From IMG/VR virus record IMGVR_UViG_3300021958_000049, positions 1 through 64,000 of that record: a stretch of 64,000 nt of DNA; one strand, 5' to 3'. Positions 1 through 64,000 of this stretch are shown here, piece by piece (positions within the stretch are counted from its first letter, which is position 1; the number at the start of each line of letters is the position of its first letter). Below the pieces are notes generated by a model. That model was not told the origin of the DNA. It ran no database searches and saw only the letters and a list, made by a program, of their open reading frames with translations. Source of the DNA: a virus. Lineage: Duplodnaviria > Caudoviricetes. The position numbers were made by a program, and so were the translations under genes.

Positions 1-20
1 GAGAAGATTTAACATTCGGT

Positions 21-821
21 ATGGATTTATTTGCAGATGCCAGCGTTAGATTGCAAGAATCTGCCGATATGTTTTTAACTCAAAAACTTGAATTAATAGA
101 TATTGAAAAACGAATAATTAATTTAGAACAATATTATTTTAGTCAAGATACGATAAATTTATTAGATGAAAAAGTTAATGCTTTACAGGCTGCATTAAAT
201 AATGCACAATTAAATTTTGCATCAGATACTACGTTATTAGATTTAATTAGAAACAATTCTACAAATATTAATGATATTCTTTCTGGCAAAGTTAACGTTA
301 ATTTAACTTACAATACTGATGTGGTTAAGGCCGGAGAAGGAATAACAATAGATTATTCAGTCCCTAATCAAATATCAGTTAAGAATAAAAATCAAGAATA
401 CACAACTTTTGCAAATTGCTTAAATACATCTGGATATTTAGAATATTCATTGAGTAATGGAATTAATCCTGGTGCAACCGCTGATGGAAATGTAATTTTG
501 ATTGGACCGTTCACTAATTATTATAGGAATGTTGGAGCAACTTCATCAACGTTGTTTGATAACCTAACAATAAATTTAGATGATACTAATTATACCTGGA
601 AAAAAGGACAAACTCTAAGAATTGTATTCGAAAACGACATAGACCTCGATACATATCAAATAAATATAAAGACCGATTCACAAAACTTAAAAGGATCTGG
701 AAATTATGGCGTAAATGTTGGTAATTTAACTGTTGCTGATCTCGTCACAACTAAACCAATACTTGATATTATTTGTGTGGATCCTGCATCGTATACATTT
801 TATATAGACGTAATTAAATAA
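21..821 (+). CDS. Putative virion structural protein, probably 5'-truncated by the window edge
   Basis: The frame is open from base 3 with no upstream stop. It is N/T/D-rich and beta-type, with a short coiled coil, and is co-directional with the large structural genes. Confidence 0.4.
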   Translation: MDLFADASVRLQESADMFLTQKLELIDIEKRIINLEQYYFSQDTINLLDEKVNALQAALNNAQLNFASDTTLLDLIRNNSTNINDILSGKVNVNLTYNTDVVKAGEGITIDYSVPNQISVKNKNQEYTTFANCLNTSGYLEYSLSNGINPGATADGNVILIGPFTNYYRNVGATSSTLFDNLTINLDDTNYTWKKGQTLRIVFENDIDLDTYQINIKTDSQNLKGSGNYGVNVGNLTVADLVTTKPILDIICVDPASYTFYIDVIK

Positions 822-832
822 AGAATTAAATA

Positions 833-3800
833 ATGGCCGACACTAACATAGATTTCAGTACAAAATATTCGTTATCTTCTCTCGTTAATAACTTATTGAG
901 AGTAAATCAAAATGCTCTTGAAGTAATGAATAAACTGTCGGATATAACGACATCTGATTCCGAAACCGTTGAAATCGAAGTTATCGATAATAACAATCAA
1001 ATTAGTAAAGTTTTTGTACCAAGTTATGGTCAATTAAAATCAGAAATTAATAGATTAGATAATAATATAAAGCAAATATCAGGAATTGGTGATGCTAATT
1101 CTAATGTTCAGTTAGAAGATGGTTCATTTAGAAAGATAATGCTAGCTAATCTAAAGATTGAAGGTAATACTATAAACCGTATTGCTTCTCCAACACAATT
1201 TGAGTCTAAATCGAATTGGTTTTTTGAAAGCTTTCTAAATCCATTACTTTACGTTTCTTTTGATTTTTCTGGCCAAATTCCTAGCGATACTGAGCGTTGT
1301 AAAGTACAAAGATTTATTTTAAATTTAGATACTCAAAATAAAATAAATATTTGGAGCAACTTTTTTGATAAGGCATCTAATTTAAATTATGTAGACTTTT
1401 TTCAATTACTTCTTAAAAATAATATAACATACTTTTTAGATGAGGATGTTATCGATCTCCCACCTAGGGATATCAGATTTTATGGGAGTTTCAACGTTTT
1501 ACGTGTTTTAGATAATCTTATAGACGAGAATATTGATGGTGCTACGTTCACTAAACGTAAGTTTAAGGTACAGTTAGATACCTTAAATTACAATGATGCG
1601 GTTTCAGAATATTCAAAGACTCAACAATTAAAAATTGGAGATACCATTGTTATAGTTGGTGATAATACAAATAACAATACAAGATATCAAGTAACAAATA
1701 TAGACTTAGAAGCAGGTAATATTATAGAAATTAAATTACTTGAAGGTTACGATTTGTTATCAACAGGATCTATATTAAGCTTCTATAATGGTGATAGTGC
1801 ACCAACTGAATTACAAGTTAATATAGGATTTAATGAACATACTGTAGTATTTGTTAAACCAATAAACCCAATTTCAAAAATACCTGCATTAGAATGGTCT
1901 CCTGGAGTTGCATTCTTTACAAATGAATTACAGATAATTGATAATGATGGAAATCAAGTTAATTTAGAACAATATTACAAAGAACAGGTTATAGATTTTG
2001 GATCTTTCTTGTACAATATGGCTAAGGATGGAATTCCTCCTGCAACATCTGCAGTAAAGCCTTTGGTACCGGCAGTAAATGCTGCTGATTTTCAAGTATT
2101 ACAAATTAATAAGCACGTCACTGATGTTTCTAGGATTGATAAAATTAAGAAATTACAATCTGAGAAATTAAGCGTTAAATCCGAATTAGATTCTCTTAAT
2201 CTTTCGATTAAAAAGAAAAAGGCTGATATAAGTACAAAGAGATATTCGTCGGATTCTGCAAGAGCTACTGATCAATCTGAATTAAATGATTTAATACAAA
2301 GAAGTTCATCGGCATCTATATTATTAAAATCCGCTGTTGATGAAGTTATTTCTTTGGCAGAGGCTGATAATTTAGTTAACGTTACACCTAAATATCGAGT
2401 TAAAGGATTTTGGCCTATACCTAAACCGGTGGCTGCCACACAAACTCTTCCTCAAGAAGTAGTACAATTCCGAGTACAATATAGATATGTAAGTCAAGAA
2501 GGTGGTGCAAATCAACCAAATCAAATTAGATTTACTGATAACAGCGGAAACGTTAGGAGAGGTACATTTTCTACATGGGAAGAATTTTTAACACCAGTTA
2601 GAAAACGAATTAAGAACTCAACTACCGGTGAGTTTACTTGGCAAGTTCCTAATGTAGAAAATGCAGATGAGATAAATGCTAATCAATTAGAAATTCCTAT
2701 TATACAAGGTGAAGGCGTTGAATTTAGAATCAAATCATTATCTGAAGCTGGATGGCCTACTAATCCGGCTGAATCAGACTGGTCAGATATTATTAGAGTT
2801 GATTTTCCAGATGAGTTAGTAACAACTAATGAAGTAATTAAAATCGTAGAAGATGCTAAAGTTACATCAGAATCATTAGATATAATTAAAACTTTAGAAG
2901 ATCGTGGAATTAGCGAACATATATCTAGCCAATTTACTCAGAATGAGACTTTCTATGCACATCCTGCACAATCGATTGCCAGTGGATTTCTATCAGATGA
3001 ACAAAATGTAATTAACTTATTTGAAAAACTATCTGAATTTGAAACCAGAATTAGATTAATTGAAGAATCTATTGTAGGAGAAAAAGGATTATTACAAGTT
3101 GTTATTATCGACGATCAACAAAAAGAATTCGTGGTATCACCTAATACTGTAGTACAATTATTTGCAGGTAATTATCGAGATCAAGTAAAAGACTTGACCG
3201 TTAAGAAAGGAGTTATTATTGCTAAGAATTATTTATTGAAGTTAACTAATATTAATGCATCTTCGTTAGAAATGTATTCTAGACAATATGGTAACTTTAC
3301 TCAAGTTGTAGATTCATCAACAGTCGGTGGAACAGGATATACGTCAACCGATGAAGATTACAATGTTTCTAGACGATATGATGCGGTTCCTTTAGGTCCT
3401 AGTAATTTATCAGCAGATAACGTTAATTTATACGATCAATTCTTAGATTTGCCGTTTCAATCAAGTCAAGTTAAAGGACAATTTATTAATTCTCGATATC
3501 AAAATATAACATCAACCGCTAATTTGTACGGAGACATTGTACAAACTGGAAGTACTGGAGGTACTGCTGGATATCCAGCTGCTACATTACCAGAAGATAC
3601 TGTTAATGGATTTCCGAACCCTAATGTTAATTTAGGTCTTGCTTTATCTAATTATACACAGGATGAATATACAATATCTTCGGTATATCCTATAACTCCT
3701 AGTAATGGACCTGGAGAATTTATTTGGGCAGGTACTTTAACTAGTACTACAGCAGATACCGTTGCAACTTCAGTAATAACCGATTGGAATAATGGAATAT

Positions 3801-4573
3801 ATGTACATAAAGATCATCCATATATCGGAAAGGTATGGAATGATATTCCGGCATCTCCGGTTATAGGACCTGGAAGTACTGGTGCTATTGGACCAAGTGG
3901 AGTTAGAAATTCAGGATATGCTCCATTATTTGCATCCGATATAACAGATGGAAGTCGCAAACAAAAGCCTTATTTCTATTATCCAGGATCTACTTCAACA
4001 TTTATTAGTGATGATGCTAGAGTTGGAAAATTAGCCTTTGAGGAAGAGGATCAATATTTATTAGGACCGAATTCGTGTGGAGCATATTTCTTCATGTCAC
4101 CTAGTAATAATACCGGTGCAATTAACGTATCAGGATCTAATAAATTATCGATAAAAACTATAAAGTTTGGATCTGAAAACGCGGTTACCATTCCTTTAGT
4201 ATTTCAATACAGAATGACTGATTACTTTGGAGAAGATAATGATGGAATTGGTAATATTGGAGGAGATCCTACTGGAACAATCAATCAATTAAATTATACT
4301 AAAACTTTAGGAATAGATATTTATTCAAATACTAACGAAAGATACTCATTTGATATAGAAGTGTCCGCAAGATATAGATCAAAATCTTTACAATTACAAG
4401 AAGTGCCATCTAGAGATCTTGAAAACGTGGTTGACGATCTTACAAAAACAGTTAAATTCCTTGCACCTCAACTTACTAACGTGGATGGAGGTCGAGGTCC
4501 TTTAAGTGGTGGAAGAGGCGGCAATAGCGGTGGTGGATTACTTGGATCTATATCAACCGAAGAGAATTTTTAA
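833..4573 (+). CDS. Large putative virion structural (baseplate/tail) protein, 1246 aa
   Basis: Long ORF with a central coiled coil and an FN3-like segment (YRVKGFW...VQFRVQYRY...VEFRIKSLSEAGW...ESDWSDII). The C-terminal half is G/S/T-rich. No precise homologue recognised. Confidence 0.45.
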   Translation: MADTNIDFSTKYSLSSLVNNLLRVNQNALEVMNKLSDITTSDSETVEIEVIDNNNQISKVFVPSYGQLKSEINRLDNNIKQISGIGDANSNVQLEDGSFRKIMLANLKIEGNTINRIASPTQFESKSNWFFESFLNPLLYVSFDFSGQIPSDTERCKVQRFILNLDTQNKINIWSNFFDKASNLNYVDFFQLLLKNNITYFLDEDVIDLPPRDIRFYGSFNVLRVLDNLIDENIDGATFTKRKFKVQLDTLNYNDAVSEYSKTQQLKIGDTIVIVGDNTNNNTRYQVTNIDLEAGNIIEIKLLEGYDLLSTGSILSFYNGDSAPTELQVNIGFNEHTVVFVKPINPISKIPALEWSPGVAFFTNELQIIDNDGNQVNLEQYYKEQVIDFGSFLYNMAKDGIPPATSAVKPLVPAVNAADFQVLQINKHVTDVSRIDKIKKLQSEKLSVKSELDSLNLSIKKKKADISTKRYSSDSARATDQSELNDLIQRSSSASILLKSAVDEVISLAEADNLVNVTPKYRVKGFWPIPKPVAATQTLPQEVVQFRVQYRYVSQEGGANQPNQIRFTDNSGNVRRGTFSTWEEFLTPVRKRIKNSTTGEFTWQVPNVENADEINANQLEIPIIQGEGVEFRIKSLSEAGWPTNPAESDWSDIIRVDFPDELVTTNEVIKIVEDAKVTSESLDIIKTLEDRGISEHISSQFTQNETFYAHPAQSIASGFLSDEQNVINLFEKLSEFETRIRLIEESIVGEKGLLQVVIIDDQQKEFVVSPNTVVQLFAGNYRDQVKDLTVKKGVIIAKNYLLKLTNINASSLEMYSRQYGNFTQVVDSSTVGGTGYTSTDEDYNVSRRYDAVPLGPSNLSADNVNLYDQFLDLPFQSSQVKGQFINSRYQNITSTANLYGDIVQTGSTGGTAGYPAATLPEDTVNGFPNPNVNLGLALSNYTQDEYTISSVYPITPSNGPGEFIWAGTLTSTTADTVATSVITDWNNGIYVHKDHPYIGKVWNDIPASPVIGPGSTGAIGPSGVRNSGYAPLFASDITDGSRKQKPYFYYPGSTSTFISDDARVGKLAFEEEDQYLLGPNSCGAYFFMSPSNNTGAINVSGSNKLSIKTIKFGSENAVTIPLVFQYRMTDYFGEDNDGIGNIGGDPTGTINQLNYTKTLGIDIYSNTNERYSFDIEVSARYRSKSLQLQEVPSRDLENVVDDLTKTVKFLAPQLTNVDGGRGPLSGGRGGNSGGGLLGSISTEENF

Positions 4574-4588
4574 TTGGATAAATAACTT

Positions 4589-7500
4589 ATGAGCAAACCA
4601 ATATTACAAAAGTCATCATTTGGTTTATTGAGAACCAATCCTAAATTAACAACGAACGTAAAACTTGTTGTTGATGGTAACGATGTTTTGTATTTAGAAT
4701 CTTTTAATGCAACTAGAGAATTATCTAAGTCTAAATACAAAGGGTTTAAGGTATCTTCAAATAGCAATTATTATTTTGATCTTTATAGATTTTACAATAA
4801 TGATATTAAAACTTCGATGGCAGATGCGTTTGCATTATATCAAAGAGAGGATCATTTATCTATTCAGGATAAATACGGCCATCAATACGATACGACTTAT
4901 GCTGCCGGAGCAAAAGCAAATCCATCAAAATTGTATGATGAAGAATATTCCTTGTTTGCTCCACTGTGGTTAGAGCCTTCAACGATTCCTGACTATTTTA
5001 TTATATTTAAAACAAAGAATCCAGTATCAGTTAATACAAAAGATGCTGAATCAGAAGCAGATCCTAATTTGATTGATAAAACTAGTAACCCTATCTATTT
5101 TACTGAAAATGTATTAAATAACAGTGAGATTGTACAAAGCTTCGATTTAACAGAAGCTTCTAATTTAGGTCGATATATTAGAAATCATGCATCAAACGAA
5201 CAATTTCCAGAATCTTCGATATTAGCAAATTTCGAAAAAGGAAGATTTTTTAGATATTCAGGTGTGGACTTACAATATCCTGGTTTTTCTACAAAAACAA
5301 AGGAATTGTATTATGATACATGGCCGAGCGATAAAACCATAATTGAATATGAAGATAGAATAACCAACGGTTTTCAATCTTGTGCTATTGCGCACCCTAA
5401 CATAATTAATTTAGAATTTTTGTTCGATGATGATGATTCTGATGATTATACGTTTAATCGTTATTTCGGTCTATATGTTGACAAAAATCAATATAACAAA
5501 TTTTATATAGACGGTGATGCATTATTTGAGGATAGATTCAATCAGCCAAAACAGTTACCAGTGCCATTACAAAATAATATCGGATATTCCGATAATACTA
5601 AGGATCAAATCCAAGAAAGTGTAGATGGTATAACGGTATATGCTCAAACTCCGCCAATATCTAGTATAGATGGAAATAATTTTTTTAAAAGTAATATAGT
5701 TAAAGATCTTCCTAGAATAGGATATGTGTTTGATGCTGATGAAAATTTCTATAAAATACAAAATAATAAAAACTTTGATTATGGCACATTAAAGTTAAAT
5801 GATAATATTATTAATTGGAAGACTTTTTCTGGATTTTCTGAGCCGATTAATTATGTGAGATCAGAGTTTAATAAAACTCTAGGAAGATCTCAATGTATAA
5901 TAGAATTCGTTAACAACCCAGAAGACAACGATCAATTCAGAATTCTTTATACAAATGCCGATGATCCATCCCAATTAGATTTCATAGATCAATTTACTAT
6001 GACATCTAATATTTTATTAAGCGAAGGAACTTTCAATTCTAATTCATATAGCCCGAATGGTCCATTGAATATTGTTGCAAAAGCTTTCGCCGATTGTGTT
6101 AATAACTTACACAAAACATTCGAATCCGAAACGCCATTTAATGCGATAGTCGCTGGAAATAAAGTGATTTTATATACTAGAGCTACCAGTGAAACATGGA
6201 ATTCAATACAAGTTCAATCATATTCAGGTGCTTTAATATACGAAGAAATAGCGATTAAATTTATATCGAATAACAATATTAAGTATGAATCTGGATTATT
6301 TAAAACCAGTCCACAACCGTTCACTACATTATCTGGATGGATCGCTAGTACAAACTTTGTTGGAGGTAATAATAATACATTATCTAAAATTAAGATTGAT
6401 TCTAGCACAAACTCTTTATTGAATGTAGGAGATTATTTGATTACCTCTGAAGGGCATTCTAAAATTGATTCAGTTGTACCTTATTTAGATGAACCTATAC
6501 TGAATAAACTTGGACAAATAGTCGGGTTTAAAGATATGGATTCTTATTATACCGTAAATATCGAAGACACTAATAAAGATATTTTATTAACATCCGATAA
6601 TCAATGCTCTATAGTTAATTTACGTGAAAATGAGTGTGGTCTATTATCAATATATCCTGTTAAAGATTTTGATTTTGATTTTTACAACACTGATTATATG
6701 AAGGATGCTGATGCTAATTTAGAAGAATTGTATAAATGGTATGGTGGAGAAACTGGACCTGGTGGCCAAACATCATCTTTACCGGATGCAAATTCCGGAG
6801 AAACTTTTAGCGGAACGTATTGGATGAATCGTATGATTGGACCTAATTCAGAATTCGTTGAAGGTGGTGAATTTCAAGGTTTAATGGGTATATCAAATGA
6901 ATTATTAGATACTGATTCAAGCATATATAATGAATATGATCGTTTAAAAGAAAATGATGTTAAACAATTAGCTATCGCATCTCGAGTAGTTCCGTATATT
7001 AATAAATGGGTTTATGATGATGATGGTAAAGATGTTAGAGAAAATCCATATAGACTTAATGCGGATGCTTCTTTTAGATATCCTAACTTCGGACCTTCGT
7101 TTAGAGAATTTTCTGCAAATCCTAAATTTTATACACATGAATGGTATTATTTACAACAGTATCCACCGTACATGTCCTTCGAGGAAAAGTTAAATTCGTT
7201 TTCTTATTTTAATAATCCAATAAAAATAGGTGCAACGTTTGCAAATAGTTCATCAGACTTAGGATTATCTACGGTTTCTGGTTCTACTTCAATTAACGAT
7301 TTAGATTATTTTACTGAGTATTTTACAAGAGAGACTATTGGCTCAACATCGGTTTCATCTTCAGTTCGATATAATACTTTTGCATACGCAACAGACGAAC
7401 GATTTGCAGAGACTTTATTTAGAGGTGCAAAAGTTATTGTTAAAGAGCGTGTAGATTTTACTGACCTAAACTTTAATATTAATGATGTTAAATTTCGAAA

Positions 7501-9445
7501 AAATACGAAATATAACGGATACAAATTTGCGGCAGTACTTCGATTAGTAGAAAATGGAGTTACTTTAAGGGTCATAGAAAATGAAAAATTTAAAACTATT
7601 ACACTATTAATAGAAGTTGGTTTAATGGATGATGTTTGGACTAAATTAGGATCTGCCACACCAGGATCAACATCTCAAAATGATTATTTTATAGATAGAA
7701 CATTATTATATACGTTACGAGATAAAATAACACCTACCACTGTCGGTGCAACTGCTTACCAGGCATCTAATGTTAATTTAAGTGGTGCTATCGAACATTG
7801 GGAATTAAATGGAAGTGATGTTGATATTTATGGTACATATAATTATGCTAACGGAACTAATCCTAATTTTGTATCTGAGATACAACCTAACGAAGATGGT
7901 TCCTTTAATGCAATTTCAATACCTAATCCAGTAGATCCTACTAAGGTTTGGGTTATTGAAAATATTAAAAAATTATCAAACGATCGAATTACAGCAGGAT
8001 CTATTAAGCAATATGATATTCCATTTACCTCAGGAGATCCTTCAGTTCCTAACGATAATTATTTGTATTCGCCTATATTCTTAGGATGGAACGTAACATT
8101 ACCATCTATATTTAACGAAAACGTTCTTTGGTCAGAAGTTCCAGTTTATTTAGAGGGTGGATTGAATGCATATAATGGTATTATTGAAGAATCTTCATTC
8201 GCTAATATCGCGGAAAAATTTAATTCTGGTGCACCAGATATTGAATATATTACATACAAAAGCGATGGGACTGTAGTGTATAATGATAAAGTATTAGAGC
8301 TATCATTACCGATAGAAACATATAAAGCTAATTATTTATTACAAAAAGAAGATTTGGATATTCCTGATTCTTTAGATAGTGAAACGGATTTAATAGGATA
8401 TGTTATGTCTGCAACTAAAAGATCGGTAATAAATATAATGTCAAGATATAATGGCCGCTATCAACCTAAATTTAATGATATATTTTATTTCAAAGATTAT
8501 GCAGGTGTAGATTCCGCTGGAATAACTGGTCCTAGAACATATGGATTTGATAAATATAGAAATTTAGAATTAAACATAGGAGAACCCAAATTTGGATTGA
8601 TCGAAAATTATTTCTATAACAAGGTTAATACAGAGAATCCTAAAGGTATATTAAAATTAAACTCAATTTCTGGATATCCTAGTTTATATCCTTTAATACA
8701 GGAAATCGCAATAGACAAAAGAGATATTTATACGTTTTTAAGCAATTGGGATATTGATTATTATCAAAAAAGTTTAGATAGAAGAACCAAAAGATCTGCA
8801 ATTGGATATAGAGGTTCTATCGAAAATAAATCATTCTTTGGTTCTAAAATGTTAACTATACCAGATGAGATACGGTTAGAAAATTTTTCAATAATTCAAT
8901 TAGACGATTTAGTTGGAGGTATTAGCAATATATCTAATGTTGAAGAAAACGTGATTGAAAGTAATATTGAAGAAATTGCAATCGATGGACAGGTCAAAGT
9001 TAAAGCTGAGAGAAGGAAAGAGAAAATAAAACAAAAGAATAAATCTATTAGGCTTAATGTATTTTCGGATAAAGCATTAATAAAATATTTAAGATCTGAT
9101 GGAATAGACAAAGAATTTATTAAGTACATAAATCCAAATTTTAGTTTTGGTGAAGGTGGATTGGATGACGATATAGAGCAATACATCATAAATAATGTGG
9201 TTCCTAGATATAAAATTAAAAGGATAATATTTTATGAGAATCGATTTGCTAACAATGTCAATTCATTAAATCCTATTGAATTAGATTTAACTAATTTAGA
9301 ATTACTTCAAAAGGGATATAAAATTAGTGAAAATGTTCAAATCAAAATATCTACAGATTCTCCGTTAAATTTTAAATTGATATATACTATACCTAAACTA
9401 GACAATTATTCAATATCATTTAAGGTAGACTTAGAGAAAAAATAA
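4589..9445 (+). CDS. Very large putative virion structural (baseplate/tail) protein, 1618 aa
   Basis: Long ORF in the structural block, preceded by GATAAATA (4577-4584), a variant of the late-promoter-like motif. Confidence 0.45.
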   Translation: MSKPILQKSSFGLLRTNPKLTTNVKLVVDGNDVLYLESFNATRELSKSKYKGFKVSSNSNYYFDLYRFYNNDIKTSMADAFALYQREDHLSIQDKYGHQYDTTYAAGAKANPSKLYDEEYSLFAPLWLEPSTIPDYFIIFKTKNPVSVNTKDAESEADPNLIDKTSNPIYFTENVLNNSEIVQSFDLTEASNLGRYIRNHASNEQFPESSILANFEKGRFFRYSGVDLQYPGFSTKTKELYYDTWPSDKTIIEYEDRITNGFQSCAIAHPNIINLEFLFDDDDSDDYTFNRYFGLYVDKNQYNKFYIDGDALFEDRFNQPKQLPVPLQNNIGYSDNTKDQIQESVDGITVYAQTPPISSIDGNNFFKSNIVKDLPRIGYVFDADENFYKIQNNKNFDYGTLKLNDNIINWKTFSGFSEPINYVRSEFNKTLGRSQCIIEFVNNPEDNDQFRILYTNADDPSQLDFIDQFTMTSNILLSEGTFNSNSYSPNGPLNIVAKAFADCVNNLHKTFESETPFNAIVAGNKVILYTRATSETWNSIQVQSYSGALIYEEIAIKFISNNNIKYESGLFKTSPQPFTTLSGWIASTNFVGGNNNTLSKIKIDSSTNSLLNVGDYLITSEGHSKIDSVVPYLDEPILNKLGQIVGFKDMDSYYTVNIEDTNKDILLTSDNQCSIVNLRENECGLLSIYPVKDFDFDFYNTDYMKDADANLEELYKWYGGETGPGGQTSSLPDANSGETFSGTYWMNRMIGPNSEFVEGGEFQGLMGISNELLDTDSSIYNEYDRLKENDVKQLAIASRVVPYINKWVYDDDGKDVRENPYRLNADASFRYPNFGPSFREFSANPKFYTHEWYYLQQYPPYMSFEEKLNSFSYFNNPIKIGATFANSSSDLGLSTVSGSTSINDLDYFTEYFTRETIGSTSVSSSVRYNTFAYATDERFAETLFRGAKVIVKERVDFTDLNFNINDVKFRKNTKYNGYKFAAVLRLVENGVTLRVIENEKFKTITLLIEVGLMDDVWTKLGSATPGSTSQNDYFIDRTLLYTLRDKITPTTVGATAYQASNVNLSGAIEHWELNGSDVDIYGTYNYANGTNPNFVSEIQPNEDGSFNAISIPNPVDPTKVWVIENIKKLSNDRITAGSIKQYDIPFTSGDPSVPNDNYLYSPIFLGWNVTLPSIFNENVLWSEVPVYLEGGLNAYNGIIEESSFANIAEKFNSGAPDIEYITYKSDGTVVYNDKVLELSLPIETYKANYLLQKEDLDIPDSLDSETDLIGYVMSATKRSVINIMSRYNGRYQPKFNDIFYFKDYAGVDSAGITGPRTYGFDKYRNLELNIGEPKFGLIENYFYNKVNTENPKGILKLNSISGYPSLYPLIQEIAIDKRDIYTFLSNWDIDYYQKSLDRRTKRSAIGYRGSIENKSFFGSKMLTIPDEIRLENFSIIQLDDLVGGISNISNVEENVIESNIEEIAIDGQVKVKAERRKEKIKQKNKSIRLNVFSDKALIKYLRSDGIDKEFIKYINPNFSFGEGGLDDDIEQYIINNVVPRYKIKRIIFYENRFANNVNSLNPIELDLTNLELLQKGYKISENVQIKISTDSPLNFKLIYTIPKLDNYSISFKVDLEKK

Positions 9446-9454
9446 AAAGAAAAA

Positions 9455-12400
9455 ATGGCCATAGTAATAAAGGAAATAATCCTTAGCGATAGTATCGAAA
9501 AATTCATGGAAAAAGTTAACTTTAACTTTGACCAATTGATGCTTGCAGGAGGTGGACCGCAAGGACCACAAGGTAACATTGGACCTATAGGTCCTATTGG
9601 GCCAATTGGAGATCCTGGAAATAAATGGTACGTAGGATGTACTGGAACAACTGTTGCAATTGGAGCAAGTCTTTTTATGGGAGATTTATTTCTTCAGAAA
9701 GGTTGTACAGGAGCTACATATTCGCTAGGAGATGTATTAGAATTTGATGCAATATCAGATACCTTTATACCGACTGGATTAAATTTAAGAGGACCAACCG
9801 GTGCAATTGGACCAACCGGTGAAAGTACAGGATGGGATGTTTATCCGGGTGGTACAGATGGTCTTATCTATGATGGTGGTGAAACCGCTGGTGCTGCTGG
9901 AGCCACTACGAGTTTCGTTTTATTAAAGGGTGATAGTTTTGGATCTACCGGTATGGCACAGCATCCAGGGTATTCAAGAGATTCTTTATACCTTGGAGGT
10001 TATCATGGAATGTATAATCAATCAATAGTATATTCGCCAGATACATTACCTAAATTATTCGTAAGTCCTAAAACTTTAATATCTAATAGCACATTTTTTG
10101 ATGATACTTCCGGAGGAAAAGCTGGTGGAGGAATTACATTAACACGTGAACCGTCAAGGTCAGGTACAGCGCCATATAGCTATACTCCGATAAATCCGTC
10201 TAGTTATTCTAATATATTCATCGATGATATGATGAATTTAAATATATCTAATTTTTCGGATTATGCTAGTGCAGTAATATTCGATCCGAGCATAAATAAT
10301 GATATTAATTTAATGGGTAGAACCGGCGTTAAATTAATCGGAGGTCATTATCAACCTCAAAATGCAGGTGGATTATTAGAAGTTTCATCCGGATTAAAGA
10401 CTGAGTTATATCCAGATACATCTGGAATTTTTCCAGCTGGTGGACCAGGATTTCATTTAAGATCTAAAGGCAATCTTAATACAGGTACCATTTCTTTATC
10501 AGATACGAATCAATTAAGAATTATATCCGAACGAGTTTCAGCGAATACTAACTTAGTAGATGTTGCTTATTGGGCTGATGTGACTCTCTTAAGCCCTAAT
10601 AATAAATATAGAATTGGTATTGGAGCAAATGCTAAATATAAAAATGTTACCTCACAAAATAACGACATGCCATTTATCGGGAGCGGTGCTTTTGATGATA
10701 GTGCTACCGAATATATTGGTTTAGGAAATAAACCAACTGGAAATAAAGCACCGACTTTATCTACATTTAATTATGATTCCAAAGATTTTGTTTTAATAGG
10801 AGATCCTAATAGTTACGATCCATCGACTGATCTTTCTACAATTATAGAAAAATCTATCGATATTGAAGGTCAAATTAGAATGAGACACTCATCCGGTTCA
10901 ACTGGACAAGTGTTGCTAACAGTTGATAATATAGGAACCGCAGAATGGTCCTCATCAACATCTCTTGGAGGATGGCAACCTGATACAGGATGTGTATATA
11001 AAATCGTTATCACAGAAAGAAATTCTAGATTTGCGTCGTTTATTCCGGGTGCTGCATCTAATTATACCAGAGTTGATATACCATCTACTAATAATTCAAC
11101 TAGTGTTCAGAGCGATTTATATTTTGCAGATAATTCATACGATGGTGAGGATGATCGCGACCAACAAGGACATTTAATTAATAAATCTTATATCGATGCG
11201 ACACAAAACGGAATCTTCTCGATTAGCACTGGGTTATTGACTAATTGTCCAGATGGTATTGCTGAAAGAGAAACGCAAGGTAATAGTACGGTTATTCCTA
11301 GATTGCAATTCGGAGCTTACGGTGAAATAGCGATAGGAAATTTAACTGCCAATGCGCGGTTCTCTTCTTCCGGTTGGAAGAATGGTATAATTAATGATGT
11401 AGCACAAATTGACTCGAGTACTACGCTAAAAAAAGGATTATTAACAGATGCATTAAAAATATACAAATCAAGGTCTACATTTGAAACTGTAGATACTAAT
11501 CTTAGGTACAATCGAGCAAATATACATTTAATTAATACTAATATTGATGGTGATGTTGGGAGATATGGAGATTTTATCAATCCTAAGATTAAATTTACTC
11601 CTAATGATATTAATGCCTCTGATGATGATTTATTGACTGGAGACAATGATGGATTTGATAGTACTACTTCATTCGAAGTTTTAAGATATTACAATGGAGA
11701 TAGTGCGGGTCCTGGTAATATACGTTTTTCCGGAGTTGGTAAATCAACTAAAATCGCAAATCCGTCTGATGCAAGCATTGCAAATGCAAACCCATCAACA
11801 GTTACTACTGGACGTGGTGAAGATATTGGAGTTGGTGCACATGTAATGATGATAAGTGATACGGATTCTAAAAACAAATATGATGAGCAAGGTAAAGCTT
11901 CTGATTATTATGAAATAGTTGATACCGATTTATATGTAGAAACCTTATCGGCTACTTATCTAAGTCAAGGCACAAAGGGCGCAACCGGTGCTAGTGCTCA
12001 ATATCAATATAAACAATATGAGTTTGCTAAGTGGGGTACTGCAGCTTCAGGGTGGGATACATTTGGAGCTACTGGATATGCTAAATTTCAAGGATCACGT
12101 ACAATTGCTGAAAATATAGATGATTTACCAGATGTTCCGATAGATGTTAATCTACTCGATACTACTAATATTTGGGCAGTGACTGGCCCAGATACAATAG
12201 AAACTCTCCCAGACTCTGGATCTACTAGTGGTTATTGGAACCCGGATCATTTAAATGCTTGGATATCTCCTACAACCGGGGTAAGGTTTAGTCCTATTAA
12301 TTTATCCGTTCCTGAAGGATCAAACCAAACTGGACTATCTTGGGTTGATTTTAATATTGATATGGGATTGATATTCGAAACGAATTCTAATAATACTGTA

Positions 12401-13393
12401 CCTACAGCCAGTGTCTGGAACAATACATATCCCGGAATAGGATATGGGTTGTTTTCCAATAATGCATTTAATAAAAGCCCGGCATTAGCGTCAACATTTA
12501 AAGTTAAGCACTTAAAAATAAAAATAGATCCAAATAATTTAGGAATAACTTCGTTTTTGGATAATTTAGATTATACTAGAAGAAGAAATCCTAATGATGC
12601 AAGTTCAGATTTTACCGGTCTAACCAATAATAAAGCCACTTTGGTAAGTGGTGGAGAATATTATACCGATTGGTATGTTGGTCAAGTAAAACCAATGAAT
12701 AATCTACGAGGATTAGGTCTGAACGGTACAGATGGATACAATTCAGATGTGCAAAGACAACATGTTGATTCTAGTGGATCAATGTCTTGGCTTTATTATT
12801 CGACTAGCAATAAAATAATCCCGTTTACAAATACAACTGGTATCCCTCCTGCAGTTCTCAGTTACTTACCTGCAAATATGGAAAATCGTGGTGCTGAGGT
12901 TAATTGGTTCGCCCATTCTAATTCAAATTTTGCTAATACTAACAAATATACTACCTTTATGTGGAGGATTTATGCTGGATATGGTGCTTCTGAAGACGTT
13001 CCAACACACTGTTATTTAGAGATATATTGTACTCCACCAGCTCACAGATCATATGGGGAAGATTTTGCGGATTCTAACAATTTAGTAGCTCCGGCCGGTA
13101 ATAGTTTCTTATCAGTACAGGAAGCTTCCGGAAACGTGAATGTTTTATCAAATCGTGGCATTGGTTTTCTGAATGAATACGGAATGCAACAACAAAGAGG
13201 TGGATTTTATCCGAATGTTTTAACTATGTTTAATAGTTATCTTGATGATGATCCGAGTGGTTATGTTGAAAGAATGAATTTAGAAGGTTTGCTCACATGG
13301 ATGGATAGAACTGATGGTTTTTATGGTTCTCATGGGTTTAGTTTATCAGGTCAGGCTACTGTCAAATGGAATAGAGCTGCGAATGCTTGGTAA
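9455..13393 (+). CDS. Putative tail fibre / receptor-binding protein with short collagen-like Gly-X-Y repeats
   Basis: GPQGPQGNIGPIGPIGPIGDPG (aa 34-55) and GPTGAIGPTG, followed by a long G/S/T/N-rich beta-type body. Confidence 0.55.
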   Translation: MAIVIKEIILSDSIEKFMEKVNFNFDQLMLAGGGPQGPQGNIGPIGPIGPIGDPGNKWYVGCTGTTVAIGASLFMGDLFLQKGCTGATYSLGDVLEFDAISDTFIPTGLNLRGPTGAIGPTGESTGWDVYPGGTDGLIYDGGETAGAAGATTSFVLLKGDSFGSTGMAQHPGYSRDSLYLGGYHGMYNQSIVYSPDTLPKLFVSPKTLISNSTFFDDTSGGKAGGGITLTREPSRSGTAPYSYTPINPSSYSNIFIDDMMNLNISNFSDYASAVIFDPSINNDINLMGRTGVKLIGGHYQPQNAGGLLEVSSGLKTELYPDTSGIFPAGGPGFHLRSKGNLNTGTISLSDTNQLRIISERVSANTNLVDVAYWADVTLLSPNNKYRIGIGANAKYKNVTSQNNDMPFIGSGAFDDSATEYIGLGNKPTGNKAPTLSTFNYDSKDFVLIGDPNSYDPSTDLSTIIEKSIDIEGQIRMRHSSGSTGQVLLTVDNIGTAEWSSSTSLGGWQPDTGCVYKIVITERNSRFASFIPGAASNYTRVDIPSTNNSTSVQSDLYFADNSYDGEDDRDQQGHLINKSYIDATQNGIFSISTGLLTNCPDGIAERETQGNSTVIPRLQFGAYGEIAIGNLTANARFSSSGWKNGIINDVAQIDSSTTLKKGLLTDALKIYKSRSTFETVDTNLRYNRANIHLINTNIDGDVGRYGDFINPKIKFTPNDINASDDDLLTGDNDGFDSTTSFEVLRYYNGDSAGPGNIRFSGVGKSTKIANPSDASIANANPSTVTTGRGEDIGVGAHVMMISDTDSKNKYDEQGKASDYYEIVDTDLYVETLSATYLSQGTKGATGASAQYQYKQYEFAKWGTAASGWDTFGATGYAKFQGSRTIAENIDDLPDVPIDVNLLDTTNIWAVTGPDTIETLPDSGSTSGYWNPDHLNAWISPTTGVRFSPINLSVPEGSNQTGLSWVDFNIDMGLIFETNSNNTVPTASVWNNTYPGIGYGLFSNNAFNKSPALASTFKVKHLKIKIDPNNLGITSFLDNLDYTRRRNPNDASSDFTGLTNNKATLVSGGEYYTDWYVGQVKPMNNLRGLGLNGTDGYNSDVQRQHVDSSGSMSWLYYSTSNKIIPFTNTTGIPPAVLSYLPANMENRGAEVNWFAHSNSNFANTNKYTTFMWRIYAGYGASEDVPTHCYLEIYCTPPAHRSYGEDFADSNNLVAPAGNSFLSVQEASGNVNVLSNRGIGFLNEYGMQQQRGGFYPNVLTMFNSYLDDDPSGYVERMNLEGLLTWMDRTDGFYGSHGFSLSGQATVKWNRAANAW

Positions 13394-13411
13394 TAACAAA
13401 TATAATATAAA

Positions 13412-13648
13412 ATGGATATTAAAAAAGAAGACAAAAAGAAAATTAAAAATATCATAGATAAATTTGGTAAAGTTTATTCAGAAATGGAAAATATTGAGAC
13501 CGAATTAAAAGTTCTTGAATCTAGAAGAATAAATGTACTAGATGAAATAAAGAATATAAGAGAAGACGAGCGTATTATATTAAAAGAAATGAAAGAAAAA
13601 TACGGAGATGTTACTCTTAATTTAGAGACTATGGAAATATTAAAATGA
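13412..13648 (+). CDS. Hypothetical coiled-coil protein, 78 aa
   Basis: Heptad-rich, charged ORF with an A-rich leader. Confidence 0.5.
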   Translation: MDIKKEDKKKIKNIIDKFGKVYSEMENIETELKVLESRRINVLDEIKNIREDERIILKEMKEKYGDVTLNLETMEILK

Positions 13649-13649
13649 T

Positions 13650-14432
13650 ATGGAAAAATTTAAAGCTAATCTAAATACTATATTTGTGATAGCAATTGCT
13701 GTTCTGGCATTTTTGTTACTAAAGCAATGTAATAAGGTACAGGACTTAAAATTAGAAAATAAAGTTGGAGTACAAAATATAATTGCTTTAAACGATTCAA
13801 TTAGAACTGTTACGAATAAATGGAACGAAGAAATAGCTTTAAAAAATGTATATATTACTTCTGGTAACGAATTAGAGGATATTAACAAAAAATTATCTAA
13901 TAAAATTAAAAAATTAGAAGGCGATGTTTTATACGCATCTAATATAATATCATCTATTAAGGCAGATACTATTATTATGGAAAACGAAGTAATTCGATAT
14001 CCAGATGGTACAAATCAATTAACTTGGTCATATAATAAAGATTTTGGTAATGGTAATTCTAGATTCTTAGATGGTAATACGAGGTTCTCTATTGATACAT
14101 TGAATAATGATTTTAATATATTAGATAAAGGAACTTCAATAACCAGAGATATTACAAATATAAGCTTGTTAACTGGTTTAACTGAATTAGATGAATCATA
14201 TCAAATATTTGTAAAGACGGATTATCCTGGAATTACATTCTCTAGCATAGAAGGAGCGATATTAGATAAGAAACGCTTTTTAAAACAAACTCAACCTAGT
14301 TGGGTATTTGGACCGTCTGTTTATATTGGTGTTGGTGTAGATCCTAAAAATGCAACAGCAGGACCTCAAATTGGATTAGGTATTTCCGCCACGTTTAATT
14401 TGAATAAATATCTAAATAACATATTTAAATAA
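13650..14432 (+). CDS. Membrane-anchored coiled-coil protein (possible spanin-like)
   Basis: N-terminal hydrophobic helix IFVIAIAVLAFLLLKQC, then a coiled coil and a hydrophobic beta-like C-terminus. Confidence 0.3.
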   Translation: MEKFKANLNTIFVIAIAVLAFLLLKQCNKVQDLKLENKVGVQNIIALNDSIRTVTNKWNEEIALKNVYITSGNELEDINKKLSNKIKKLEGDVLYASNIISSIKADTIIMENEVIRYPDGTNQLTWSYNKDFGNGNSRFLDGNTRFSIDTLNNDFNILDKGTSITRDITNISLLTGLTELDESYQIFVKTDYPGITFSSIEGAILDKKRFLKQTQPSWVFGPSVYIGVGVDPKNATAGPQIGLGISATFNLNKYLNNIFK

Positions 14433-16723
14433 TGGCAACTAACTCAACATACGTACAATTATCTAATCAAGTATTATTAGAATATCAATATAGGAACCAA
14501 GGGTCTACTGCAAATGAGTTTACGACTACTCAGGCTCCATGGTATTTAATGGAGAATAGCCATGATAAAACGATATCTATATTTAATAACGATAATTCAG
14601 TAAATGAGACTGGGAACGTTAGAACTCGTATGGGAGTTTTAATAGATTCAACTACATCTAAATATGGATATTTAAAGCTAGATCAAATTACCGCATTAAA
14701 TGATTATGATCCGGATTTAACTGATTCAGTAAATTTACCGGTAAGTTTTTCTACGGTTCAAAATGTTTCCTATGATGTAATCCGCTTACATTTAGTACAA
14801 GGATTTAACTACGAAAATATGGAAGGTTTTTTCTTCCGTATGGGATTTAAGAATCAATCAGATCAAACTGTATATCATACCAATTTAGCTTATAGGAAAG
14901 CTGATTCATATGCACAAATTAATTCGGAACCATTTATACTAGGTGGAAAATATTATGCATCTTATGTAGAAATCAAAGTTCCTGCATTATATAATTTAAT
15001 AGAAGAATTTAGAAATGCAAGTTATTCAGGAAGTCCAACTGCGGATTTACCATCAGCAAAATTAACGGGTGGAGCTGGACCTAAATACAACTCTCTTATT
15101 AATACAAATTTTGGATGGATTGATAATAATAGTACTATCAATGGCCAAAACTATTTTAGCGTTTACGATTTAATATCAATAGATTTACCTGTATTAGATC
15201 AATTTAGCGATGTATCTGCTGTTATACAAGATGCTGATGATGGAGATTACATTGAATTATATGCTGCTTACAACGGATCTATAATTGATAACTTTATTAC
15301 ACAATTAAATAATGCACCTGATAATGACTATATTATATTACATGAATTAAATGTATATGAACATGTTTGGAATGGCGGAGCTACTGCTAGTTGGATAAAA
15401 ACTAGTGGACTTGAATTTGTTCAAGACGGTAATTATGAAGATCCTGTTTTATATAGACCTATTATCCAAAATCAATCGGCTCAGGCGTATAGATTAGATT
15501 ATACAATTAGATTATTTAATCGAGAAGATAATACATCTATTTGGAAGTCTGCATCTGTGCAATTTAATAATGCTTACAAATATGGTAAAGTGTTACAAAG
15601 AATATCGTTAGGAACTAATCCAATACAACCTAAAGTTTACAATAAGATATATGAGAAAAAAGTAAACTTGTATCGAGGAGTTTCTGATAATGTTAATAAA
15701 GAAGAAAAATCTTATGCTAAATTCGTAACTTCATTTATTGAAAGTAATCAAGTATTAGTAACGGCTCAAAATGCATTTTTAAAACGAGATCCAAATACTA
15801 ATAAAGTAACATTCCGAACCGTTGGTAATAGTAAAACCGAGACTATATATGCTCAAGGCTTGGGAAAAATTAATTTAACTTCCGCTGACACATTTTTAAA
15901 ATTTGTAATATATCAAGGAGATACCGAGAAAATAGTTAAATTTTTAGATTTAAATGGAGTTGGTAAGATATATTTAAATTTCTTTTCTAATTCCGGTGAT
16001 GTTAAACGATACGAAATGTATCAAGACTCATCAATATCTCCATCCAGTGGAGAAGTTATGTTTAAAATTCCAGGAGAAGATTCTAGAAAAATATCACAGT
16101 TTAATAATAATAATTTTACTATAACTGCTGATACTGGCGAAGCTGAATCTCAATTATATACTGGAATTTTTAATCGAATAGATGGAGTTGTTTCCGATAT
16201 AGAAAATAGAAAAATCATTAATTTACAAAAAGAATTGGATGAGATAAACGAAGCGTATGATAAATTAAAAAAATTATATGATGCTTTGTTATTGGATACT
16301 GATGCTTTAAAAAATGCTAATAAAGAACAAAATATTTTAATACAAGATTTACAAAATGCGTTGGATAGAGAAATATCTGAAAACAATTTCCTAATCGAAG
16401 ATGACGTTAACGATGAGGCTGAAAAGGAAGCATTAAGAAAACGAATTGCAGAACTAGAAGCTTTAGCAGTTACCCCTCCTATAACTACTCCAACTGGAAA
16501 TATTAAACCAAACTTTTTCCCGGATATAATAACGGTAGATGCTGGTATACCAACTGCCTTTATAGATCCTAGAAAATCTTTACTAAATTCTAACGTAAAA
16601 CAAACAAACAGTTCTCCGTATACAGAAGATACTTTTTTTGATATGTTTAAAGGAGTAAATAATCAATTATTCGACGAATTTCCTAATGAGAATCGACGAA
16701 GTGGAGATCAAATAAACAATTAA
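14432..16723 (+). CDS. Putative virion structural protein, 763 aa
   Basis: Translationally coupled (TAATG) to the upstream gene. Beta-rich body with a C-terminal coiled coil. Confidence 0.4.
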   Translation: MATNSTYVQLSNQVLLEYQYRNQGSTANEFTTTQAPWYLMENSHDKTISIFNNDNSVNETGNVRTRMGVLIDSTTSKYGYLKLDQITALNDYDPDLTDSVNLPVSFSTVQNVSYDVIRLHLVQGFNYENMEGFFFRMGFKNQSDQTVYHTNLAYRKADSYAQINSEPFILGGKYYASYVEIKVPALYNLIEEFRNASYSGSPTADLPSAKLTGGAGPKYNSLINTNFGWIDNNSTINGQNYFSVYDLISIDLPVLDQFSDVSAVIQDADDGDYIELYAAYNGSIIDNFITQLNNAPDNDYIILHELNVYEHVWNGGATASWIKTSGLEFVQDGNYEDPVLYRPIIQNQSAQAYRLDYTIRLFNREDNTSIWKSASVQFNNAYKYGKVLQRISLGTNPIQPKVYNKIYEKKVNLYRGVSDNVNKEEKSYAKFVTSFIESNQVLVTAQNAFLKRDPNTNKVTFRTVGNSKTETIYAQGLGKINLTSADTFLKFVIYQGDTEKIVKFLDLNGVGKIYLNFFSNSGDVKRYEMYQDSSISPSSGEVMFKIPGEDSRKISQFNNNNFTITADTGEAESQLYTGIFNRIDGVVSDIENRKIINLQKELDEINEAYDKLKKLYDALLLDTDALKNANKEQNILIQDLQNALDREISENNFLIEDDVNDEAEKEALRKRIAELEALAVTPPITTPTGNIKPNFFPDIITVDAGIPTAFIDPRKSLLNSNVKQTNSSPYTEDTFFDMFKGVNNQLFDEFPNENRRSGDQINN

Positions 16724-16737
16724 ATCAATAAACTAAT

Positions 16738-17403
16738 ATGTTTTTAAACGCAAGATCAGATCTATTTAAAGTTGAATTTCCTAGGACATTTATTCCTAAG
16801 GCTATTAAGGATAAGTATGCACAATATGTTTTTAGAATGCCAACGATGATTAATGATGTTACGGATTTGGTTAATTATACAATACAAACTGTTACGATTC
16901 CTACTATGAATTATACTCCAGTTGAGCAGGTAAAGCCAGATGTCAAGAATCCTTTACAACAAAGTACAACTAATCCAAATTCTTTAGGAACTTCTACAAC
17001 TGATTCAGGTAGAAATCGAAGATGGAGATCTTCCGCTAATTATCAAGAAATATTTACTAAGGAATTTACAGTAACATTTCAATTAGTAGATGGACATGTA
17101 AATTATTGGATACTTCTTGATACCTTGCTATACTATTATGATCCTACTACAAAGACAAGATTTAACGAAAATATACCTGTGAGAATATTAGATGCAGAGG
17201 GTAATTTAATGTTTACTGCTATGTTTATGGATTGTTTATTTACTGGTTTAAGTGAATATCAATTATCTTACTCAGATTTATCACAGGAATTTAAAACCTT
17301 CGATGCAACATTCCAATATAATACGTTAGACTTAGATTTATTACCTACTAATCGAGTAAACAAAGATAAATTTCAGGTAGGTGCAACCGCAACATTTAAA
17401 TAG
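16738..17403 (+). CDS. Tail-tube-fold protein, most like T4 gp3 tail tube terminator
   Basis: Pattern IQTVTIP...FTVTFQLVD...VRILD...F.DCLFTGLS..QLSY......FDATFQY, typical of gp3/gp19/gp54-fold proteins. Confidence 0.55.
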   Translation: MFLNARSDLFKVEFPRTFIPKAIKDKYAQYVFRMPTMINDVTDLVNYTIQTVTIPTMNYTPVEQVKPDVKNPLQQSTTNPNSLGTSTTDSGRNRRWRSSANYQEIFTKEFTVTFQLVDGHVNYWILLDTLLYYYDPTTKTRFNENIPVRILDAEGNLMFTAMFMDCLFTGLSEYQLSYSDLSQEFKTFDATFQYNTLDLDLLPTNRVNKDKFQVGATATFK

Positions 17404-17432
17404 ATATATAATATAATAAAAACATAAATATA

Positions 17433-17780
17433 ATGGAAACATTCAAAGAATATCTCGATAGTCAAAGCCCTGAAAATTTAGCTAAAATTTTACAAGAAAG
17501 TTCTGATTATACTTTATCAGAAATAGAAGAAGCAAATATTGAGGATAGCGTTGCGATATTTTTATCAGAAGGTAAAGATATAAATGATCTTGAATTAGAA
17601 TTTACTAATGAGGGATTATTTGGTTCGATTATAGGAGGATTGACTGGAGCTGCTTTAGGAAAAACTGTTGGTAAAGTTATTGCTAAAGTTCTAGGTATTC
17701 AAAAGGGTGTTTTATACGATTTACTAACTTCTCGATTAGTCGCTGCTGCACTAGGTGCTCAGATTGGCAAGAGTTTCTAA
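17433..17780 (+). CDS. Putative head-packaged precursor with a C-terminal glycine-zipper amphipathic peptide
   Basis: Starts METFKEY (T4 IPI starts MKTFKEF). An acidic pro-region is followed by TNE|GLFGSIIGGLTGAALG. GATATATA lies 30 nt upstream. Confidence 0.45.
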   Translation: METFKEYLDSQSPENLAKILQESSDYTLSEIEEANIEDSVAIFLSEGKDINDLELEFTNEGLFGSIIGGLTGAALGKTVGKVIAKVLGIQKGVLYDLLTSRLVAAALGAQIGKSF

Positions 17781-17789
17781 TAATAATAT

Positions 17790-18425
17790 ATGAGTTTAAT
17801 ATCAATAGATTTTTCTATTAACTCGACTGCGATATGTGCTTTACATAAAGGTGAATTACATTGGTTTAGTTTTGCATCAAATTTAGATTTTAACAAAAAG
17901 GCTTTTTCTGTTCATAATGATCTAGATGGATTAGGTATGAATATAAATGGATATATCAGAGAAAAACCTAAAGATCTAGATTATGTACAAGAACAATCTT
18001 GGAAAATCAATAACGCAAATTATCTTTCATACAATATAATAAACGCGATTGCGCCGTACGTGAACGATGATACTATATTTGCGATTGAAGGTTTTAGTTA
18101 TGGGTCACGAGGTAATGCATTCATTGATTTGATTACATATAATACATTTTTAAAGTCTAAGATACTTAGGATATCTAAGAAAGATATTTTAGTATATCCT
18201 CCAAAGACTATTAAGAAATTCTTCACAGGTAATGGTAATGCTAATAAAGAAAAAATGTTAGAAGCTTTTAAAACAAGTGAAGATGAATTACTCCTTAACG
18301 ATCCTTTTCATAAATATATTTTAGATACAAATTATGGAGATAAGATTCCTAAACCTGTCGACGATTTGGTGGATGCTTTTGCAATTCTTTGCTATTTAAG
18401 GGATGGTTGCAACTCGGATGCTTGA
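17790..18425 (+). CDS. RuvC-like Holliday junction resolvase
   Basis: ISIDFSINSTAI (motif I), FAIEGFSYG (II), PPKTIKKFFTGNGNANKEKM and DDLVDAFAI (III). Confidence 0.75.
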   Translation: MSLISIDFSINSTAICALHKGELHWFSFASNLDFNKKAFSVHNDLDGLGMNINGYIREKPKDLDYVQEQSWKINNANYLSYNIINAIAPYVNDDTIFAIEGFSYGSRGNAFIDLITYNTFLKSKILRISKKDILVYPPKTIKKFFTGNGNANKEKMLEAFKTSEDELLLNDPFHKYILDTNYGDKIPKPVDDLVDAFAILCYLRDGCNSDA

Positions 18426-18589
18426 TCTTGGCTTTGCAACTAGAGGTGTCCGGAACAACCGACTGTGGACTATACTGATCTTACTATATTAGAGTACCTG
18501 AATTAACAGATAATTATTATATGATCTATTAGACAGTCAGTTTCAATATTGCTACTTTATTTTAAATTATTTTTAGTATGCTCCTACTT

Positions 18590-18618
18590 GAAACTTTATA
18601 TTGATAACATTATATAAT
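18590..18618 (+). promoter_or_regulatory. GAAACT-N17-TATAAT promoter-like element upstream of gp32
   Basis: One of seven copies with an exact 17-nt spacing, each just upstream of a replication/repair gene or gp55. Confidence 0.7.
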
Positions 18619-18689
18619 TAATAACGGTATTCACACGGTGTGTTTATCTAGAAATAAAGTGTTATATTAATAAAGTAATTTAAAGTATT

Positions 18690-19619
18690 ATGAGCGAATT
18701 TGATTTATTCAACTTGTCTCTGGAAGATTTTCAGAACAACCAACCAGATACCGAACGAGGTCCTGGTATTTACAAAGCAAATCCTACCGAAGGTAAGGAT
18801 AATGTCTACAGATCTGTAATTAGGTTTTTACCTAATCCAAAAGATCCTAAAAACTCTATCGTTAAGAAATTTTCTTATTGGTTAGAGGATTCACAAGGTA
18901 ACGCCGGTTACTTTGATTGTCCATCAACTGTCGGTGAAAAATCTATCATTGCCGATACGTATTGGAAACTAGCAAAATCGGATTCTGCATTCGATCAAAA
19001 ACAAGCAGAGAAAATTAGAAGAAAGGAATATTACTTTTCAGTAGTTCAAATCGTAAAAGATCCACAACGTCCTGAATTGGAAGGAAGCTTACAAGTTTTC
19101 AGATATCCTAAAACTTTGAAAAAATTCATCGATGCTCAAACATCTCCGTCAATTGAAGATATTGAATTATCTGGTGCAGAACCATGTAATGTATTTGATC
19201 TTTTTGAAGGTAAAGATTTTTCATTAAAAGTTACGCTTAAAGGTGGCTATTGGAATTATGATGAGTGTAAATTCTTATCAAAATCTGCAGTACAAGTAAA
19301 TGGTGTAGCAATGGAAAACAATGAGGAAGGTCGTAAAGCGATTATGACACATCTCACAGATTCTCCTGATCTTGGAGTTTATTATTACAAAGCGTGGTCT
19401 AAAGATCAAACTGATAAACTCTACACAATTCTACAAGATATCTCTGGAAATCCTGGAGAATCTTATAGAAAACTTACACCAGAGGAAAGCGGTACATCAG
19501 AACCATCTCCTAAGGCGGAAACAAAACCATCACCTAAACAAACCGAAGCTGCTGCAACAAGCACAGAATCTTCAGGATCCGATGATGAACTAGAGAATTG
19601 GTTAAATAGCGCAATTTAA
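18690..19619 (+). CDS. gp32: T4 gp32-like single-stranded DNA-binding protein
   Basis: VIRFLP, DCPSTVGEK, FDLFEGKDFSLKV...YWNYDECKF and an acidic C-terminal tail (DDELENWLNSAI). Confidence 0.9.
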   Translation: MSEFDLFNLSLEDFQNNQPDTERGPGIYKANPTEGKDNVYRSVIRFLPNPKDPKNSIVKKFSYWLEDSQGNAGYFDCPSTVGEKSIIADTYWKLAKSDSAFDQKQAEKIRRKEYYFSVVQIVKDPQRPELEGSLQVFRYPKTLKKFIDAQTSPSIEDIELSGAEPCNVFDLFEGKDFSLKVTLKGGYWNYDECKFLSKSAVQVNGVAMENNEEGRKAIMTHLTDSPDLGVYYYKAWSKDQTDKLYTILQDISGNPGESYRKLTPEESGTSEPSPKAETKPSPKQTEAAATSTESSGSDDELENWLNSAI

Positions 19620-19631
19620 TCAAAAACCATT

Positions 19632-19670
19632 AAAGCCCCTTTTCGTTTTTCGATTAGGGGCTTTTAGTTT
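19632..19670 (+). terminator. Intrinsic terminator after gp32
   Basis: AAAGCCCCT/AGGGGCTTT stem followed by a T-rich tract. Confidence 0.75.
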
Positions 19671-19679
19671 ATCAAATTT

Positions 19680-20738
19680 ATGGATACACAACTTACACAA
19701 GAGTTAAAAAATACAATCATTGGTCGAGTATCAAATGTTTTACAATCAGAATTTCATGGTGAAAAATCTAGATTAAAACAAGGATATGATCGATTAAATT
19801 TTGCATGTCCGTATTGTGGAGATTCAACCGAAAATCTTCGTAAAAAGCGAGGTAATATTTACTGGAAATCATTAATGTTTCATTGCTATAATTGTGATAA
19901 ACATACTTCTGTTATTTATTTACTTAAGGACTTTGAACAAGGTTTAAGTAAACATGAGGATGTATCAACTGTATTAGATTTTATATCAGAAAATCGAGTT
20001 GAAGTAAGTTCACAAGATTATTTACAAATTGGTGTTTTCGAAACTTTAGAAAAACATGCAATATCAAAAGAACAAATATTTAAAGCAAAGAAACTAACTA
20101 ATTTAACAAAAGGATCAGTCGGATATAAATTTGTTAAAGGAAGATTTTTATTACAACGTATAAATCATTTTGCTTGGTCAGATACAGATAATCAATTATA
20201 CATATTTAATCTAACAAAGGATGATAAAGTAATTGGATATCAAATAAGAAATTTTACTCCAGGTAGAACTAAATATGTTAGTTATACAATAGAAAAAATG
20301 TACAAAGAAATTCTAAACGAGGATTTAAAAATCCCTGGTATAGAAAAAGTAAATACATTATCTATATACTATAATATCATGACGGTAGATTTATCTAGAA
20401 ATTTTACAATATTTGAAGGACCTACTGATGCATTATTATATCCTAAAAATTCAATAGCATTAAGTGGTATTAACAAAAATTCAGATATGTTTGATGATAT
20501 AAACACAGCAAGATATTTTTTTGATAATGATTCTATTGGAAGAAAAACAATGGAACAAAAACTTAAAAGAAAGAAAACTGTATTCATGTGGAAAAAGTTT
20601 CTAAAAGAAAATAAGATAACTGTGCCAATTAAAGATTTTAACGATTTAATAAGACATTGTTATTTTGACAAAAATCCGGCATATAAAACATTGGATAAAT
20701 ACTTTACTACAAGTCCTTATGACATCATCAACATTTAA
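19680..20738 (+). CDS. gp61: DNA primase (gp61-like)
   Basis: Zn-binding FACPYCGDS...FHCYNC; TOPRIM IFEGPTDAL and FFDND; KDFND. Confidence 0.88.
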   Translation: MDTQLTQELKNTIIGRVSNVLQSEFHGEKSRLKQGYDRLNFACPYCGDSTENLRKKRGNIYWKSLMFHCYNCDKHTSVIYLLKDFEQGLSKHEDVSTVLDFISENRVEVSSQDYLQIGVFETLEKHAISKEQIFKAKKLTNLTKGSVGYKFVKGRFLLQRINHFAWSDTDNQLYIFNLTKDDKVIGYQIRNFTPGRTKYVSYTIEKMYKEILNEDLKIPGIEKVNTLSIYYNIMTVDLSRNFTIFEGPTDALLYPKNSIALSGINKNSDMFDDINTARYFFDNDSIGRKTMEQKLKRKKTVFMWKKFLKENKITVPIKDFNDLIRHCYFDKNPAYKTLDKYFTTSPYDIINI

Positions 20739-20961
20739 AAAATTCCAAGAGTTTGTGAACGAAGAGCTAGATAAATTTTACGAAGACGCAGAAGAAACAT
20801 CTAAAAATTACAAGATTCCTGTAAACTTTACGGATACTTCATCATATAACTATAATAATACTAATTCCATGTTTACCGAAGTTAAGAAAAAAGAAACTTT
20901 AATAAAGAAAAAGAAAACATGGAATAAGAATACAAAGAATAATAATAAAGATCTATTTTAA
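20665..20961 (+). CDS. Hypothetical protein (true start probably downstream, near 20719)
   Basis: Fills the gap between primase and UvsY. It ends in KDLF. An internal Met (MTSSTFKKF) avoids most of the overlap with primase. Confidence 0.45.
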   Translation: MTKIRHIKHWINTLLQVLMTSSTFKKFQEFVNEELDKFYEDAEETSKNYKIPVNFTDTSSYNYNNTNSMFTEVKKKETLIKKKKTWNKNTKNNNKDLF

Positions 20962-21401
20962 TGTCGAATATAACCGAAGATAAGCTTAAAAAAATTGAAA
21001 ACTTACTTATTACCGAACGTAAAGATTGGTCAGAAAAGATTCAATCGCTAGTCGGTACTATTGATAAGGCACATAAAATTGCTAAATCACAAACATTAAT
21101 GTTATCATATCGGCATATGATCGTAGATAAAATTATAGAACTTAATATATTACTAGGTAAGAAACGAGCAAATGATGCTAATTACAAGAAGCTTCGCTAT
21201 CAATATTACAAAACTCAACATGATGTTAGATTGCAACATAATGAAATAATGGAGTATATTGCATCGGATATGTCTTTGAGAATTAGAGAAACTAGTTTAA
21301 TAGAAAATCAAATTTCTTACTATAAACAAGCAAACGAAACTTTAGATAAAATGGGATTTGCTATAAAAAACAGAGTTATTCTGGCTACAAATGATATTTG
21401 A
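20961..21401 (+). CDS. uvsY: UvsY-like recombination mediator
   Basis: Helical protein of ~146 aa with YY...TLDKMGFAIKN, directly upstream of UvsW as in T4-like phages. Confidence 0.7.
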   Translation: MSNITEDKLKKIENLLITERKDWSEKIQSLVGTIDKAHKIAKSQTLMLSYRHMIVDKIIELNILLGKKRANDANYKKLRYQYYKTQHDVRLQHNEIMEYIASDMSLRIRETSLIENQISYYKQANETLDKMGFAIKNRVILATNDI

Positions 21402-22911
21402 TTTAACACATAACGGCAAAATACTAACATTAAGAGATGCTACTGAACTTGAAATAGATCAGCTTAAAATAACGTTGACTAAAAGAATTGAAAATTGGCG
21501 ATGGGATCCTAGAGTCAAGAAAGGTTGGTGGGATGGAAGAATAAGCTATTTTAGAAACGAAATGTATGTTCCATCCGGACTATGGCAAATAGTTCGAGAT
21601 ATGTGTAAGGATTATGATTTTGAATTGCAGGTAAATGGATTATCTGACAAATTTGATAGATCTATACAACTAGAAGAGTTTACTGAATGGGTTAAAGATA
21701 AATTTAAAGATCATAAATTAGATCCAAGGCCTTATCAAATAGAAACCGCTTTTAATATAATTAAAAATAAAAGTTGTTTAGCCGAATTAGCGACATCAGC
21801 AGGTAAATCATTAATATTATATATTGTTTTAGGGTACTTGTTAGAAAACAAAAAGGCAGATAAGGTTTTAATGATCGTACCTAACGTTAGTTTAGTTGTA
21901 CAAGCAACCGAAGATTTTTATGAATATAATAATGGTTCGTTAGACTTAGATTTACAAATACAACAAATATATTCAGGATCAAAAATTAGAAAAAACGCAA
22001 ATGTTGTAATAGGGACTTATCAATCTTTAGTAAAAAAGAAGAAAGAATATTTCGATGAATTCACAACAGTGATGATCGATGAAACTCACAAAGCAAAAGC
22101 ACATTCTATTAAAACCATACTAGAAAAATGTATGGAAGCTGATAGAATATTTGGAGTATCTGGAACTATACCAAAGCCTGATTCTTTAGATCGATTAACA
22201 TTAATGGCTTATACTGGCCCAGTGATACAGAAGGTAATGGCTGATCAATTAATTAAAGAAGGTTATATTTCACCGGTTGAAGTCAAAGTAATTGAAATGA
22301 ATTATGCACCAGATAGCGTAAGAGAAAGCTTTCAATATTTAACAAAAAGCGAAGAAGATCGAAAAAGATTATTAGGATTAGAACAAAACTATGCGATTCA
22401 AGCTACGGAAAGATTAAACTTTGTTACAGATACGGTTCTTAAGGTCAAGAAGAATTGCCTGGTGTTATTTTATAGAGTCGAATATGGTAATATGATATTC
22501 AATAATCTACGAAACAAAAGTTCACGTAGAGTCTTCTATATTGATGGTGGAACCGATAAAGACCTAAGAGAAGAATATAAAAAGCAAATGGAAGATGGTG
22601 AAGGTAAAATATTAGTAGCTTCCTTTGGTACATTTTCTACAGGTATTAATATTAAAAACTTACACTTAGTTGCACTAACTGAATCATTTAAATCCGATGT
22701 TATTATTCGTCAATCTATTGGTCGAGGATTAAGAAAACATGAAACTAAAGATAAACTTACTATATTAGACTTTGTCGATGATTTTAGAATAGACAATTTC
22801 GTTAATTATCTTTATAGACATTCTAAAAAGCGTAGAGAAATTTACAAAGAACAACGATTCCCTTATGAAGTCAAAACAATAGATTTGTCAAAGATATATA
22901 ATAAAACCTAA
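21391..22911 (+). CDS. uvsW: UvsW-like SF2 DNA helicase
   Basis: PRPYQ, ELATSAGKS (Walker A), IDETH, SGT, GTFSTGINI and QSIGRGLR. Confidence 0.92.
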   Translation: MIFDLTHNGKILTLRDATELEIDQLKITLTKRIENWRWDPRVKKGWWDGRISYFRNEMYVPSGLWQIVRDMCKDYDFELQVNGLSDKFDRSIQLEEFTEWVKDKFKDHKLDPRPYQIETAFNIIKNKSCLAELATSAGKSLILYIVLGYLLENKKADKVLMIVPNVSLVVQATEDFYEYNNGSLDLDLQIQQIYSGSKIRKNANVVIGTYQSLVKKKKEYFDEFTTVMIDETHKAKAHSIKTILEKCMEADRIFGVSGTIPKPDSLDRLTLMAYTGPVIQKVMADQLIKEGYISPVEVKVIEMNYAPDSVRESFQYLTKSEEDRKRLLGLEQNYAIQATERLNFVTDTVLKVKKNCLVLFYRVEYGNMIFNNLRNKSSRRVFYIDGGTDKDLREEYKKQMEDGEGKILVASFGTFSTGINIKNLHLVALTESFKSDVIIRQSIGRGLRKHETKDKLTILDFVDDFRIDNFVNYLYRHSKKRREIYKEQRFPYEVKTIDLSKIYNKT

Positions 22912-22932
22912 ATAAAAAACGTTTTTTGTATC

Positions 22933-23433
22933 ATGGCAAAATCTACTGGAAAATTAAAGTATGATTTAGCATTATCAACAACGTCAGTTTTTGACACATC
23001 TTCAGTATATGTTAATAAATCTGCTGTTTTAAATATCAATGGTAATGCAAATCTACAATATAAAACAATAGGAGCAACATATTCTGATAATTCAGGATTG
23101 TTACCAACCGAAGCTAACTTACTACCTGGACCTTCCGCTTCTTTAGGAAAGGCTTATTTATATGTAAGAAATCTTGGACCTACGGCTGCCTCTTCTGTTA
23201 GAGTCAGTACTTCACAACTATCTGGATCTACATCTGTATACGATGCAAACCAATTTGCTGATATTGCAGTTGGAGAATTCGCATTTTTTCCAGTAGTAAT
23301 AGGACCATCTTCATCTAATATTTTTGTTAGATCAGGATACGAAGCTGGCTCAACATATGCTGGAGCTACATATAATGAAATTGAATATATGATTGCATAT
23401 ACGACTCCTAACATTGAAGGACCTAAATATTAA
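22933..23433 (+). CDS. Hypothetical late (virion-associated) protein
   Basis: S/T/A-rich beta-type protein with GATATATA at 22893-22900 upstream. Confidence 0.45.
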   Translation: MAKSTGKLKYDLALSTTSVFDTSSVYVNKSAVLNINGNANLQYKTIGATYSDNSGLLPTEANLLPGPSASLGKAYLYVRNLGPTAASSVRVSTSQLSGSTSVYDANQFADIAVGEFAFFPVVIGPSSSNIFVRSGYEAGSTYAGATYNEIEYMIAYTTPNIEGPKY

Positions 23434-23457
23434 TTAAATTAAAACAAACAATATAAA

Positions 23458-24300
23458 ATGGCACTAGTAAAATTTTCAAAATTTAAAAAGGAAAGAGCTA
23501 CAATTAAAGAAGCTAGAAATAAAGAGATGAAATCTAAAAAGTTTAATCAACTATTTAGTGAAACTCTTAAAGAACTAGGACTTAATTCAGTAGCAGATCT
23601 TTCAGAAGAACAAATGAATTCATTTTTATCAGCATTAAAAACTAAAAAGATTAATGAAGGTAGAGCAGAAGAAATCGAAGCACATACAATGGCTGCTGGA
23701 GAACCTCAACCTGCTGGAATGGCTGGAGAAATTAACCAGAAACATGGTTTTGATTCACCACAAGATCCTAATACTGCAGAGGATGCTAAAGCAGAAGATT
23801 TGAAAGCAGATGAAAATGATACGATCGAAGTTGAGGTTGTTGATGATAATGCTGAGGTAACCGAAAATGCTGAAACTGTTAACGAAGCTAAATTTAAAAA
23901 AGGACAATATATTAAAGCCAAACGCAATAGCGATGATTTTGATGGAGATGTTTATGATAAAACTAACGACGTTGATGGATCTGAAATCTTAAAAAACTCA
24001 TCATTCGAAATTTACAAAATTAGTAAAGATGAAGTTATTCTTTGGAGTGATGCTGATGAAGTAGAATACTCTATCGATCCAGATGATCTTAAGAATTTCG
24101 TAAAGGAATCAGTAGTTAATGAAGCAGAAATTAAATCAGATAAGGAATTTGAAGATTATGCAACAGACGTTTTAAAGAAATCTCATCCAGACGATTATGA
24201 TGAGGCCATTGCCAAAAAGGTAATAGATGGTCTTAAAGACAAATATAAGGATGATTATGGTGCTATGGTTGGTGCTTTAACATCAGGATTTGGAGGATAA
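23458..24300 (+). CDS. Putative head-packaged polyprotein with NE-delimited modules
   Basis: MALVKFSKF leader; junctions IKE|A, INE|G, TVNE|AK and ESVVNE|AE. Confidence 0.5.
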   Translation: MALVKFSKFKKERATIKEARNKEMKSKKFNQLFSETLKELGLNSVADLSEEQMNSFLSALKTKKINEGRAEEIEAHTMAAGEPQPAGMAGEINQKHGFDSPQDPNTAEDAKAEDLKADENDTIEVEVVDDNAEVTENAETVNEAKFKKGQYIKAKRNSDDFDGDVYDKTNDVDGSEILKNSSFEIYKISKDEVILWSDADEVEYSIDPDDLKNFVKESVVNEAEIKSDKEFEDYATDVLKKSHPDDYDEAIAKKVIDGLKDKYKDDYGAMVGALTSGFGG

Positions 24301-24327
24301 TAGAATTAAAATATACACAAATAAGAT

Positions 24328-25485
24328 ATGAAAAATAAAATGATGACTTTTGATGCATTTAATCTTGTTAAGGAATTGAATGAATCTCATGATAAGTTTA
24401 ACAAAGAATTAGCTTTAAACGAAGCTTTTAAATCTGATTACCTAAGAAAATTTGCTTCTCAAGAAAGTGGAACTCGTTGGCAACCAGGATTTGCAAAAGA
24501 TTTCTATAAACATGCAGGAATTAAATTAGATCAGATCACTAACGAAGATTTTATTATATTATCGAATCCATCTGAATGGTGGACTCAAAAATACGCAAAG
24601 AATGACAATGCCGTTGGATTCTTTGTTGATGATGACCCAGAATTCTTAAAGGCATTAAAGAAAGCCAAGAAGCTTAAGAGTTTAGGTGGTGTCGGTGTAA
24701 TTCTTACAATTATGAGAGGTAATCGTGGAATGTGGTATGGATTTGCTAAAGATGCAGGTTCAAGTTTTTCAAGATATAGAAAAGGATCTACTGAGAGATA
24801 TGGTGTTCTTGCTGATGAATATGATACTGCATCTCTTTATGGATGGGATGGAGCTAAACAAAAGGCGAGAATAACTAGACCTAATCTGGAAGAAATGGCT
24901 ACTAAGGTTTATGTTTTAGATATTGATGCACTTAAAGAAAAATATAGTGCTTCTGAGTTAACTTCAAACCGTAGAGACTCTAAAGCTGGTGCTGTAGCTT
25001 TATTAAGTGATAAAGAGGTAAAAGCTGCTAATAAAGCTCGATATGAAAAAATTCTTCAAGATCGCTTAGATCCAAAATTAATGTTCGAAGATGTTAAAGA
25101 ATCGATGACTAAATATACAAATTGGTTGTCGAACAAAGTATCAGAAATTACATTAGACGGTATGGAATACGAGAATAGCAGTTATTTTAACGAACAGAAA
25201 GTTAAATGGGGTTCTTGGAATGAGAATCTTATGAGACCTATCGAAAATATGTGGAGTTTGTTGAATAAGTTTATGAATCGTTATTATGACTTCTTGAGAG
25301 ATCAAGCACATGTTGAAAGATTACAAGAAAAGCTTATTAAAGCAGATTCGACCGAAGCTCAAAAGATTCAAAGTGAAATCGACTACTATGCAAAAACATA
25401 TAACAGATTCGTAAAAGAAGCTACGAGTTATAGAGATTACGTAATAAAATATAAAAAAGACGTAGATGCAATTGTTTCAAAATAA
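24328..25485 (+). CDS. Putative head-packaged protein
   Basis: MMTFDAF leader followed by LNE|S and LNE|A. Confidence 0.45.
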   Translation: MKNKMMTFDAFNLVKELNESHDKFNKELALNEAFKSDYLRKFASQESGTRWQPGFAKDFYKHAGIKLDQITNEDFIILSNPSEWWTQKYAKNDNAVGFFVDDDPEFLKALKKAKKLKSLGGVGVILTIMRGNRGMWYGFAKDAGSSFSRYRKGSTERYGVLADEYDTASLYGWDGAKQKARITRPNLEEMATKVYVLDIDALKEKYSASELTSNRRDSKAGAVALLSDKEVKAANKARYEKILQDRLDPKLMFEDVKESMTKYTNWLSNKVSEITLDGMEYENSSYFNEQKVKWGSWNENLMRPIENMWSLLNKFMNRYYDFLRDQAHVERLQEKLIKADSTEAQKIQSEIDYYAKTYNRFVKEATSYRDYVIKYKKDVDAIVSK

Positions 25486-26779
25486 ATTTAAAAGATATAA
25501 TCAGTTTGTATTCGAAAAGTTAATTAACGAAGCAGATGATATTATTTTAGAAGGTGGTGCGTTTGGCCATATGGCACATCCATACGATGATATTAATTTA
25601 ACCTTTGGAGAAATTAAAAATATGATATCTGATGCTTTGCAAGGAGGATTAGATAAGGAGGTTGTTGCTTCTGAGAAATTAGATGGTCAGGCTATTGCGG
25701 TATCTTGGAGAAACGGAGAATTAGTTGCTGCAAGAAATAAAGGCCACTATAAAAACTCAGCTGCCGGAGCAATGAACGTTCAACAAACAATTGATAAGTT
25801 TGCAGGAAGAGGTGATATAAGTGATGCATTTGGTTTTGCTATTAAAGATCTATCAGATGCTATATCAAAAATAGATGCAAAGAAACGAGATGATATATTT
25901 AAGAATGGTAAATCGTTTATGCATCTAGAACTAATATATCCACCAACTACTAACGTAATTAATTATGATGCATATCGATTAATATTCCACAGTGCTACCG
26001 AGTATGATGAGGCAGGAAATCCTATAGGAGAAGATAAAGCTTCAGCTGCTTTATTAACAAAACTTATTAAGGGTGTTAATGCAGATATTCAAAAGACTTA
26101 TACAATAGTACCTCCAAAGGAGATGCAATTCACTAAAAATATTAATTATGAAGCTGATCGAGCAGAATTCTTTAAAGAGCTAGCAAAAATACAAAAAAGT
26201 GCTGGTATGAATGATAATCAATCTATTAGTGATTATATTAGAAAAGAATACACTGACTTAATAAAAGGTGCTGCTGATAAATATGGTTATGATATTCCTG
26301 AAGATGTTTTAGAAAAACTAATCAGAAGATTTGCATTTGAGGATAAATCTTTTAAAGTACCACAATTCAAAAAGGCAATACTAAATAAAGACTTTTTAGA
26401 ATGGACTCTAAAGTTCGATAAAACCGGAGTTAAAAATTACTACAAAGAAGTAATAGGACCTATTGAATTATTGTTCTTAAAACTTGGAGTTAAGGTTATT
26501 AAATTAGCTACCGGATTTTTAGCAACTAATCCAGACAAAGAAGTTCAACGAATTAAAGATGAGCTAGAAAAACTTATTAAGGATGTTAGAGCTGGTGATA
26601 ATGAAGTTAAGGTTGCTAAACTAGAAAGAGAACTTCGTAGACTTGAAGCTATCGGAGGATTTGATGCGGTAGTTCCTTCTGAAGGAATTGTATTTCAATA
26701 TAAAGGAAAGACATATAAATTAACAGGAGCATTTGCACCAATAAATCAGATACTAGGTACTATCAAATATATGAAATAA
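25466..26779 (+). CDS. Ligase-fold covalent nucleotidyltransferase-like protein with an internal-protein-type leader
   Basis: Motif I SEKLDG (25670-25687), motif IV EGIVF and motif V YKLTG. Leader KRYNQFVFEKLINE|A. Confidence 0.6.
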   Translation: MQLFQNKFKRYNQFVFEKLINEADDIILEGGAFGHMAHPYDDINLTFGEIKNMISDALQGGLDKEVVASEKLDGQAIAVSWRNGELVAARNKGHYKNSAAGAMNVQQTIDKFAGRGDISDAFGFAIKDLSDAISKIDAKKRDDIFKNGKSFMHLELIYPPTTNVINYDAYRLIFHSATEYDEAGNPIGEDKASAALLTKLIKGVNADIQKTYTIVPPKEMQFTKNINYEADRAEFFKELAKIQKSAGMNDNQSISDYIRKEYTDLIKGAADKYGYDIPEDVLEKLIRRFAFEDKSFKVPQFKKAILNKDFLEWTLKFDKTGVKNYYKEVIGPIELLFLKLGVKVIKLATGFLATNPDKEVQRIKDELEKLIKDVRAGDNEVKVAKLERELRRLEAIGGFDAVVPSEGIVFQYKGKTYKLTGAFAPINQILGTIKYMK

Positions 26780-26805
26780 ACTTTTTGTAAAATTGTTCAT
26801 ATAAT
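26777..26805 (+). promoter_or_regulatory. TAAACT-N17-TATAAT promoter-like element
   Basis: One-mismatch copy of the GAAACT-N17-TATAAY motif, upstream of the glycosylase. Confidence 0.6.
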
Positions 26806-26821
26806 TATTAAATAATATTTT

Positions 26822-27211
26822 ATGGCGATTATCCAACAAGAATTTCAACACGATCCATGGAAAATGTTAGTAGGTTGTATTATGTTAAATCAAACACATA
26901 ATCGACAAGTAAGAAGAGTAATATACGACTTCTTCGAAGCATATCCATCACCACAATCAATAACCGAAGAATCAATACCCGATATAGCAGAAAAACTAAG
27001 GCCATTAGGTTTTTACAATCGTAGAGCTAATACAATATATCGTTTTTCGCAAGAATATATAAATAAAGAATATAAACATGTATCTGAACTTTATGGTATA
27101 GGAAAATATGCGTCAGATTCATACGAAATATTCATAAATGATAATAATGATGTAAATCCAACCGATAAGATTTTAAATGCATACTTACGAGGTGAATTTA
27201 TAGATCAATAA
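26822..27211 (+). CDS. MBD4-like HhH-GPD DNA glycosylase (G:T/G:U mismatch type)
   Basis: HDPWKMLVGCIMLNQT...LRPLGFYNRRA..I..FSQEY...ELYGIGKYASDSYEIF closely follows the MBD4 glycosylase domain, including the catalytic Asp position. Confidence 0.8.
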   Translation: MAIIQQEFQHDPWKMLVGCIMLNQTHNRQVRRVIYDFFEAYPSPQSITEESIPDIAEKLRPLGFYNRRANTIYRFSQEYINKEYKHVSELYGIGKYASDSYEIFINDNNDVNPTDKILNAYLRGEFIDQ

Positions 27212-27252
27212 AAGACTGGAGATATATATTAAAACTAAAAAAACGAAAACAA

Positions 27253-27726
27253 ATGAACAATTTGAAAAGCTACGATGAATTTCTTTTTGAGGCTACTAAA
27301 GCTAAAGAAATCGAAGACAAAGTAAACGATTTAGGAGAACCAAAAGATGATAAAGCAGAAGCTGAAAAATCTATGAAAGATTCTTCCGAAGGACCTAAAG
27401 AAGTTGGTGCTGAAAAGGCCGATATTAAAAAGGATGAATTGAAAAAGGATGATAAAGCTGAAGCTGAAAAATCTATGAAAGATTCCTCTGAAGGACCTAA
27501 AGAACCTAAAGAAGAAAAAATCGAAGATGTTAAAGAAATGTCTGAGTATAACGAGAAACATGATAAATATGATGATCGTCTTGTAAACATGACTATTGGA
27601 AAAGTTTTAGATTATCTAAAAACTAAGGATCCTAACGCATATAAAGATATTGAGGCTTATTTAGAAAAGAACTTTAAAGATTTGACTAGTGCAGATGAAT
27701 CTTGGTTTACTACTATGACTGCTTAA
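27253..27726 (+). CDS. Putative head-packaged acidic/lysine-rich protein with an internal repeat
   Basis: Leader MNNLKSYDEFLFE|A, with GATATATA at 27221-27228. Confidence 0.5.
   Translation: MNNLKSYDEFLFEATKAKEIEDKVNDLGEPKDDKAEAEKSMKDSSEGPKEVGAEKADIKKDELKKDDKAEAEKSMKDSSEGPKEPKEEKIEDVKEMSEYNEKHDKYDDRLVNMTIGKVLDYLKTKDPNAYKDIEAYLEKNFKDLTSADESWFTTMTA
27343..27504 (+). repeat. Intragenic direct repeat, 2 x 60 bp (KDDKAEAEKSMKDSSEGPKE)
   Basis: Copies at 27343-27402 and 27445-27504 are identical in protein sequence with a few synonymous changes. Confidence 0.95.
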
Positions 27727-27735
27727 AACTAAAAA

Positions 27736-29442
27736 ATGTCTGCAGGATTATCAAATTTAATTTCATTATACAATCAAGAAGGTCGAGATTTTGTTCTTGA
27801 CCTTCTTGATAAATTTGTAGTAATCAAAGAAAAGAACAATGGTGCCAATCTTTATTTTAAAAAGGATGGTGACCATTTGTCATTTTATAGGTCTAATTTA
27901 AAACCTATTTCTATAATTGATAGAACAATTACATCTATTTATGAAAAGCCAATAAATCATATATTATCGGTAACTGAAGGTATTAAGTTTCCATCAAATT
28001 ATATGTATGGTATTAAATATGATTATGTTAATGAATCTATAACATTAGATGAAATTCGTGTATATAAATCTAGGACTAATATAAAGTTTATTGATGATTT
28101 GCAAATATTACAAGAAAACGCAAAGTCTTTGGAGATAAACTCTCCTAAAATAATACATTACGGTAGACTTAGTAATAATCAAAAGACAGAATTACTAAAA
28201 GTAATAGTAGATCCAAGTTTATTGGAATCAAATTTATCTAATATTTTTAATACGAATAATAACGAATTGATAATTAAATTTCTTGATAAAATGAACGAAA
28301 ATGTATCAGCAAAAATATTAGATCCTAAAAAGGAAATTAAGATTAAGAACGAGGTAAGAGAACCTTCGGATACTTATTCAATTGCTTTACAAGATGTTCT
28401 TGAATTTATACAAACTTTTAACTTTGATACAATAAAAATTAAAGGCGAAGATAACGATCAAAAAATCTTAAATATATTAGCCGATGTATATGCTAAGTAC
28501 ATGGCAAAAAATGGCTACAAATATTCAGGAATCGAAGATTTAGATGGACCTAACTTTTCGAAGAATATACCGTCATTTGATGTTAACTCTAAATTTGTAA
28601 TAAATAAAAACGCACAAAATTATATTGCAAAATCTCAGATTAATAAAGACTTGTTTAAATTGTTTTTAGGAACTTTTATTAAGAAGAAGAAAAAGACTAC
28701 AATATTAATTGACGAAAACACAAGATTCGAAATCAATAAAATAATAGATATTATTATGGAACGTATTAAGACAAAACCTATTGAAAAAGAAACCGTTCCT
28801 ACGTTTGAAGAATATTTCTATAATCGTTACCAAAAGCGTGCATTAATGGAAGCCGAGGAATTAACCGATGAGGAAACTTACATTATTGAAGGAGCTTCGG
28901 TAACAGATAAATCTCAGGGAAAGACTAAAGTAAACATAGTCGTTGGAAGATTTCAACCACCAACTTTAGGCCACGTTAAATTATTAAGACAATTACATGC
29001 GGTAAATAGTTTACCGGTAGTAGTTGTACAAGTAAGATCTAAGAGCGGACAAAAAACTCCATTTGATAATGAACTTATTACTAGAATATGGATGGATATT
29101 ACTAAGCAATATAAATTTATAGAAGGAGTTGTAGAAACTCAAACAGGATTTATATACAATATTATAGATGCTTTACGTCCATTATACGAACCAGTACTTT
29201 GGGGAACCGGTAGTGATCGATTAAAAGATTATGAAAGACAAATTTCTAAGTATGGTCCTGAGGCAAATGTATTAAAAGAATTTGAACCATACGAAGTTAA
29301 AAGAACTGGTAAAAATATAAGCGCAACGAAAGTAAGAGAGGCTATTTTAGAAGATAACCAAAATGAATTTAAAAAATTAACTCCTAAAGCTGAGCATAGA
29401 TATTACAAACAATTGAGAGCAGAGCTTTTACAATCAAAATGA
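27736..29442 (+). CDS. Degenerate ligase-like N-terminal domain fused to a C-terminal cytidylyltransferase-like (HxGH) nucleotidyltransferase
   Basis: N-terminal IKEKNNG resembles motif I. The C-terminal domain has VVGRFQPPTLGH, GTGSDR and ISATKVR. Confidence 0.65.
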   Translation: MSAGLSNLISLYNQEGRDFVLDLLDKFVVIKEKNNGANLYFKKDGDHLSFYRSNLKPISIIDRTITSIYEKPINHILSVTEGIKFPSNYMYGIKYDYVNESITLDEIRVYKSRTNIKFIDDLQILQENAKSLEINSPKIIHYGRLSNNQKTELLKVIVDPSLLESNLSNIFNTNNNELIIKFLDKMNENVSAKILDPKKEIKIKNEVREPSDTYSIALQDVLEFIQTFNFDTIKIKGEDNDQKILNILADVYAKYMAKNGYKYSGIEDLDGPNFSKNIPSFDVNSKFVINKNAQNYIAKSQINKDLFKLFLGTFIKKKKKTTILIDENTRFEINKIIDIIMERIKTKPIEKETVPTFEEYFYNRYQKRALMEAEELTDEETYIIEGASVTDKSQGKTKVNIVVGRFQPPTLGHVKLLRQLHAVNSLPVVVVQVRSKSGQKTPFDNELITRIWMDITKQYKFIEGVVETQTGFIYNIIDALRPLYEPVLWGTGSDRLKDYERQISKYGPEANVLKEFEPYEVKRTGKNISATKVREAILEDNQNEFKKLTPKAEHRYYKQLRAELLQSK

Positions 29443-29467
29443 TATATATTAAAAATAACACAAAATT

Positions 29468-30085
29468 ATGTCTGAATCATTAAACGAAGGACGTCATCAA
29501 GTTAAAAGACGTTATGGTACACATGGAAGAATTCGTGTAAACGAAAACGGTGCTAAGGTAAGAGAAACTATAATTAAGTATATAGGAAAAAATTACGTTA
29601 CTGAAGAAGATTTACATAATCATTTAATTCGTTTAGAAGAAGATCGTGGAGGTGTTAAAGTTAATAAAGCAAAATGGTTTGCCAGAAATCAAAAACTATT
29701 CTCGACATTCGAAAAGAAAGGCAATCGTTATTATTCATTATCTAAGTATGGAATGAGAGTTTTAGAATTAATGAATAACAAAGTTGTTAAGAAAACTTTG
29801 AATGAGAGTAATTTTAAAAACATCCCGTCTTTATCAGAATGGATTTCAATAAACGAAGCTAATGTAAACGAGGCTAAGTTTAATAAAAAGTCTTTAATGA
29901 AAGCTATGAAAAAGGATGATGGTATGATTCAATTAGGTAACGGTCAAGAATATGTTATCTATGCATTTGGTAACGGAAACGATGATAACGATGATATGTG
30001 GGGAGATAAAACAATTTTTGCGCTAGATCAAGACGGTGGAGAGCACGAGATTAAATACTCTGATATCGTAAGCTATAAAGAATAA
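29468..30085 (+). CDS. Putative head-packaged polyprotein with NE-delimited modules
   Basis: LNE|G, LNE|S and INE|ANVNE|AK junctions, with GATATATA at 29441-29448. Confidence 0.5.
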   Translation: MSESLNEGRHQVKRRYGTHGRIRVNENGAKVRETIIKYIGKNYVTEEDLHNHLIRLEEDRGGVKVNKAKWFARNQKLFSTFEKKGNRYYSLSKYGMRVLELMNNKVVKKTLNESNFKNIPSLSEWISINEANVNEAKFNKKSLMKAMKKDDGMIQLGNGQEYVIYAFGNGNDDNDDMWGDKTIFALDQDGGEHEIKYSDIVSYKE

Positions 30086-30094
30086 CTTTTAATT

Positions 30095-30679
30095 ATGCCA
30101 GCTACATCAAAAACTCAATTTAGGCTTTTTAGTCAAGTATATGGAGTACAAAAATTTAAAAAGTCAGGTGGTAAGGATGGATTAGATCCTAAAGAATTAA
30201 ATCCTGAATATAAAAAACAAATCGTAGATATGGCTGATGATATGACACAAAAAGATGTTAAAGATATGATTGATGTTGATTATGATAAACTTCCAGATGA
30301 GGTGAAGGAAAGTGCTGAATTAGAAGTTGGTACTTCGGTCGAATTTGAACATACTAAAGATCCTAAAGAGGCGGAGAAAATTGCTAAAGATCATCTTTCC
30401 GAAGATCCTAATTACTATTCTAAATTATATAAGGCTGGTTTAATTGATGAACCGGACGCTATTGAATTAGCAAAAAAAGCATTTGAGAATAATGCAATGG
30501 CAACCCCGGCAAGTGTAAACGGTATGGGAGATGTTGCATTACCTGGAAATCCAGGAACTGACGAAACCGGTAGCGGTGACATAGCTGCTACATCTGCTTT
30601 AACCGACGACGATGAAGACGAGGATGAAGGTAAGAAAATTTACAAGTTCTTAAAATTTAACGCATTTGTCGGTAAATAA
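30095..30679 (+). CDS. Modular hypothetical protein (DUF3008-like N-terminus plus DUF5661-like domain, by recollection)
   Basis: MPATSKTQFR...KLPDEVKE|S, then ELEVGTSVEFEHTKD..A..IA.DHL.EDPNYYSKL. Family names need an HMM check. Confidence 0.45.
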   Translation: MPATSKTQFRLFSQVYGVQKFKKSGGKDGLDPKELNPEYKKQIVDMADDMTQKDVKDMIDVDYDKLPDEVKESAELEVGTSVEFEHTKDPKEAEKIAKDHLSEDPNYYSKLYKAGLIDEPDAIELAKKAFENNAMATPASVNGMGDVALPGNPGTDETGSGDIAATSALTDDDEDEDEGKKIYKFLKFNAFVGK

Positions 30680-30684
30680 TTTCT

Positions 30685-30713
30685 GAAACTACTTAGGTTT
30701 CTTTGCATATAAC
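30685..30713 (+). promoter_or_regulatory. GAAACT-N17-TATAAC promoter-like element
   Basis: Exact motif upstream of the dUTPase/polymerase/RNR operon. Confidence 0.7.
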
Positions 30714-30731
30714 TATTAAACTATACGCAAA

Positions 30732-31175
30732 ATGAAATTTTTAAAAATCAGACCAGTCAAAGATCCTACAAGAGGAACCTCTAAATCTGCAGGTATCGAC
30801 CTTTACATTCCTTACGAATTTAATGACTTAACATTACAACCTGGAGAATCTATTTTGATTCCGTCTGGTCTAAAAGTCGAAGTACCATCTAATCATGTTT
30901 TTGTAGCCATGAATAAAAGTGGTATCGCAACTAAACGTGGTTTACAAGTCGGTGCTTGTGTAATCGATGAAGATTATCAAGGTGAAATTCATATCCATCT
31001 TACAAACATAACTAAAAACCCAGCTTTCATTAGCGGTGGTGATAAAATAGTTCAATGTTTAATCCTTCCAATCAATTACGAAGGCGTTGAAATAGTCGAT
31101 GACGAGAGTGAAATGTGGAATGGCGAAGTGACCGAAAGAGGATCCGGAGGGTTTGGATCGACTGGAACAAAATAA
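30732..31175 (+). CDS. dut: Trimeric dUTPase
   Basis: SAGIDL, NKSG, VIDEDYQG, IVQ and RGSGGFGSTG motifs. Confidence 0.95.
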   Translation: MKFLKIRPVKDPTRGTSKSAGIDLYIPYEFNDLTLQPGESILIPSGLKVEVPSNHVFVAMNKSGIATKRGLQVGACVIDEDYQGEIHIHLTNITKNPAFISGGDKIVQCLILPINYEGVEIVDDESEMWNGEVTERGSGGFGSTGTK

Positions 31176-31184
31176 AATATTAAT

Positions 31185-31406
31185 ATGGAAAATGCAATGC
31201 AAGGAGCACCACAAATTGGACTGAATAATACAACCGAAATTAAATGTGAAGAATGTGAATCTGAATTCTTTGTGCAAGCATATAATTTACGTAAAGCATC
31301 TAAATTATTAACTGGATCTCCAAAAGATATGGTTATGCCAATACCAATTTTTAGATGTGCAGACTGCGGTAATGTTAATGAAGAATTTAAACCAAAAAAT
31401 AAATGA
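31185..31406 (+). CDS. Small Zn-ribbon protein
   Basis: CEEC...CADC. Confidence 0.65.
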   Translation: MENAMQGAPQIGLNNTTEIKCEECESEFFVQAYNLRKASKLLTGSPKDMVMPIPIFRCADCGNVNEEFKPKNK

Positions 31407-32788
31407 TATTAGATATTGAAAGCAAATGGAACAATGTTCGAATTTCTTATTTTGATAAAGAAGGTAATGTTAAATTAAAAGATTATCGAATAAATGATAT
31501 TCAAAATTGGACAGTGTGTTCCGAAACCGACAAAAACAAAAGCACAGATTACCGAAATTGGGATGGTAAACCTGTCAAAAAAGCAAAAGATCGTTATTTA
31601 AATAAATGGTCAATGTATGAATTCATACAGAATAACGAAGACTTAGAAGAATTATCCGCATTAAACTTTCCTAAAATATATTCAATTGATATTGAAACCG
31701 AAGTTATCGATGGTTTTCCTAATCCAGATATTGCAAGAGAACGTATTACAACAATAGCCATTGCAACTCAAGATAAAAAGGTAATGGTATTAGGATGGAA
31801 ACCTATTACCAAAGAACAAGAAAAAGAAATTTACGATAATACAAAAAATCACTTAAAAGCATTTGGTGATTGGGAATTTAAATATGTAAATTTCGATGAT
31901 GAATATAATATGTTATACACATATATACATCGATTATTACCTACAATGGCATTCGTAACAGGTTGGAATTATATCGGTTTTGACTGGAAATATATTTACA
32001 ATCGTTGCAGAAAACTAGGAATAGATCCAGCTCAAGCCTCTCCATCTAAAAAAGTTAATCGAGATAATATTCCATTACATATTGCAATGATGGATTATCT
32101 TGACATTTACCGTAGATTTGATCGTACTGTCGCAGTTAAAGAAAATAATACACTAGATTTTGTATCACAAACGGTTTTAGGTGCACAAAAAATTAAATAT
32201 AACGGTACCTTACAAGAATTATACGAACAAGATTATGATAAATATGTTTTCTATAATGCAGTTGATGCGGCTTTAGTAGTAGAAATTCACGAAAAAATTG
32301 CAACCCTCAACGCAGTATTATCAGTATCTGTTTTATGTAATATTAGTTTATATAAATCAGTATCTGCTGTAAATATTACCGAAGCATTCTTATGGAAAAA
32401 ATATTACGAACGAGGTTTTGTAGTTGGTGATGAATTTATTAGACCTGGTGAACGAAAAGGTTATGAAGGTGCATACGTTAAAGAACCACAAACCGGTTTT
32501 TACAAAGGCGCTGCATGTTTTGATTTCGCTTCTCTATATCCATCAATTATGAGACAAATAAATATTTCTCCTGAATCCTTTATTAAAAAGGAAATGAATC
32601 AAGAAAAACTTGCAGAATTAAGGAAAGATAAAACCAAGATTGTATCGGTCACTGGTGCTGTTTATCATAAAGAAGATAGCGCAATGAAAGATATTCTTAC
32701 TGAATTATATTCTAAACGAAAGGTGCATAAAAAACGTCACCTTGAATTAGAAGTTGAAATACAAAAACTAAAAAAACAATTAAAATAA
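31403..32788 (+). CDS. gp43: DNA polymerase family B, N-terminal subunit (exonuclease plus palm motif A)
   Basis: SIDIET (ExoI), GWNYIGFD (ExoII), YNAVD (ExoIII) and FDFASLYPSIM. The protein stops in the first fingers helix. Confidence 0.92.
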   Translation: MILDIESKWNNVRISYFDKEGNVKLKDYRINDIQNWTVCSETDKNKSTDYRNWDGKPVKKAKDRYLNKWSMYEFIQNNEDLEELSALNFPKIYSIDIETEVIDGFPNPDIARERITTIAIATQDKKVMVLGWKPITKEQEKEIYDNTKNHLKAFGDWEFKYVNFDDEYNMLYTYIHRLLPTMAFVTGWNYIGFDWKYIYNRCRKLGIDPAQASPSKKVNRDNIPLHIAMMDYLDIYRRFDRTVAVKENNTLDFVSQTVLGAQKIKYNGTLQELYEQDYDKYVFYNAVDAALVVEIHEKIATLNAVLSVSVLCNISLYKSVSAVNITEAFLWKKYYERGFVVGDEFIRPGERKGYEGAYVKEPQTGFYKGAACFDFASLYPSIMRQINISPESFIKKEMNQEKLAELRKDKTKIVSVTGAVYHKEDSAMKDILTELYSKRKVHKKRHLELEVEIQKLKKQLK

Positions 32789-32791
32789 ATT

Positions 32792-33793
32792 ATGGATAAA
32801 CCTAAGTTATTTACCGAAAGAATTCCTTACAAACCTTTCGAATTTCCAACATACTATCTAGATGGATGGTTACCCCAAGCCCAAGCATTTTGGTTGCATA
32901 CTGAAATACCTATGCAAAGCGATGTTAAGGACTGGAAAGAAAAATTAACCGATTCTGAAAAAAATCTAGTTGGAAATATCCTTTTAGGATTTGCACAAAC
33001 CGAGTGTGCAGTATCTGATTATTGGACTACTATGGTAACTAAATGGTTTCCTAAACATGAAATACGCCAAATGGCAATGATGTTCGGTTCACAAGAAACT
33101 ATTCATGCAGTCGCATATTCTTACTTAAATGAAACATTAGGTCTTGAAGATTTTGAAGCATTTTTACACGAACCAACTATCGCTGAAAAATTCGAACATC
33201 TAACTTCGACATCAGCGGATTACACACATAATGATTTATCTAAAGATCCTAACGCTAGAATGGAAGTGGCTAGATCTCTTGCTATATTTTCTGCCTTTGC
33301 AGAAGGCGTTAGTTTATATAGCTCTTTTGCAGTCTTATATAGCTTTCAATTACGAAATCTTTTAAAAGGTATTGGACAACAAATGAAATGGAGTGTACGA
33401 GATGAATCATTACATTCAAGAATGGGTTGTGCTTTATTCCGTCACATGTGTGAAGAATATCCTGAATTAAAAGATGAGGTTGAAGAATCTGTACAAACTG
33501 CTGCTAAATTAATGGTTGAGATGGAACATAAATTTATAGATAAAATGTTCGAAGAGGGTGATTTAACTAACCTTAAGAAAAATGATCTTAAAAACTTTAT
33601 TCTAGAAAGAGCTAACGAAAAATTAAAGGAGTTAGGATATAAATCAACTATGGAATATGATAAAGAATCTGCTGCAGAACTAGAATGGTTTGGACATCTT
33701 GCAGGTGGAGTAACTCATACAGACTTTTTCGCAACTAGATCTACAGATTATTCAAAGGCTGGTGAAGGAGATGACTGGGGTGATATATGGTAA
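32792..33793 (+). CDS. nrdB: Class I ribonucleotide reductase small subunit
   Basis: QETIHAVAYS, FAEGVSLYSSF, VRDESLH and a C-terminal DFFA. Confidence 0.95.
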   Translation: MDKPKLFTERIPYKPFEFPTYYLDGWLPQAQAFWLHTEIPMQSDVKDWKEKLTDSEKNLVGNILLGFAQTECAVSDYWTTMVTKWFPKHEIRQMAMMFGSQETIHAVAYSYLNETLGLEDFEAFLHEPTIAEKFEHLTSTSADYTHNDLSKDPNARMEVARSLAIFSAFAEGVSLYSSFAVLYSFQLRNLLKGIGQQMKWSVRDESLHSRMGCALFRHMCEEYPELKDEVEESVQTAAKLMVEMEHKFIDKMFEEGDLTNLKKNDLKNFILERANEKLKELGYKSTMEYDKESAAELEWFGHLAGGVTHTDFFATRSTDYSKAGEGDDWGDIW

Positions 33794-33816
33794 ACAATAA
33801 AAATATAAAAAATTAA

Positions 33817-35589
33817 ATGAAGAATTACGCAGAAGAATTAGGTTGGGAAGTAGACGTAGACTTTCCAGGTTGGGGTAATAATCAACCATATATCGAAACA
33901 ATATCTAGAGGATATTTATTAGATGGAGAAACTCCAAAGGATGCATATTGGAGAGTTGCAACTACAGTAGCTAAAAGATTAAATAAACCAGAACTAGCAA
34001 GTAAGTTTTTTAATTATATTTGGCAAGGATGGTTGTGTTTAGCATCACCAGTTTTAAGTAATACTGGTACTGATCGAGGATTACCTATTAGTTGCTTTGG
34101 TATTGATGTCGGAGATTCTATTTACGAAATCGGTAGAAAGAATTTAGAAATGATGTTGCTAGCGAAGAATGGTGGTGGTGTTGGTATTGGAGTAAATCAA
34201 ATACGTCCAGCTGGCTCACCAATCGCACTTAATGGAACTACCGATGGAGTAGTACCGTTTTGTAAAATATACGATTCAACAATCATTGCAACAAATCAAG
34301 GAAGTGTAAGACGTGGTGCTGCTTCAGTAAATCTAAATATAGAACATGATGATTTTCTCGATTGGTTAGAGATTCGTGAACCTAAAGGAGATGTAAATAG
34401 ACAATCTCTGAATTTGCATCAATGTGCTCTAGTTGGGGACAAATTTATGAGAAAATTACAAGATGGGGATCCTGATGCTCGTGAGAGATGGATGGCGCTT
34501 TTGAAGAAACGTAGACAAACCGGAGAACCATATGTAATGTATCGTGGAAATGTAAATAAGAATAACCCAGATGCATACAAGAAAAACGGATTAAAAGTTT
34601 ATATGACAAACATCTGTAGCGAAATCGTATTACATACCGACGAATCGCATAGTTTCGTATGCTGCCTCAGTTCCTTAAATTTATCTAAATACGATGAGTG
34701 GAAAGATACTGAATTAGTATATTACTCAACAATGTTCCTCGATGGTGTACTTGAAGAATTCATACAAAAATCTAAATATCGTCAAGGTTTTGAAAACGCC
34801 GTTCGTTCCGCCGAAAAAGGCAGAGCCTTAGGTCTCGGAGTTCTCGGATGGCATACATATTTACAACAAAAAGGAATTCCTTTCGAAGGTCTTCAAGCGC
34901 AATTTGAAACCCGAAAAATCTTCTCTCAAATTAAGGCACACTCCGAACATGCTTCACAAGATATGGCAAAACAATATGGAGAGCCCCTTTGGTGTGTAGG
35001 AACCGGAATGAGAAATTCGCATCTCCGAGCAATTGCCCCTACTGTTTCTAATTCAAAATTAGCCGGTGGCGTTTCGAGTGGTATTGAACCCCTTCCTGCA
35101 AATGTTTATACTGAACAAAGTGCAAAAGGGACGTTTATTCGAAAAAACAAAGAGTTAGAAAAAGTACTACGAAAAGTTGGAATTAATAATAAAGAAACGT
35201 GGGATTTAATATTACAAGATGCTGGAAGCGTACAAGGAATCGATGAATTAGATAATTGGTGTTATTATGAAGGTAAACTAAATCAAATATCTGAATTACC
35301 TGAAGGTGCTGAATATGACAAAGTTAAAAGTGTATTTAAAACATTTAGAGAAATTAATCAATTAGAATTAATTCGTCAAGCTGGTGTTAGACAGCAATAC
35401 ATCGATCAAGCAATGTCCCTTAATTTAGCATTTCCTAAAGAAGCTACTCCTAAATGGATAAATCAAGTTCACATGGAAGCTTGGGAAAAAGGAATTAAAA
35501 CTCTTTATTATATGAGAACTGAATCTGTTTTACGTGGTGATATTGCTGCTCAGGCAATGGATCCTGATTGTTTACATTGCGAAGGATAA
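33817..35589 (+). CDS. nrdA: Class I ribonucleotide reductase large subunit (short; no obvious ATP cone)
   Basis: ASPVLSN, PISCF, TNICSE, VCCLSSLNL, AIAPT, KTLYY and a C-terminal CLHC. Confidence 0.95.
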   Translation: MKNYAEELGWEVDVDFPGWGNNQPYIETISRGYLLDGETPKDAYWRVATTVAKRLNKPELASKFFNYIWQGWLCLASPVLSNTGTDRGLPISCFGIDVGDSIYEIGRKNLEMMLLAKNGGGVGIGVNQIRPAGSPIALNGTTDGVVPFCKIYDSTIIATNQGSVRRGAASVNLNIEHDDFLDWLEIREPKGDVNRQSLNLHQCALVGDKFMRKLQDGDPDARERWMALLKKRRQTGEPYVMYRGNVNKNNPDAYKKNGLKVYMTNICSEIVLHTDESHSFVCCLSSLNLSKYDEWKDTELVYYSTMFLDGVLEEFIQKSKYRQGFENAVRSAEKGRALGLGVLGWHTYLQQKGIPFEGLQAQFETRKIFSQIKAHSEHASQDMAKQYGEPLWCVGTGMRNSHLRAIAPTVSNSKLAGGVSSGIEPLPANVYTEQSAKGTFIRKNKELEKVLRKVGINNKETWDLILQDAGSVQGIDELDNWCYYEGKLNQISELPEGAEYDKVKSVFKTFREINQLELIRQAGVRQQYIDQAMSLNLAFPKEATPKWINQVHMEAWEKGIKTLYYMRTESVLRGDIAAQAMDPDCLHCEG

Positions 35590-35597
35590 TTATGGTA

Positions 35598-35663
35598 GTG
35601 GGTTTTGTGTTTGGTATTAGATATATAATTCTCTGAGCTCCGAACGCTGAGCACAAAACCCAC
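35598..35663 (+). promoter_or_regulatory. Long stem-loop enclosing a late-promoter-like GATATATA
   Basis: GTGGGTTTTGTG (35598-35609) pairs with CACAAAACCCAC (35652-35663), extendable inward by 6 pairs (4 G-U). GATATATA is at 35620-35627, in the loop. Confidence 0.7.
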
Positions 35664-35682
35664 AAAATAATTTATTAATATA

Positions 35683-36300
35683 ATGAAGAAATTCTTATTA
35701 GCCATTAATGGCCTGTTTCTTGCTGCAGGCATATATGCACAACAATGTGATTTAGAAATGTTAAATATGGATTGGGATAACCAAGCTATAACAATAACTT
35801 TAAATAACAATGTTTGTTCTAATTCATCAACTCCAACATGGATTCCTTATCCGGATTCAGTATATGTAGTACAATTAGGATTAAGTTACGATGGTACTAC
35901 TTGTATCATTCCATCTAATTCTACTAATTTTTATCCACCACTAGGATTAAATGATACTCTTACATATACCTTTAGTGATTGGACAGATCCTTTTAATTGT
36001 TTTGACAGCGCATTTGATTACTATCAAGAAACTTGCATAGTTACGATTTCTGTTGTAGGTCCTAATAATTCTATTAACCTAGATATGAATAATGGAAATA
36101 ACTATATAGGATTCAATCCGATATGGGATAACTGCTATAATTCAGTCAATGTTATTGAATTAGTAAATAATGATAAAGAGGTAACTGGTGTATTTGATTT
36201 TCTAGGTCGATATATTCAAAAGGATATAATTGGATTAGAATCTGGAAAAATGTATCTAATAAGATACAAAGATGGTACTATAACAAAATTACTTTATTGA
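35683..36300 (+). CDS. Secreted protein with a Sec signal peptide and a T9SS type-A-like C-terminal sorting domain
   Basis: MKKFLLAINGLFLAAGIYA|QQ; the C-terminus is VFDFLGR...GLESGKMYLIRYKDGTITKLLY. Confidence 0.6.
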   Translation: MKKFLLAINGLFLAAGIYAQQCDLEMLNMDWDNQAITITLNNNVCSNSSTPTWIPYPDSVYVVQLGLSYDGTTCIIPSNSTNFYPPLGLNDTLTYTFSDWTDPFNCFDSAFDYYQETCIVTISVVGPNNSINLDMNNGNNYIGFNPIWDNCYNSVNVIELVNNDKEVTGVFDFLGRYIQKDIIGLESGKMYLIRYKDGTITKLLY

Positions 36301-36327
36301 AACTAAAGATCTCTAACTGCATATAAT
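36299..36327 (+). promoter_or_regulatory. GAAACT-N17-TATAAT promoter-like element
   Basis: Exact motif upstream of the clamp / polymerase C-half / UvsX operon. Confidence 0.7.
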
Positions 36328-36345
36328 AATTAAAATATAAAACTT

Positions 36346-37086
36346 ATGCAGTTAGAGATTACAAAAATTTATCCAGGACCTCTTACCAATACAGTAAAGA
36401 AACTCCTACTCATGGATCAATCGGTATACCTTAATCTTACCGATGATACCATATTTTCGAATTCGTATTTGCCAACTAAAGACGTTGCAAAAATCGTAAT
36501 TACTCCAACAAGTGAAATATTTGAATTTGAACAAAAACCAGATATGCCAGTTAAGATATCGTTTTTTGCTGGTCAAAAACTGATTGATTGTTTAAAATTC
36601 TTTGATATTCATAATTTACGAGGAACATTACATTATTATCAAGAAGGCGAAGAATATTTCGCTGAAAAGCTAATTATTCGAGATGGTGTTCTTGAAGTTA
36701 CTTTACATTGTGCCGATGTTTCACTCGGTTTTACTACAATGTCCGAAACTCAAGTAAGTGCCGCATTTGGTAAAGATAATTCAATATATGAATTTGATCT
36801 TTCGCAAGAAAATTTATCAAAATTAAATAATCTTATTACGTTAGATAAAAACGAGTTATTTAAGATTTACTCAGATAATCGAGGTGTTCATGTGGCTGGT
36901 GATACTTATGATATTATTATCGACGATTCCGTAACCGAAACTCACAGATCAGTAGATTTATTTAAAACATTCTTTTCTAGAATTGATAAAGAATCGTATA
37001 AAGTAACCGTATGTCAAAATAAACTTCTATTAGATTCAGAAGATTCTTCAACCAGGGTTGCTCTTAACCTTGCAATAAAAGCTTAA
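36346..37086 (+). CDS. gp45: Putative sliding clamp (gp45-like)
   Basis: 246 aa with a two-domain alpha/beta clamp-like pattern, coupled (TAATG) to the polymerase C-half. A clamp loader is encoded in the window. Confidence 0.55.
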   Translation: MQLEITKIYPGPLTNTVKKLLLMDQSVYLNLTDDTIFSNSYLPTKDVAKIVITPTSEIFEFEQKPDMPVKISFFAGQKLIDCLKFFDIHNLRGTLHYYQEGEEYFAEKLIIRDGVLEVTLHCADVSLGFTTMSETQVSAAFGKDNSIYEFDLSQENLSKLNNLITLDKNELFKIYSDNRGVHVAGDTYDIIIDDSVTETHRSVDLFKTFFSRIDKESYKVTVCQNKLLLDSEDSSTRVALNLAIKA

Positions 37087-38219
37087 TGAAAGAACTAGAA
37101 GCGAAAATAAAATCGATGGAGCATGAAAGCTTGATGAATTACAATCTCGAGCAAGCAATTAAATTAGCGATTAACTCAATTTATGGTGCATTCGCTAATG
37201 ATTACTTTCATTTCCGTAGTACTGATATTGCCGAAACAGTTACGCTTCAAGGTCAAGATGCCATTAAACATACCGAAGTAAACGTAGAAAAATACTTCAA
37301 GGAGTTTTGGCACAAAGATAAAAAGTTACACGAAGCAATGGGTATTACTGGTGAAGTAAAACCATTAACACAAAATGTTTGGAAATATACTGATACTGAT
37401 TCAGGTTATATTATATTTGAAGAAGTAATGGAATCATGTAATTGGCAAGGTACAGTAATGGACTTTATCTTAAAAATTAATAAGCATAGGTTAGCCGATT
37501 ATATTAAAATGGTTCTTCAAAAATATGCAGAATCATATAACTCTGATAATTTCTTAGATTTTGAATTAGAAACTATTGCACACAATGCAATATGGGTAGC
37601 GAAAAAGAAATATGTTCAAAATATAATATGGAAGGATGGTAAAACTTTCGATGCAGGATCTTACATATCAACAAAAGGTTTAGAAATTATACAATCATCC
37701 ACTCCGGCATTTTGTAGAGATAAACTAACTGATCTTGTTAAATTTCTTTTTTCTAAAGATAAATTAGATAATGATGCTATTGGTGGATTAACCAGAGTTC
37801 TTAAAGAAATTAAGAAAGAATTTCAATTAGCTGATATTGAACAAATATCATCAAATCGTAGAATAGGTGATTACAATAAATTTGTAATAAATGATACAAA
37901 CGAATTTGAATTAGCTAAAGGATGTCCAATACATGTTCGAGCAGGTGCTCATCATAATTATCTCGTTAATAATTCAAAACAAAAGAATGATTTTGAAATG
38001 ATTAAAACCAGCGATAAAATTAGATGGTATTATGCATCAGATCAATTTTGCGATGTATTTGGATATTTACCTGGAAACTTTCCATATCAATTAGCACCTA
38101 AAATCGATATAGATCGACAATTTGAAATGTTTATATTAGAACCATTAAATCGAATTATCATTCCATCAGGAATGCCAAGATTAAACCGAAGTTTAGCATA
38201 TACAATATCACTATTTTAA
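37086..38219 (+). CDS. gp43: DNA polymerase family B, C-terminal subunit
   Basis: KLAINSIYG (motif B), YTDTDS (motif C), KKKY, KGLEIIQSSTP and a hydrophobic C-terminal TISLF. Confidence 0.92.
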   Translation: MKELEAKIKSMEHESLMNYNLEQAIKLAINSIYGAFANDYFHFRSTDIAETVTLQGQDAIKHTEVNVEKYFKEFWHKDKKLHEAMGITGEVKPLTQNVWKYTDTDSGYIIFEEVMESCNWQGTVMDFILKINKHRLADYIKMVLQKYAESYNSDNFLDFELETIAHNAIWVAKKKYVQNIIWKDGKTFDAGSYISTKGLEIIQSSTPAFCRDKLTDLVKFLFSKDKLDNDAIGGLTRVLKEIKKEFQLADIEQISSNRRIGDYNKFVINDTNEFELAKGCPIHVRAGAHHNYLVNNSKQKNDFEMIKTSDKIRWYYASDQFCDVFGYLPGNFPYQLAPKIDIDRQFEMFILEPLNRIIIPSGMPRLNRSLAYTISLF

Positions 38220-38233
38220 AAAAAAACAATAAT

Positions 38234-38467
38234 ATGAAATACACAGTAGACGAAGAAAGAAAAACAATAACAATTCATAATTTTGGATTGAATTTAAAAG
38301 TTTATGATTTAACAGTAGCTTTCGAAGGATATGAAAACTTTGAAATAATTTGCAACTGTAACACAGATCAATCAGGCTTTAGTAGTAACGGAAGAAGTTG
38401 GGAGAATTATACATACGTACCAGAATCTAATGGATGTAGTAATTGTAACTGTAATTGTAAAAATTAA
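38234..38467 (+). CDS. Small Cys-rich hypothetical protein
   Basis: CNCN internally and GCSNCNCNCKN at the C-terminus. Confidence 0.5.
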   Translation: MKYTVDEERKTITIHNFGLNLKVYDLTVAFEGYENFEIICNCNTDQSGFSSNGRSWENYTYVPESNGCSNCNCNCKN

Positions 38468-38475
38468 GAATATAT

Positions 38476-39681
38476 ATGGCAAGTAAAGAATTTTCATTCG
38501 AAGATTTAAATAAATCTTTATCAAAGCATTCTCTATATGGAGAAACCATGGATAGGAGTACCTTTTCTAAAATCGATGAATTTATAGGAACTGGAAACTA
38601 TTTATTAAATGCCTGTTTATCAGGTAGTTTATTTGGTGGTATACCAAACAATAGATCAGTATGTTTTGCAGGACCTTCAGGAACTGGAAAAACATTCTTA
38701 TTATTAAATGTAGTAAGACAAGCACAAGAGCAAGGCTATCAAATCGTTTTTTACGATTCAGAAACTGCAATTGATATTGAATTGATTCAAAAGTTTGGAA
38801 TTGATCCAAAGAAATTTAGATATGAACCTTGTAATACAATACAAGAATTCAGAACATCTATAACTAATTTAGTTAAAATATTAAGTGAACAAAAACGAAA
38901 AGGAGCTGAAGTTCCTAAAATTATGGTTTGCTTAGATTCATTAGGTAACCTTGCTTCTCAAAAAGAAATTGATGATGCAATGAGTGGTAGTGATAAAGCC
39001 GATATGACAAGAGCTAAAACTATTAAATCATTATTCCGTATATTAGGAACTCAATTAGCAGAATGTAAAATACCATTTGTATTTACAAATCACACTTATT
39101 CCGGTCAATCTTTTATCCCTATCGTTACAGCAGGTGGTGGTACTGGACCTGAATACTTCGCTTCAATTATATTATTTTTAAGAAAGGCGCAGTTAAAGGA
39201 AGGACAAGAAAAAGCCGGTATTGTGGTGACAGCGACTCCAAATAAAAATCGTTTTGCTAAACCTACTCCGGTTAAATTCATAATTCATTTTAGCAAAGGT
39301 ATGAATAAATTCATGGGATTACAGAATTATATTTCATGGGAAAATTGCGGTATTGCAAAAGGAAATATTATCCAAGCTAAAGATATCGATAAACAAAAGA
39401 TATCAGATAAAGAAAAGGATAAATTACGAGAAACAATATGGACATCCGAAAAGAATGGATTAGAACTTGCATTCGTTGGTAAAGAAACCGCAAGAAAATA
39501 TGTCGCAAGACATATGGATGATACAATTGATATACAAGAATTGTTTTCTCCTGTAGGATTTCCACAAGAAGTTCTAGAAAATTTAGATAAAAACATTATT
39601 CAACCTAGCTTCTCTTACGGAACTAACGAAACAATCGTTGATGAGTTAGAATCTATAATAGAATCAAATGACGAAGAATGA
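38476..39681 (+). CDS. uvsX: UvsX/RecA-like recombinase
   Basis: FAGPSGTGKT, FYDSE, CLDSLG, DMTRAK and TNHTY. Confidence 0.92.
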   Translation: MASKEFSFEDLNKSLSKHSLYGETMDRSTFSKIDEFIGTGNYLLNACLSGSLFGGIPNNRSVCFAGPSGTGKTFLLLNVVRQAQEQGYQIVFYDSETAIDIELIQKFGIDPKKFRYEPCNTIQEFRTSITNLVKILSEQKRKGAEVPKIMVCLDSLGNLASQKEIDDAMSGSDKADMTRAKTIKSLFRILGTQLAECKIPFVFTNHTYSGQSFIPIVTAGGGTGPEYFASIILFLRKAQLKEGQEKAGIVVTATPNKNRFAKPTPVKFIIHFSKGMNKFMGLQNYISWENCGIAKGNIIQAKDIDKQKISDKEKDKLRETIWTSEKNGLELAFVGKETARKYVARHMDDTIDIQELFSPVGFPQEVLENLDKNIIQPSFSYGTNETIVDELESIIESNDEE

Positions 39682-39976
39682 TTTTAAAATAAAGTATATC
39701 ATTGGAACGTATAAAGATAACGAAGACTATCCAAGTAAAGAAGATCTTTTTGCGATTGCCGATATGTGGTATCATTTAGAAGGTGGTAAATCCTTTATTC
39801 ATGAATATAGAGGCCTTGAAGATAAAGGTGAGACGGTATTTACGAATGCTCTTGTAAAAGAAAAGGATTTACCAAATTCAACTAATGAATTAATAACCGA
39901 GCTAGTAGAATCCGAAAATATATTGGTATTTAAGGAAACTAAACATACAAATTACTATATAATAAATAAACGTTAA
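39668..39976 (+). CDS. Hypothetical protein (occupies the gp40 position between uvsX and 41)
   Basis: ORF and synteny only. Confidence 0.4.
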   Translation: MTKNDFKIKYIIGTYKDNEDYPSKEDLFAIADMWYHLEGGKSFIHEYRGLEDKGETVFTNALVKEKDLPNSTNELITELVESENILVFKETKHTNYYIINKR

Positions 39977-39982
39977 CACATT

Positions 39983-41284
39983 ATGCTCGATATCGTAGAA
40001 TTTGAAAAAGTCTTTTATTTATATACATTAGACAATCCAAAATATTTTAAATCAATTAAGCAAGAATTCTTTGAAAATGAAGATCTTGGTTTAATGTATC
40101 GAGTATCTCAAACATTCTTCGAACGGTTTAAAGAATCACCATCATTAGATCAATTAAAGCTTTTAACTAAAGATCCTAAATTTAAAGAAAGATTAACGGA
40201 TTCTTTAGTTGATCTGGTTTTTGGTCAAAATTTAAAAACATACGATGATTCATGGATTCAAGAAACTACAGAAGCTTGGATATTATGGAAAAATCTAGAT
40301 AAAACAATATTAGATACAATTGAGTATGTAAAAACTGTAAAGGTAACACCACAGAATATTAAAGATATTGTTAATAAGACTAAAGGATTATTTGTTGAAA
40401 ATAATTCTATTGTTTTTGATGAATCTTTAGGTTTAAATTTCTTTGATCCTGATTCACATAAACCATCCGATGAGAGCAGAATAACAACCACCCATCAATG
40501 GATAGATCAACGAACTTCTGGTGGATATACATTAAAATCTTTAGTGGTTTATGCGGGTGAACAAAATATAGGTAAATCTATTTGGTTAGCAAACGATGCG
40601 GTTAGATATATTCAAGAAGGACATGATGTTGCATTTATATCTGCCGAAATGTCCGATGGAGATGTGGTAAAACGTTTAGGTGCAAATTTATTAAATGTAG
40701 CAATTTCTAAATATCGAGATTTTGCAAAAGATCCTAACAAAGTTAAGAAAAAATTAAATTCTCTTTCAGGATCAATTATTCCTCCAGGAAACTTATATGT
40801 AAAAGAATTTCCAACATCACAAGCTACGGTTCCAGATCTAGAATCTTATTTAAGAACTCTTGAAGATACAAAAGGAATTAAACTAAAGGTAATTGTTGTT
40901 GATTACATTAATATATTATCAAATCACCGAAATCCTAATAGTGAAAATACATATATGAAGATTAAGCAAATAGCCGAAGATCTTCGAGCAATGGCACAAA
41001 GGAACGAGTGGTTAATTATTACAGCAACACAAATTAATAGAAGCGGATACGATTCATCTGAAATTACTATGGGTAATATTGCAGAATCTGCAGGTTTATC
41101 ACACACAGCCGATGTTATGTATGGTATCATACAAGACTCATCAATGCATTTAAACAACGAGTATTGGTTAAAATTAATGAAAATGAGAAACGGTCAAGGT
41201 AAAAATAGTAAATGTAGATATACAATAAATTACGAGTATATGAGATTGATGGAAACTGATGAAATTGTAGCTTCATTAACTTAA
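39983..41284 (+). CDS. gp41: Replicative DNA helicase (gp41/DnaB-like)
   Basis: GEQNIGKS, ISAEMS, IVVDYINI, TATQINRSG and IAESAGL. Confidence 0.92.
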   Translation: MLDIVEFEKVFYLYTLDNPKYFKSIKQEFFENEDLGLMYRVSQTFFERFKESPSLDQLKLLTKDPKFKERLTDSLVDLVFGQNLKTYDDSWIQETTEAWILWKNLDKTILDTIEYVKTVKVTPQNIKDIVNKTKGLFVENNSIVFDESLGLNFFDPDSHKPSDESRITTTHQWIDQRTSGGYTLKSLVVYAGEQNIGKSIWLANDAVRYIQEGHDVAFISAEMSDGDVVKRLGANLLNVAISKYRDFAKDPNKVKKKLNSLSGSIIPPGNLYVKEFPTSQATVPDLESYLRTLEDTKGIKLKVIVVDYINILSNHRNPNSENTYMKIKQIAEDLRAMAQRNEWLIITATQINRSGYDSSEITMGNIAESAGLSHTADVMYGIIQDSSMHLNNEYWLKLMKMRNGQGKNSKCRYTINYEYMRLMETDEIVASLT

Positions 41285-41297
41285 TAAAATAAAAATT

Positions 41298-41795
41298 ATG
41301 TGGGAAGACGAAAACACAAACGATAACGAAGAAAACAAAATACCAGATCCATTAGATAGAACCTCATCTTTACAGGATGATAAGATATTTAATAACAATT
41401 ATGAACTGACTGAATATGATGGTACACCTATTAGCTTTACACCGGTTGATGGTTATGAATCTAATTTAACAGAAGCAGATATTGAGTATGGAATGATATA
41501 TGATATCGTTTCAAAATTCTTAGCTAAAAGCAAATACGAAAAATATAATAAACCTGATAAAGAAGGAACTTTTAAGAAATTAAATAAAATGCAAATAAAT
41601 GAAGTGTATTCATATACATTATCAGAATTTGGTGGTTTTCCTAAGGTACAATTATTTTCAGTAGTACAAGATTATTTTGATATCAATTCAAATAAGTTTT
41701 ATGATTCGTTATCAAATACATTTAAGAAAGAATTAATAGAAGAATTAAGAAACGGAGGTTCGTTGAAAGAGAAAACTGGAGGACCGTTATTTTAA
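41298..41795 (+). CDS. Hypothetical protein; weak candidate for a gp33-like late-transcription co-activator
   Basis: Acidic N-terminus, helical C-domain and a C-terminal GPLF. The gp33 resemblance is weak and by eye only. Confidence 0.25.
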   Translation: MWEDENTNDNEENKIPDPLDRTSSLQDDKIFNNNYELTEYDGTPISFTPVDGYESNLTEADIEYGMIYDIVSKFLAKSKYEKYNKPDKEGTFKKLNKMQINEVYSYTLSEFGGFPKVQLFSVVQDYFDINSNKFYDSLSNTFKKELIEELRNGGSLKEKTGGPLF

Positions 41796-41799
41796 CAAT

Positions 41800-42879
41800 A
41801 TGATAATACCGAATGGAAAGGCTAAAAGAGCCTGGATAATATCTGACACACATTTTGGCGCTAGAAACAACAGTGTTGAATGGTTAGAGCGAATGACAGC
41901 GTATTTTGAAGAATTTTTCATTCCACATGTAAAAGAAAACTACAAAAAAGGCGACATATTAATTCATTGTGGAGATGTTTATGATAATCGACAAAGCGTT
42001 AATTTACTCGTATTAAATAAAACTTTAAATTTATTTGAAAAATTTTCAGAAATATTTATAGATGGTATTTATGTGATTGCAGGAAATCACGATATCATGA
42101 GAAAAAATTCAAACGAAGTTACATCATTAGATACTCTTAAATATATTCCAAATGTAACTATATTAAAAGAACCTGCAACGCTAAAAACAAAAACTTCAAC
42201 ATCTTTGTTAATGCCTTGGAGGAAATCTGAATCTGATGAAAAGGTAGTTGTCAGTGGTAGTGATGCCGATTATTTATTTTGTCACACTACTATTCGTGGA
42301 GCTAAATTTGATAAATATCGACATTCTGGCGAAGGATTAGCAAGTAATGAGTGCAAACAATTCAAAAAGGTATTTACCGGCCATATCCATTTAGCACAAC
42401 AATATAAAAACATAAGATATGTAGGTAATCCATATCAAATGACTCGGTCAGATACCAATAATAAAAAAGGTTTTATATGTTTAGACTTTGAAACAGGAAC
42501 CGAAGATTTTTACGAAAATACGTACTCTTCTAAATTTGTAAAGTTGTATATAAATCGAGCGTTAGATTCAACTATGCAAGATTTAATAAATGCTGCTGAT
42601 AATAATTTCGTTGATGTGTATGTTCCTAATGATTACTTAATGAAATATCAAGTAACACCATTAATTGATGAATTAAGTAAAGTATCTAAAAAACTAGATG
42701 TTATACCATTTGAATTAGATGACAATGATAATTTAATGGAATATGATATTGACTATGATAAAACTTTAGATACCTATAATTTATGTGAAAAATTCGTTGA
42801 AGGCATGAGTATTGAAGGTGCAACAAAAACAAAAGTTTTATCTTTACTTAAACAAGTATATTTACAAAATAGCAAATAA
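41800..42879 (+). CDS. gp47: gp47/Mre11/SbcD-like nuclease
   Basis: ISDTHFG, HCGDVYD, AGNHD, FCHT and GHIH. Confidence 0.92.
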   Translation: MIIPNGKAKRAWIISDTHFGARNNSVEWLERMTAYFEEFFIPHVKENYKKGDILIHCGDVYDNRQSVNLLVLNKTLNLFEKFSEIFIDGIYVIAGNHDIMRKNSNEVTSLDTLKYIPNVTILKEPATLKTKTSTSLLMPWRKSESDEKVVVSGSDADYLFCHTTIRGAKFDKYRHSGEGLASNECKQFKKVFTGHIHLAQQYKNIRYVGNPYQMTRSDTNNKKGFICLDFETGTEDFYENTYSSKFVKLYINRALDSTMQDLINAADNNFVDVYVPNDYLMKYQVTPLIDELSKVSKKLDVIPFELDDNDNLMEYDIDYDKTLDTYNLCEKFVEGMSIEGATKTKVLSLLKQVYLQNSK

Positions 42880-44549
42880 TGAGAATAAAAAGCGTAGAAT
42901 GGAAAAACTTTAATGGATATGGGAATATACCATCTAAAATCGATTTTACTCGAGATGGTATGCTTTATCTTTTAGTCGGCCAAAATGGCGCAGGAAAAAG
43001 CACAATAGCTGAAGTACTAACATACGCATTGTATGGTAAAGTTGAAGGTAAGCGACTGGGTGATTTAGCAAATCGCATTAATCGAGGTATGGAAGTTACA
43101 TTAAATATGTCTTGTAAAGGAAAGGATATTACAATTAAACGAGGCATATCTCCGAATTATTTTGAATTGTTTATTAACGATGAACCATACGATCAAGCCG
43201 GCAATAAAAACGTACAGGATTATATGGAAACTGAATTATTAGATATTCCATATCAAGTTTTTAAAAACATTATTATGCTATCAGTCAACGATTTTAAATC
43301 GTTTTTGACTATGTCACGAGGTGATAAAAGAAATATTGTTGATCGATTGTTTGGATTCACGGTAATTAATGCTATGAGAGAATCTATACGAGAAAAGCGT
43401 AGAGAGGTAAAGCAAGATATTCAAACATTATACGATGAATTAAATATACTTGAAGAAAGCATAGATTCAATCAATGAAAAAATTGAAATACTTAAAAAAG
43501 AAAAGCGAGTAGATCAATCAAAATTGATTGAGGAATATCAAGATAAATTATCTGCCATCGAGCAAAAACATGCAGATACATCAGATAAATTGAAAATATT
43601 AAATAATAGATATACCGAATTTAAAAAGATAGTTCAAGAGAAATCATCTAGTGAATCAACTATTACCACTAATTTGCTCGATATTAAAAAACGGTTAGAT
43701 TTATTTGAAAAATCAAAATGTCCGACATGTGGAAGTGAATTCGATATGAACGGTGAACACGGTCATATTAAAGAAAGTTTACTTGATGATGCAAAAACAA
43801 ATAAAATAGAATTAAAGGAAATACGATCAGAGCTAGAATCTGCCCAAACAAACTTAGATAAATGTGAAGGTTTTATTAGATCCTCGAAAGATAGTATCGT
43901 TAGATTAGAAACTTTAACATCACAATATAAATACGAGCTAGATCAAATAGTATCTAAATCAGAGAAAAAGGATTTTCAATATCTCAAACAACTTATTACA
44001 GAAAATAATAAAAAGACACAAGATAAATCAGGTCAAAAGTATAAGCAAGAAAATGAAGATAAGTTTTTAGAATTAGTGGAGACGATATTAGGGGAAGAAG
44101 GTATTAAAAATCTCGCATTAAAAACCATATTACCTCCACTTAATGCATCAATAGAATCTATGTTAAAGCAAATGCATATACCACATAGAATTAGATTTGA
44201 TGAAAAATTTGATTGTATCATAACATCGTTAGGTGAAGAAATAAATCCTAACACTATGAGTACAGGTGAAAGAAAGAAATCAGATTTTGTAATTATCATT
44301 GCAATGATTAAATTACTTAAGGTTCGTTATCCATCAATTAATTTACTCTTCTTAGATGAAATATTCTCATCAATAGATGGTGGTGGAATTCACGAAATAA
44401 TAGCAATTCTAAAAGATACCGTCCAAGAAACAGGATTAAATACTTGGGTAATAAATCACTCAGAATTACCAGTAAATCTTTTTGATATAAAAGCAGAAGC
44501 CTTTAAAGAAGGTGGATTCTCTAAACTAAATTTAGAAACCATTACATAA
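42879..44549 (+). CDS. gp46: gp46/Rad50/SbcC-like ATPase
   Basis: GQNGAGKST, Zn-hook CPTCG, signature MSTGE and LFLDE. Confidence 0.92.
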   Translation: MRIKSVEWKNFNGYGNIPSKIDFTRDGMLYLLVGQNGAGKSTIAEVLTYALYGKVEGKRLGDLANRINRGMEVTLNMSCKGKDITIKRGISPNYFELFINDEPYDQAGNKNVQDYMETELLDIPYQVFKNIIMLSVNDFKSFLTMSRGDKRNIVDRLFGFTVINAMRESIREKRREVKQDIQTLYDELNILEESIDSINEKIEILKKEKRVDQSKLIEEYQDKLSAIEQKHADTSDKLKILNNRYTEFKKIVQEKSSSESTITTNLLDIKKRLDLFEKSKCPTCGSEFDMNGEHGHIKESLLDDAKTNKIELKEIRSELESAQTNLDKCEGFIRSSKDSIVRLETLTSQYKYELDQIVSKSEKKDFQYLKQLITENNKKTQDKSGQKYKQENEDKFLELVETILGEEGIKNLALKTILPPLNASIESMLKQMHIPHRIRFDEKFDCIITSLGEEINPNTMSTGERKKSDFVIIIAMIKLLKVRYPSINLLFLDEIFSSIDGGGIHEIIAILKDTVQETGLNTWVINHSELPVNLFDIKAEAFKEGGFSKLNLETIT

Positions 44550-44586
44550 TGGATATATAAAGAGAATACTAAAATTATTTGAATAA

Positions 44587-45627
44587 ATGTCTCAACTTTA
44601 CGATTTAGAATTTAACAAAAGTGATGTAGTTCTACGTAATATATTAATAGGTGTACTCGCGACGCTTAATAATAAAATGTATTGGTATAATAGAATTAGC
44701 CAAACTGAGAAGAAGAAAATTAACATTCCTTTTTATTTTAGTACCACTGGAGATGAGCGATTCTTGATGGATACATTTATGAATACGGTCTCTGCTGGTG
44801 GAACTGATAAGTCTAAAGCTGAGGGTGTATATAATCAAATACCTAGAGGTATAGTGCAATTAGATAATGTTGCTATTGACGCAGGTTCTATGACTAATAA
44901 GTACGTCAGAGCATTTTATTCTAGAATTCAAGAAGATGGAACTTTACGAACTAAAAGTTCTGAGGTATTTATGGTACCTTTAAAAATGCCATTCACTGTA
45001 GATATTTACGTAAATACCAATTTAGATATATTTAAAGCTATTCAGAGAGCTATTGAAATATTCTACAAACATCAAGTATTTCAAGTTGATATTGACGGTA
45101 CTCGAATACCGGCAGTAGCTTCAATGCCTGAAGATTTTTCTAAAGAAAGACCTATTGAATATTCATTTGGTGATAAAAAGGAATGGAAGGTAACCTTTAA
45201 TATAGAAGTTCAAACATTCTTACCAATATTTAAAAATGCCGAAAATGGATTCCTTGGACCTAACAATACAGAATTCGATGCATCAAACGTAATGCAAGGA
45301 TTTGGTTCAAATATAAGATTTGCCGATCAAGGAGGTATTAGTAGTATTAGTCCATTCGCTGCAGATTTTGGTGCTAACGATAATGCATTCGGTCCTGGAA
45401 GTAATAACCAAACAGCATCTGGTGTATCTGGATTTGAAAATAATACAGATTCTAATACAGGATCTTTTGATAATAGTGTAACGGACAATGTTAATGGAAA
45501 CGGACCTAATCAATCAGGAAATCAAGTTGATCCTACAAACACAGATAATCGAGGTGGATATGGTCCTACATGGCCAGTAAGAAATCCAACACCATTGCCA
45601 AAAAATGGTGGAGCTACGTCTAGCTAA
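44587..45627 (+). CDS. gp15: gp15-like tail terminator / sheath stabiliser with a low-complexity C-terminal extension
   Basis: LRNILIGVLATLN...INIPFYF...ERFL...IPRG...VPLKM.F.V.I...DIFKAIQ pattern, with GATATATA at 44552-44559. Confidence 0.65.
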   Translation: MSQLYDLEFNKSDVVLRNILIGVLATLNNKMYWYNRISQTEKKKINIPFYFSTTGDERFLMDTFMNTVSAGGTDKSKAEGVYNQIPRGIVQLDNVAIDAGSMTNKYVRAFYSRIQEDGTLRTKSSEVFMVPLKMPFTVDIYVNTNLDIFKAIQRAIEIFYKHQVFQVDIDGTRIPAVASMPEDFSKERPIEYSFGDKKEWKVTFNIEVQTFLPIFKNAENGFLGPNNTEFDASNVMQGFGSNIRFADQGGISSISPFAADFGANDNAFGPGSNNQTASGVSGFENNTDSNTGSFDNSVTDNVNGNGPNQSGNQVDPTNTDNRGGYGPTWPVRNPTPLPKNGGATSS

Positions 45628-45675
45628 ATAACTTAATTATTAAAGATAAATATATAAACAAAATAAAATTATACA

Positions 45676-47676
45676 ATGAGCAAATTAAAGAATTTTGACG
45701 AATTTGTCAATGAAAATTTGGTTATCGGAGGAACATACAAACACTTCGGACCTGGATCATTAGATCCTATTATTCAAAAGCTTATAGGTGAAGGAAAGAA
45801 CGAATCTATTATTAGAACATACTTAACATCACTTGGTGTTGAATCTTGGAGAATAGATAAAGCAATGTCTAAATTTGGTGGAGTTGAATTTTCAGGTGAA
45901 AAGAATATGAACGAAGCTAAATCAAAGAAAACTTTCGAAGAAACTGCAAATAAATTTCTTTCTGATATTAATGAAGAAGACGAAGAATCTATCGATGAAG
46001 CATCTCGTTGGAAAGGAAAGGAAATATTTCCTAATTGGGTTAAACCAAATGAAATTTCAGGATTAATCAAAAAAGAAAAGGATTTAGAAAAAGGTTCTAT
46101 GTACGCTTTATTAGACTTAGGTTTAGATGTTTGGCAAGCGGAATATGAATACGAAGGAAAGGTTGGGCCTATACATATATTTAAATCAACTGCTCAAGGA
46201 ACTAGCGATGATTCTAATATAGAATTTACTGATAGTGAATTAAAATCTGCACTTAAGAATTTAGAAATTGCAGTAATGGAAGCTTATCAAATGGCTATGA
46301 ATGAAGCTAAAATTAATAAAAACGCTAAACGTTCAATAAGACCTCATAATAAAGTAAAACCAGGAATGGTTGCTATAGACTATAATGACGAACCTTACAC
46401 AGTTGTTGGAGTTGGTAAAGCTAGTGAATTACTTGATTTTGATGATAGTGGAATTGCTGCTGATGGAATGGATATGGATGAACCAGCAATCGCAACAATA
46501 GGAAGAGGTGGTTATGCTGTTTATTCTTATATGCCTGATGGTGCCGTTGTTTACGAATCAGAAGTTAATGAAGCTAAATTTGTAAAAGATTTTAATAAAG
46601 ATGTTTTAGATGCTACTACAGAAAAGGAAGTAAAGTCAATATATCCTAAAGCGGTATTCTTTATCGGAAAACATTCACACTTTTTTGGAGAACTTGAAGA
46701 TAACTTATTCTTTAAAGCATACTATATTAAAGGAAGGAGTGAATTTGAAATCAAATCAATTTATTCTCAGAAAGGAAGTAAATATGTTCATTTATATCTT
46801 AATGAATCAATGGTTAATGAAGCTAAAAAATACACAATAAAAGATATTATATCTGCTTACAAAGACGCTTTTGGTGAAGATATCACGAAAGGCGATAGAG
46901 TAGATATAATAGACGATATCAAATCTGATTACAAAGGTAAGATCACTATAGATGACTTAAAGGCTATTTATGACGATAGATATGGTGAGGAAATTGAAGC
47001 AGACTTTTTGGATGCATTAGGCGAATCTGTTAACGAAGCTAAAAAGAAAACTTTTGAAGATGCTGCCGCTGCATTTATTTTAGGTCTTGCTGGTAGCGAC
47101 CAAATCGACGAAATGTCAGAAAACAAAATGCCAACTAACGAGGAAGTAACAAAATGTATTGCAGATGGAATGACTTACGAACAAGTTTGTGAGAAATATC
47201 CCGATGCAGATAAAGCAAAGTTAAAAGAAATGTACGAATCGTGTGGTAAAAAACATGAGAGTGTATCAGAAAAACTTAATAAAGAATCTCTTCAAATTGA
47301 AGAAGGTGACGGTGAAGATATTGATGATATGATCGACGATCTTGCCGATGGTGATGAAGATGAATATCAAGGTGCTGATGATGAAGCTCCTAAAGATAAA
47401 GATTCTGATGATTCTGATGATTCTGAATCTGGTTTAGATAAAGCAGTTAAAGATGCTAAAAAAGATAAGAAAAAACTAGATAAAATTAAAGACATATTAA
47501 CAAGCGAAGCGGAAGAAGTTGAGCTTGATAAAGACGGAAAAGAAGAAAAAGATAAAGAAAACATCGAAGACGAAGAAAGTGGAGATGAGATCGAAATCGA
47601 AGAATCCGTTGATAAGGAAAGTGATGCATACATGGCTGCAGTACTTGAAGGTCTTAAAAAGAAATTCAACGGGTAA
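45676..47676 (+). CDS. Putative head-packaged polyprotein made of tandem NE|AK-delimited cassettes, 666 aa
   Basis: Leader MSKLKNFDEFVNE; five NE|AK junctions plus further xxE|A/S sites; acidic tail. Confidence 0.55.
   Translation: MSKLKNFDEFVNENLVIGGTYKHFGPGSLDPIIQKLIGEGKNESIIRTYLTSLGVESWRIDKAMSKFGGVEFSGEKNMNEAKSKKTFEETANKFLSDINEEDEESIDEASRWKGKEIFPNWVKPNEISGLIKKEKDLEKGSMYALLDLGLDVWQAEYEYEGKVGPIHIFKSTAQGTSDDSNIEFTDSELKSALKNLEIAVMEAYQMAMNEAKINKNAKRSIRPHNKVKPGMVAIDYNDEPYTVVGVGKASELLDFDDSGIAADGMDMDEPAIATIGRGGYAVYSYMPDGAVVYESEVNEAKFVKDFNKDVLDATTEKEVKSIYPKAVFFIGKHSHFFGELEDNLFFKAYYIKGRSEFEIKSIYSQKGSKYVHLYLNESMVNEAKKYTIKDIISAYKDAFGEDITKGDRVDIIDDIKSDYKGKITIDDLKAIYDDRYGEEIEADFLDALGESVNEAKKKTFEDAAAAFILGLAGSDQIDEMSENKMPTNEEVTKCIADGMTYEQVCEKYPDADKAKLKEMYESCGKKHESVSEKLNKESLQIEEGDGEDIDDMIDDLADGDEDEYQGADDEAPKDKDSDDSDDSESGLDKAVKDAKKDKKKLDKIKDILTSEAEEVELDKDGKEEKDKENIEDEESGDEIEIEESVDKESDAYMAAVLEGLKKKFNG
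45907..47043 (+). repeat. Dispersed 15-bp direct repeats (G/A)T(T/G)AA(T/C)GAAGCTAAA at cassette junctions
   Basis: Copies at 45907, 46297, 46564, 46813 and 47029. Related copies are at 23878, 24115 and 29864. Confidence 0.8.
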
Positions 47677-47735
47677 TATCCTAAAAAAAGCCGGAGATAT
47701 ATAATTAAATTCTATAATAAAAAAAACACAACAAA

Positions 47736-49214
47736 ATGTCACAAGTTTTAGAAAATCTAGATTTGAGAGCTAAGTTAGAAAACTTACACGAGTCGTTGAA
47801 TGACCATAACGGTTCTTCAAAAGCGATTGTTGAAAGTTATATCAAACAATTAGACCTTAGATCTGACTATTCAATTTTAAGAGATTGTGTTGCAGAAATG
47901 GTGCAATATGACTGGTTAAATCAAGTAGATACATTTATCAATGAATCTAGAAAATATGTTGAAGATAACGAAGTATCTTTTGGTATATTAAACACTTTAG
48001 AATCTTTACATTCTAACAGAAACAAAGAAACTTTTTCTTCTGCAATTAATACACTAGAAGAATTAAAAGATCTTTCTGAATCAGAATTAAGAAAAAGACT
48101 TCCTAATAAAATGGCTGCTCATTCTTGGGTACCTGGAATTAAAGAATTAATTTCGTTATCAGAAGCTTTATCAGGTAAAAATTCTTCAACAAATAATAAC
48201 GTTACTAATAAAAGAACAGTATCTCCAGTTTTAGAAACTGAGTCCGGTGAATTTATTTTTAATATAGGAAAACGTCATTATTCAATGAATGAGAGTGGCG
48301 AAGTTAAATTAGCTAATAAAAACGATATTACATCAGAATTTTATTCATTAACTCGATTAGCTGAGAACTTTGTTCCTACGGAAGAAGGATTAAGAATGAA
48401 ATTAAGTAACGGAATCGTTGATATTACAGTTAACGAAAACGAAGATGGAACAATAACAAAAGAGCTCAAATTAGATGGAATTAAATTAGATGAAAATCAT
48501 TTATCATCTTCTTTAATGGCAACCGGTAAATTTAGAGCTGGTGAATATGATGTTATTAAAGTTTTAGAACATGCAGTACATTCTGCTGAAAAACTTGTAG
48601 AATTAGATTTTGTTGAGACTATCACATCTAATGTTTATGAAGGTGTTGAAGTTAATATTTTGAAAACTGATAATGGTGTATATGTTAACAAGATTAATGC
48701 ATACATGAACGAAAACGTTTTAGTTAAACCTGAAACCGCATCAGATGCTATTAATTTAGTAATGGAATACGTGAATTATGATATTACTAATAGTGTTAGA
48801 GATTTACTTGAAGGTGAGGCTAAAATCGAAGAAGGTCGTAAAAAAGAAGAATCTGATATTTACGAAAGAATTGATTTTATTCAAAACGAAATTTCTAAGA
48901 TATCAGAATTAGGAATGGATGAAATGGCTGAAATTAAAGAAGCCAAGAAAATTCTTAATGATTCACTTGAAGCAGAAAAGGCTAAATTGAACGCAATGTT
49001 TAAAACAAAAAATGTTGAGGTTCACGAGGCTTCTGATGCTGATTATGTGCCAGGTGAAATTAAAATGTCTGTTAAAACATACAAACCCGGAACTAAAGTT
49101 CAGGTTAATGCTGGACAATACACTGTGGCTGGTGCAAAAGATATGATTAGTGTTGTACTTCCTTCTAACGAAATAGTTGATGTACAAAAGAAATATCTTT
49201 CAGTAGAAATATAA
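47736..49214 (+). CDS. Putative prohead core / head-associated protein
   Basis: GATATATA at 47696-47703; several xNE|S and xxE|A/G sites; lies upstream of the head module. Confidence 0.4.
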   Translation: MSQVLENLDLRAKLENLHESLNDHNGSSKAIVESYIKQLDLRSDYSILRDCVAEMVQYDWLNQVDTFINESRKYVEDNEVSFGILNTLESLHSNRNKETFSSAINTLEELKDLSESELRKRLPNKMAAHSWVPGIKELISLSEALSGKNSSTNNNVTNKRTVSPVLETESGEFIFNIGKRHYSMNESGEVKLANKNDITSEFYSLTRLAENFVPTEEGLRMKLSNGIVDITVNENEDGTITKELKLDGIKLDENHLSSSLMATGKFRAGEYDVIKVLEHAVHSAEKLVELDFVETITSNVYEGVEVNILKTDNGVYVNKINAYMNENVLVKPETASDAINLVMEYVNYDITNSVRDLLEGEAKIEEGRKKEESDIYERIDFIQNEISKISELGMDEMAEIKEAKKILNDSLEAEKAKLNAMFKTKNVEVHEASDADYVPGEIKMSVKTYKPGTKVQVNAGQYTVAGAKDMISVVLPSNEIVDVQKKYLSVEI

Positions 49215-49241
49215 ATCTACCCTTACCCTTATATACTTTTG

Positions 49242-49266
49242 AATGGAGTCCTTCGGGGCTCCATTT
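49242..49266 (+). terminator. C(UUCG)G-loop hairpin terminator
   Basis: AATGGAGTCC-TTCG-GGGCTCCATT-T. Confidence 0.75.
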
Positions 49267-49295
49267 GAAACTTGTACAGATCAGCAGCATATAAC
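49267..49295 (+). promoter_or_regulatory. GAAACT-N17-TATAAC promoter-like element upstream of gp55
   Basis: Exact motif, starting immediately after the terminator hairpin. Confidence 0.7.
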
Positions 49296-49313
49296 TAATA
49301 TTAAATACATGAT

Positions 49314-49673
49314 ATGGCAAAAGTATATTTACGAAATAAAGATTTAGTAGCAGAGATTATTAAATCTAAGGAAGCTGGGAAACTAACTCCCGAAGCAACC
49401 GAAATGTTAATACTATTATCGGAAAGAGCAATCCGAAAATTAAAATATAAAAATCCAGAAGATAGATTAGATTGTTTAGCTTTTGCTCAATTAGATTTAT
49501 TTAAATATTGGGATCGTTTTAAGCCAGAAAAATCCACAAATGCATTTGCTTATTATACACAAATAGCAAAAAAGGGTTATGCTAAAGGTTGGAATAAATT
49601 GCATCCTAAGAAATATTCAGGAACCATTAGCTTATCAGGTGCATCTGATGATGGTGGCATATATTCTATATGA
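49314..49673 (+). CDS. gp55: gp55-like late-transcription sigma factor (compact, 119 aa)
   Basis: YLRNKDL, EDRLDC and RFKPEKSTNAFAYYTQI match the gp55 F.PEKS.NPFAYFTQI signature. Confidence 0.8.
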   Translation: MAKVYLRNKDLVAEIIKSKEAGKLTPEATEMLILLSERAIRKLKYKNPEDRLDCLAFAQLDLFKYWDRFKPEKSTNAFAYYTQIAKKGYAKGWNKLHPKKYSGTISLSGASDDGGIYSI

Positions 49674-50140
49674 ACATTAAGAACAACAAACCTAAAAGAA
49701 ATTCAGGGTACAGTCAAGGATATTTTCCAATTAACGAATGTCAAAAATATGTTGGACCCGGCCCAATAATATACCGTTCCTCTTGGGAGCGAAAGTTTTG
49801 TATGTATTGCGAATCAAATCCGCAAATTGTTCAATGGTCATCCGAACCAGTAAAGATTAAATATATAAACAGTCTTGATGGTAGAGAACATTCTTATTTC
49901 CCTGATTATTATATGAAATTAGATGATGGCAAAGAATTTCTCATCGAAGTAAAACCATCTTCACAATTAAAAAAACCAAATCCACCGAAACGAAAAACTA
50001 AAAAAAGTGTAGCAAATTACAAATATGCATATGAGATGTATATAACTAACATGTGTAAAATTCAATTTGCTGAACATTGGTGTAATAAACGAGGATGGAA
50101 TTTCTTAGTAGTTACCGAAACATTTTTTAATAAAAAGTAA
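49670..50140 (+). CDS. gp4: gp4 head-completion nuclease (TnsA-like PD-(D/E)xK)
   Basis: IIYRSSWERKFC.YC..NP.I.QWSSEP..I.Y...DG....YFPD....LIEVKP. Confidence 0.88.
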   Translation: MNIKNNKPKRNSGYSQGYFPINECQKYVGPGPIIYRSSWERKFCMYCESNPQIVQWSSEPVKIKYINSLDGREHSYFPDYYMKLDDGKEFLIEVKPSSQLKKPNPPKRKTKKSVANYKYAYEMYITNMCKIQFAEHWCNKRGWNFLVVTETFFNKK

Positions 50141-50146
50141 TAATTC

Positions 50147-50821
50147 ATGGGAGATAATATTAGAGGAGAGGCTTTTGCAGAATTACCAGAATTAGAAGAA
50201 ATAAAAGGTAACTTTGAGGCATATGTTCAATTATGGGAACGCAAATATGGTGGTGGAAATCAAGCAGCTAAATATGCCTATGAATGGTTCGAGGAAACTT
50301 TAGCCGATAAAGATTCTACTTATATACAATCGACTGGTGGACCTACATTAACGTGGGGCAAGTTATATCATTTTAGATATGATCCAGTAACAAGAGATAA
50401 ATTATCATACTTTGATAAATCTCCAATGATACTATCGTTAGGCCAAGATAAAAAGGGATTGGAAGTTGGATTGAATTTAAACTTCTTACCTAAAGTTGCT
50501 AGATATTGGATGGTTGGGCAGATATTTAAAATATACGAGAAATCTATTATTAATGCAGCAAAAGGAAAAAATTGGAGACGAGCCTCAGATCAAGAAGAAG
50601 TACAATTAGAATATAAATTATTAGAAGCTAATTTAGGTAAGTGGGGATTAGGGCATTGTATACGTAGATATTACTTAAATAAGATGAGCGAGTTAGCGGT
50701 TGTTTGCTATGAAGATTGGATTAGGGCCGTAATGATTAATTGGAATGATTACGAAGGTATACGTGAAAATGATGTAAAAACTTTATATGAACAGTATATC
50801 GTAAAGTCACAAAAAAGATAG
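50147..50821 (+). CDS. gp2: gp2 DNA end-protector protein
   Basis: GKLYHFRYDP, YFDKSP, GLNLNFLP and CIRRY. Confidence 0.8.
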   Translation: MGDNIRGEAFAELPELEEIKGNFEAYVQLWERKYGGGNQAAKYAYEWFEETLADKDSTYIQSTGGPTLTWGKLYHFRYDPVTRDKLSYFDKSPMILSLGQDKKGLEVGLNLNFLPKVARYWMVGQIFKIYEKSIINAAKGKNWRRASDQEEVQLEYKLLEANLGKWGLGHCIRRYYLNKMSELAVVCYEDWIRAVMINWNDYEGIRENDVKTLYEQYIVKSQKR

Positions 50822-50851
50822 GAATATATAACTTAATAAAAAAAAGAAAAA

Positions 50852-52441
50852 ATGGCAGGATTTGTAGAAAGAGGTGATAATGCAGGCGGACCTAGATTCG
50901 TTGCATCAAATGCCTTAAAACAGCTTAGTTCTTTTGGGATGAAATACGATGACATGGTTCTTCGTAACTCACAAGCCGTTGGTATTGTTGAAGATCAATT
51001 TGGATGGACTTATGACCCTAGAGGTTTAGTTGGAGGTGATTATGATGATTATGCATTATTTGCTAATTTAGCATTATCAGATATTGCTTTAAAGAAATCA
51101 ATATCAGTATTCGATAAATCATATCCTAAGAAACGTGAGGAACTTAGAAGATTTGCAGTACAAGATGAAATTGAAGAAATACTAGACACTCTTTGTGACG
51201 AATGTGTTGTTTATGATGACAAAAATTATTTTTGCGATCCCCTTTTATTCGATGACGATTTATTAGCTACTGAAAAGGTTGATGAAATTCGAGGAGCTAT
51301 TTCTGTTAATTTTAAAAGAATTTATCAATATTTTGGCTTTAATAACGATATCACCGCCTGGTCATATTTTAGAAAATGGCTAGTTGATGGTTACCTTGCG
51401 TTTGAGATAATATATGATAACGATCAAAGGAACGTTATAGGATTTAAAGAGATCGATCCAATAACGCTAGAACCAGGTATTGACGATCAAGGAAAAAGAG
51501 TATGGAAACAATTTAAAGATGTTCCTGGAAAAGCTCGAATGTTATACGATTCACAAGTTATATACATATCGTATGCTAACATGAATTCGCCAACTCGAAT
51601 ATCTTACGTTGAAAGACTTATTCGTTCATTTAATTTATTAAGAATCATGGAGCATTCTAGAATTATATGGGCAGTAGTTAACTCATCGTTTAAAACTAAA
51701 TTTATTATACCTGTTGGTGGTAAATCTAAAACAAGAGCAAAGCAATCTCTTGGTGTTTTAATGCAAAACTATAGAGAACAAGTTGATTTTGATTATGATA
51801 GTGGCGAATTAAAAACAAATGGTCGTCCGATGATGCCATTTAATAAAGAATATTGGTTACCTGAAGGAGATGCCGGTTCCCCACAAATTGAAACTATTGG
51901 TGGCGATGGACCTGATTTATCTGATACTGATTCCTTAAAATACTTTAAAGAAAATTTACGTAGGGTTTCTAAAATTCCTATGAATCGTTTTGATGTCGAA
52001 AATCCACCATCATGGGAAATCAATGCAGAGGGATTAACAAGAGATGAAATTAAATTCGGTAGATTTATTAATCGTTTGAGGTCAGTTTTCCAAGAAATTG
52101 TGGTAAAACCTCTTTGGATTCAAATGACTTTAGATTATCCTGACTTAATGAATGATGATTCTTTCAAATCTCAAGTCGGTGTTAAATTTAATAAGTATAA
52201 CGTATTTGAGGAAATGAAAGAAATGGAATTACTTCAAAAACGAATAGACTTTATTACTACCATGAAAGATGGATTAGTTGATTATGATCCAAATGGAAAT
52301 GAGATTAAATACTTCTCTTCTGAATTCTTGATTAGAAGATTCTTAGATTTAAGTGAAGATGATATTCGATCAAATGCGAAAATGAAAAAGAAGGAACAGG
52401 AAGAACTAGACGCAATGGCAGATGAAGAGGATAATATATAA
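50852..52441 (+). CDS. gp20: Portal protein
   Basis: FRKWLVDG, SYVERLIRSFNLLRIMEHSRIIW, EYWLP...GSPQIETIGG and SKIPMNRF. Confidence 0.93.
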   Translation: MAGFVERGDNAGGPRFVASNALKQLSSFGMKYDDMVLRNSQAVGIVEDQFGWTYDPRGLVGGDYDDYALFANLALSDIALKKSISVFDKSYPKKREELRRFAVQDEIEEILDTLCDECVVYDDKNYFCDPLLFDDDLLATEKVDEIRGAISVNFKRIYQYFGFNNDITAWSYFRKWLVDGYLAFEIIYDNDQRNVIGFKEIDPITLEPGIDDQGKRVWKQFKDVPGKARMLYDSQVIYISYANMNSPTRISYVERLIRSFNLLRIMEHSRIIWAVVNSSFKTKFIIPVGGKSKTRAKQSLGVLMQNYREQVDFDYDSGELKTNGRPMMPFNKEYWLPEGDAGSPQIETIGGDGPDLSDTDSLKYFKENLRRVSKIPMNRFDVENPPSWEINAEGLTRDEIKFGRFINRLRSVFQEIVVKPLWIQMTLDYPDLMNDDSFKSQVGVKFNKYNVFEEMKEMELLQKRIDFITTMKDGLVDYDPNGNEIKYFSSEFLIRRFLDLSEDDIRSNAKMKKKEQEELDAMADEEDNI

Positions 52442-52499
52442 TCCTATTTACATAATTGAACAATGATATATAATAAAAAGTTAAAATAATCTATAAATA

Positions 52500-54251
52500 A
52501 TGGATCAACCGAAATTATTGGTATTAGAGAGATCAACTTCGATTCTCGAAGCAAGTGCCGACGAAAAATATGTTTTGGAGGGAGTCTTTTCAGAGATTGG
52601 GAAAAAGAATAAGAACAATCGTATATATGATGAAAAGGAATTAATACCTCACATAGAAGCATTGCAAGAAAAAATTAAAACTGGAAAGTTATTAGGTGAA
52701 TTAGATCACCCAAAACAATTCGATATCTCATTAAAAAACGTATCACACGTAATAGAAGATATTACTTATGATAAAGCTAATAAAGTTGTTAAAGGTAAGA
52801 TTCGTTTGTTAGACACTGAATCTGGAAAACAAGCTAAAGCGCTTGTTGATGGTGGAATTCCTATTCATATTTCTAGTAGAGCTGCTGGTGTTGTTGAGAA
52901 CAACGGTCATGTTAAAATTAAAAAGCTTTTCACTTACGATTTAGTCGCTGATCCTGGATTCGAAAACGCAGAATTAAAACGAGTTAATGAAGCGTATGGA
53001 TTTGGTGAAGATGATAACGTACAAATATACGAATTAGAAGGATATATAGAAAATAACAATATAGAAATACAAAAAGAACTCGATACAATGGAAAATATCA
53101 AAGATACTACACCCATTAATGAAGGTCAAGGTAATTTCGTTTCAGTAGAAGATTTCAACGAATACTCTAAAATTATTAAAGAGCAATTCGAATCTTTAAA
53201 AGCCGATATTGGTAATGTTACAGAAAGCGACCAAACTCCGGATTTAATAAAATATACTGAAAGGGTTGCTAAACGAGTTAACGATCTATCTTCATATATG
53301 GAGAAAGTTAGCGAAAACGTTGATAATCTAATCTCACATAACGATTATATTATTGAGAACCTTGATAAGGTAAAAGATTATGCTGAATATGTTGGTCTTA
53401 AAACCGATCAAAATATTGAGTACTCAAAACATGTTGTTGAAGGAGTAAATAATAGATTTGCTTACCAAGATTACGTAAACGAAAACGTTGATAAAGTTAT
53501 TGACTATCAAAATTATTTAGTTGAAGGTATTGATGCGGCTGTTTCATATAGCGAATATATTAAAGAGAACGTTGAAAACTTAGGTAAATATACAGATTAT
53601 ATAGTTAAATCTTTAAACGAAACTAAAGAGGAAGTAGTAAAAACCGAAGAAACGGTAAATGAATCTACTGAATCTACTGAAACTGCTTCAGAAGAAACAG
53701 TTATTACAGAAAATGAAACTTACAAATTAGAATTAACAAATAAAATTCAAGCGTTAGTCGAATCCGCTAAGACGCAAAAAGTGGAAGAAACGTCTGCTAA
53801 CACCCACTTCTTAAATTTCTTAGATGAATCACGAAGAACTGAATTTAAAGCATTTGATGATGAGACTAAAACGAAAGTTATTAGAGCTTATGAGTCAGAT
53901 ACTTGGTTCGGATCAACGGATGCATCAGGTATTTGGGAGTCGGTATTCGCTGAGCCTGTTAAATCAATAGACTGGCTAGAAAATATGCCTGAGAAACATC
54001 AAAGTGCATGGGATTCTTTAAATGAATCACAACAAACTGCGATTAAAGCTCAAGCATCTGTGAGAAATCTCGATACACAGTATAAGATCGATCACTTCTG
54101 GGCAACTAGAGATTTACGTTCGCATAATCCATCTGAACAAATAAATGAAGGAATTTCTTTGAATGAGTCGAAAGACGATTCGAAATACGAAACTTCATCT
54201 GTTTACATGGAATCTGTTACAGAAGGACTTAAACGACGCTTTAACAAATAA
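52500..54251 (+). CDS. gp21: Prohead protease fused to scaffolding core (gp21 + gp22)
   Basis: KNKNNRIY, LLGELDHP, ISSRAAG and YDLVADPG in the N-terminal ~165 aa. The acidic coiled-coil C-terminus carries many xNE|S sites. Confidence 0.88.
   Translation: MDQPKLLVLERSTSILEASADEKYVLEGVFSEIGKKNKNNRIYDEKELIPHIEALQEKIKTGKLLGELDHPKQFDISLKNVSHVIEDITYDKANKVVKGKIRLLDTESGKQAKALVDGGIPIHISSRAAGVVENNGHVKIKKLFTYDLVADPGFENAELKRVNEAYGFGEDDNVQIYELEGYIENNNIEIQKELDTMENIKDTTPINEGQGNFVSVEDFNEYSKIIKEQFESLKADIGNVTESDQTPDLIKYTERVAKRVNDLSSYMEKVSENVDNLISHNDYIIENLDKVKDYAEYVGLKTDQNIEYSKHVVEGVNNRFAYQDYVNENVDKVIDYQNYLVEGIDAAVSYSEYIKENVENLGKYTDYIVKSLNETKEEVVKTEETVNESTESTETASEETVITENETYKLELTNKIQALVESAKTQKVEETSANTHFLNFLDESRRTEFKAFDDETKTKVIRAYESDTWFGSTDASGIWESVFAEPVKSIDWLENMPEKHQSAWDSLNESQQTAIKAQASVRNLDTQYKIDHFWATRDLRSHNPSEQINEGISLNESKDDSKYETSSVYMESVTEGLKRRFNK
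53247..53624 (+). repeat. Nine degenerate 14-aa repeats in the scaffold
   Basis: IKYTERVAKRVNDL / SSYMEKVSENVDNL / ISHNDYIIENLDKV / KDYAEYVGLKTDQN / IEYSKHVVEGVNNR / FAYQDYVNENVDKV / IDYQNYLVEGIDAA / VSYSEYIKENVENL / GKYTDYIVKSLNET. Confidence 0.8.
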
Positions 54252-54275
54252 ACCACAAAAAATATTAAGACTATT

Positions 54276-55943
54276 ATGAACTTAATTAATGAATCTGAAA
54301 TTTTCGGAAAATGGGCTCCAATTATCGAGTCAACTACTGGAATCGAAGACAAAGGTAAATTAGGGTGGATGTCTAAATATTGCCATAACCACGAGTTGTA
54401 TGAGAATAATTCTTATGCACAAGTTGGATCTGTAAACGGTATGGGATCAGTAAGATTTCCTGGTAACCCAGGAGCTCAAACTGCTTTCGGTGCTCAAACT
54501 ACAGGATCTGGTGATAAGCCTTACACTCTTCTTCCGCTTGCAATGCAAGTTGCTGCACAAACTGTTGGATTAGACTTAGTACCAGTTGTTCCTATGAACG
54601 GACCAATGGGTATCTTAACTTATTTAGACTTTGTGTACGGTGGAGGTAAAGTACCTACTGTTGGACAAACTGGTGGATCAATCACAACTGCTGGAACAAC
54701 TCCAGACATGCCATTACTAATTAAAGTAGATGGTGCAATCACTGCTGCTGGTGGAACATTTACTGCTGCTCCTGTTGCCGGTGAACAAGTAGTATCAAAT
54801 ACTGGTGCTACATTTACTTTCGTAGGTGAATCTAGAATCGATGGATTTGACATCTTTAAAGTAGACGCATTAGCCGCTAGCCAAAACGTTGCTGCTGCAC
54901 TTGTTGCAGGTACAACATTAACATGGACTGCTGGTGGAACTGGTGTAATTACTACTTCAGGTTCTCCTGCTCTAGTAAAAGCACTAGAAGATCACGTAAT
55001 TGGTTTCTCTTCTAACAAATGGGATGGTTCTTCTGAGCCAATGTCAAGATTAGAAGGTGAAGGTACACAAGATAACGTAATGAACTTAAGCCTATTCAAC
55101 AAATCAGTTGAGGCTAAAACTTACCAAGTTGCTGCTGCAGTAACTCGTGAGCAAGTTCAAGATCTTAAGCAATTCGGTATCGATGCTGTTGCACAAGTTG
55201 AATCTGTACTTATCAATGAGTTAACTCAAGATATTAACAGAAACATCCTTGAAAGACTACGTAGACTTGGTTATACTAACCACGGTAATGTGTACAAAAC
55301 TCAAGGTGTTCAATTCAACTTATTAGTTGGAACTACTACTGGTAACACATACTCTGCAATTCCTGCTCTAGCTGCTTTAAATAGTGCTGGTTCTGATGGT
55401 GTAGCGGTATTTGGTGCTGCTGGTACTTACAATCCGGTAGTTGCATCTTCTGAAACTAACTCTGCTGCTGAGAATTTACATACTAGACAACGTAAAATCA
55501 TGTCTAAAATTCTTGCAACTGCGAACTTAATCGCAATCAGAGGTAGACGTGGACCTGCTACTTTCGCCGTTACAAACGGTCAAGTAGGATCTGCTTTACA
55601 AGATGTTGCTGGATTCGTTCCTGCTCCAATGGCAAATACGCTAAATCAACAAACTGGTTCATTGTACCCAATCGGTACTTTAGCTGGATTGGCTATTTAC
55701 GTAGATCCATACATGAGCTGGAGTGATACTCGAGTAACTGTAGGTAGAAAAGGTGATGGAAACTCTCCAGGACTTGTATTCATGCCATACTTAATGGCTG
55801 AATCAGTACAAACTATCGCTGAGGGAACAATGGCGCCAAAAATCGCTGTTAAATCTCGTTACGCTTTAGTTGAAGCTGGATTCCACCCAGAATCTATGTA
55901 CATCACATTCGGTGTAGCAAACGAAGCTGGTGGTTGGGCTTAA
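54276..55943 (+). CDS. gp23: Major capsid protein
   Basis: KWAPII, DLVPVVPMNGPMG, EQVQDLK, LINELTQDINR, GLVFMPY and KSRYAL. Confidence 0.95.
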   Translation: MNLINESEIFGKWAPIIESTTGIEDKGKLGWMSKYCHNHELYENNSYAQVGSVNGMGSVRFPGNPGAQTAFGAQTTGSGDKPYTLLPLAMQVAAQTVGLDLVPVVPMNGPMGILTYLDFVYGGGKVPTVGQTGGSITTAGTTPDMPLLIKVDGAITAAGGTFTAAPVAGEQVVSNTGATFTFVGESRIDGFDIFKVDALAASQNVAAALVAGTTLTWTAGGTGVITTSGSPALVKALEDHVIGFSSNKWDGSSEPMSRLEGEGTQDNVMNLSLFNKSVEAKTYQVAAAVTREQVQDLKQFGIDAVAQVESVLINELTQDINRNILERLRRLGYTNHGNVYKTQGVQFNLLVGTTTGNTYSAIPALAALNSAGSDGVAVFGAAGTYNPVVASSETNSAAENLHTRQRKIMSKILATANLIAIRGRRGPATFAVTNGQVGSALQDVAGFVPAPMANTLNQQTGSLYPIGTLAGLAIYVDPYMSWSDTRVTVGRKGDGNSPGLVFMPYLMAESVQTIAEGTMAPKIAVKSRYALVEAGFHPESMYITFGVANEAGGWA

Positions 55944-55968
55944 TACCTAATACCATAACTTATAGTTT

Positions 55969-56002
55969 CAAAAGGTCTCCTTCGGGAGACCTTTTGTTTT
56001 TT
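55969..56002 (+). terminator. C(UUCG)G-loop intrinsic terminator after the major capsid gene
   Basis: CAAAAGGTCTCC-TTCG-GGAGACCTTTTG followed by a T6 tract. Confidence 0.92.
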
Positions 56003-56040
56003 GATACGAATATATAGAATATAAAATAAACTCTATAGAA

Positions 56041-58389
56041 ATGAATCTAATAACAAGAGGCGAATACGATAGTATCAATGAAGCCGTTATAGGCTTAAGA
56101 AGATTAGCATCTAAGGAAGATTTAGAAGCGGTTAATGACCAGGAATTTAATGAAATGATTAAATTTTTGTTACTACTTAATAATCAAACTGGTGCTCGTT
56201 TATGTGAATCTCATTACACTCTAATAAAAGAATTGATGATAAAATCAGATTTGGTTAACGAATCTAGATTCGAATCAATGGATAGTATAGTTGCTATTAA
56301 TGAAAACTATATCAATGAAGATTGGGATGATGATGTTAGTAAAGGAATAACAACAGCGGCAGTAACAACTGGAGCGGCAGCAGTATCTTTAGCAGCATAC
56401 ATATCTTTCTTATTTAAAAAGAAGAAAATTAGAAAGGCTTGGGAAAAGGTTAGAGATAAAGAATTAGAAGCTGTTAATGTTGATAAGGATTTAGCCGATA
56501 CTATTAAGTCTTATGAACCTGAACTTTCGAAAGAAGAGGTTGCTGATAAAGTTTCTGAAATAGAAAAGAAGAAGGAAGAGGAGAAAACTGCATTAAAAGA
56601 TTTTGATGCTAATAAAAAAGAAGAGGTTGAGAAGACTGAAGATAAATTAAAAAAGACTGAGGATGTTATTAGAGATTTAGATTCGTCAGAGGCTGGTGGT
56701 GAGAAAAAGGAAGAGACCAAGCCAAAGGTAAAACCAAAATCTAAAACTGAGGTTCAGGAAGCTGAGGATACAACAACCGTTGATAAGACTAAAGGTAATA
56801 CTGATGAAGAGGAGGCCACTGGTAAAATACCTGATAAGAAAAAGGAAATTAAAGATATAAAAGATAATTCTGATATAGAGGGCGAATTAGAAAAGCTTCG
56901 AAAAGAAACCGCTAAAATAGAAGATGAAAATAAGAAGATTAAAGAAAAGGGTGGTAAAGACGCTACTAAGAAACTTGAAGCAAAATCTAAGGAAAAAAAG
57001 AAAATATCTGATAAAATAAAGGAAGTTGAAGAAGAAGGAACCCCTGAATTAAAAAAGGCCAAAGACGAATTAAAGGTTTTAAATAAAGATCTTGAAAAAG
57101 AAAAGTCAAATAGAGATAATCAAAAGGATACTATAAAATCTGCTAGAGACGAGGAGGCTATCAAAAAAGAAAAGGAAGATTTAAAATCTAATATAGAATC
57201 TGCTGAGACCGAGATTAAAGATATTAAAGAAAAGGGTAAGCCTCGTGGAACTGATAAAGAAAAGAAACAAGCAATTGATGATGCAACAAAACAAAAGGAA
57301 CAAATTGCGTTAGAGGTTGAAGCTGCCAAAAAGGAAGCTGATAGAATTAGTGGAACTAGTGGTGGTGGCGAAAAAGCTAAAGGTGTTGGTGGAAAAATAT
57401 TTGGATTTTCTTCAGGATACGTACAACAAATAAAGGGTGAACATGCAATCGAAGTGTTACAAGCTAAAAAGGATGCATTGACTACTAATGATACAATATC
57501 AGATAAAGATAAAGCTGCTCAAGAAAAGGCAATTGATGCACAAATAGCAAAAAGTAAAGAATCTATTAAAAATGGAGAAGAGACTTTAAAGAATGCAACC
57601 GACGGCGTTGATGCTTCTGATGAAGAAATTAAAACTGCAGAACAGGGAGTTAAGGATAAGGAATCCGAACAAGAGGCTGAAAAGACTAAAAAAGACGCCA
57701 AAGATAAGGCTAATAAAAAGGAAGCTATTGATGATGAAATAGAAAGACTTAATAAAAAAATTGAAGGAGCTAAAAAAGCTTTAGATGGCGGCAATATCCC
57801 TAAAGGAAAGGAAGAAATGGTAAAAGCTAACATCGATGCATTTAATGATAAGAAGGCAGAGCTACGCAAAATGAAAGATAAGTTAGGTGAGTCTACGTAT
57901 TACAAATTTAATTTAGCTTTATTAGAACGAGATATAGATGCATTATTAAATGAATATAACATTATAGTAGAAACTCGAAAAGAATTATTAGAAGAGGAAC
58001 CTAGCGATCCAAAAGATGATGAATCTGGCAGTGACAAATCGGATAAGAGTAATTCACTAGAAGGAAAAAAGGTTGTACTAGTTGATATGAGAATTAAAGA
58101 TCTTGGAGCGTTAGAAGGTGCTACTGGTGAAATAATTAAAGTGTTTAAAGAAAACGAACGTGAACCTGAAGGAGACTTACCAAGAAGAACAGGAGATCCA
58201 GAAATATTCAAAATTAAATTAGATAAACCAAAGGATCCTATGTATCCAGAAATCAATTTAACCAAAAAGAATTTTAAATTAAAGGAAGATAAGCCGGAAT
58301 CTAAAGAGGAAGGGACTAACGAGAATATTAACGAATCTTTTAGACAACGATTCTATAACGCATATAATGATACAAATAAAAAGATCTAA
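56041..58389 (+). CDS. Large K/E-rich protein with one transmembrane helix; putative head-packaged/ejection protein
   Basis: SINE|A and YINE|D sites; TM-like AAVTTGAAAVSLAAYISFLF followed by KKKK; long charged coiled coil. GAATATATA at 56008-56016. Confidence 0.45.
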   Translation: MNLITRGEYDSINEAVIGLRRLASKEDLEAVNDQEFNEMIKFLLLLNNQTGARLCESHYTLIKELMIKSDLVNESRFESMDSIVAINENYINEDWDDDVSKGITTAAVTTGAAAVSLAAYISFLFKKKKIRKAWEKVRDKELEAVNVDKDLADTIKSYEPELSKEEVADKVSEIEKKKEEEKTALKDFDANKKEEVEKTEDKLKKTEDVIRDLDSSEAGGEKKEETKPKVKPKSKTEVQEAEDTTTVDKTKGNTDEEEATGKIPDKKKEIKDIKDNSDIEGELEKLRKETAKIEDENKKIKEKGGKDATKKLEAKSKEKKKISDKIKEVEEEGTPELKKAKDELKVLNKDLEKEKSNRDNQKDTIKSARDEEAIKKEKEDLKSNIESAETEIKDIKEKGKPRGTDKEKKQAIDDATKQKEQIALEVEAAKKEADRISGTSGGGEKAKGVGGKIFGFSSGYVQQIKGEHAIEVLQAKKDALTTNDTISDKDKAAQEKAIDAQIAKSKESIKNGEETLKNATDGVDASDEEIKTAEQGVKDKESEQEAEKTKKDAKDKANKKEAIDDEIERLNKKIEGAKKALDGGNIPKGKEEMVKANIDAFNDKKAELRKMKDKLGESTYYKFNLALLERDIDALLNEYNIIVETRKELLEEEPSDPKDDESGSDKSDKSNSLEGKKVVLVDMRIKDLGALEGATGEIIKVFKENEREPEGDLPRRTGDPEIFKIKLDKPKDPMYPEINLTKKNFKLKEDKPESKEEGTNENINESFRQRFYNAYNDTNKKI

Positions 58390-58846
58390 ACCTGGTAAAA
58401 ATCCAACTAAGCATGGTATTGTTTTAGAGGGACTTAAACCATTATATCAAAATACGTTAAAGAAATATGAATTCATTAAAGATGTTTGTGACGATGATAA
58501 GTTCTTAAATATAATGTTTAATATAATCGATAAAGAATCTAGGATAAAAAATAAAAGTAAATTTTTTATAGATCCAACGGATTTAAAAATTAAATCTAGA
58601 GATCGTTTACAAGACGAAATACGAATAATTCCTTGGAAATGTTCATTTTGTCAATGCGAAATAAAATCTAAAATGGATAATTTTTCCGTTAAGAATTTTA
58701 CTTGCAAAGATTGCTATGATACATATACTAAAGATGGAAAAATCGTTAGCGAATTAATATTAAATAATTCGGTAGAATTTACGGAACATTGCAAACGATT
58801 AATAAATAAAGATAGAAAAAACTTTTTAAAATACATTTCAAAATAA
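58367..58846 (+). CDS. Hypothetical Zn-finger protein
   Basis: CSFC...CKDC. Confidence 0.5.
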   Translation: MIQIKRSKPGKNPTKHGIVLEGLKPLYQNTLKKYEFIKDVCDDDKFLNIMFNIIDKESRIKNKSKFFIDPTDLKIKSRDRLQDEIRIIPWKCSFCQCEIKSKMDNFSVKNFTCKDCYDTYTKDGKIVSELILNNSVEFTEHCKRLINKDRKNFLKYISK

Positions 58847-60304
58847 ATGAAACATTTCGAAAACTTTCAATTAATAACTGAGGCGTTATCCTTTAATAAG
58901 GTACAAGTAATAATACTTTCGAACTTAGAAGCAGAGTCAACTACAGTAGATGCCGTAGTAAAAGCTTGTAAAAGGCGTGGAGTACCTTGTTACCCATTAA
59001 ATGTTAAGACAGCGTTTATTAAGGAATTTGTAAATAAACGTAATGATATTAAAATTGGCGATGCCGATAATAAGCCTATTGCAATCAATCGATCAAATAC
59101 TGTTATTCTTTCTAGACGAGGTATTGTTAATTCTACATATACAAGACAATTATTAGAAGACTTAGAATCTTACAACTTCTTTTGTGTAAATACTTTGAAT
59201 TCTATAATGACTTGTGAAAATAAGAACACAACAAATAGAATATTAGAAGCTGCTGGATTACCAACACCTAAAAATTCGATACTATCGGATCCTGAAGGAA
59301 TAGATCAAGCACTAAAAGATATTGGTGGTAAGTTTCCAGTCATTGTAAAAATGTTATCAGGTTCTCAAGGTATTGGCGTTTCTCAAGTTGATTCTTACGA
59401 ATCATTAAAATCAGTATTACAAACTCTTTGGAAAGCTAGTGGCAAAAATGAAATATTATTACAGGAAATGATACCTGCAACCGGTGATGTGAGAATTCAT
59501 GTTTTATCTAAAAAATTCTTTAGTCCTGATGATGAACATTCTGAGGTAATTGCGGTAATGCAAAGAACAGCTGCTAAAAAAGATTTTAGAACAAATTATT
59601 CAATTGGCGGTGGAGTTAAGAAATTTAAGTTAACTAAGGAAATGGAACAAATTGCAAAGGATGCTGCAAAAGCTGTTGATGCAACTTGGTGTGCTGTTGA
59701 TTTAATCATAGATAAGAATACGAAGAAACCTTATATATTAGAAGTTAATGGATCTCCTGGTACTAAAGGAATTACAGAAGCTACTGGATTACCAGTAGTT
59801 AAAATAGTATTAGATTATATATTAAATAAAGAAAATTGGACATATCCTAATATCAGCTGTGGTTTTAGGGAAGTGATTACAATTCCAGGTGTTGGTGATT
59901 ATGTGTGTAAAATGGACACAGGAAATGGCGGAAAGGCATTATCTATACATGGAGAAAACGCAAAAGTTAATGGAAAATACTTAGAATATGAAATTAACGG
60001 AAAGTCTTACAAAGATAAAATCGTAGATTATTCAAATCCAGTTGTAGGAGAAGAAACTTTAGAAAGACCTATTATATTAAAGGATCTTGTATTCGCCGGT
60101 AAATTAGTACCTAAAGTTCCAATATCAATAGTTGATAGAACAGAAAAATCTACACCGGCATTAGCTAATCGAAAATTTATGGATAGATTAGGTATAAATG
60201 TTAGTCCATCTAAAGCTTTTAGAGCTACATCTTTTGATGGTGGTGAATACTCGGTTGAGGATTCTATAGGTAATGCTCTAGGAGGAATTAAATTCGAAAA
60301 ATAA
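58847..60304 (+). CDS. rimK: RimK-family ATP-grasp ligase fused to a RimK-associated retropepsin-like protease
   Basis: NKNTT, LPTP, PVIVK..GSQGIGV, LLQEMI, DFRTNYSIGG and LEVNGSPG; the C-terminal domain has KMDTGN. Leader MKHFENFQLITE|A. Confidence 0.85.
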   Translation: MKHFENFQLITEALSFNKVQVIILSNLEAESTTVDAVVKACKRRGVPCYPLNVKTAFIKEFVNKRNDIKIGDADNKPIAINRSNTVILSRRGIVNSTYTRQLLEDLESYNFFCVNTLNSIMTCENKNTTNRILEAAGLPTPKNSILSDPEGIDQALKDIGGKFPVIVKMLSGSQGIGVSQVDSYESLKSVLQTLWKASGKNEILLQEMIPATGDVRIHVLSKKFFSPDDEHSEVIAVMQRTAAKKDFRTNYSIGGGVKKFKLTKEMEQIAKDAAKAVDATWCAVDLIIDKNTKKPYILEVNGSPGTKGITEATGLPVVKIVLDYILNKENWTYPNISCGFREVITIPGVGDYVCKMDTGNGGKALSIHGENAKVNGKYLEYEINGKSYKDKIVDYSNPVVGEETLERPIILKDLVFAGKLVPKVPISIVDRTEKSTPALANRKFMDRLGINVSPSKAFRATSFDGGEYSVEDSIGNALGGIKFEK

Positions 60305-60324
60305 CAAAATAAATTTATATTAAA

Positions 60325-60663
60325 ATGGCAACAACCGCAAAATACGCAATAGTATCTAATGGACCTACATATTATTCTCAATCAGATCCATTCAATAAAA
60401 CACCTATAACATGTGACCATTTCTGTGCATACGCAAAAGATTATGTTGTAGGATCAACTTCCGTAACATTTAAAGCCCAGTTCGGCGATGTTGCAGGACC
60501 TACTTTTACAAGAGTCTTTACTAAAGAATATGAAGTTGGTGGAACTGTGTTATCTAATTGGGATACTGATCCTGAATATATTTTGAATCATATTGCAGCA
60601 TTCGAATCGTTAACAGTAACTTCTTTTACAGACTTAGGTTTTACTAAATCACCATTTGAATAG
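60325..60663 (+). CDS. Hypothetical protein (possible small virion protein)
   Basis: ORF with T/S-rich beta-type composition. Confidence 0.4.
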   Translation: MATTAKYAIVSNGPTYYSQSDPFNKTPITCDHFCAYAKDYVVGSTSVTFKAQFGDVAGPTFTRVFTKEYEVGGTVLSNWDTDPEYILNHIAAFESLTVTSFTDLGFTKSPFE

Positions 60664-60666
60664 ATT

Positions 60667-60738
60667 GTTAATAACTTTTCGAAAATAAGTGTTCTAAAAT
60701 TTTTTTTTTCCAAGTTTTTTTATTATATTTAAATATAA
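60667..60738 (+). promoter_or_regulatory. Putative early promoter element, copy 1
   Basis: GTTAATAACTTTT...AAGTGT...T-tract-CCAA...TATTATATTTA.ATATAA, near-identical in architecture to 61408-61480. Confidence 0.65.
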
Positions 60739-60755
60739 TTTAAAAACATACAAAC

Positions 60756-60959
60756 ATGAGCACAAATCTTTCAATCGTCATTCAATCACATCTTTCCGAT
60801 TCATTAATCGAAACTTCTTTTAACGTAGAACAAGCAAACCTTCGTATACGTTTTGTTAAATATCTTATTAATCGCTTTGGTGATGATATCAATCAAAGGG
60901 TTGATATTGATAAAGTATTTAACGAATTCTTAGAAACTCAAGGCGAAACAATATCATAA
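60756..60959 (+). CDS. Small hypothetical early-type protein
   Basis: ORF directly downstream of the repeated element. Confidence 0.55.
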   Translation: MSTNLSIVIQSHLSDSLIETSFNVEQANLRIRFVKYLINRFGDDINQRVDIDKVFNEFLETQGETIS

Positions 60960-60990
60960 AATCATCATATAAATATAAAATCATTAAAAC

Positions 60991-61398
60991 ATGTTAGAAC
61001 CAATTAAAATTCACGTAAATTGTTTAACCAGTTATTCGCCAAATTGCTTTCCTGAATACTTTGAGGAAAAACTCGTTAAACGAATCTTAGAAGTTAAAAA
61101 AACAGAAAATTTAACTGATCAATTTCAAGGAGATTGGATTCCTGGAAGGCGATATGAAGATAACGATCGAGTTGCTTCTGTAATTATGGGTTGTATTTCA
61201 CAATCGGTTGCAAAGCATATAATTCCAGGTAAAATGCGATTCGATGAAAATGGGAAAGTTAATCCACTTCTCGAAATGCGATGCTTAGCATATACTACTA
61301 ATATGGATACCGAAACTCTTGATAAATGGATAATCGAAGCTCTTGATTATTCAGGTGGTTGTGACCATTGGTATACTTACGAAAAAGATTGGAGTTAA
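60991..61398 (+). CDS. Hypothetical protein
   Basis: ORF with an A-rich leader. Confidence 0.55.
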   Translation: MLEPIKIHVNCLTSYSPNCFPEYFEEKLVKRILEVKKTENLTDQFQGDWIPGRRYEDNDRVASVIMGCISQSVAKHIIPGKMRFDENGKVNPLLEMRCLAYTTNMDTETLDKWIIEALDYSGGCDHWYTYEKDWS

Positions 61399-61407
61399 CA
61401 TACGGAT

Positions 61408-61480
61408 GTTAATAACTTTTTTAAAAAAAAGTGTCCAAAAATTTTTTTTTTCCAATTATTTTTATTATATTTACATATAA
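61408..61480 (+). promoter_or_regulatory. Putative early promoter element, copy 2
   Basis: Second copy of the GTTAATAAC...TATATTTA element. Confidence 0.65.
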
Positions 61481-61501
61481 CAAATTTAAACATATATCAT
61501 T

Positions 61502-61705
61502 ATGAACGTATCATTCAAAATCAACATCAAGTACTTCTTACTTACTATCCTTTCATTTACAATCGCTTACACTACCGCTTCAGGTTCAATTCAAAATTAC
61601 ATTCATTTTGCTGGCGAACTTAACGAAATGGCATTCTGCTTTTTTGCATTATTCTTAGGAGTAATCACAACTGCGTTAACATTCGAAAAAAATTCAAACA
61701 AATAA
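61502..61705 (+). CDS. Small two-TM membrane protein
   Basis: Two hydrophobic helices (YFLLTILSFTIAY; MAFCFFALFLGVITTAL). Confidence 0.55.
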   Translation: MNVSFKINIKYFLLTILSFTIAYTTASGSIQNYIHFAGELNEMAFCFFALFLGVITTALTFEKNSNK

Positions 61706-61839
61706 TGAGCGATTCGAACGAAAACAAAAAGCTTCAAAAAACTGAATTTACTATACAAGAAATTTGGCAGGCTATGCGTGGTAACGTTCAAAAGAATAAG
61801 AAAAAATACAACCGTAAGACTAAACATAAAAATAAATAA
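61705..61839 (+). CDS. 44-aa basic peptide, ArfA-like (not in the ORF track)
   Basis: MSDSNENKKLQKTEFTIQEIWQAMRGNVQKNKKKYNRKTKHKNK, coupled by TAATG to the upstream ORF. Confidence 0.5.
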   Translation: MSDSNENKKLQKTEFTIQEIWQAMRGNVQKNKKKYNRKTKHKNK

Positions 61840-61841
61840 GC

Positions 61842-62033
61842 ATGAATCTAACAGAAATCATTTCAGTAACTGAAGACGAGAGATATTACATCGTAATAGC
61901 AAAAGGAACCTCACCAACATTAAACGAAATCATTGAATTTCGAGAAAACCGATGCAGAGTATTAAGACTATCTTCTTACGTAAGAAACGGCGAAATGTTC
62001 AAATTGCAATTATTGAAACTAGACTCTAAGTAA
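61842..62033 (+). CDS. Small hypothetical protein
   Basis: ORF starting 2 nt after the preceding stop. Confidence 0.45.
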   Translation: MNLTEIISVTEDERYYIVIAKGTSPTLNEIIEFRENRCRVLRLSSYVRNGEMFKLQLLKLDSK

Positions 62034-62043
62034 ATCATATAAC
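62015..62043 (+). promoter_or_regulatory. GAAACT-N17-TATAAC promoter-like element
   Basis: Exact motif upstream of the clamp loader. Confidence 0.7.
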
Positions 62044-62063
62044 TATTAAACAATAAACAATTT

Positions 62064-63017
62064 ATGTCGCACACAAAATCTCTTTTGTGGACTGAAAAAT
62101 ATCGGCCACAAGAACTATCAGACTTAATCGTCCCAGAACGAATTGCTAAAAAATTAGACAAAGGTGTATATCAAAATTTGTTATTTTATGGCGGTCCTGG
62201 TAGTGGAAAAACATCATCCGCTAAAATATTGGCTAAAGATCATCCAACATTATATATTAACTGTTCTAGTGAAACTGGCGTTGATACGGTTCGTGTTAAA
62301 ATATCAGAATTTTGTTCTACATTATCTCTACTTGATGGCGAACGTAAATTAAAAGTAGTAATCCTTGATGAGTTCGATGGAGTATCGGATCAATATATGA
62401 AAGCTCTTAGAGGTACCATTGAACAATTTCATCTAAGCGCAAGATTTATTGCAACATGTAATTATTTCAATAAGATTCCTGATAATATACAATCTCGATT
62501 CGAATGTATTAATTTCGATTTTAGTGATGAAGAAGAAACTGAGATTATGCGAAAATATCTTCGTAGGATATTTGAAATATGCAAAATCGAAGGTATGGAA
62601 ATAGATAAAGATGCTTTACTTGAATTAGTACAACGCAAATTTCCGGATCTTAGGAATACAATAAATGTCATTCAGGGATACTTTGCCGAAGGCGTTAAGA
62701 AAATCACACTCAAAGATGTTACCACCTTTCATGGCGTCTATAAAGATCTCTTCGATCTAATTTTTGAAGATATTAATTCAACCGTAAATAATTACAAATT
62801 TTTAGTTTCTAATTATTCTCATAAAGTTGATGATGTGATAAAAGCATTAGGTACCGACTTTATCGAATATATTCAAACAGAAAAACCTGATGCAATTCGA
62901 CATTTAGGCGAAATATGCCACGAAGTAAACAGACATTCTTATGAATCGAGGTTTGTGATCGATCCAGTGGTAACTATGTTAAGCTTAGTATACAAGATAC
63001 AAAAAATCGTTCATTAA
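62064..63017 (+). CDS. gp44: Clamp loader AAA+ subunit (gp44/RFC-like)
   Basis: WTEKYRPQ, GGPGSGKTS, INCS, VILDEFD, CNY, QSRF and FPDLRN. Confidence 0.93.
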   Translation: MSHTKSLLWTEKYRPQELSDLIVPERIAKKLDKGVYQNLLFYGGPGSGKTSSAKILAKDHPTLYINCSSETGVDTVRVKISEFCSTLSLLDGERKLKVVILDEFDGVSDQYMKALRGTIEQFHLSARFIATCNYFNKIPDNIQSRFECINFDFSDEEETEIMRKYLRRIFEICKIEGMEIDKDALLELVQRKFPDLRNTINVIQGYFAEGVKKITLKDVTTFHGVYKDLFDLIFEDINSTVNNYKFLVSNYSHKVDDVIKALGTDFIEYIQTEKPDAIRHLGEICHEVNRHSYESRFVIDPVVTMLSLVYKIQKIVH

Positions 63018-63023
63018 TTATAT

Positions 63024-63052
63024 GAATCTTTATGACAAAAGCATCATATAAT
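63024..63052 (+). promoter_or_regulatory. GAATCT-N17-TATAAT promoter-like element
   Basis: One-mismatch copy upstream of the RNase H gene. Confidence 0.6.
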
Positions 63053-63074
63053 AATAAACAAATATAAACATATT

Positions 63075-64000
63075 ATGAGAAGGTATACATTAGTTGTCGA
63101 TGGTAATTATTTTTTGCACAAAACGTTTTTTATTTCAGGTAAAATAAAATCTAGAAAAGGTGCACCACTTAATTTTATCGATGAACCAGAAAAAGATGCA
63201 GATCTATTAGCATATAAACTTGCTACAGACTTTGCATACGAAGTTAAAAGATTTTCACCTATTTTAGATGGTGTTGTTTATTGCATCGATTCATCTTCAT
63301 GGCGAAAAGATTTTTATCCAGAATCAAATGCGCTTAAATCTGCAGATTCACAACAATATAAAGGACATCGTAAAAAAGATAATACAATTAATTGGAAAGC
63401 AATCTACGATTTACATGATAAATTTGCAAAATCTTTAGAATCTCTTGGGTGTACTGTATCTCGTGTAAGTGGTGCCGAAGCCGACGATTTAATATTCTCT
63501 TGGTCTTCCTATTTAAATATGAACAATAGGAATGCACTAATTTTTTCTGGCGATAATGATCTAATTCAATTAGTTTGTAATAACGAATCTAACGGCACAA
63601 ATACATTATACTACAATAAATTTTCAAAATCTATATATACTTTCGAAGGATTTACAGAATGGCTAAAAGAAACCAATATGGATTCAGTCGATATTTTCAA
63701 TCAACCATTAGACCTAACAAGTAATACAAAACTATCATTACAAAACGTTGTACGAGGTATCGAAATACGAGAAACTAATGTAAAAGAATTTGTATTTAAG
63801 AAAATACTTATGGGTGATGCCGGCGATAATGTTTCACCTTTACATCAAATCATTAAAAAAGGTAAAGATGGTAAACGCCGAGTATATAATATTACTGATA
63901 AAAAAGCAAATCAAATTCTTCAAGATTATGAAGAAAAAAATGGCCAAATAACTGAATCAACATTTTTTAATATAGATTCTATTACTGATATATGCAAAAT
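63075..64000 (+). CDS. rnh: 5'-3' exonuclease / T4 RNase H-like (runs off the window end; absent from the ORF track)
   Basis: My translation gives MRRYTLVVDGNY...CIDSSSWRKDFY...YKGHRKK...GAEADDLI...SGDNDLIQL...LMGDAGDNV. Confidence 0.88.
   Translation, partial: MRRYTLVVDGNYFLHKTFFISGKIKSRKGAPLNFIDEPEKDADLLAYKLATDFAYEVKRFSPILDGVVYCIDSSSWRKDFYPESNALKSADSQQYKGHRKKDNTINWKAIYDLHDKFAKSLESLGCTVSRVSGAEADDLIFSWSSYLNMNNRNALIFSGDNDLIQLVCNNESNGTNTLYYNKFSKSIYTFEGFTEWLKETNMDSVDIFNQPLDLTSNTKLSLQNVVRGIEIRETNVKEFVFKKILMGDAGDNVSPLHQIIKKGKDGKRRVYNITDKKANQILQDYEEKNGQITESTFFNIDSITDICK

Follow-up and report, generated by a model that had tools for sequence, protein, structure and literature searches.

Chains of small modules joined by prohead protease-type sites: candidate precursors of internal head proteins in a tailed phage

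Three open reading frames of the DNA of an uncultured T4-like phage analysed here (the window, 64,000 nucleotides), ORFs 23458, 29468 and 45676, named by their start positions, encode chains of unrelated 58-130-aa modules with hydrophobic-N-E|A/S/G motifs at their joints, much as the initial annotation had described them, and we propose, at roughly two chances in three, that they are precursor polyproteins of a phage internal head-protein system. The internal proteins of T4 are the textbook case of injection together with phage DNA and include the anti-restriction factor IPI*, but their number is small and they are difficult to spot outside T-even phages.

Layout of the modular proteins and their joints

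We refer to the three products as polyproteins A, B and C, with the following features:

23458..24300, + strand: polyprotein A, 280 aa, three strict sites
23458-23658, + strand: polyprotein A module a, bounded by the predicted cut after residue 67
23659-23886, + strand: polyprotein A acidic module b, bounded by the predicted cuts after residues 67 and 143
23887-24123, + strand: polyprotein A cassette c, bounded by the predicted cuts after residues 143 and 222
24124-24297, + strand: polyprotein A module d, after the predicted cut at residue 222
29468..30085, + strand: polyprotein B, 205 aa, four sites
29468-29488, + strand: polyprotein B leader, 7 aa
29489-29806, + strand: polyprotein B basic module a
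29807-29872, + strand: polyprotein B short linker with a double site
29873-30082, + strand: polyprotein B module c
45676..47676, + strand: polyprotein C, 666 aa, six strict sites
45676-45714, + strand: polyprotein C leader, inside module m1
45676-45915, + strand: polyprotein C m1
45916-46305, + strand: polyprotein C m2
46306-46572, + strand: polyprotein C m3
46573-46806, + strand: polyprotein C m4
46807-46821, + strand: 5-aa spacer following m4
46822-47037, + strand: polyprotein C m5
47038-47673, + strand: polyprotein C m6 and acidic tail

Besides the cuts predicted after residues 67, 143 and 222, polyprotein A carries a further I-K-E|A after residue 18. The modules give no cross-hits among themselves at E<0.01 and are thus mutually unrelated; most are acidic (pI 4.1-4.9), and the tail of ORF 45676 is highly so. 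Searches including Pfam and PHROG returned no recognisable function or fold for any module, and neither a Pfam or PHROG family nor an embedded peptidase for ORFs 23458, 29468 and 45676, the last of which found no counterpart among 50,697 phage records; a winged-helix fold for polyprotein B module a is a weak lead. AlphaFold2 models confidently depict m2 and m4 as autonomous compact domains with disordered joints (pLDDT 84 and 81, respectively, with cores near 90 and joints below 50).

The proteins of the window (20,442 aa) contain 30 [VILM]-N-E-[ASG] sites versus 4.7 expected from composition, a roughly 6-fold enrichment. When each protein was shuffled 20,000 times, the procedure behind all enrichment P values given here, the observed counts were never matched for ORFs 23458 (three sites), 29468 (four), 45676 (six) and 52500 (six). 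The initial annotation had suggested comparing late with replication proteins. The motif is absent from 13 replication and nucleotide enzymes of the window (5,035 aa), and one site in total lies in the large ORFs, tail ORFs among them, upstream of 17403. Its occurrence is restricted to proteins that are head-associated or bear a leader. At the joints the consensus reads E-S-V-V-[N/T]-E|A-[K/R], with either N or T at P2 within the same protein, and pairs of sites spaced 5 residues apart in tandem are frequent. Three further ORFs had been listed as less clearly motif-joined: ORF 30095 contains no such site; ORF 24328 has the sites (P = 0.0016) but is a single-body protein rather than a module chain, with both predicted cuts in its leader; and ORF 56041 keeps its sites (P = 0.00075), which lie two at the N-terminal and one at the C-terminal end.

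Protease, capsid, leaders and upstream motif

Two head genes encode the predicted protease and the major capsid protein:

52500..54251, + strand: prohead protease (about residues 24-157) with scaffold-like C-terminal part, 583 aa, six hydrophobic-N-E|A/S/G sites
54276..55943, + strand: major capsid protein, gp23 family, Pfam Gp23 E 4.6e-40, model starting at residue 84

ORF 52500 matches Pfam Peptidase_S77 with 44 bits (curated cut-off 27) and PHROG 207, head maturation protease, and BLASTP aligns it with T4 gp21 at 31% identity over 109 aa, pairing G-E-L-D-H-P with G-E-L-N-H-P and I-S-S-R with V-S-S-R; the His and Ser of these G-E-L-x-H-P and S-S-R motifs we take to be the catalytic residues. 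Its sequence places the protease in the gp21 (S77) family, in agreement with the gp21-like enzyme on which the earlier reading relied. T4 gp21 has L/I-x-E specificity, cleaving after the Glu, and acts at many positions in core proteins (PMC9026906). Sites in the scaffold had likewise been noted and are present, but they number six rather than four, and the scaffold is the C-terminal part of the protease-scaffold ORF rather than a separate protein.

Capsid residues 4-7 read L-I-N-E, followed by S, and had been taken for a cleaved leader. The motif is present and conserved in relatives, but its P1' residue varies (S/Q/A/N/T), and because of the alignment with T4 gp23 and relatives the delta-domain maturation cut is probably the L-x-E|N/S site near residue 43 (L-Y-E|N here; in relatives the corresponding position reads L-N-E|S or L-H-E|N) rather than the N-terminal L-I-N-E.

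Further proteins of the window carry leaders or motif sites:

20719..20961, + strand: 80-aa protein, CTS-like leader F-Q-E-F-V-N-E
24328..25485, + strand: single-body protein, 385 aa, leader with predicted cuts after residues 20 and 33
25466..26779, + strand: 437-aa protein, leader ending L-I-N-E|A after residue 23
27253..27726, + strand: acidic 157-aa protein, T4-CTS-like leader ending F-L-F-E|A, conserved in relative L085
47736..49214, + strand: conserved 492-aa protein, sites after residues 71 and 187, weak enrichment (P = 0.027)
56041..58389, + strand: 782-aa protein, K/E-rich, containing a hydrophobic helix; sites at the N-terminal end (two) and the C-terminal end (one)
58847..60304, + strand: RimK-type ATP-grasp enzyme, CTS-like leader ending I-T-E|A

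The N-termini of T4 IpII and IpIII consist of ten residues ending I-A-E|A (read from AF158101), and leaders resembling this CTS type (about ten residues, hydrophobic-x-E, then a small residue) are found here too, the pattern aromatic-x-x-[FL]-[VILF]-x-E occurring in the first 23 residues of ORFs 45676, 20719, 27253, 25466 and 58847. Among the polyproteins, the predicted CTS-type leader is clear for ORF 45676, weaker for ORF 23458 and not evident for ORF 29468, where such a leader is weak or absent and the N-terminal piece spans 7 aa only, without the aromatic pair. The start M-x-K-L-K-x-F-x-E-F-[VIL]-N-E is shared by ORF 45676 and 48 of 142 complete relatives. The leader sites of ORF 24328 are kept in the orthologues of relatives L083 and L085; ORF 25466 is a candidate leader-bearing cargo, not a polyprotein, and ORF 47736 lies next to the variable slot, on its downstream side.

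An AT-rich motif recurs upstream of several of these genes:

45649..45657, + strand: RATATATAW motif, 27 nt before the polyprotein C ATG
22893, 27221, 29441, 44552, 47696, 50823 (portal), 52465 (protease-scaffold) and 56009: further RATATATAW occurrences

Of the 16 occurrences, 13 are followed by a start codon within 70 nt, in most cases 27-40 nt away, and an ATATATA motif stands 32 nt upstream of the ORF 27253 ATG. The motif is common to the polyprotein, portal, protease-scaffold and gp15 genes, and, among distinct relatives, 41 of 45 have it ahead of the protease-scaffold gene, versus a background of 2.4%. From its position and conservation we infer a promoter class; the late-promoter sequence of T4 as such shows no enrichment.

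Module exchange at the joints

Near-identical relatives have lost, gained or substituted whole modules, with breaks precisely at the joints. In L083, whose helicase is 99% identical, an unrelated module flanked by perfect 27-nt repeats stands in place of polyprotein A cassette c, exactly at the joints; in L085 the same cassette is missing, again with the break exactly at the joints, and the orthologue of ORF 29468 has a different C-terminal module past the junction. Two further relatives, L014 and L001, are without m4 and m5 of polyprotein C, respectively, exactly at the joints, and the L014 sequence is the product of joining both 15-nt repeats around m4. Junction-precise indels in orthologues and the presence of one module in different host ORFs had both been named beforehand as expectations of the modular reading; the first is borne out by these four genomes and the second by a wider comparison, in which modules of all three ORFs recur in differing orders.

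An exhaustive search recovered 171 relatives that match ORF 45676 module by module. Modules of ORFs 23458, 29468 and 45676 co-occur, variously ordered, in more than 30 other proteins; polyprotein A modules c and d recur elsewhere adjoining ORF 45676 modules, and polyprotein B modules a and c are found in many other architectures. Hydrophobic-x-E precedes 107 of 127 module starts, taken from 50%-identity cluster representatives, versus a background of 4.6% per position, and an arbitrary boundary at residue 541, used as an internal control, is so preceded in 0 of 9 cases. P3 at the 127 junctions is V in 80, L in 13 and I in 9. At least two strict sites are present in 94 of 150 relatives, with a maximum of 12. 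Stand-alone m2 homologues of about 105-110 aa consist of the M-x-K-L-K-x-F-x-E-F-[VIL]-N-E leader, which resembles that of the T4 internal proteins, and a single module, and a mini-module of about 50 aa from ORF 45676 sits within the protease-scaffold ORF of distant relatives.

Linkers can stay conserved when domains spread by duplication, and the chains might accordingly be ordinary multidomain proteins that are never cut, the motif being a preferred linker between domains, passed on together with the modules. We consider this highly improbable, as one and the same motif is found at the borders of unrelated modules and at the end of N-terminal leaders, appears six times in the protease-scaffold protein and fits the gp21 substrate pattern (hydrophobic P3, Glu at P1, small residue at P1'), while the closely spaced double sites are common and there are separate genes that encode just one module, with leader and site.

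At the DNA level, direct repeats coincide with the joints:

46564..46578 and again 46813-46827, + strand: 15-nt junction repeat GTTAATGAAGCTAAA, the two copies flanking m4
23878-23892 and 47029-47043, + strand: variants of this repeat

The sequence GTTAAYGAAGCTAAA has four exact + strand copies versus 0.05 expected, and in-frame direct repeats of 15-27 nt flank the exchanged modules. Such perfect repeats around cassettes, deletion products that equal the repeat-joined sequences and a far over-represented 15-mer would also be expected if the joints were primarily recombination signals for cassette exchange and the peptide incidental. However, wobble positions differ across all junctions (AAT/AAC, GAA/GAG, GCT/GCA/GCG, GTT/GTA) while the amino acids are fixed, so that conservation of the joints lies mainly at the protein level; P3 changes conservatively (V/L/I/M), P2 alternates N/T/D via non-synonymous changes, and the motif is also found where there is no cassette boundary, in the scaffold and the leaders, all of which makes a primarily DNA-level role barely credible. 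The near-identical 15-bp junction repeats of the initial annotation hold as regards the four exact copies and the repeat-flanked cassettes, but given the wobble variation the argument drawn from them was overstated. The protein and DNA readings of the joints are nevertheless compatible and can both hold, as protein constraint would create microhomology that recombination exploits.

Proposed pathway and comparison with known systems

We propose that the polyproteins would be made late, along with the products of the portal and protease-scaffold genes, and that they would enter the prohead core by means of a leader at the N-terminus that is of the T4 capsid-targeting kind; there the gp21-family serine protease (N-terminal part of ORF 52500) would cut after Glu in E-S-V-V-[N/T]-E|A-[K/R] and free each compact 58-130-aa module as a separate small protein. 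Recombination between the in-frame 15-27-nt joint repeats would add, delete and swap modules with reading frame and cleavage grammar intact. Actual cleavage and packaging of the polyproteins appear likely, whereas the idea that their products stay in the head and are ejected into the host falls a little short of an even bet; retention next to DNA is uncertain because most modules are acidic, unlike the basic T4 IPII and IPIII. A role of the modules in host takeover or counter-defence is put forward tentatively, as less likely than not.

The modules might also be cut in the prohead and yet be disposable core or scaffold filler, or size-determining, charge-balancing material, lost through expulsion or degradation either ahead of DNA packaging or in its course, like T4 gp22, gp67 and gp68, and not effectors. 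The acidity of most modules, the highly acidic tail of ORF 45676 and the mini-module inside the scaffold ORF of other phages are in line with this, and T4 core proteins, cut at many sites, mostly leave the head (PMC9026906). Filler, however, does not need dozens of distinct, well-folded, individually conserved domains; replacement by an unrelated module beside 99% identical genes suggests diversifying selection on content, not bulk; and the stand-alone versions are built like the internal proteins of T4, which remain in the head until they are ejected (PMC9026906). We regard the filler explanation as unlikely and favour an internal head-protein system.

Here, a large pool of small, self-contained domains can be recognised from sequence grammar alone: a leader of targeting type, joints of protease type, and in-frame cassettes bounded by repeats. 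Module exchange between nearly identical genomes is the pattern expected of arms-race genes. If processing and delivery proceed in this way, injected effectors could be mined from metagenomes, nature would offer a design by which several cargo proteins are loaded into a capsid at fixed ratio, and polyprotein logic would be exemplified in a tailed phage. More speculatively, an environmental T4-like clade may possess a ‘cargo train’, in which one leader serves interchangeable effector domains that are uncoupled by the protease and co-injected as a rapidly reshuffled anti-defence or host-takeover arsenal; the leader and E-S-V-V-N/T-E|A-K joints would in that case point straight to hundreds of unknown injected effectors in metagenomes.

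Such an arrangement is not described in the full-text literature searched, where the nearest cases are polyvalent proteins and giant-phage propeptides. Similar to T4 IPI, IPII, IPIII and Alt (CTS), the system has a short aromatic-pair leader ending hydrophobic-x-E|A and a gp21-family protease, and its cargo, likewise encoded at hyperplastic loci, is small, diverse and poorly conserved (PMC3012670, PMC9026906). T4, however, uses one leader per cargo, whereas here, as read from sequence alone, a precursor carries up to six or more unrelated modules with their own predicted cut sites. The six sites of the scaffold part recall the many L/I-x-E gp21 cuts of T4 gp22, gp67 and gp68 (PMC9026906), but those scaffold proteins end as small peptides that mostly leave the head, in contrast to chains of independently folding, shuffled domains.

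In phiKZ, 201phi2-1 and SPN3US, a diverged gp21 homologue (gp175 / gp245) processes many head proteins after Glu (PMC10052503, PMC9026906), and the inner-body or ejection proteins of these phages, a protein mass ejected with the DNA, resemble the polyproteins in their redundant sites and in the post-Glu processing that we predict for the latter. Protease self-cleavage aside, the reported giant-phage cuts take off an N-terminal propeptide, and each gene yields a single mature product (PMC10052503); their motif is S/A-x-E, whereas P3 here is V/L/I and each precursor holds several modules, so that the phiKZ-type combination of S/A-x-E, propeptide and single mature product is not seen in the polyproteins.

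With polyvalent proteins, for which Iyer, Burroughs, Anand, de Souza and Aravind (2017) themselves draw the viral-polyprotein analogy, the chains share two or more unrelated domains per polypeptide and extensively mosaic architectures, the domains of polyvalent proteins being conflict-type and delivered with DNA (PMC5512222). Polyvalent proteins nonetheless contain large enzymatic domains and embedded peptidases (PMC5512222), in contrast to the small modules here, which have no Pfam family and no embedded peptidase and whose release would occur in trans, by the prohead protease and at joints of fixed grammar. Finally, as in retroviral Gag and RNA-virus polyproteins, a precursor would be assembled into a particle and then cut by a virion protease; unlike the fixed order of essential structural proteins in those precursors, the contents here are variable, apparently dispensable and combinatorial.

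Cut-site sequences and the protease-scaffold protein

The initial annotation had read several window proteins as chains of unrelated modules linked by hydrophobic-N-E↓A/S/G joints (↓, predicted cut), and the observation of such protease-type joints between unrelated modules is confirmed. The pattern [VILM]-N-E-[ASG] occurs 30 times in the window proteins against 4.7 expected, and these sites are confined to eleven proteins, named here by ORF start coordinate: 45676 and 52500 (six each), 29468 (four), 23458 and 56041 (three each), 24328 and 47736 (two each), and 25466, 27736, 54276 and 14432 (one each). The anticipated enrichment over replication proteins was borne out, with no site found in thirteen replication or nucleotide enzymes (5,035 aa). 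For the three polyproteins (ORFs 23458, 29468 and 45676) and the protease-scaffold ORF 52500, the observed site counts were never matched by composition-preserving shuffles, and the modules between sites, compared among themselves, are mutually unrelated. ORF 30095, also listed as a possible module chain, carries no site and drops out of the group.

The joints had further been described as near-identical 15-bp DNA repeats. A 15-nt junction sequence is indeed strongly over-represented in the window DNA, but wobble positions vary from junction to junction, which argues that the constraint acts chiefly on the peptide. At P2, N and T alternate inside single proteins, and N predominates at the scaffold sites of the fetched relatives.

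The protease proposed to act on these joints is encoded together with a scaffold:

52500-54251, + strand: protease-scaffold ORF, 583 aa; N-terminal part a gp21-type prohead protease, the rest scaffold-like

The Pfam Peptidase_S77 profile hits ORF 52500 with a score exceeding its curated cut-off, and the protein can be aligned with T4 gp21 through the G-E-L-x-H-P and S-S-R motifs. Whereas genes 21 and 22 are separate in T4, protease and scaffold share one ORF in the window phage and in every relative examined (573-663 aa where the ORF is complete). T4 gp21 cleaves after Glu in L/I-x-E (PMC9026906), and the window sites have the same shape, with a hydrophobic P3, Glu at P1 and a small P1' residue; the N-termini of T4 IpII and IpIII, as read from the T4 record, both end in I-A-E↓A. 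C-terminal processing is expected for T4 gp21 (PMC9026906), and an R-V-N-E↓A sequence lies at residues 162-165 of ORF 52500, immediately past the protease domain. Processing of the polyproteins at the predicted joints is strongly suggested. A link to the head is given by a Cys-containing stretch of ~50 aa that ORF 45676 shares with the protease-scaffold ORF of more distantly related phages, where cut-type sites bound it:

Window 47110-47270 (ORF 45676 residues ~480-530) and related contig L072 8073-9875 (residues 376-426): mini-module with three Cys, 78% identity over 51 aa

Genome setting and module exchange in relatives

The contig is 76.7 kb long, and its first 64 kb form the window, which has a G+C content of 30% and all genes on the + strand. 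Its T4-type core comprises tail tube, SSB, primase, helicases, ribonucleotide reductase, UvsX and SbcCD, together with gp15, a gp55-like late sigma factor, gp4, gp2, the portal (50852) and a gp23-family major capsid protein (54276). The two halves of the family-B DNA polymerase are encoded apart, with two small ORFs and the pair of ribonucleotide reductase genes lying between them:

31403-32788, + strand: exonuclease half
37086-38219, + strand: polymerase half

An identical split and gene order is seen on the contig that bears P0013. The closest public genome, LR756500.1 from an uncultured 462-kb phage, shows 55% identity in the capsid protein and 45% in the polymerase half, and its slot equivalent to ORF 45676 holds neither a polyprotein nor a module homologue. 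IMG/VR contains 550 capsid-protein relatives, and single-protein pattern scans found five loci related to the 23458-30085 region. ORF 45676 had no tblastn match in 50,697 phage records, and none of the three polyproteins has a family in PHROGs or Pfam.

An exhaustive HMMER search with ORF 45676 returned 171 matches in discrete query ranges that coincide with its modules, here m1-m6. For module m4 alone there are 64 cluster representatives, ranging from 82 to 1,025 aa and carrying it at every position along the chain; modules of ORFs 23458 and 29468 are found in those proteins as well, adjoining ORF 45676 modules in many orders; the expectation that the same module would recur in different ORFs thus holds for all three polyproteins. 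Because module order is not collinear between ORF 45676 and its 149 matches, MAFFT could not align them over full length, and per-module alignments were used instead. Single-linkage clustering of the inter-site segments merged all of them into one component. To examine the boundaries, we counted only residues upstream of each alignment, which lie outside the queries. A hydrophobic-x-E directly precedes 107 of 127 module starts (background, 4.6% per position), with the consensus E-S-V-V-[T/N]-E↓A-[K/R], compared with 0/9 at a boundary drawn arbitrarily at residue 541 of ORF 45676. Stand-alone proteins of ~105-110 aa consist of a leader, a cut site and a single module, the same architecture as a T4 internal protein.

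Turnover between close relatives takes place at the joints, as the initial annotation had predicted for indels among orthologues. In relatives, the gene at the syntenic position, flanked by the gp15 and 47736 homologues, shares module m1 and the acidic tail with ORF 45676 and varies in the middle: m4 is missing in contig L014 and m5 in L001, each gap running exactly from joint to joint. A 15-nt direct repeat stands on both sides of m4, and the L014 sequence equals the repeat-joined product. In L083, whose helicase is 99% identical to that of the window, an unrelated module replaces module c of ORF 23458, with identity lost a few bases past the left joint and regained at the right one:

L083 9883-10677 (ORF nt 406 and 595): swapped cassette with perfect 27-nt direct repeats on both sides, 189 nt apart

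This arrangement would fit insertion or deletion mediated by the repeats. Contig L085 lacks module c of ORF 23458, and its ORF 29468 orthologue has a different C-terminal module. The slot of ORF 45676 itself is empty in some relatives and in others holds one small leader-bearing protein or a polyprotein of 452-758 aa; additional polyproteins are found in different variable slots within the same core.

Leaders, upstream motifs and the capsid protein

ORF 45676 begins with M-S-K-L-K-N-F-D-E-F-V-N-E, and similar starts are found in ORFs 20719, 27253, 25466 and 58847. At its end the leader carries the motif also found at the joints. Starts of this type occur in 48 of 142 complete ORF 45676 relatives, and a survey of 770 distinct ORFs (>=100 aa) neighbouring the head genes on related contigs gave 91; ORF 29468 has no convincing leader at its N-terminus. 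Acidic modules are the majority. Three further elements were noted:

58847-60304, + strand: RimK-type ATP-grasp enzyme with a leader resembling the T4 capsid-targeting sequence (CTS) and ending I-T-E↓A
17433-17780, + strand: 115-aa protein with a leader-like start, acidic spacer and glycine-zipper-like C-terminus
45916-45990 and 47038-47115, in ORF 45676: repeated ~25-aa peptide, K-K-x-T-F-E-E-x-A-x-K-F-L followed by acidic residues

The CTS-like leader suggests that the RimK-type enzyme is packaged in the head. The Pfam Gly-zipper match of the 115-aa protein is weak and under the cut-off. Orthologues of ORF 45676 have between one and three copies of the ~25-aa peptide, against two in ORF 45676 itself, and it may act as a second anchor.

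Two upstream motifs, each at a set distance from start codons, probably mark two promoter classes:

17403, 22893, 27221, 29441, 44552, 45649, 47696, 50823, 52465, 56009: RATATATAW, upstream of head, tail-completion and cargo genes
26798, 30706, 36320, 49288, 61474, 62036: CATATAAY..ATTAAA, 24-28 nt upstream of dUTPase, gp55-like sigma and other genes

For the portal, protease-scaffold, gp15, 47736 and 56041 genes, the distance from RATATATAW to the start codon is 27-40 nt, and the motif also precedes ORFs 45676, 29468, 27253 and 22933, the last being the first of the run 22933-23458-24328-25466. Of 45 distinct relatives, 41 have retained it ahead of the protease-scaffold gene (background, 2.4%). 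We infer that it is a late promoter. The T4 late promoter TATAAATA, found 8 times against 20 expected and so not enriched, was set aside in favour of this empirically found motif.

In alignment, the N-terminal end of the capsid protein corresponds to the beginning of the T4 gp23 delta domain; the LINE↓S sequence there had been taken as a protease site. Near residue 43, relatives carry L-N-E↓S, L-H-E↓N or L-Y-E↓N, and the match to the Pfam Gp23 model does not begin until residue 84; the maturation cut is therefore more likely to fall near residue 43 than after residue 7. Part of this region is echoed elsewhere:

30095-30679, + strand: ORF 30095, N-terminal part DUF5661; residues 130-166 resemble residues 42-84 of the capsid protein (54276-55943)

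The resembled stretch runs from the predicted delta-domain cut (x-E↓N-N) into the mature N-arm, and identity between the C-terminal part of ORF 30095 and the capsid proteins of >15 relatives is 41-62%. This part may either mimic the capsid arm or be left over from recombination.

Module folds and comparison with known systems

AlphaFold2 predictions from per-module alignments confidently model m2 and m4 as compact folds: m4 with two helices and five strands (pLDDT 81 overall, ~90 in the core) and m2 mostly beta (pLDDT 84), with joint residues below pLDDT 50 in both. With Foldseek, neither produced a PDB match at E<=0.001, the weak rows being HigB/RelE-like for m4 (E 0.1) and Tudor/SH3-like for m2. 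A wide VIA-align search with m4 reached a best Z of 4.6, under the level expected by chance arrangement, and the ESM Atlas offered it no usable match; small inhibitor-like proteins such as Ugi, at Z 3.5-4.4 in that search, do not count as evidence. Module a of ORF 29468 has weak winged-helix leads in the ESM Atlas (0.76-0.78).

What the interpretation says on architecture and on evolution is well supported; the modules may further be injected and serve counter-defence. The components have precedents, namely the gp21 family with its specificity, the CTS, and internal-protein loci that are hyperplastic. The arrangement is not known, and full-text literature searches turned up no tailed phage described as having chains of small, shuffled domains linked by protease joints. 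T4 uses a single leader per cargo, and in SPN3US the reported cuts, protease self-cleavage apart, take off N-terminal propeptides (PMC10052503). The cleavage motif of phiKZ is S/A-x-E (PMC9026906), and polyvalent proteins, unlike the chains described here, combine large enzymatic domains with embedded peptidases (PMC5512222).

Follow-up and report, generated by a model that had tools for sequence, protein, structure and literature searches.

A probable capsid-targeted carrier-cargo polyprotein with recombining modules in a large uncultured T4-like phage

The internal (Ip) proteins of phage T4 are anti-restriction cargo (PMC9026906, PMC3012670, PMC12373910), and these injected, hypervariable proteins inhibit GmrSD enzymes (PMC12373910, PMC3012670). 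T4 gp21 and its relatives cleave after a Glu that stands behind a short motif, and a capsid-targeting sequence (CTS) of 10 residues is enough for packaging (PMC9026906). In the giant phages phiKZ, 201phi2-1, and SPN3US, a gp21-related protease cuts many head-internal proteins behind Glu, often at multiple positions, and the capsid also contains ejection proteins (PMC9026906, PMC5694885, PMC10052503). For T4-type phages, PeSL modular shuffling has been described, in which short conserved sequences flank movable units (Arbiol et al. 2010, PMC2839356; PMC4122927); the end points of indels and replacements lie in these repeats, and the proposed agent is phage recombination that needs small patches of homology (PMC2839356, PMC4122927).

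Here we describe a gene in a 64,000-nucleotide stretch of viral DNA (positions 1 to 64,000 of IMG/VR record IMGVR_UViG_3300021958_000049; hereafter, the window). The gene and its product share several traits with the T-even Ip1–Ip3 proteins (and Alt): an N-terminal leader ending in a hydrophobic-x-Glu site, a gp21-family (S77) protease encoded in the same genome, a highly variable content between close relatives, and a place as late genes near the head genes. The polyprotein is nevertheless set apart from the T4 internal proteins because its four putative cargo modules share one ORF and one leader; in T4, each Ip has its own gene and its own leader, whereas here one leader and a scaffold-like tail serve at least four unrelated in-frame modules. 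No sequence or fold similarity of these putative modules to any Ip was found. As in PeSL shuffling, each unit stands between short repeats, and it is in these that indels between close relatives have their end points. However, a PeSL is an intergenic cassette of promoter and stem-loop terminator that moves whole genes, whereas the repeat described here is coding, about 15–29 nt long, and located inside one frame, and, unlike a PeSL, it has to keep the reading frame and a peptide motif intact. The cuts in giant phages mostly trim propeptides from single proteins, and a chain of unrelated, freely exchanged modules is not described in the papers cited for them. Integrons likewise hold a variable, ordered array of exchangeable units between constant ends behind one upstream expression signal, but they use an integrase, attC sites, and separate ORFs, whereas the units here are protein modules in one frame, exchanged presumably by homologous recombination. 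Polyvalent proteins, which occur in phages and conjugative elements (Iyer et al. 2017), are reportedly multi-domain proteins of variable architecture, thought to be delivered to the recipient cell and sometimes processed to yield separate effectors; they are also said to be very large, to consist mainly of recognisable enzymatic domains, and to have peptidase domains of their own. In contrast, the modules of the present protein are 70–130 aa long and belong to no known family, and the presumed cutter is the prohead protease.

In our view, this gene of a large uncultured T4-like phage probably codes for a carrier-cargo polyprotein that is targeted to the capsid and cut in the prohead, and whose modules are exchanged by recombination. 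The proposed carrier would consist of a T4-style leader of 13 residues, a conserved helical N domain, two KTFE peptides of about 20–25 residues, and an acidic tail whose terminal helix is similar to the C-terminal end of the scaffold of this phage. Four putative cargo modules (102, 89, 83, and 72 aa), predicted to fold independently, lie between the KTFE peptides, and each part ends with hydrophobic-[N/T]-Glu, followed by Ala. The precursor may be built into the prohead core via its leader and scaffold-like tail, where the gp21-type (S77) protease would cut after each Glu and free the modules as separate small proteins. The freed modules would stay with the DNA and would probably be ejected into the host, where a role in anti-defence or takeover may be proposed for them on the model of T4 Ip1-3. 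The parts of the polyprotein and related genes of the window are listed in Table 1.

Table 1. Parts of the polyprotein encoded by ORF 45676-47676 and related genes in the window (a slash marks a protease-type site)
Feature	Position	Strand	Remark
Leader MSKLKNFDEFVNE/N, aa 1-13	45676..45714	+	like a capsid-targeting sequence; ends in a protease-type site
Conserved helical N domain of the carrier, aa 14-80	45715..45915	+	ends NMNE/A; module cluster 1, 47 members
KTFE peptide 1 AKSKKTFEETANKFLSDINE/ and acidic spacer EDEESIDE/, aa 81-108	45916..45999	+	
Putative cargo module A, aa 109-210	46000..46305	+	ends AMNE/A; beta-rich core, then long helix (AF2)
Putative cargo module B, aa 211-299	46306..46572	+	ends SEVNE/A; small beta domain; cluster 14; AF2 pLDDT 73-85
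Putative cargo module C83, aa 300-382	46573..46821	+	ends ESMVNE/A; widely shuffled alpha/beta module
Putative cargo module D72, aa 383-454	46822..47037	+	ends GESVNE/A; four helices, internal two-fold repeat
KTFE peptide 2 AKKKTFEDAAAAFILGLAGSDQIDE/, aa 455-479	47038..47112	+	
Small Cys-containing helical insert, aa 480-535	47113..47280	+	only in the closest relatives of the window (alignment)
Acidic, mostly disordered tail with C-terminal helix ...AYMAAVLEGLKKKFNG, and stop codon	47281..47676	+	
Prohead protease (Peptidase_S77, gp21-type) fused to scaffold-like region	52500..54251	+	presumed processing enzyme
Second polyprotein gene	23458..24300	+	VNE/AK and ESVVNE/AE junctions; same module pool
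Third polyprotein gene	29468..30085	+	6 sites against 0.13 expected

The polyprotein ORF is one uninterrupted frame of 666 aa, in which NE/A junctions occur after residues 80, 210, 299, 382, and 454 and all read [MV]NE/AK. A first-pass annotation of this DNA had reported junction-to-junction lengths of 130, 89, 83, and 72 aa and a GCT codon for the junction Ala at 45916, 46306, 46573, 46822, and 47038, and both sets of values were exact on recount. Five NEA triplets, the number found in the protein, were reached in none of 20000 composition-preserving shuffles, and protease-type sites numbered 8 against an expectation of 0.44 (p=2e-8). At the DNA level, in-frame direct repeats of 24–33 nt (repeats D1, D2, D3, and D7) were found at the junctions. 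The annotation had further proposed that a pair of KKTFE peptides opens and closes the array. Both peptides, NE/AKSKKTFEETANKFL and NE/AKKKTFEDAAAAFIL, are indeed present, and their likeness is beyond chance (local score 43, mean of shuffles 18.3; z=6.7; 0/2000 shuffles), corresponding to a 38-nt direct repeat with 76% identity (repeat D6). The repeat that it had noted inside the 72-aa module proved real but modest, the two halves aligning over about 30 residues (z=5.6; 1/2000 shuffles).

The leader MSKLKNFDEFVNE/N, which we take to be a counterpart of the T4 CTS from its sequence pattern, is kept in 47/47 family members with F7, N12, and E13 nearly invariant, and similar leaders are present on other ORFs of the contig, e.g. 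FKKFQEFVNE/E in ORF 20719. The whole-protein AF2 model has the appearance of beads on a string, and its stretches with a pLDDT of <50 (residues 70-129, 195-218, 296-303, 367-383, and 453-483) each span a junction; the first of these linkers includes KTFE peptide 1 and the acidic spacer. Helices were predicted in the N domain at residues 30-38, 43-52, and 57-66 (pLDDT 75-80) and the Cys-containing insert reached a pLDDT of about 90 over residues 490-520, while C83 modelled alone gave a pLDDT of 87.9 with its last 4 residues disordered. The C-terminal helix of the tail, YMAAVLEGLKKKF, contains a motif matching the C-terminus VYMESVTEGLKRRFN of the protease-scaffold ORF over only the last ~15 residues; the likeness of the tail to the whole scaffold region was not significant (z=2.2).

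The presumed processing enzyme was recognised by matches to PHROG 207 (E=1.4e-41) and PF03420 (E=2.2e-11; 44 bits, cut-off 27), and its scaffold-like region contains ten xNE/ or xTE/ sites (p=1e-11). Genes for a Gp23 capsid protein and a T4-type portal protein are also located inside the window, and the capsid protein starts with MNLINE/S. As a peptide pattern, the polyprotein junction fits the T4-type head-protease rule, hydrophobic-x-Glu. The density of the motif in the rest of the contig is 0.066 per 100 aa, a contrast that is partly circular because the high-count ORFs were preselected. Among the other two polyprotein genes of the window, the second has a middle module with 62% identity to the one that occupies the C83/D72 position in the orthologue P0013, and the C-terminal module of the third (AKFNKKSLMK...) is common to 42 other polyproteins.

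Positional orthologues, found in the gene order sbcC, gp15-like gene, polyprotein gene, ..., portal, range from 349 aa (cargo-free) to 666 aa in phages whose portals are 92–98% identical. They share their ends, and the number of modules enclosed is 0, 2, 3, or 4, with the NE/A junctions as boundaries, in agreement with the expandable in-frame array that the first-pass annotation had envisaged. Collinear orthologues of invariant module content, which it had named as the finding that would speak against such an array, were not what we observed, as whole modules were present or absent exactly at junctions. D72, for example, occurs in L003/L004 but not in L001 and P0002-7, which are the closest relatives. 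In the wider set of relatives (n=207), we counted 144 architectures and 177 module clusters; single modules recur across many other polyproteins, and the same modules are found under many different leaders and tails. Module A (cluster 5, 32 members) also occurs in other carrier families (P0024, P0118, P0125, and P0140) and D72 in the P0250 family, once as a tandem pair, while a search of 1.84 billion proteins placed C83 in 69 representative clusters. C83 was found in at least 138 protein segments with varied neighbours on both sides, and in all of its ~60 distinct contexts ES-x-V-[TN]-E/ stands on either side. Of the homology breakpoints, 27% lay no more than 5 aa from a site, compared with 10% of random positions. 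Comparison of these loci shows related phages gaining, losing, and swapping whole modules at junctions.

How the modules are exchanged is suggested by silent-site divergence. Relative to L001, dS was 0.71 in C83, 0.58 in segment T1, and 0.43 in segment T2, as against 0.15–0.32 in the N domain, modules A and B, and segment T3. Relative to L003, it was 0.32 in D72 and 0.31 in T1, with flanks at 0.64–1.46. In the latter comparison, D72 and KTFE peptide 2 together showed 95% nucleotide identity, A, B, and T3 75–79%, and the N domain 86%. A Fisher test on mismatch density gave p=7e-7. The silent-site divergence marks an apparent homologous-recombination patch of ~540 bp that comprises C83, D72, and the second KKTFE peptide. 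In addition, the 216-bp indel that corresponds to D72 relative to L001 shows a 23-nt overlap of an imperfect direct repeat. The best reading of these patterns is that relatives exchange modules by ordinary homologous recombination. Such exchange would take place between co-infecting phages, with neighbouring shared modules or the 15-29-nt junction repeats as homology arms; selection would retain only in-frame products with junctions preserved, and site-specific insertion would play no part.

The junctions themselves could have a larger role. It is possible, if doubtful, that one DNA word for ES-x-V-[N/T]-E/A serves as both cut site and preferred crossover, is widespread in uncultured T4-like phages, and gives rise to a combinatorial domain-level cassette system. 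That the junction is a selected dual-use site, i.e. a protease site and an in-frame exchange hotspot, and the array a dedicated diversification device instead of a side effect of general recombination and selection, we regard as rather unlikely. The direct repeats at the junctions and the overlap at the D72 indel are in favour of this interpretation, as are the use of GCT for the Ala codon at 7/7 NEAK sites (background 0.41) and the identity of the upstream junction codons in 10/10 non-redundant C83 loci. Furthermore, few cleavage determinants are reported for gp21-type proteases (PMC9026906), and the conserved ES-x-V-[TN]-E/A stretch is longer than these; the new adjacencies B/D72, C83/D72, and C83/T1 require crossovers at a junction. 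However, the excess of silent-site conservation at junctions is weak, with a top-codon fraction in the wider family of 0.94 at junctions and a barely lower 0.89 in module interiors, and the compared loci are related. Moreover, the Asn codon is split between AAT and AAC within the gene, and the only event that could be reconstructed, the ~540-bp tract, ends inside homologous modules and not at junctions.

We also considered an uncleaved multi-domain scaffold or inner-core protein, in which NE/A would be a flexible linker and the modules would form one structural chain. The acidic tail and the C-terminal motif do resemble a scaffold, and no module has a known enzymatic or inhibitor fold. Against this, the linker fits hydrophobic-x-Glu and is concentrated in the scaffold region and in further candidate head ORFs, the phage having an S77 protease of its own; module content varies freely among near-identical phages, a poor fit to one cooperative structure; and the same modules appear under many leaders and tails. 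An uncleaved chain seems improbable.

It is even less probable that co-occurring strains were joined in metagenome assembly and that the five-part arrangement, with D72 directly after C83, is a chimera and not a real allele. Of 260 retrieved proteins, only the one from this contig has the exact C83-D72 adjacency, a degenerate DNA pattern of the C83/D72 junction was found in no other contig of the viral or metagenome collections, and the divergence of the patch differs from that of its flanks. Nevertheless, the patch shares only 92–95% identity with the nearest locus that bears D72, and its C83 shares 85% with L001, so that a donor with C83-D72-T1 would have to exist in any case. The shared junction words (15-23 nt, imperfect) are also short for assembler k-mers, and the general conclusion rests on the differences of L001, L003, L005, and L007, each from independent contigs.

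The KKTFE pair had originally been interpreted as a target-site duplication around an array following integron logic. Both KxTFE peptides are kept, directly in tandem, in the cargo-free alleles (L005, P0135, P0132, and P0030), and the two copies differ consistently from each other across the family; in L007/L008, cargo is located upstream of KTFE copy 1, outside the pair. Since the cargo-free alleles keep both copies, the pair is not a target-site duplication. As to integron logic as the mechanism, we found no tyrosine recombinase match (PF00589) on the 76.7-kb contig, which is ~23% complete (14/14 control genomes were positive), and none of 8 weak inverted pairs found in a search for attC-like repeats lay at a junction. 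The cassettes are not separate promoterless ORFs, and the silent-site divergence is that of a homologous-recombination tract instead. Integron-like, site-specific insertion of cassettes into a KKTFE target duplicated in the process is very improbable and contradicted by the cargo-free alleles, although the four modules of this allele do stand between two similar KKTFE peptides and the presence or absence of modules is precise at junctions.

For the preferred reading, a capsid-targeted polyprotein that is cut in the prohead, the cargo function of the modules is proposed purely by analogy because no module has a recognisable fold or family. Neither the whole protein nor C83 had a tblastn match among 50,697 phage records, and these modules are absent from the cultured phages of the phage collection. 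Pfam and PHROGs gave no match for the polyprotein, ESM Atlas gave no usable match, and Foldseek searches of the PDB with the C83 model or the whole model gave none at E<=0.001. In a wide VIA-align search with C83, the best Z was 4.7 (Ugi-2), and a BLIP-like protein (4.4), a CDI immunity protein (4.0), and Ugi (3.5) were also retrieved; the resemblance of the C83 model to small inhibitor-type alpha/beta proteins is only a lead and too weak to use.

The recent recognition of the three T4 internal proteins as specific GmrSD inhibitors places capsid cargo at the front line of the phage-host arms race. If the carrier-cargo reading is correct, many marine T4-like phages would hold a much larger and faster-changing cargo repertoire, in which one address tag and one protease rule suffice however many modules there are, and recombination adds or swaps modules without breaking expression, packaging, or release. 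The leader/junction/tail rule would then find hundreds of candidate injected effectors in metagenomes, and the polyprotein would provide a natural template for packing several proteins into phage capsids and would clearly exemplify cassette evolution at the level of domains within a single reading frame. Should the junction also prove to have the dual use considered above, these phages would re-assort a pool of well over 100 small injected proteins, probably for counter-defence, among few leader-and-tail carriers.

Finally, a candidate late-promoter word, GATATATA, was found 10 times against 8.9 expected, i.e. not above chance. The polyprotein gene has only a one-mismatch version of this word, at 45648-45655. 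All 10 exact copies are on the + strand, directly upstream of start codons.

Comparison of alleles, which the first-pass annotation had proposed for its supposed expandable array, revealed that orthologues of the target gene are not invariant: module content differs widely at syntenic loci with the gene order sbcC, gp15-like gene, target, 47736 ORF, three small ORFs and portal. The window allele (666 aa) comprises a leader, an N domain, the first KTFE peptide (k1), cargo modules A, B, C83 (83 aa) and D72 (72 aa), the second KTFE peptide (k2) and a tail. Among the related loci, L001 (595 aa; portal identity 98%) lacks D72; L003/L004 (600 aa; 97%) lack C83 and carry D72; the k1–k2 interval of L005 (349 aa; 96%) holds only a 25-residue Cys-rich insert; and L007/L008 (578 aa; 92%) carry three different modules upstream of k1. 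In the related protein P0013, the C83/D72 position is occupied by a module that the window's phage carries in gene 23458-24300. The insert separating the two KTFE peptides in the cargo-free L005 allele (L005:6301-6453, P0128) is CESCGKVHEGDCE, and the window allele has another Cys-containing helical insert after k2. In some orthologues (L003:7400-7803, L005, L007), the ...LEGLKKKF end gives way to a C-terminal extension (~70 residues) with a match to Pfam DUF3175 (PF11373; E=5.8e-08 in P0008).

The earlier description of the window allele itself held up. The gene is a single 666-aa frame with [MV]NE↓AK (arrow, putative prohead-protease cut point) after residues 80, 210, 299, 382 and 454, giving modules of 130, 89, 83 and 72 aa; every junction Ala codon is GCT, the pair of KKTFE peptides shows significant similarity (z=6.7), and an alignment of the 72-aa module's halves scores z=5.6. 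None of 20000 protein shuffles reached the observed five NEA triplets. AlphaFold2 modeled the whole protein as small confident domains on a string, with low-confidence stretches (70-129, 195-218, 296-303, 367-383 and 453-483) each covering a junction; C83 modeled by itself gave a pLDDT of 87.9, with its final four residues disordered. The N-terminus is MSKLKNFDEFVNE↓N, and several other contig ORFs have leaders resembling this head. The protein ends in AYMAAVLEGLKKKFN, a match to the C-terminus of the protease-scaffold ORF (VYMESVTEGLKRRFN), and this common motif may be a capsid-binding tag. The near-identical form in the two proteins is YM-x-x-V-x-EGLK-[KR]-[KR]-FN; a 782-aa ORF downstream ends in ...NINESFRQRF.

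Coordinates of features in the window
Feature	Position	Strand
ORF with targeting-like leader (80 aa)	20719-20961	
ORF with VNE↓AK/ESVVNE↓AE junctions	23458-24300	
ORF with VNE↓AK/ESVVNE↓AE junctions	29468-30085	
gp15-like tail sheath stabiliser	44587-45627	+
AATATATA	45648-45655	
Target gene	45676-47676	
Junction GCT codons	45916, 46306, 46573, 46822, 47038	
Cys-containing helical insert	47113-47280	
C-terminal motif, target	47629-47673	
T4-type portal	50852-52441	+
Peptidase_S77 (gp21-type) prohead protease, fused to scaffold-like region	52500-54251	+
C-terminal motif, protease-scaffold ORF	54207-54251	
Gp23-type capsid protein	54276-55943	+
782-aa ORF	56041-58389	
GATATATA, ten copies	9379, 17403, 22893, 27221, 29441, 35620, 44552, 47696, 52465, 53041	+

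The protease-type motif (hydrophobic-[N/T]-Glu plus a small residue) occurs at 0.066 per 100 aa in most contig proteins and is concentrated in a few ORFs, namely the target (8 sites, p=2e-8), the scaffold-like portion of the protease ORF (10 sites, p=1e-11), ORF 29468-30085 (6 sites) and ORF 23458-24300 (4 sites), a contrast that is partly circular because high-count ORFs were excluded from the background. The latter two ORFs are built like the target, and modules of theirs recur in dozens of polyproteins from other phages. The capsid protein begins MNLINE↓S and the next ORF ...SINE↓A. The leader of the 80-aa ORF, FKKFQEFVNE↓E, bears a striking likeness to the T4 capsid targeting sequence, and this ORF may encode an internal protein with a single module. 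Both T4 gp21 and related giant-phage proteases cleave after a Glu preceded by a short motif, and a 10-residue N-terminal targeting sequence suffices for protein loading into T4 heads (PMC9026906). From the motifs and the structural model, we infer that the target protein is a precursor, putatively cut in the prohead.

Synonymous divergence (dS) from L001 and L003, respectively, was 0.30 and 0.64 in the N domain, 0.32 and 1.46 in A, and 0.15 and 0.69 in B. C83 (absent in L003) gave 0.71 against L001, and D72 (absent in L001) 0.32 against L003. In T1, T2 and T3, the successive parts 3' of D72, the values were 0.58 and 0.31, 0.43 (L003 not comparable), and 0.19 and 1.34. Mismatch density was 0.149 in C83 versus 0.053 in the remaining parts (Fisher p=7e-7). 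Since patchy dS and mismatch density agree, a ~540-bp tract (about 46600-47145; C83, D72 and k2) has a history unlike the rest of the gene, a pattern characteristic of homologous recombination with a diverged relative. New adjacencies such as B–D72 or C83–k2 would still require crossovers at the junction words, which are direct repeats of 24-33 nt with 71-83% identity. The window and L001 are 92.5% identical in nucleotide sequence; their sole large indel is the 216-bp D72 segment, whose flanking alignments overlap in a 23-nt imperfect direct repeat, GAATC..GTTAAYGAAGCWAAA. The junction DNA may be conserved beyond the needs of its peptide: the NEAK-site Ala codon is GCT in 7/7 cases (background 0.41), but codon uniformity in the wider family is only slightly higher at junctions (0.94) than in module interiors (0.89). 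Small homology patches suffice for recombination in T4-type phages, and the closest known mechanism is their PeSL system, in which whole genes are shuffled between short conserved cassettes (PMC2839356).

The exact C83–D72 adjacency was found in the window's contig only, so an assembly join, though improbable, may underlie it; the main conclusions draw on how other loci, each assembled independently, differ from one another. The proposed integron analogy found no support, as the 76.7-kb contig (~23% complete) encodes no tyrosine recombinase and the junctions lack attC-like inverted repeats. Nor do the KKTFE peptides behave as a target-site duplication bracketing the cargo: cargo-free alleles retain both in direct tandem, copy 1 (TFEExAxKFLxxLNE↓E) differs consistently from copy 2 (TFEDAAAAFLLGLxGSD) family-wide, and L007 cargo sits outside the pair, which is better seen as a fixed carrier part.

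Module shuffling extended to the wider family, in which 207 retrieved relatives displayed 144 architectures from 177 module clusters. C83 was represented by 138 segments whose leaders and tails are diverse, and in ~60 distinct contexts ES-x-V-[TN]-E↓ borders it on either side; in a 1.84-billion-protein library, it occurred in 69 representative clusters, located from the N-terminus to residue 600. Of the internal pairwise-homology ends, 27% lay no more than 5 aa from a site, versus 10% for random positions. D72 relatives are present in another family, once as a tandem pair: P0250, from a polyprotein family with Pfam PF11450, has two paralogous D72-type modules with ESAVTE↓A between them, the outcome expected if unequal crossing-over occurred at junction repeats.

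No module matched a known family or fold in Pfam, PHROGs, Foldseek, VIA-align or the ESM Atlas. C83 is strongly conserved (60-76% identity) across unrelated carriers, which argues for selection on a function of its own. The T4 internal proteins Ip1-3 are injected and hypervariable, each with one GmrSD variant as its specific target (PMC12373910, PMC3012670); by analogy, the cargo modules are probably ejected effectors.

All long ORFs in the window lie on the + strand (GC ~31%), and its T4-type genes include an SbcCD-like nuclease and a DnaB-like helicase. The capsid protein has its nearest relatives in LR756500.1, an uncultured phage of 462 kb (55%), and in Prevotella Lak megaphages (~39-42%). 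Because CheckV puts the 76.7-kb source contig at ~23% completeness, the phage may be very large. The word GATATATA is probably a late-promoter word: although its total count in the window shows no excess over chance, all ten copies are on the + strand and precede start codons by a few tens of bases. As its counterpart, the target gene has only AATATATA.
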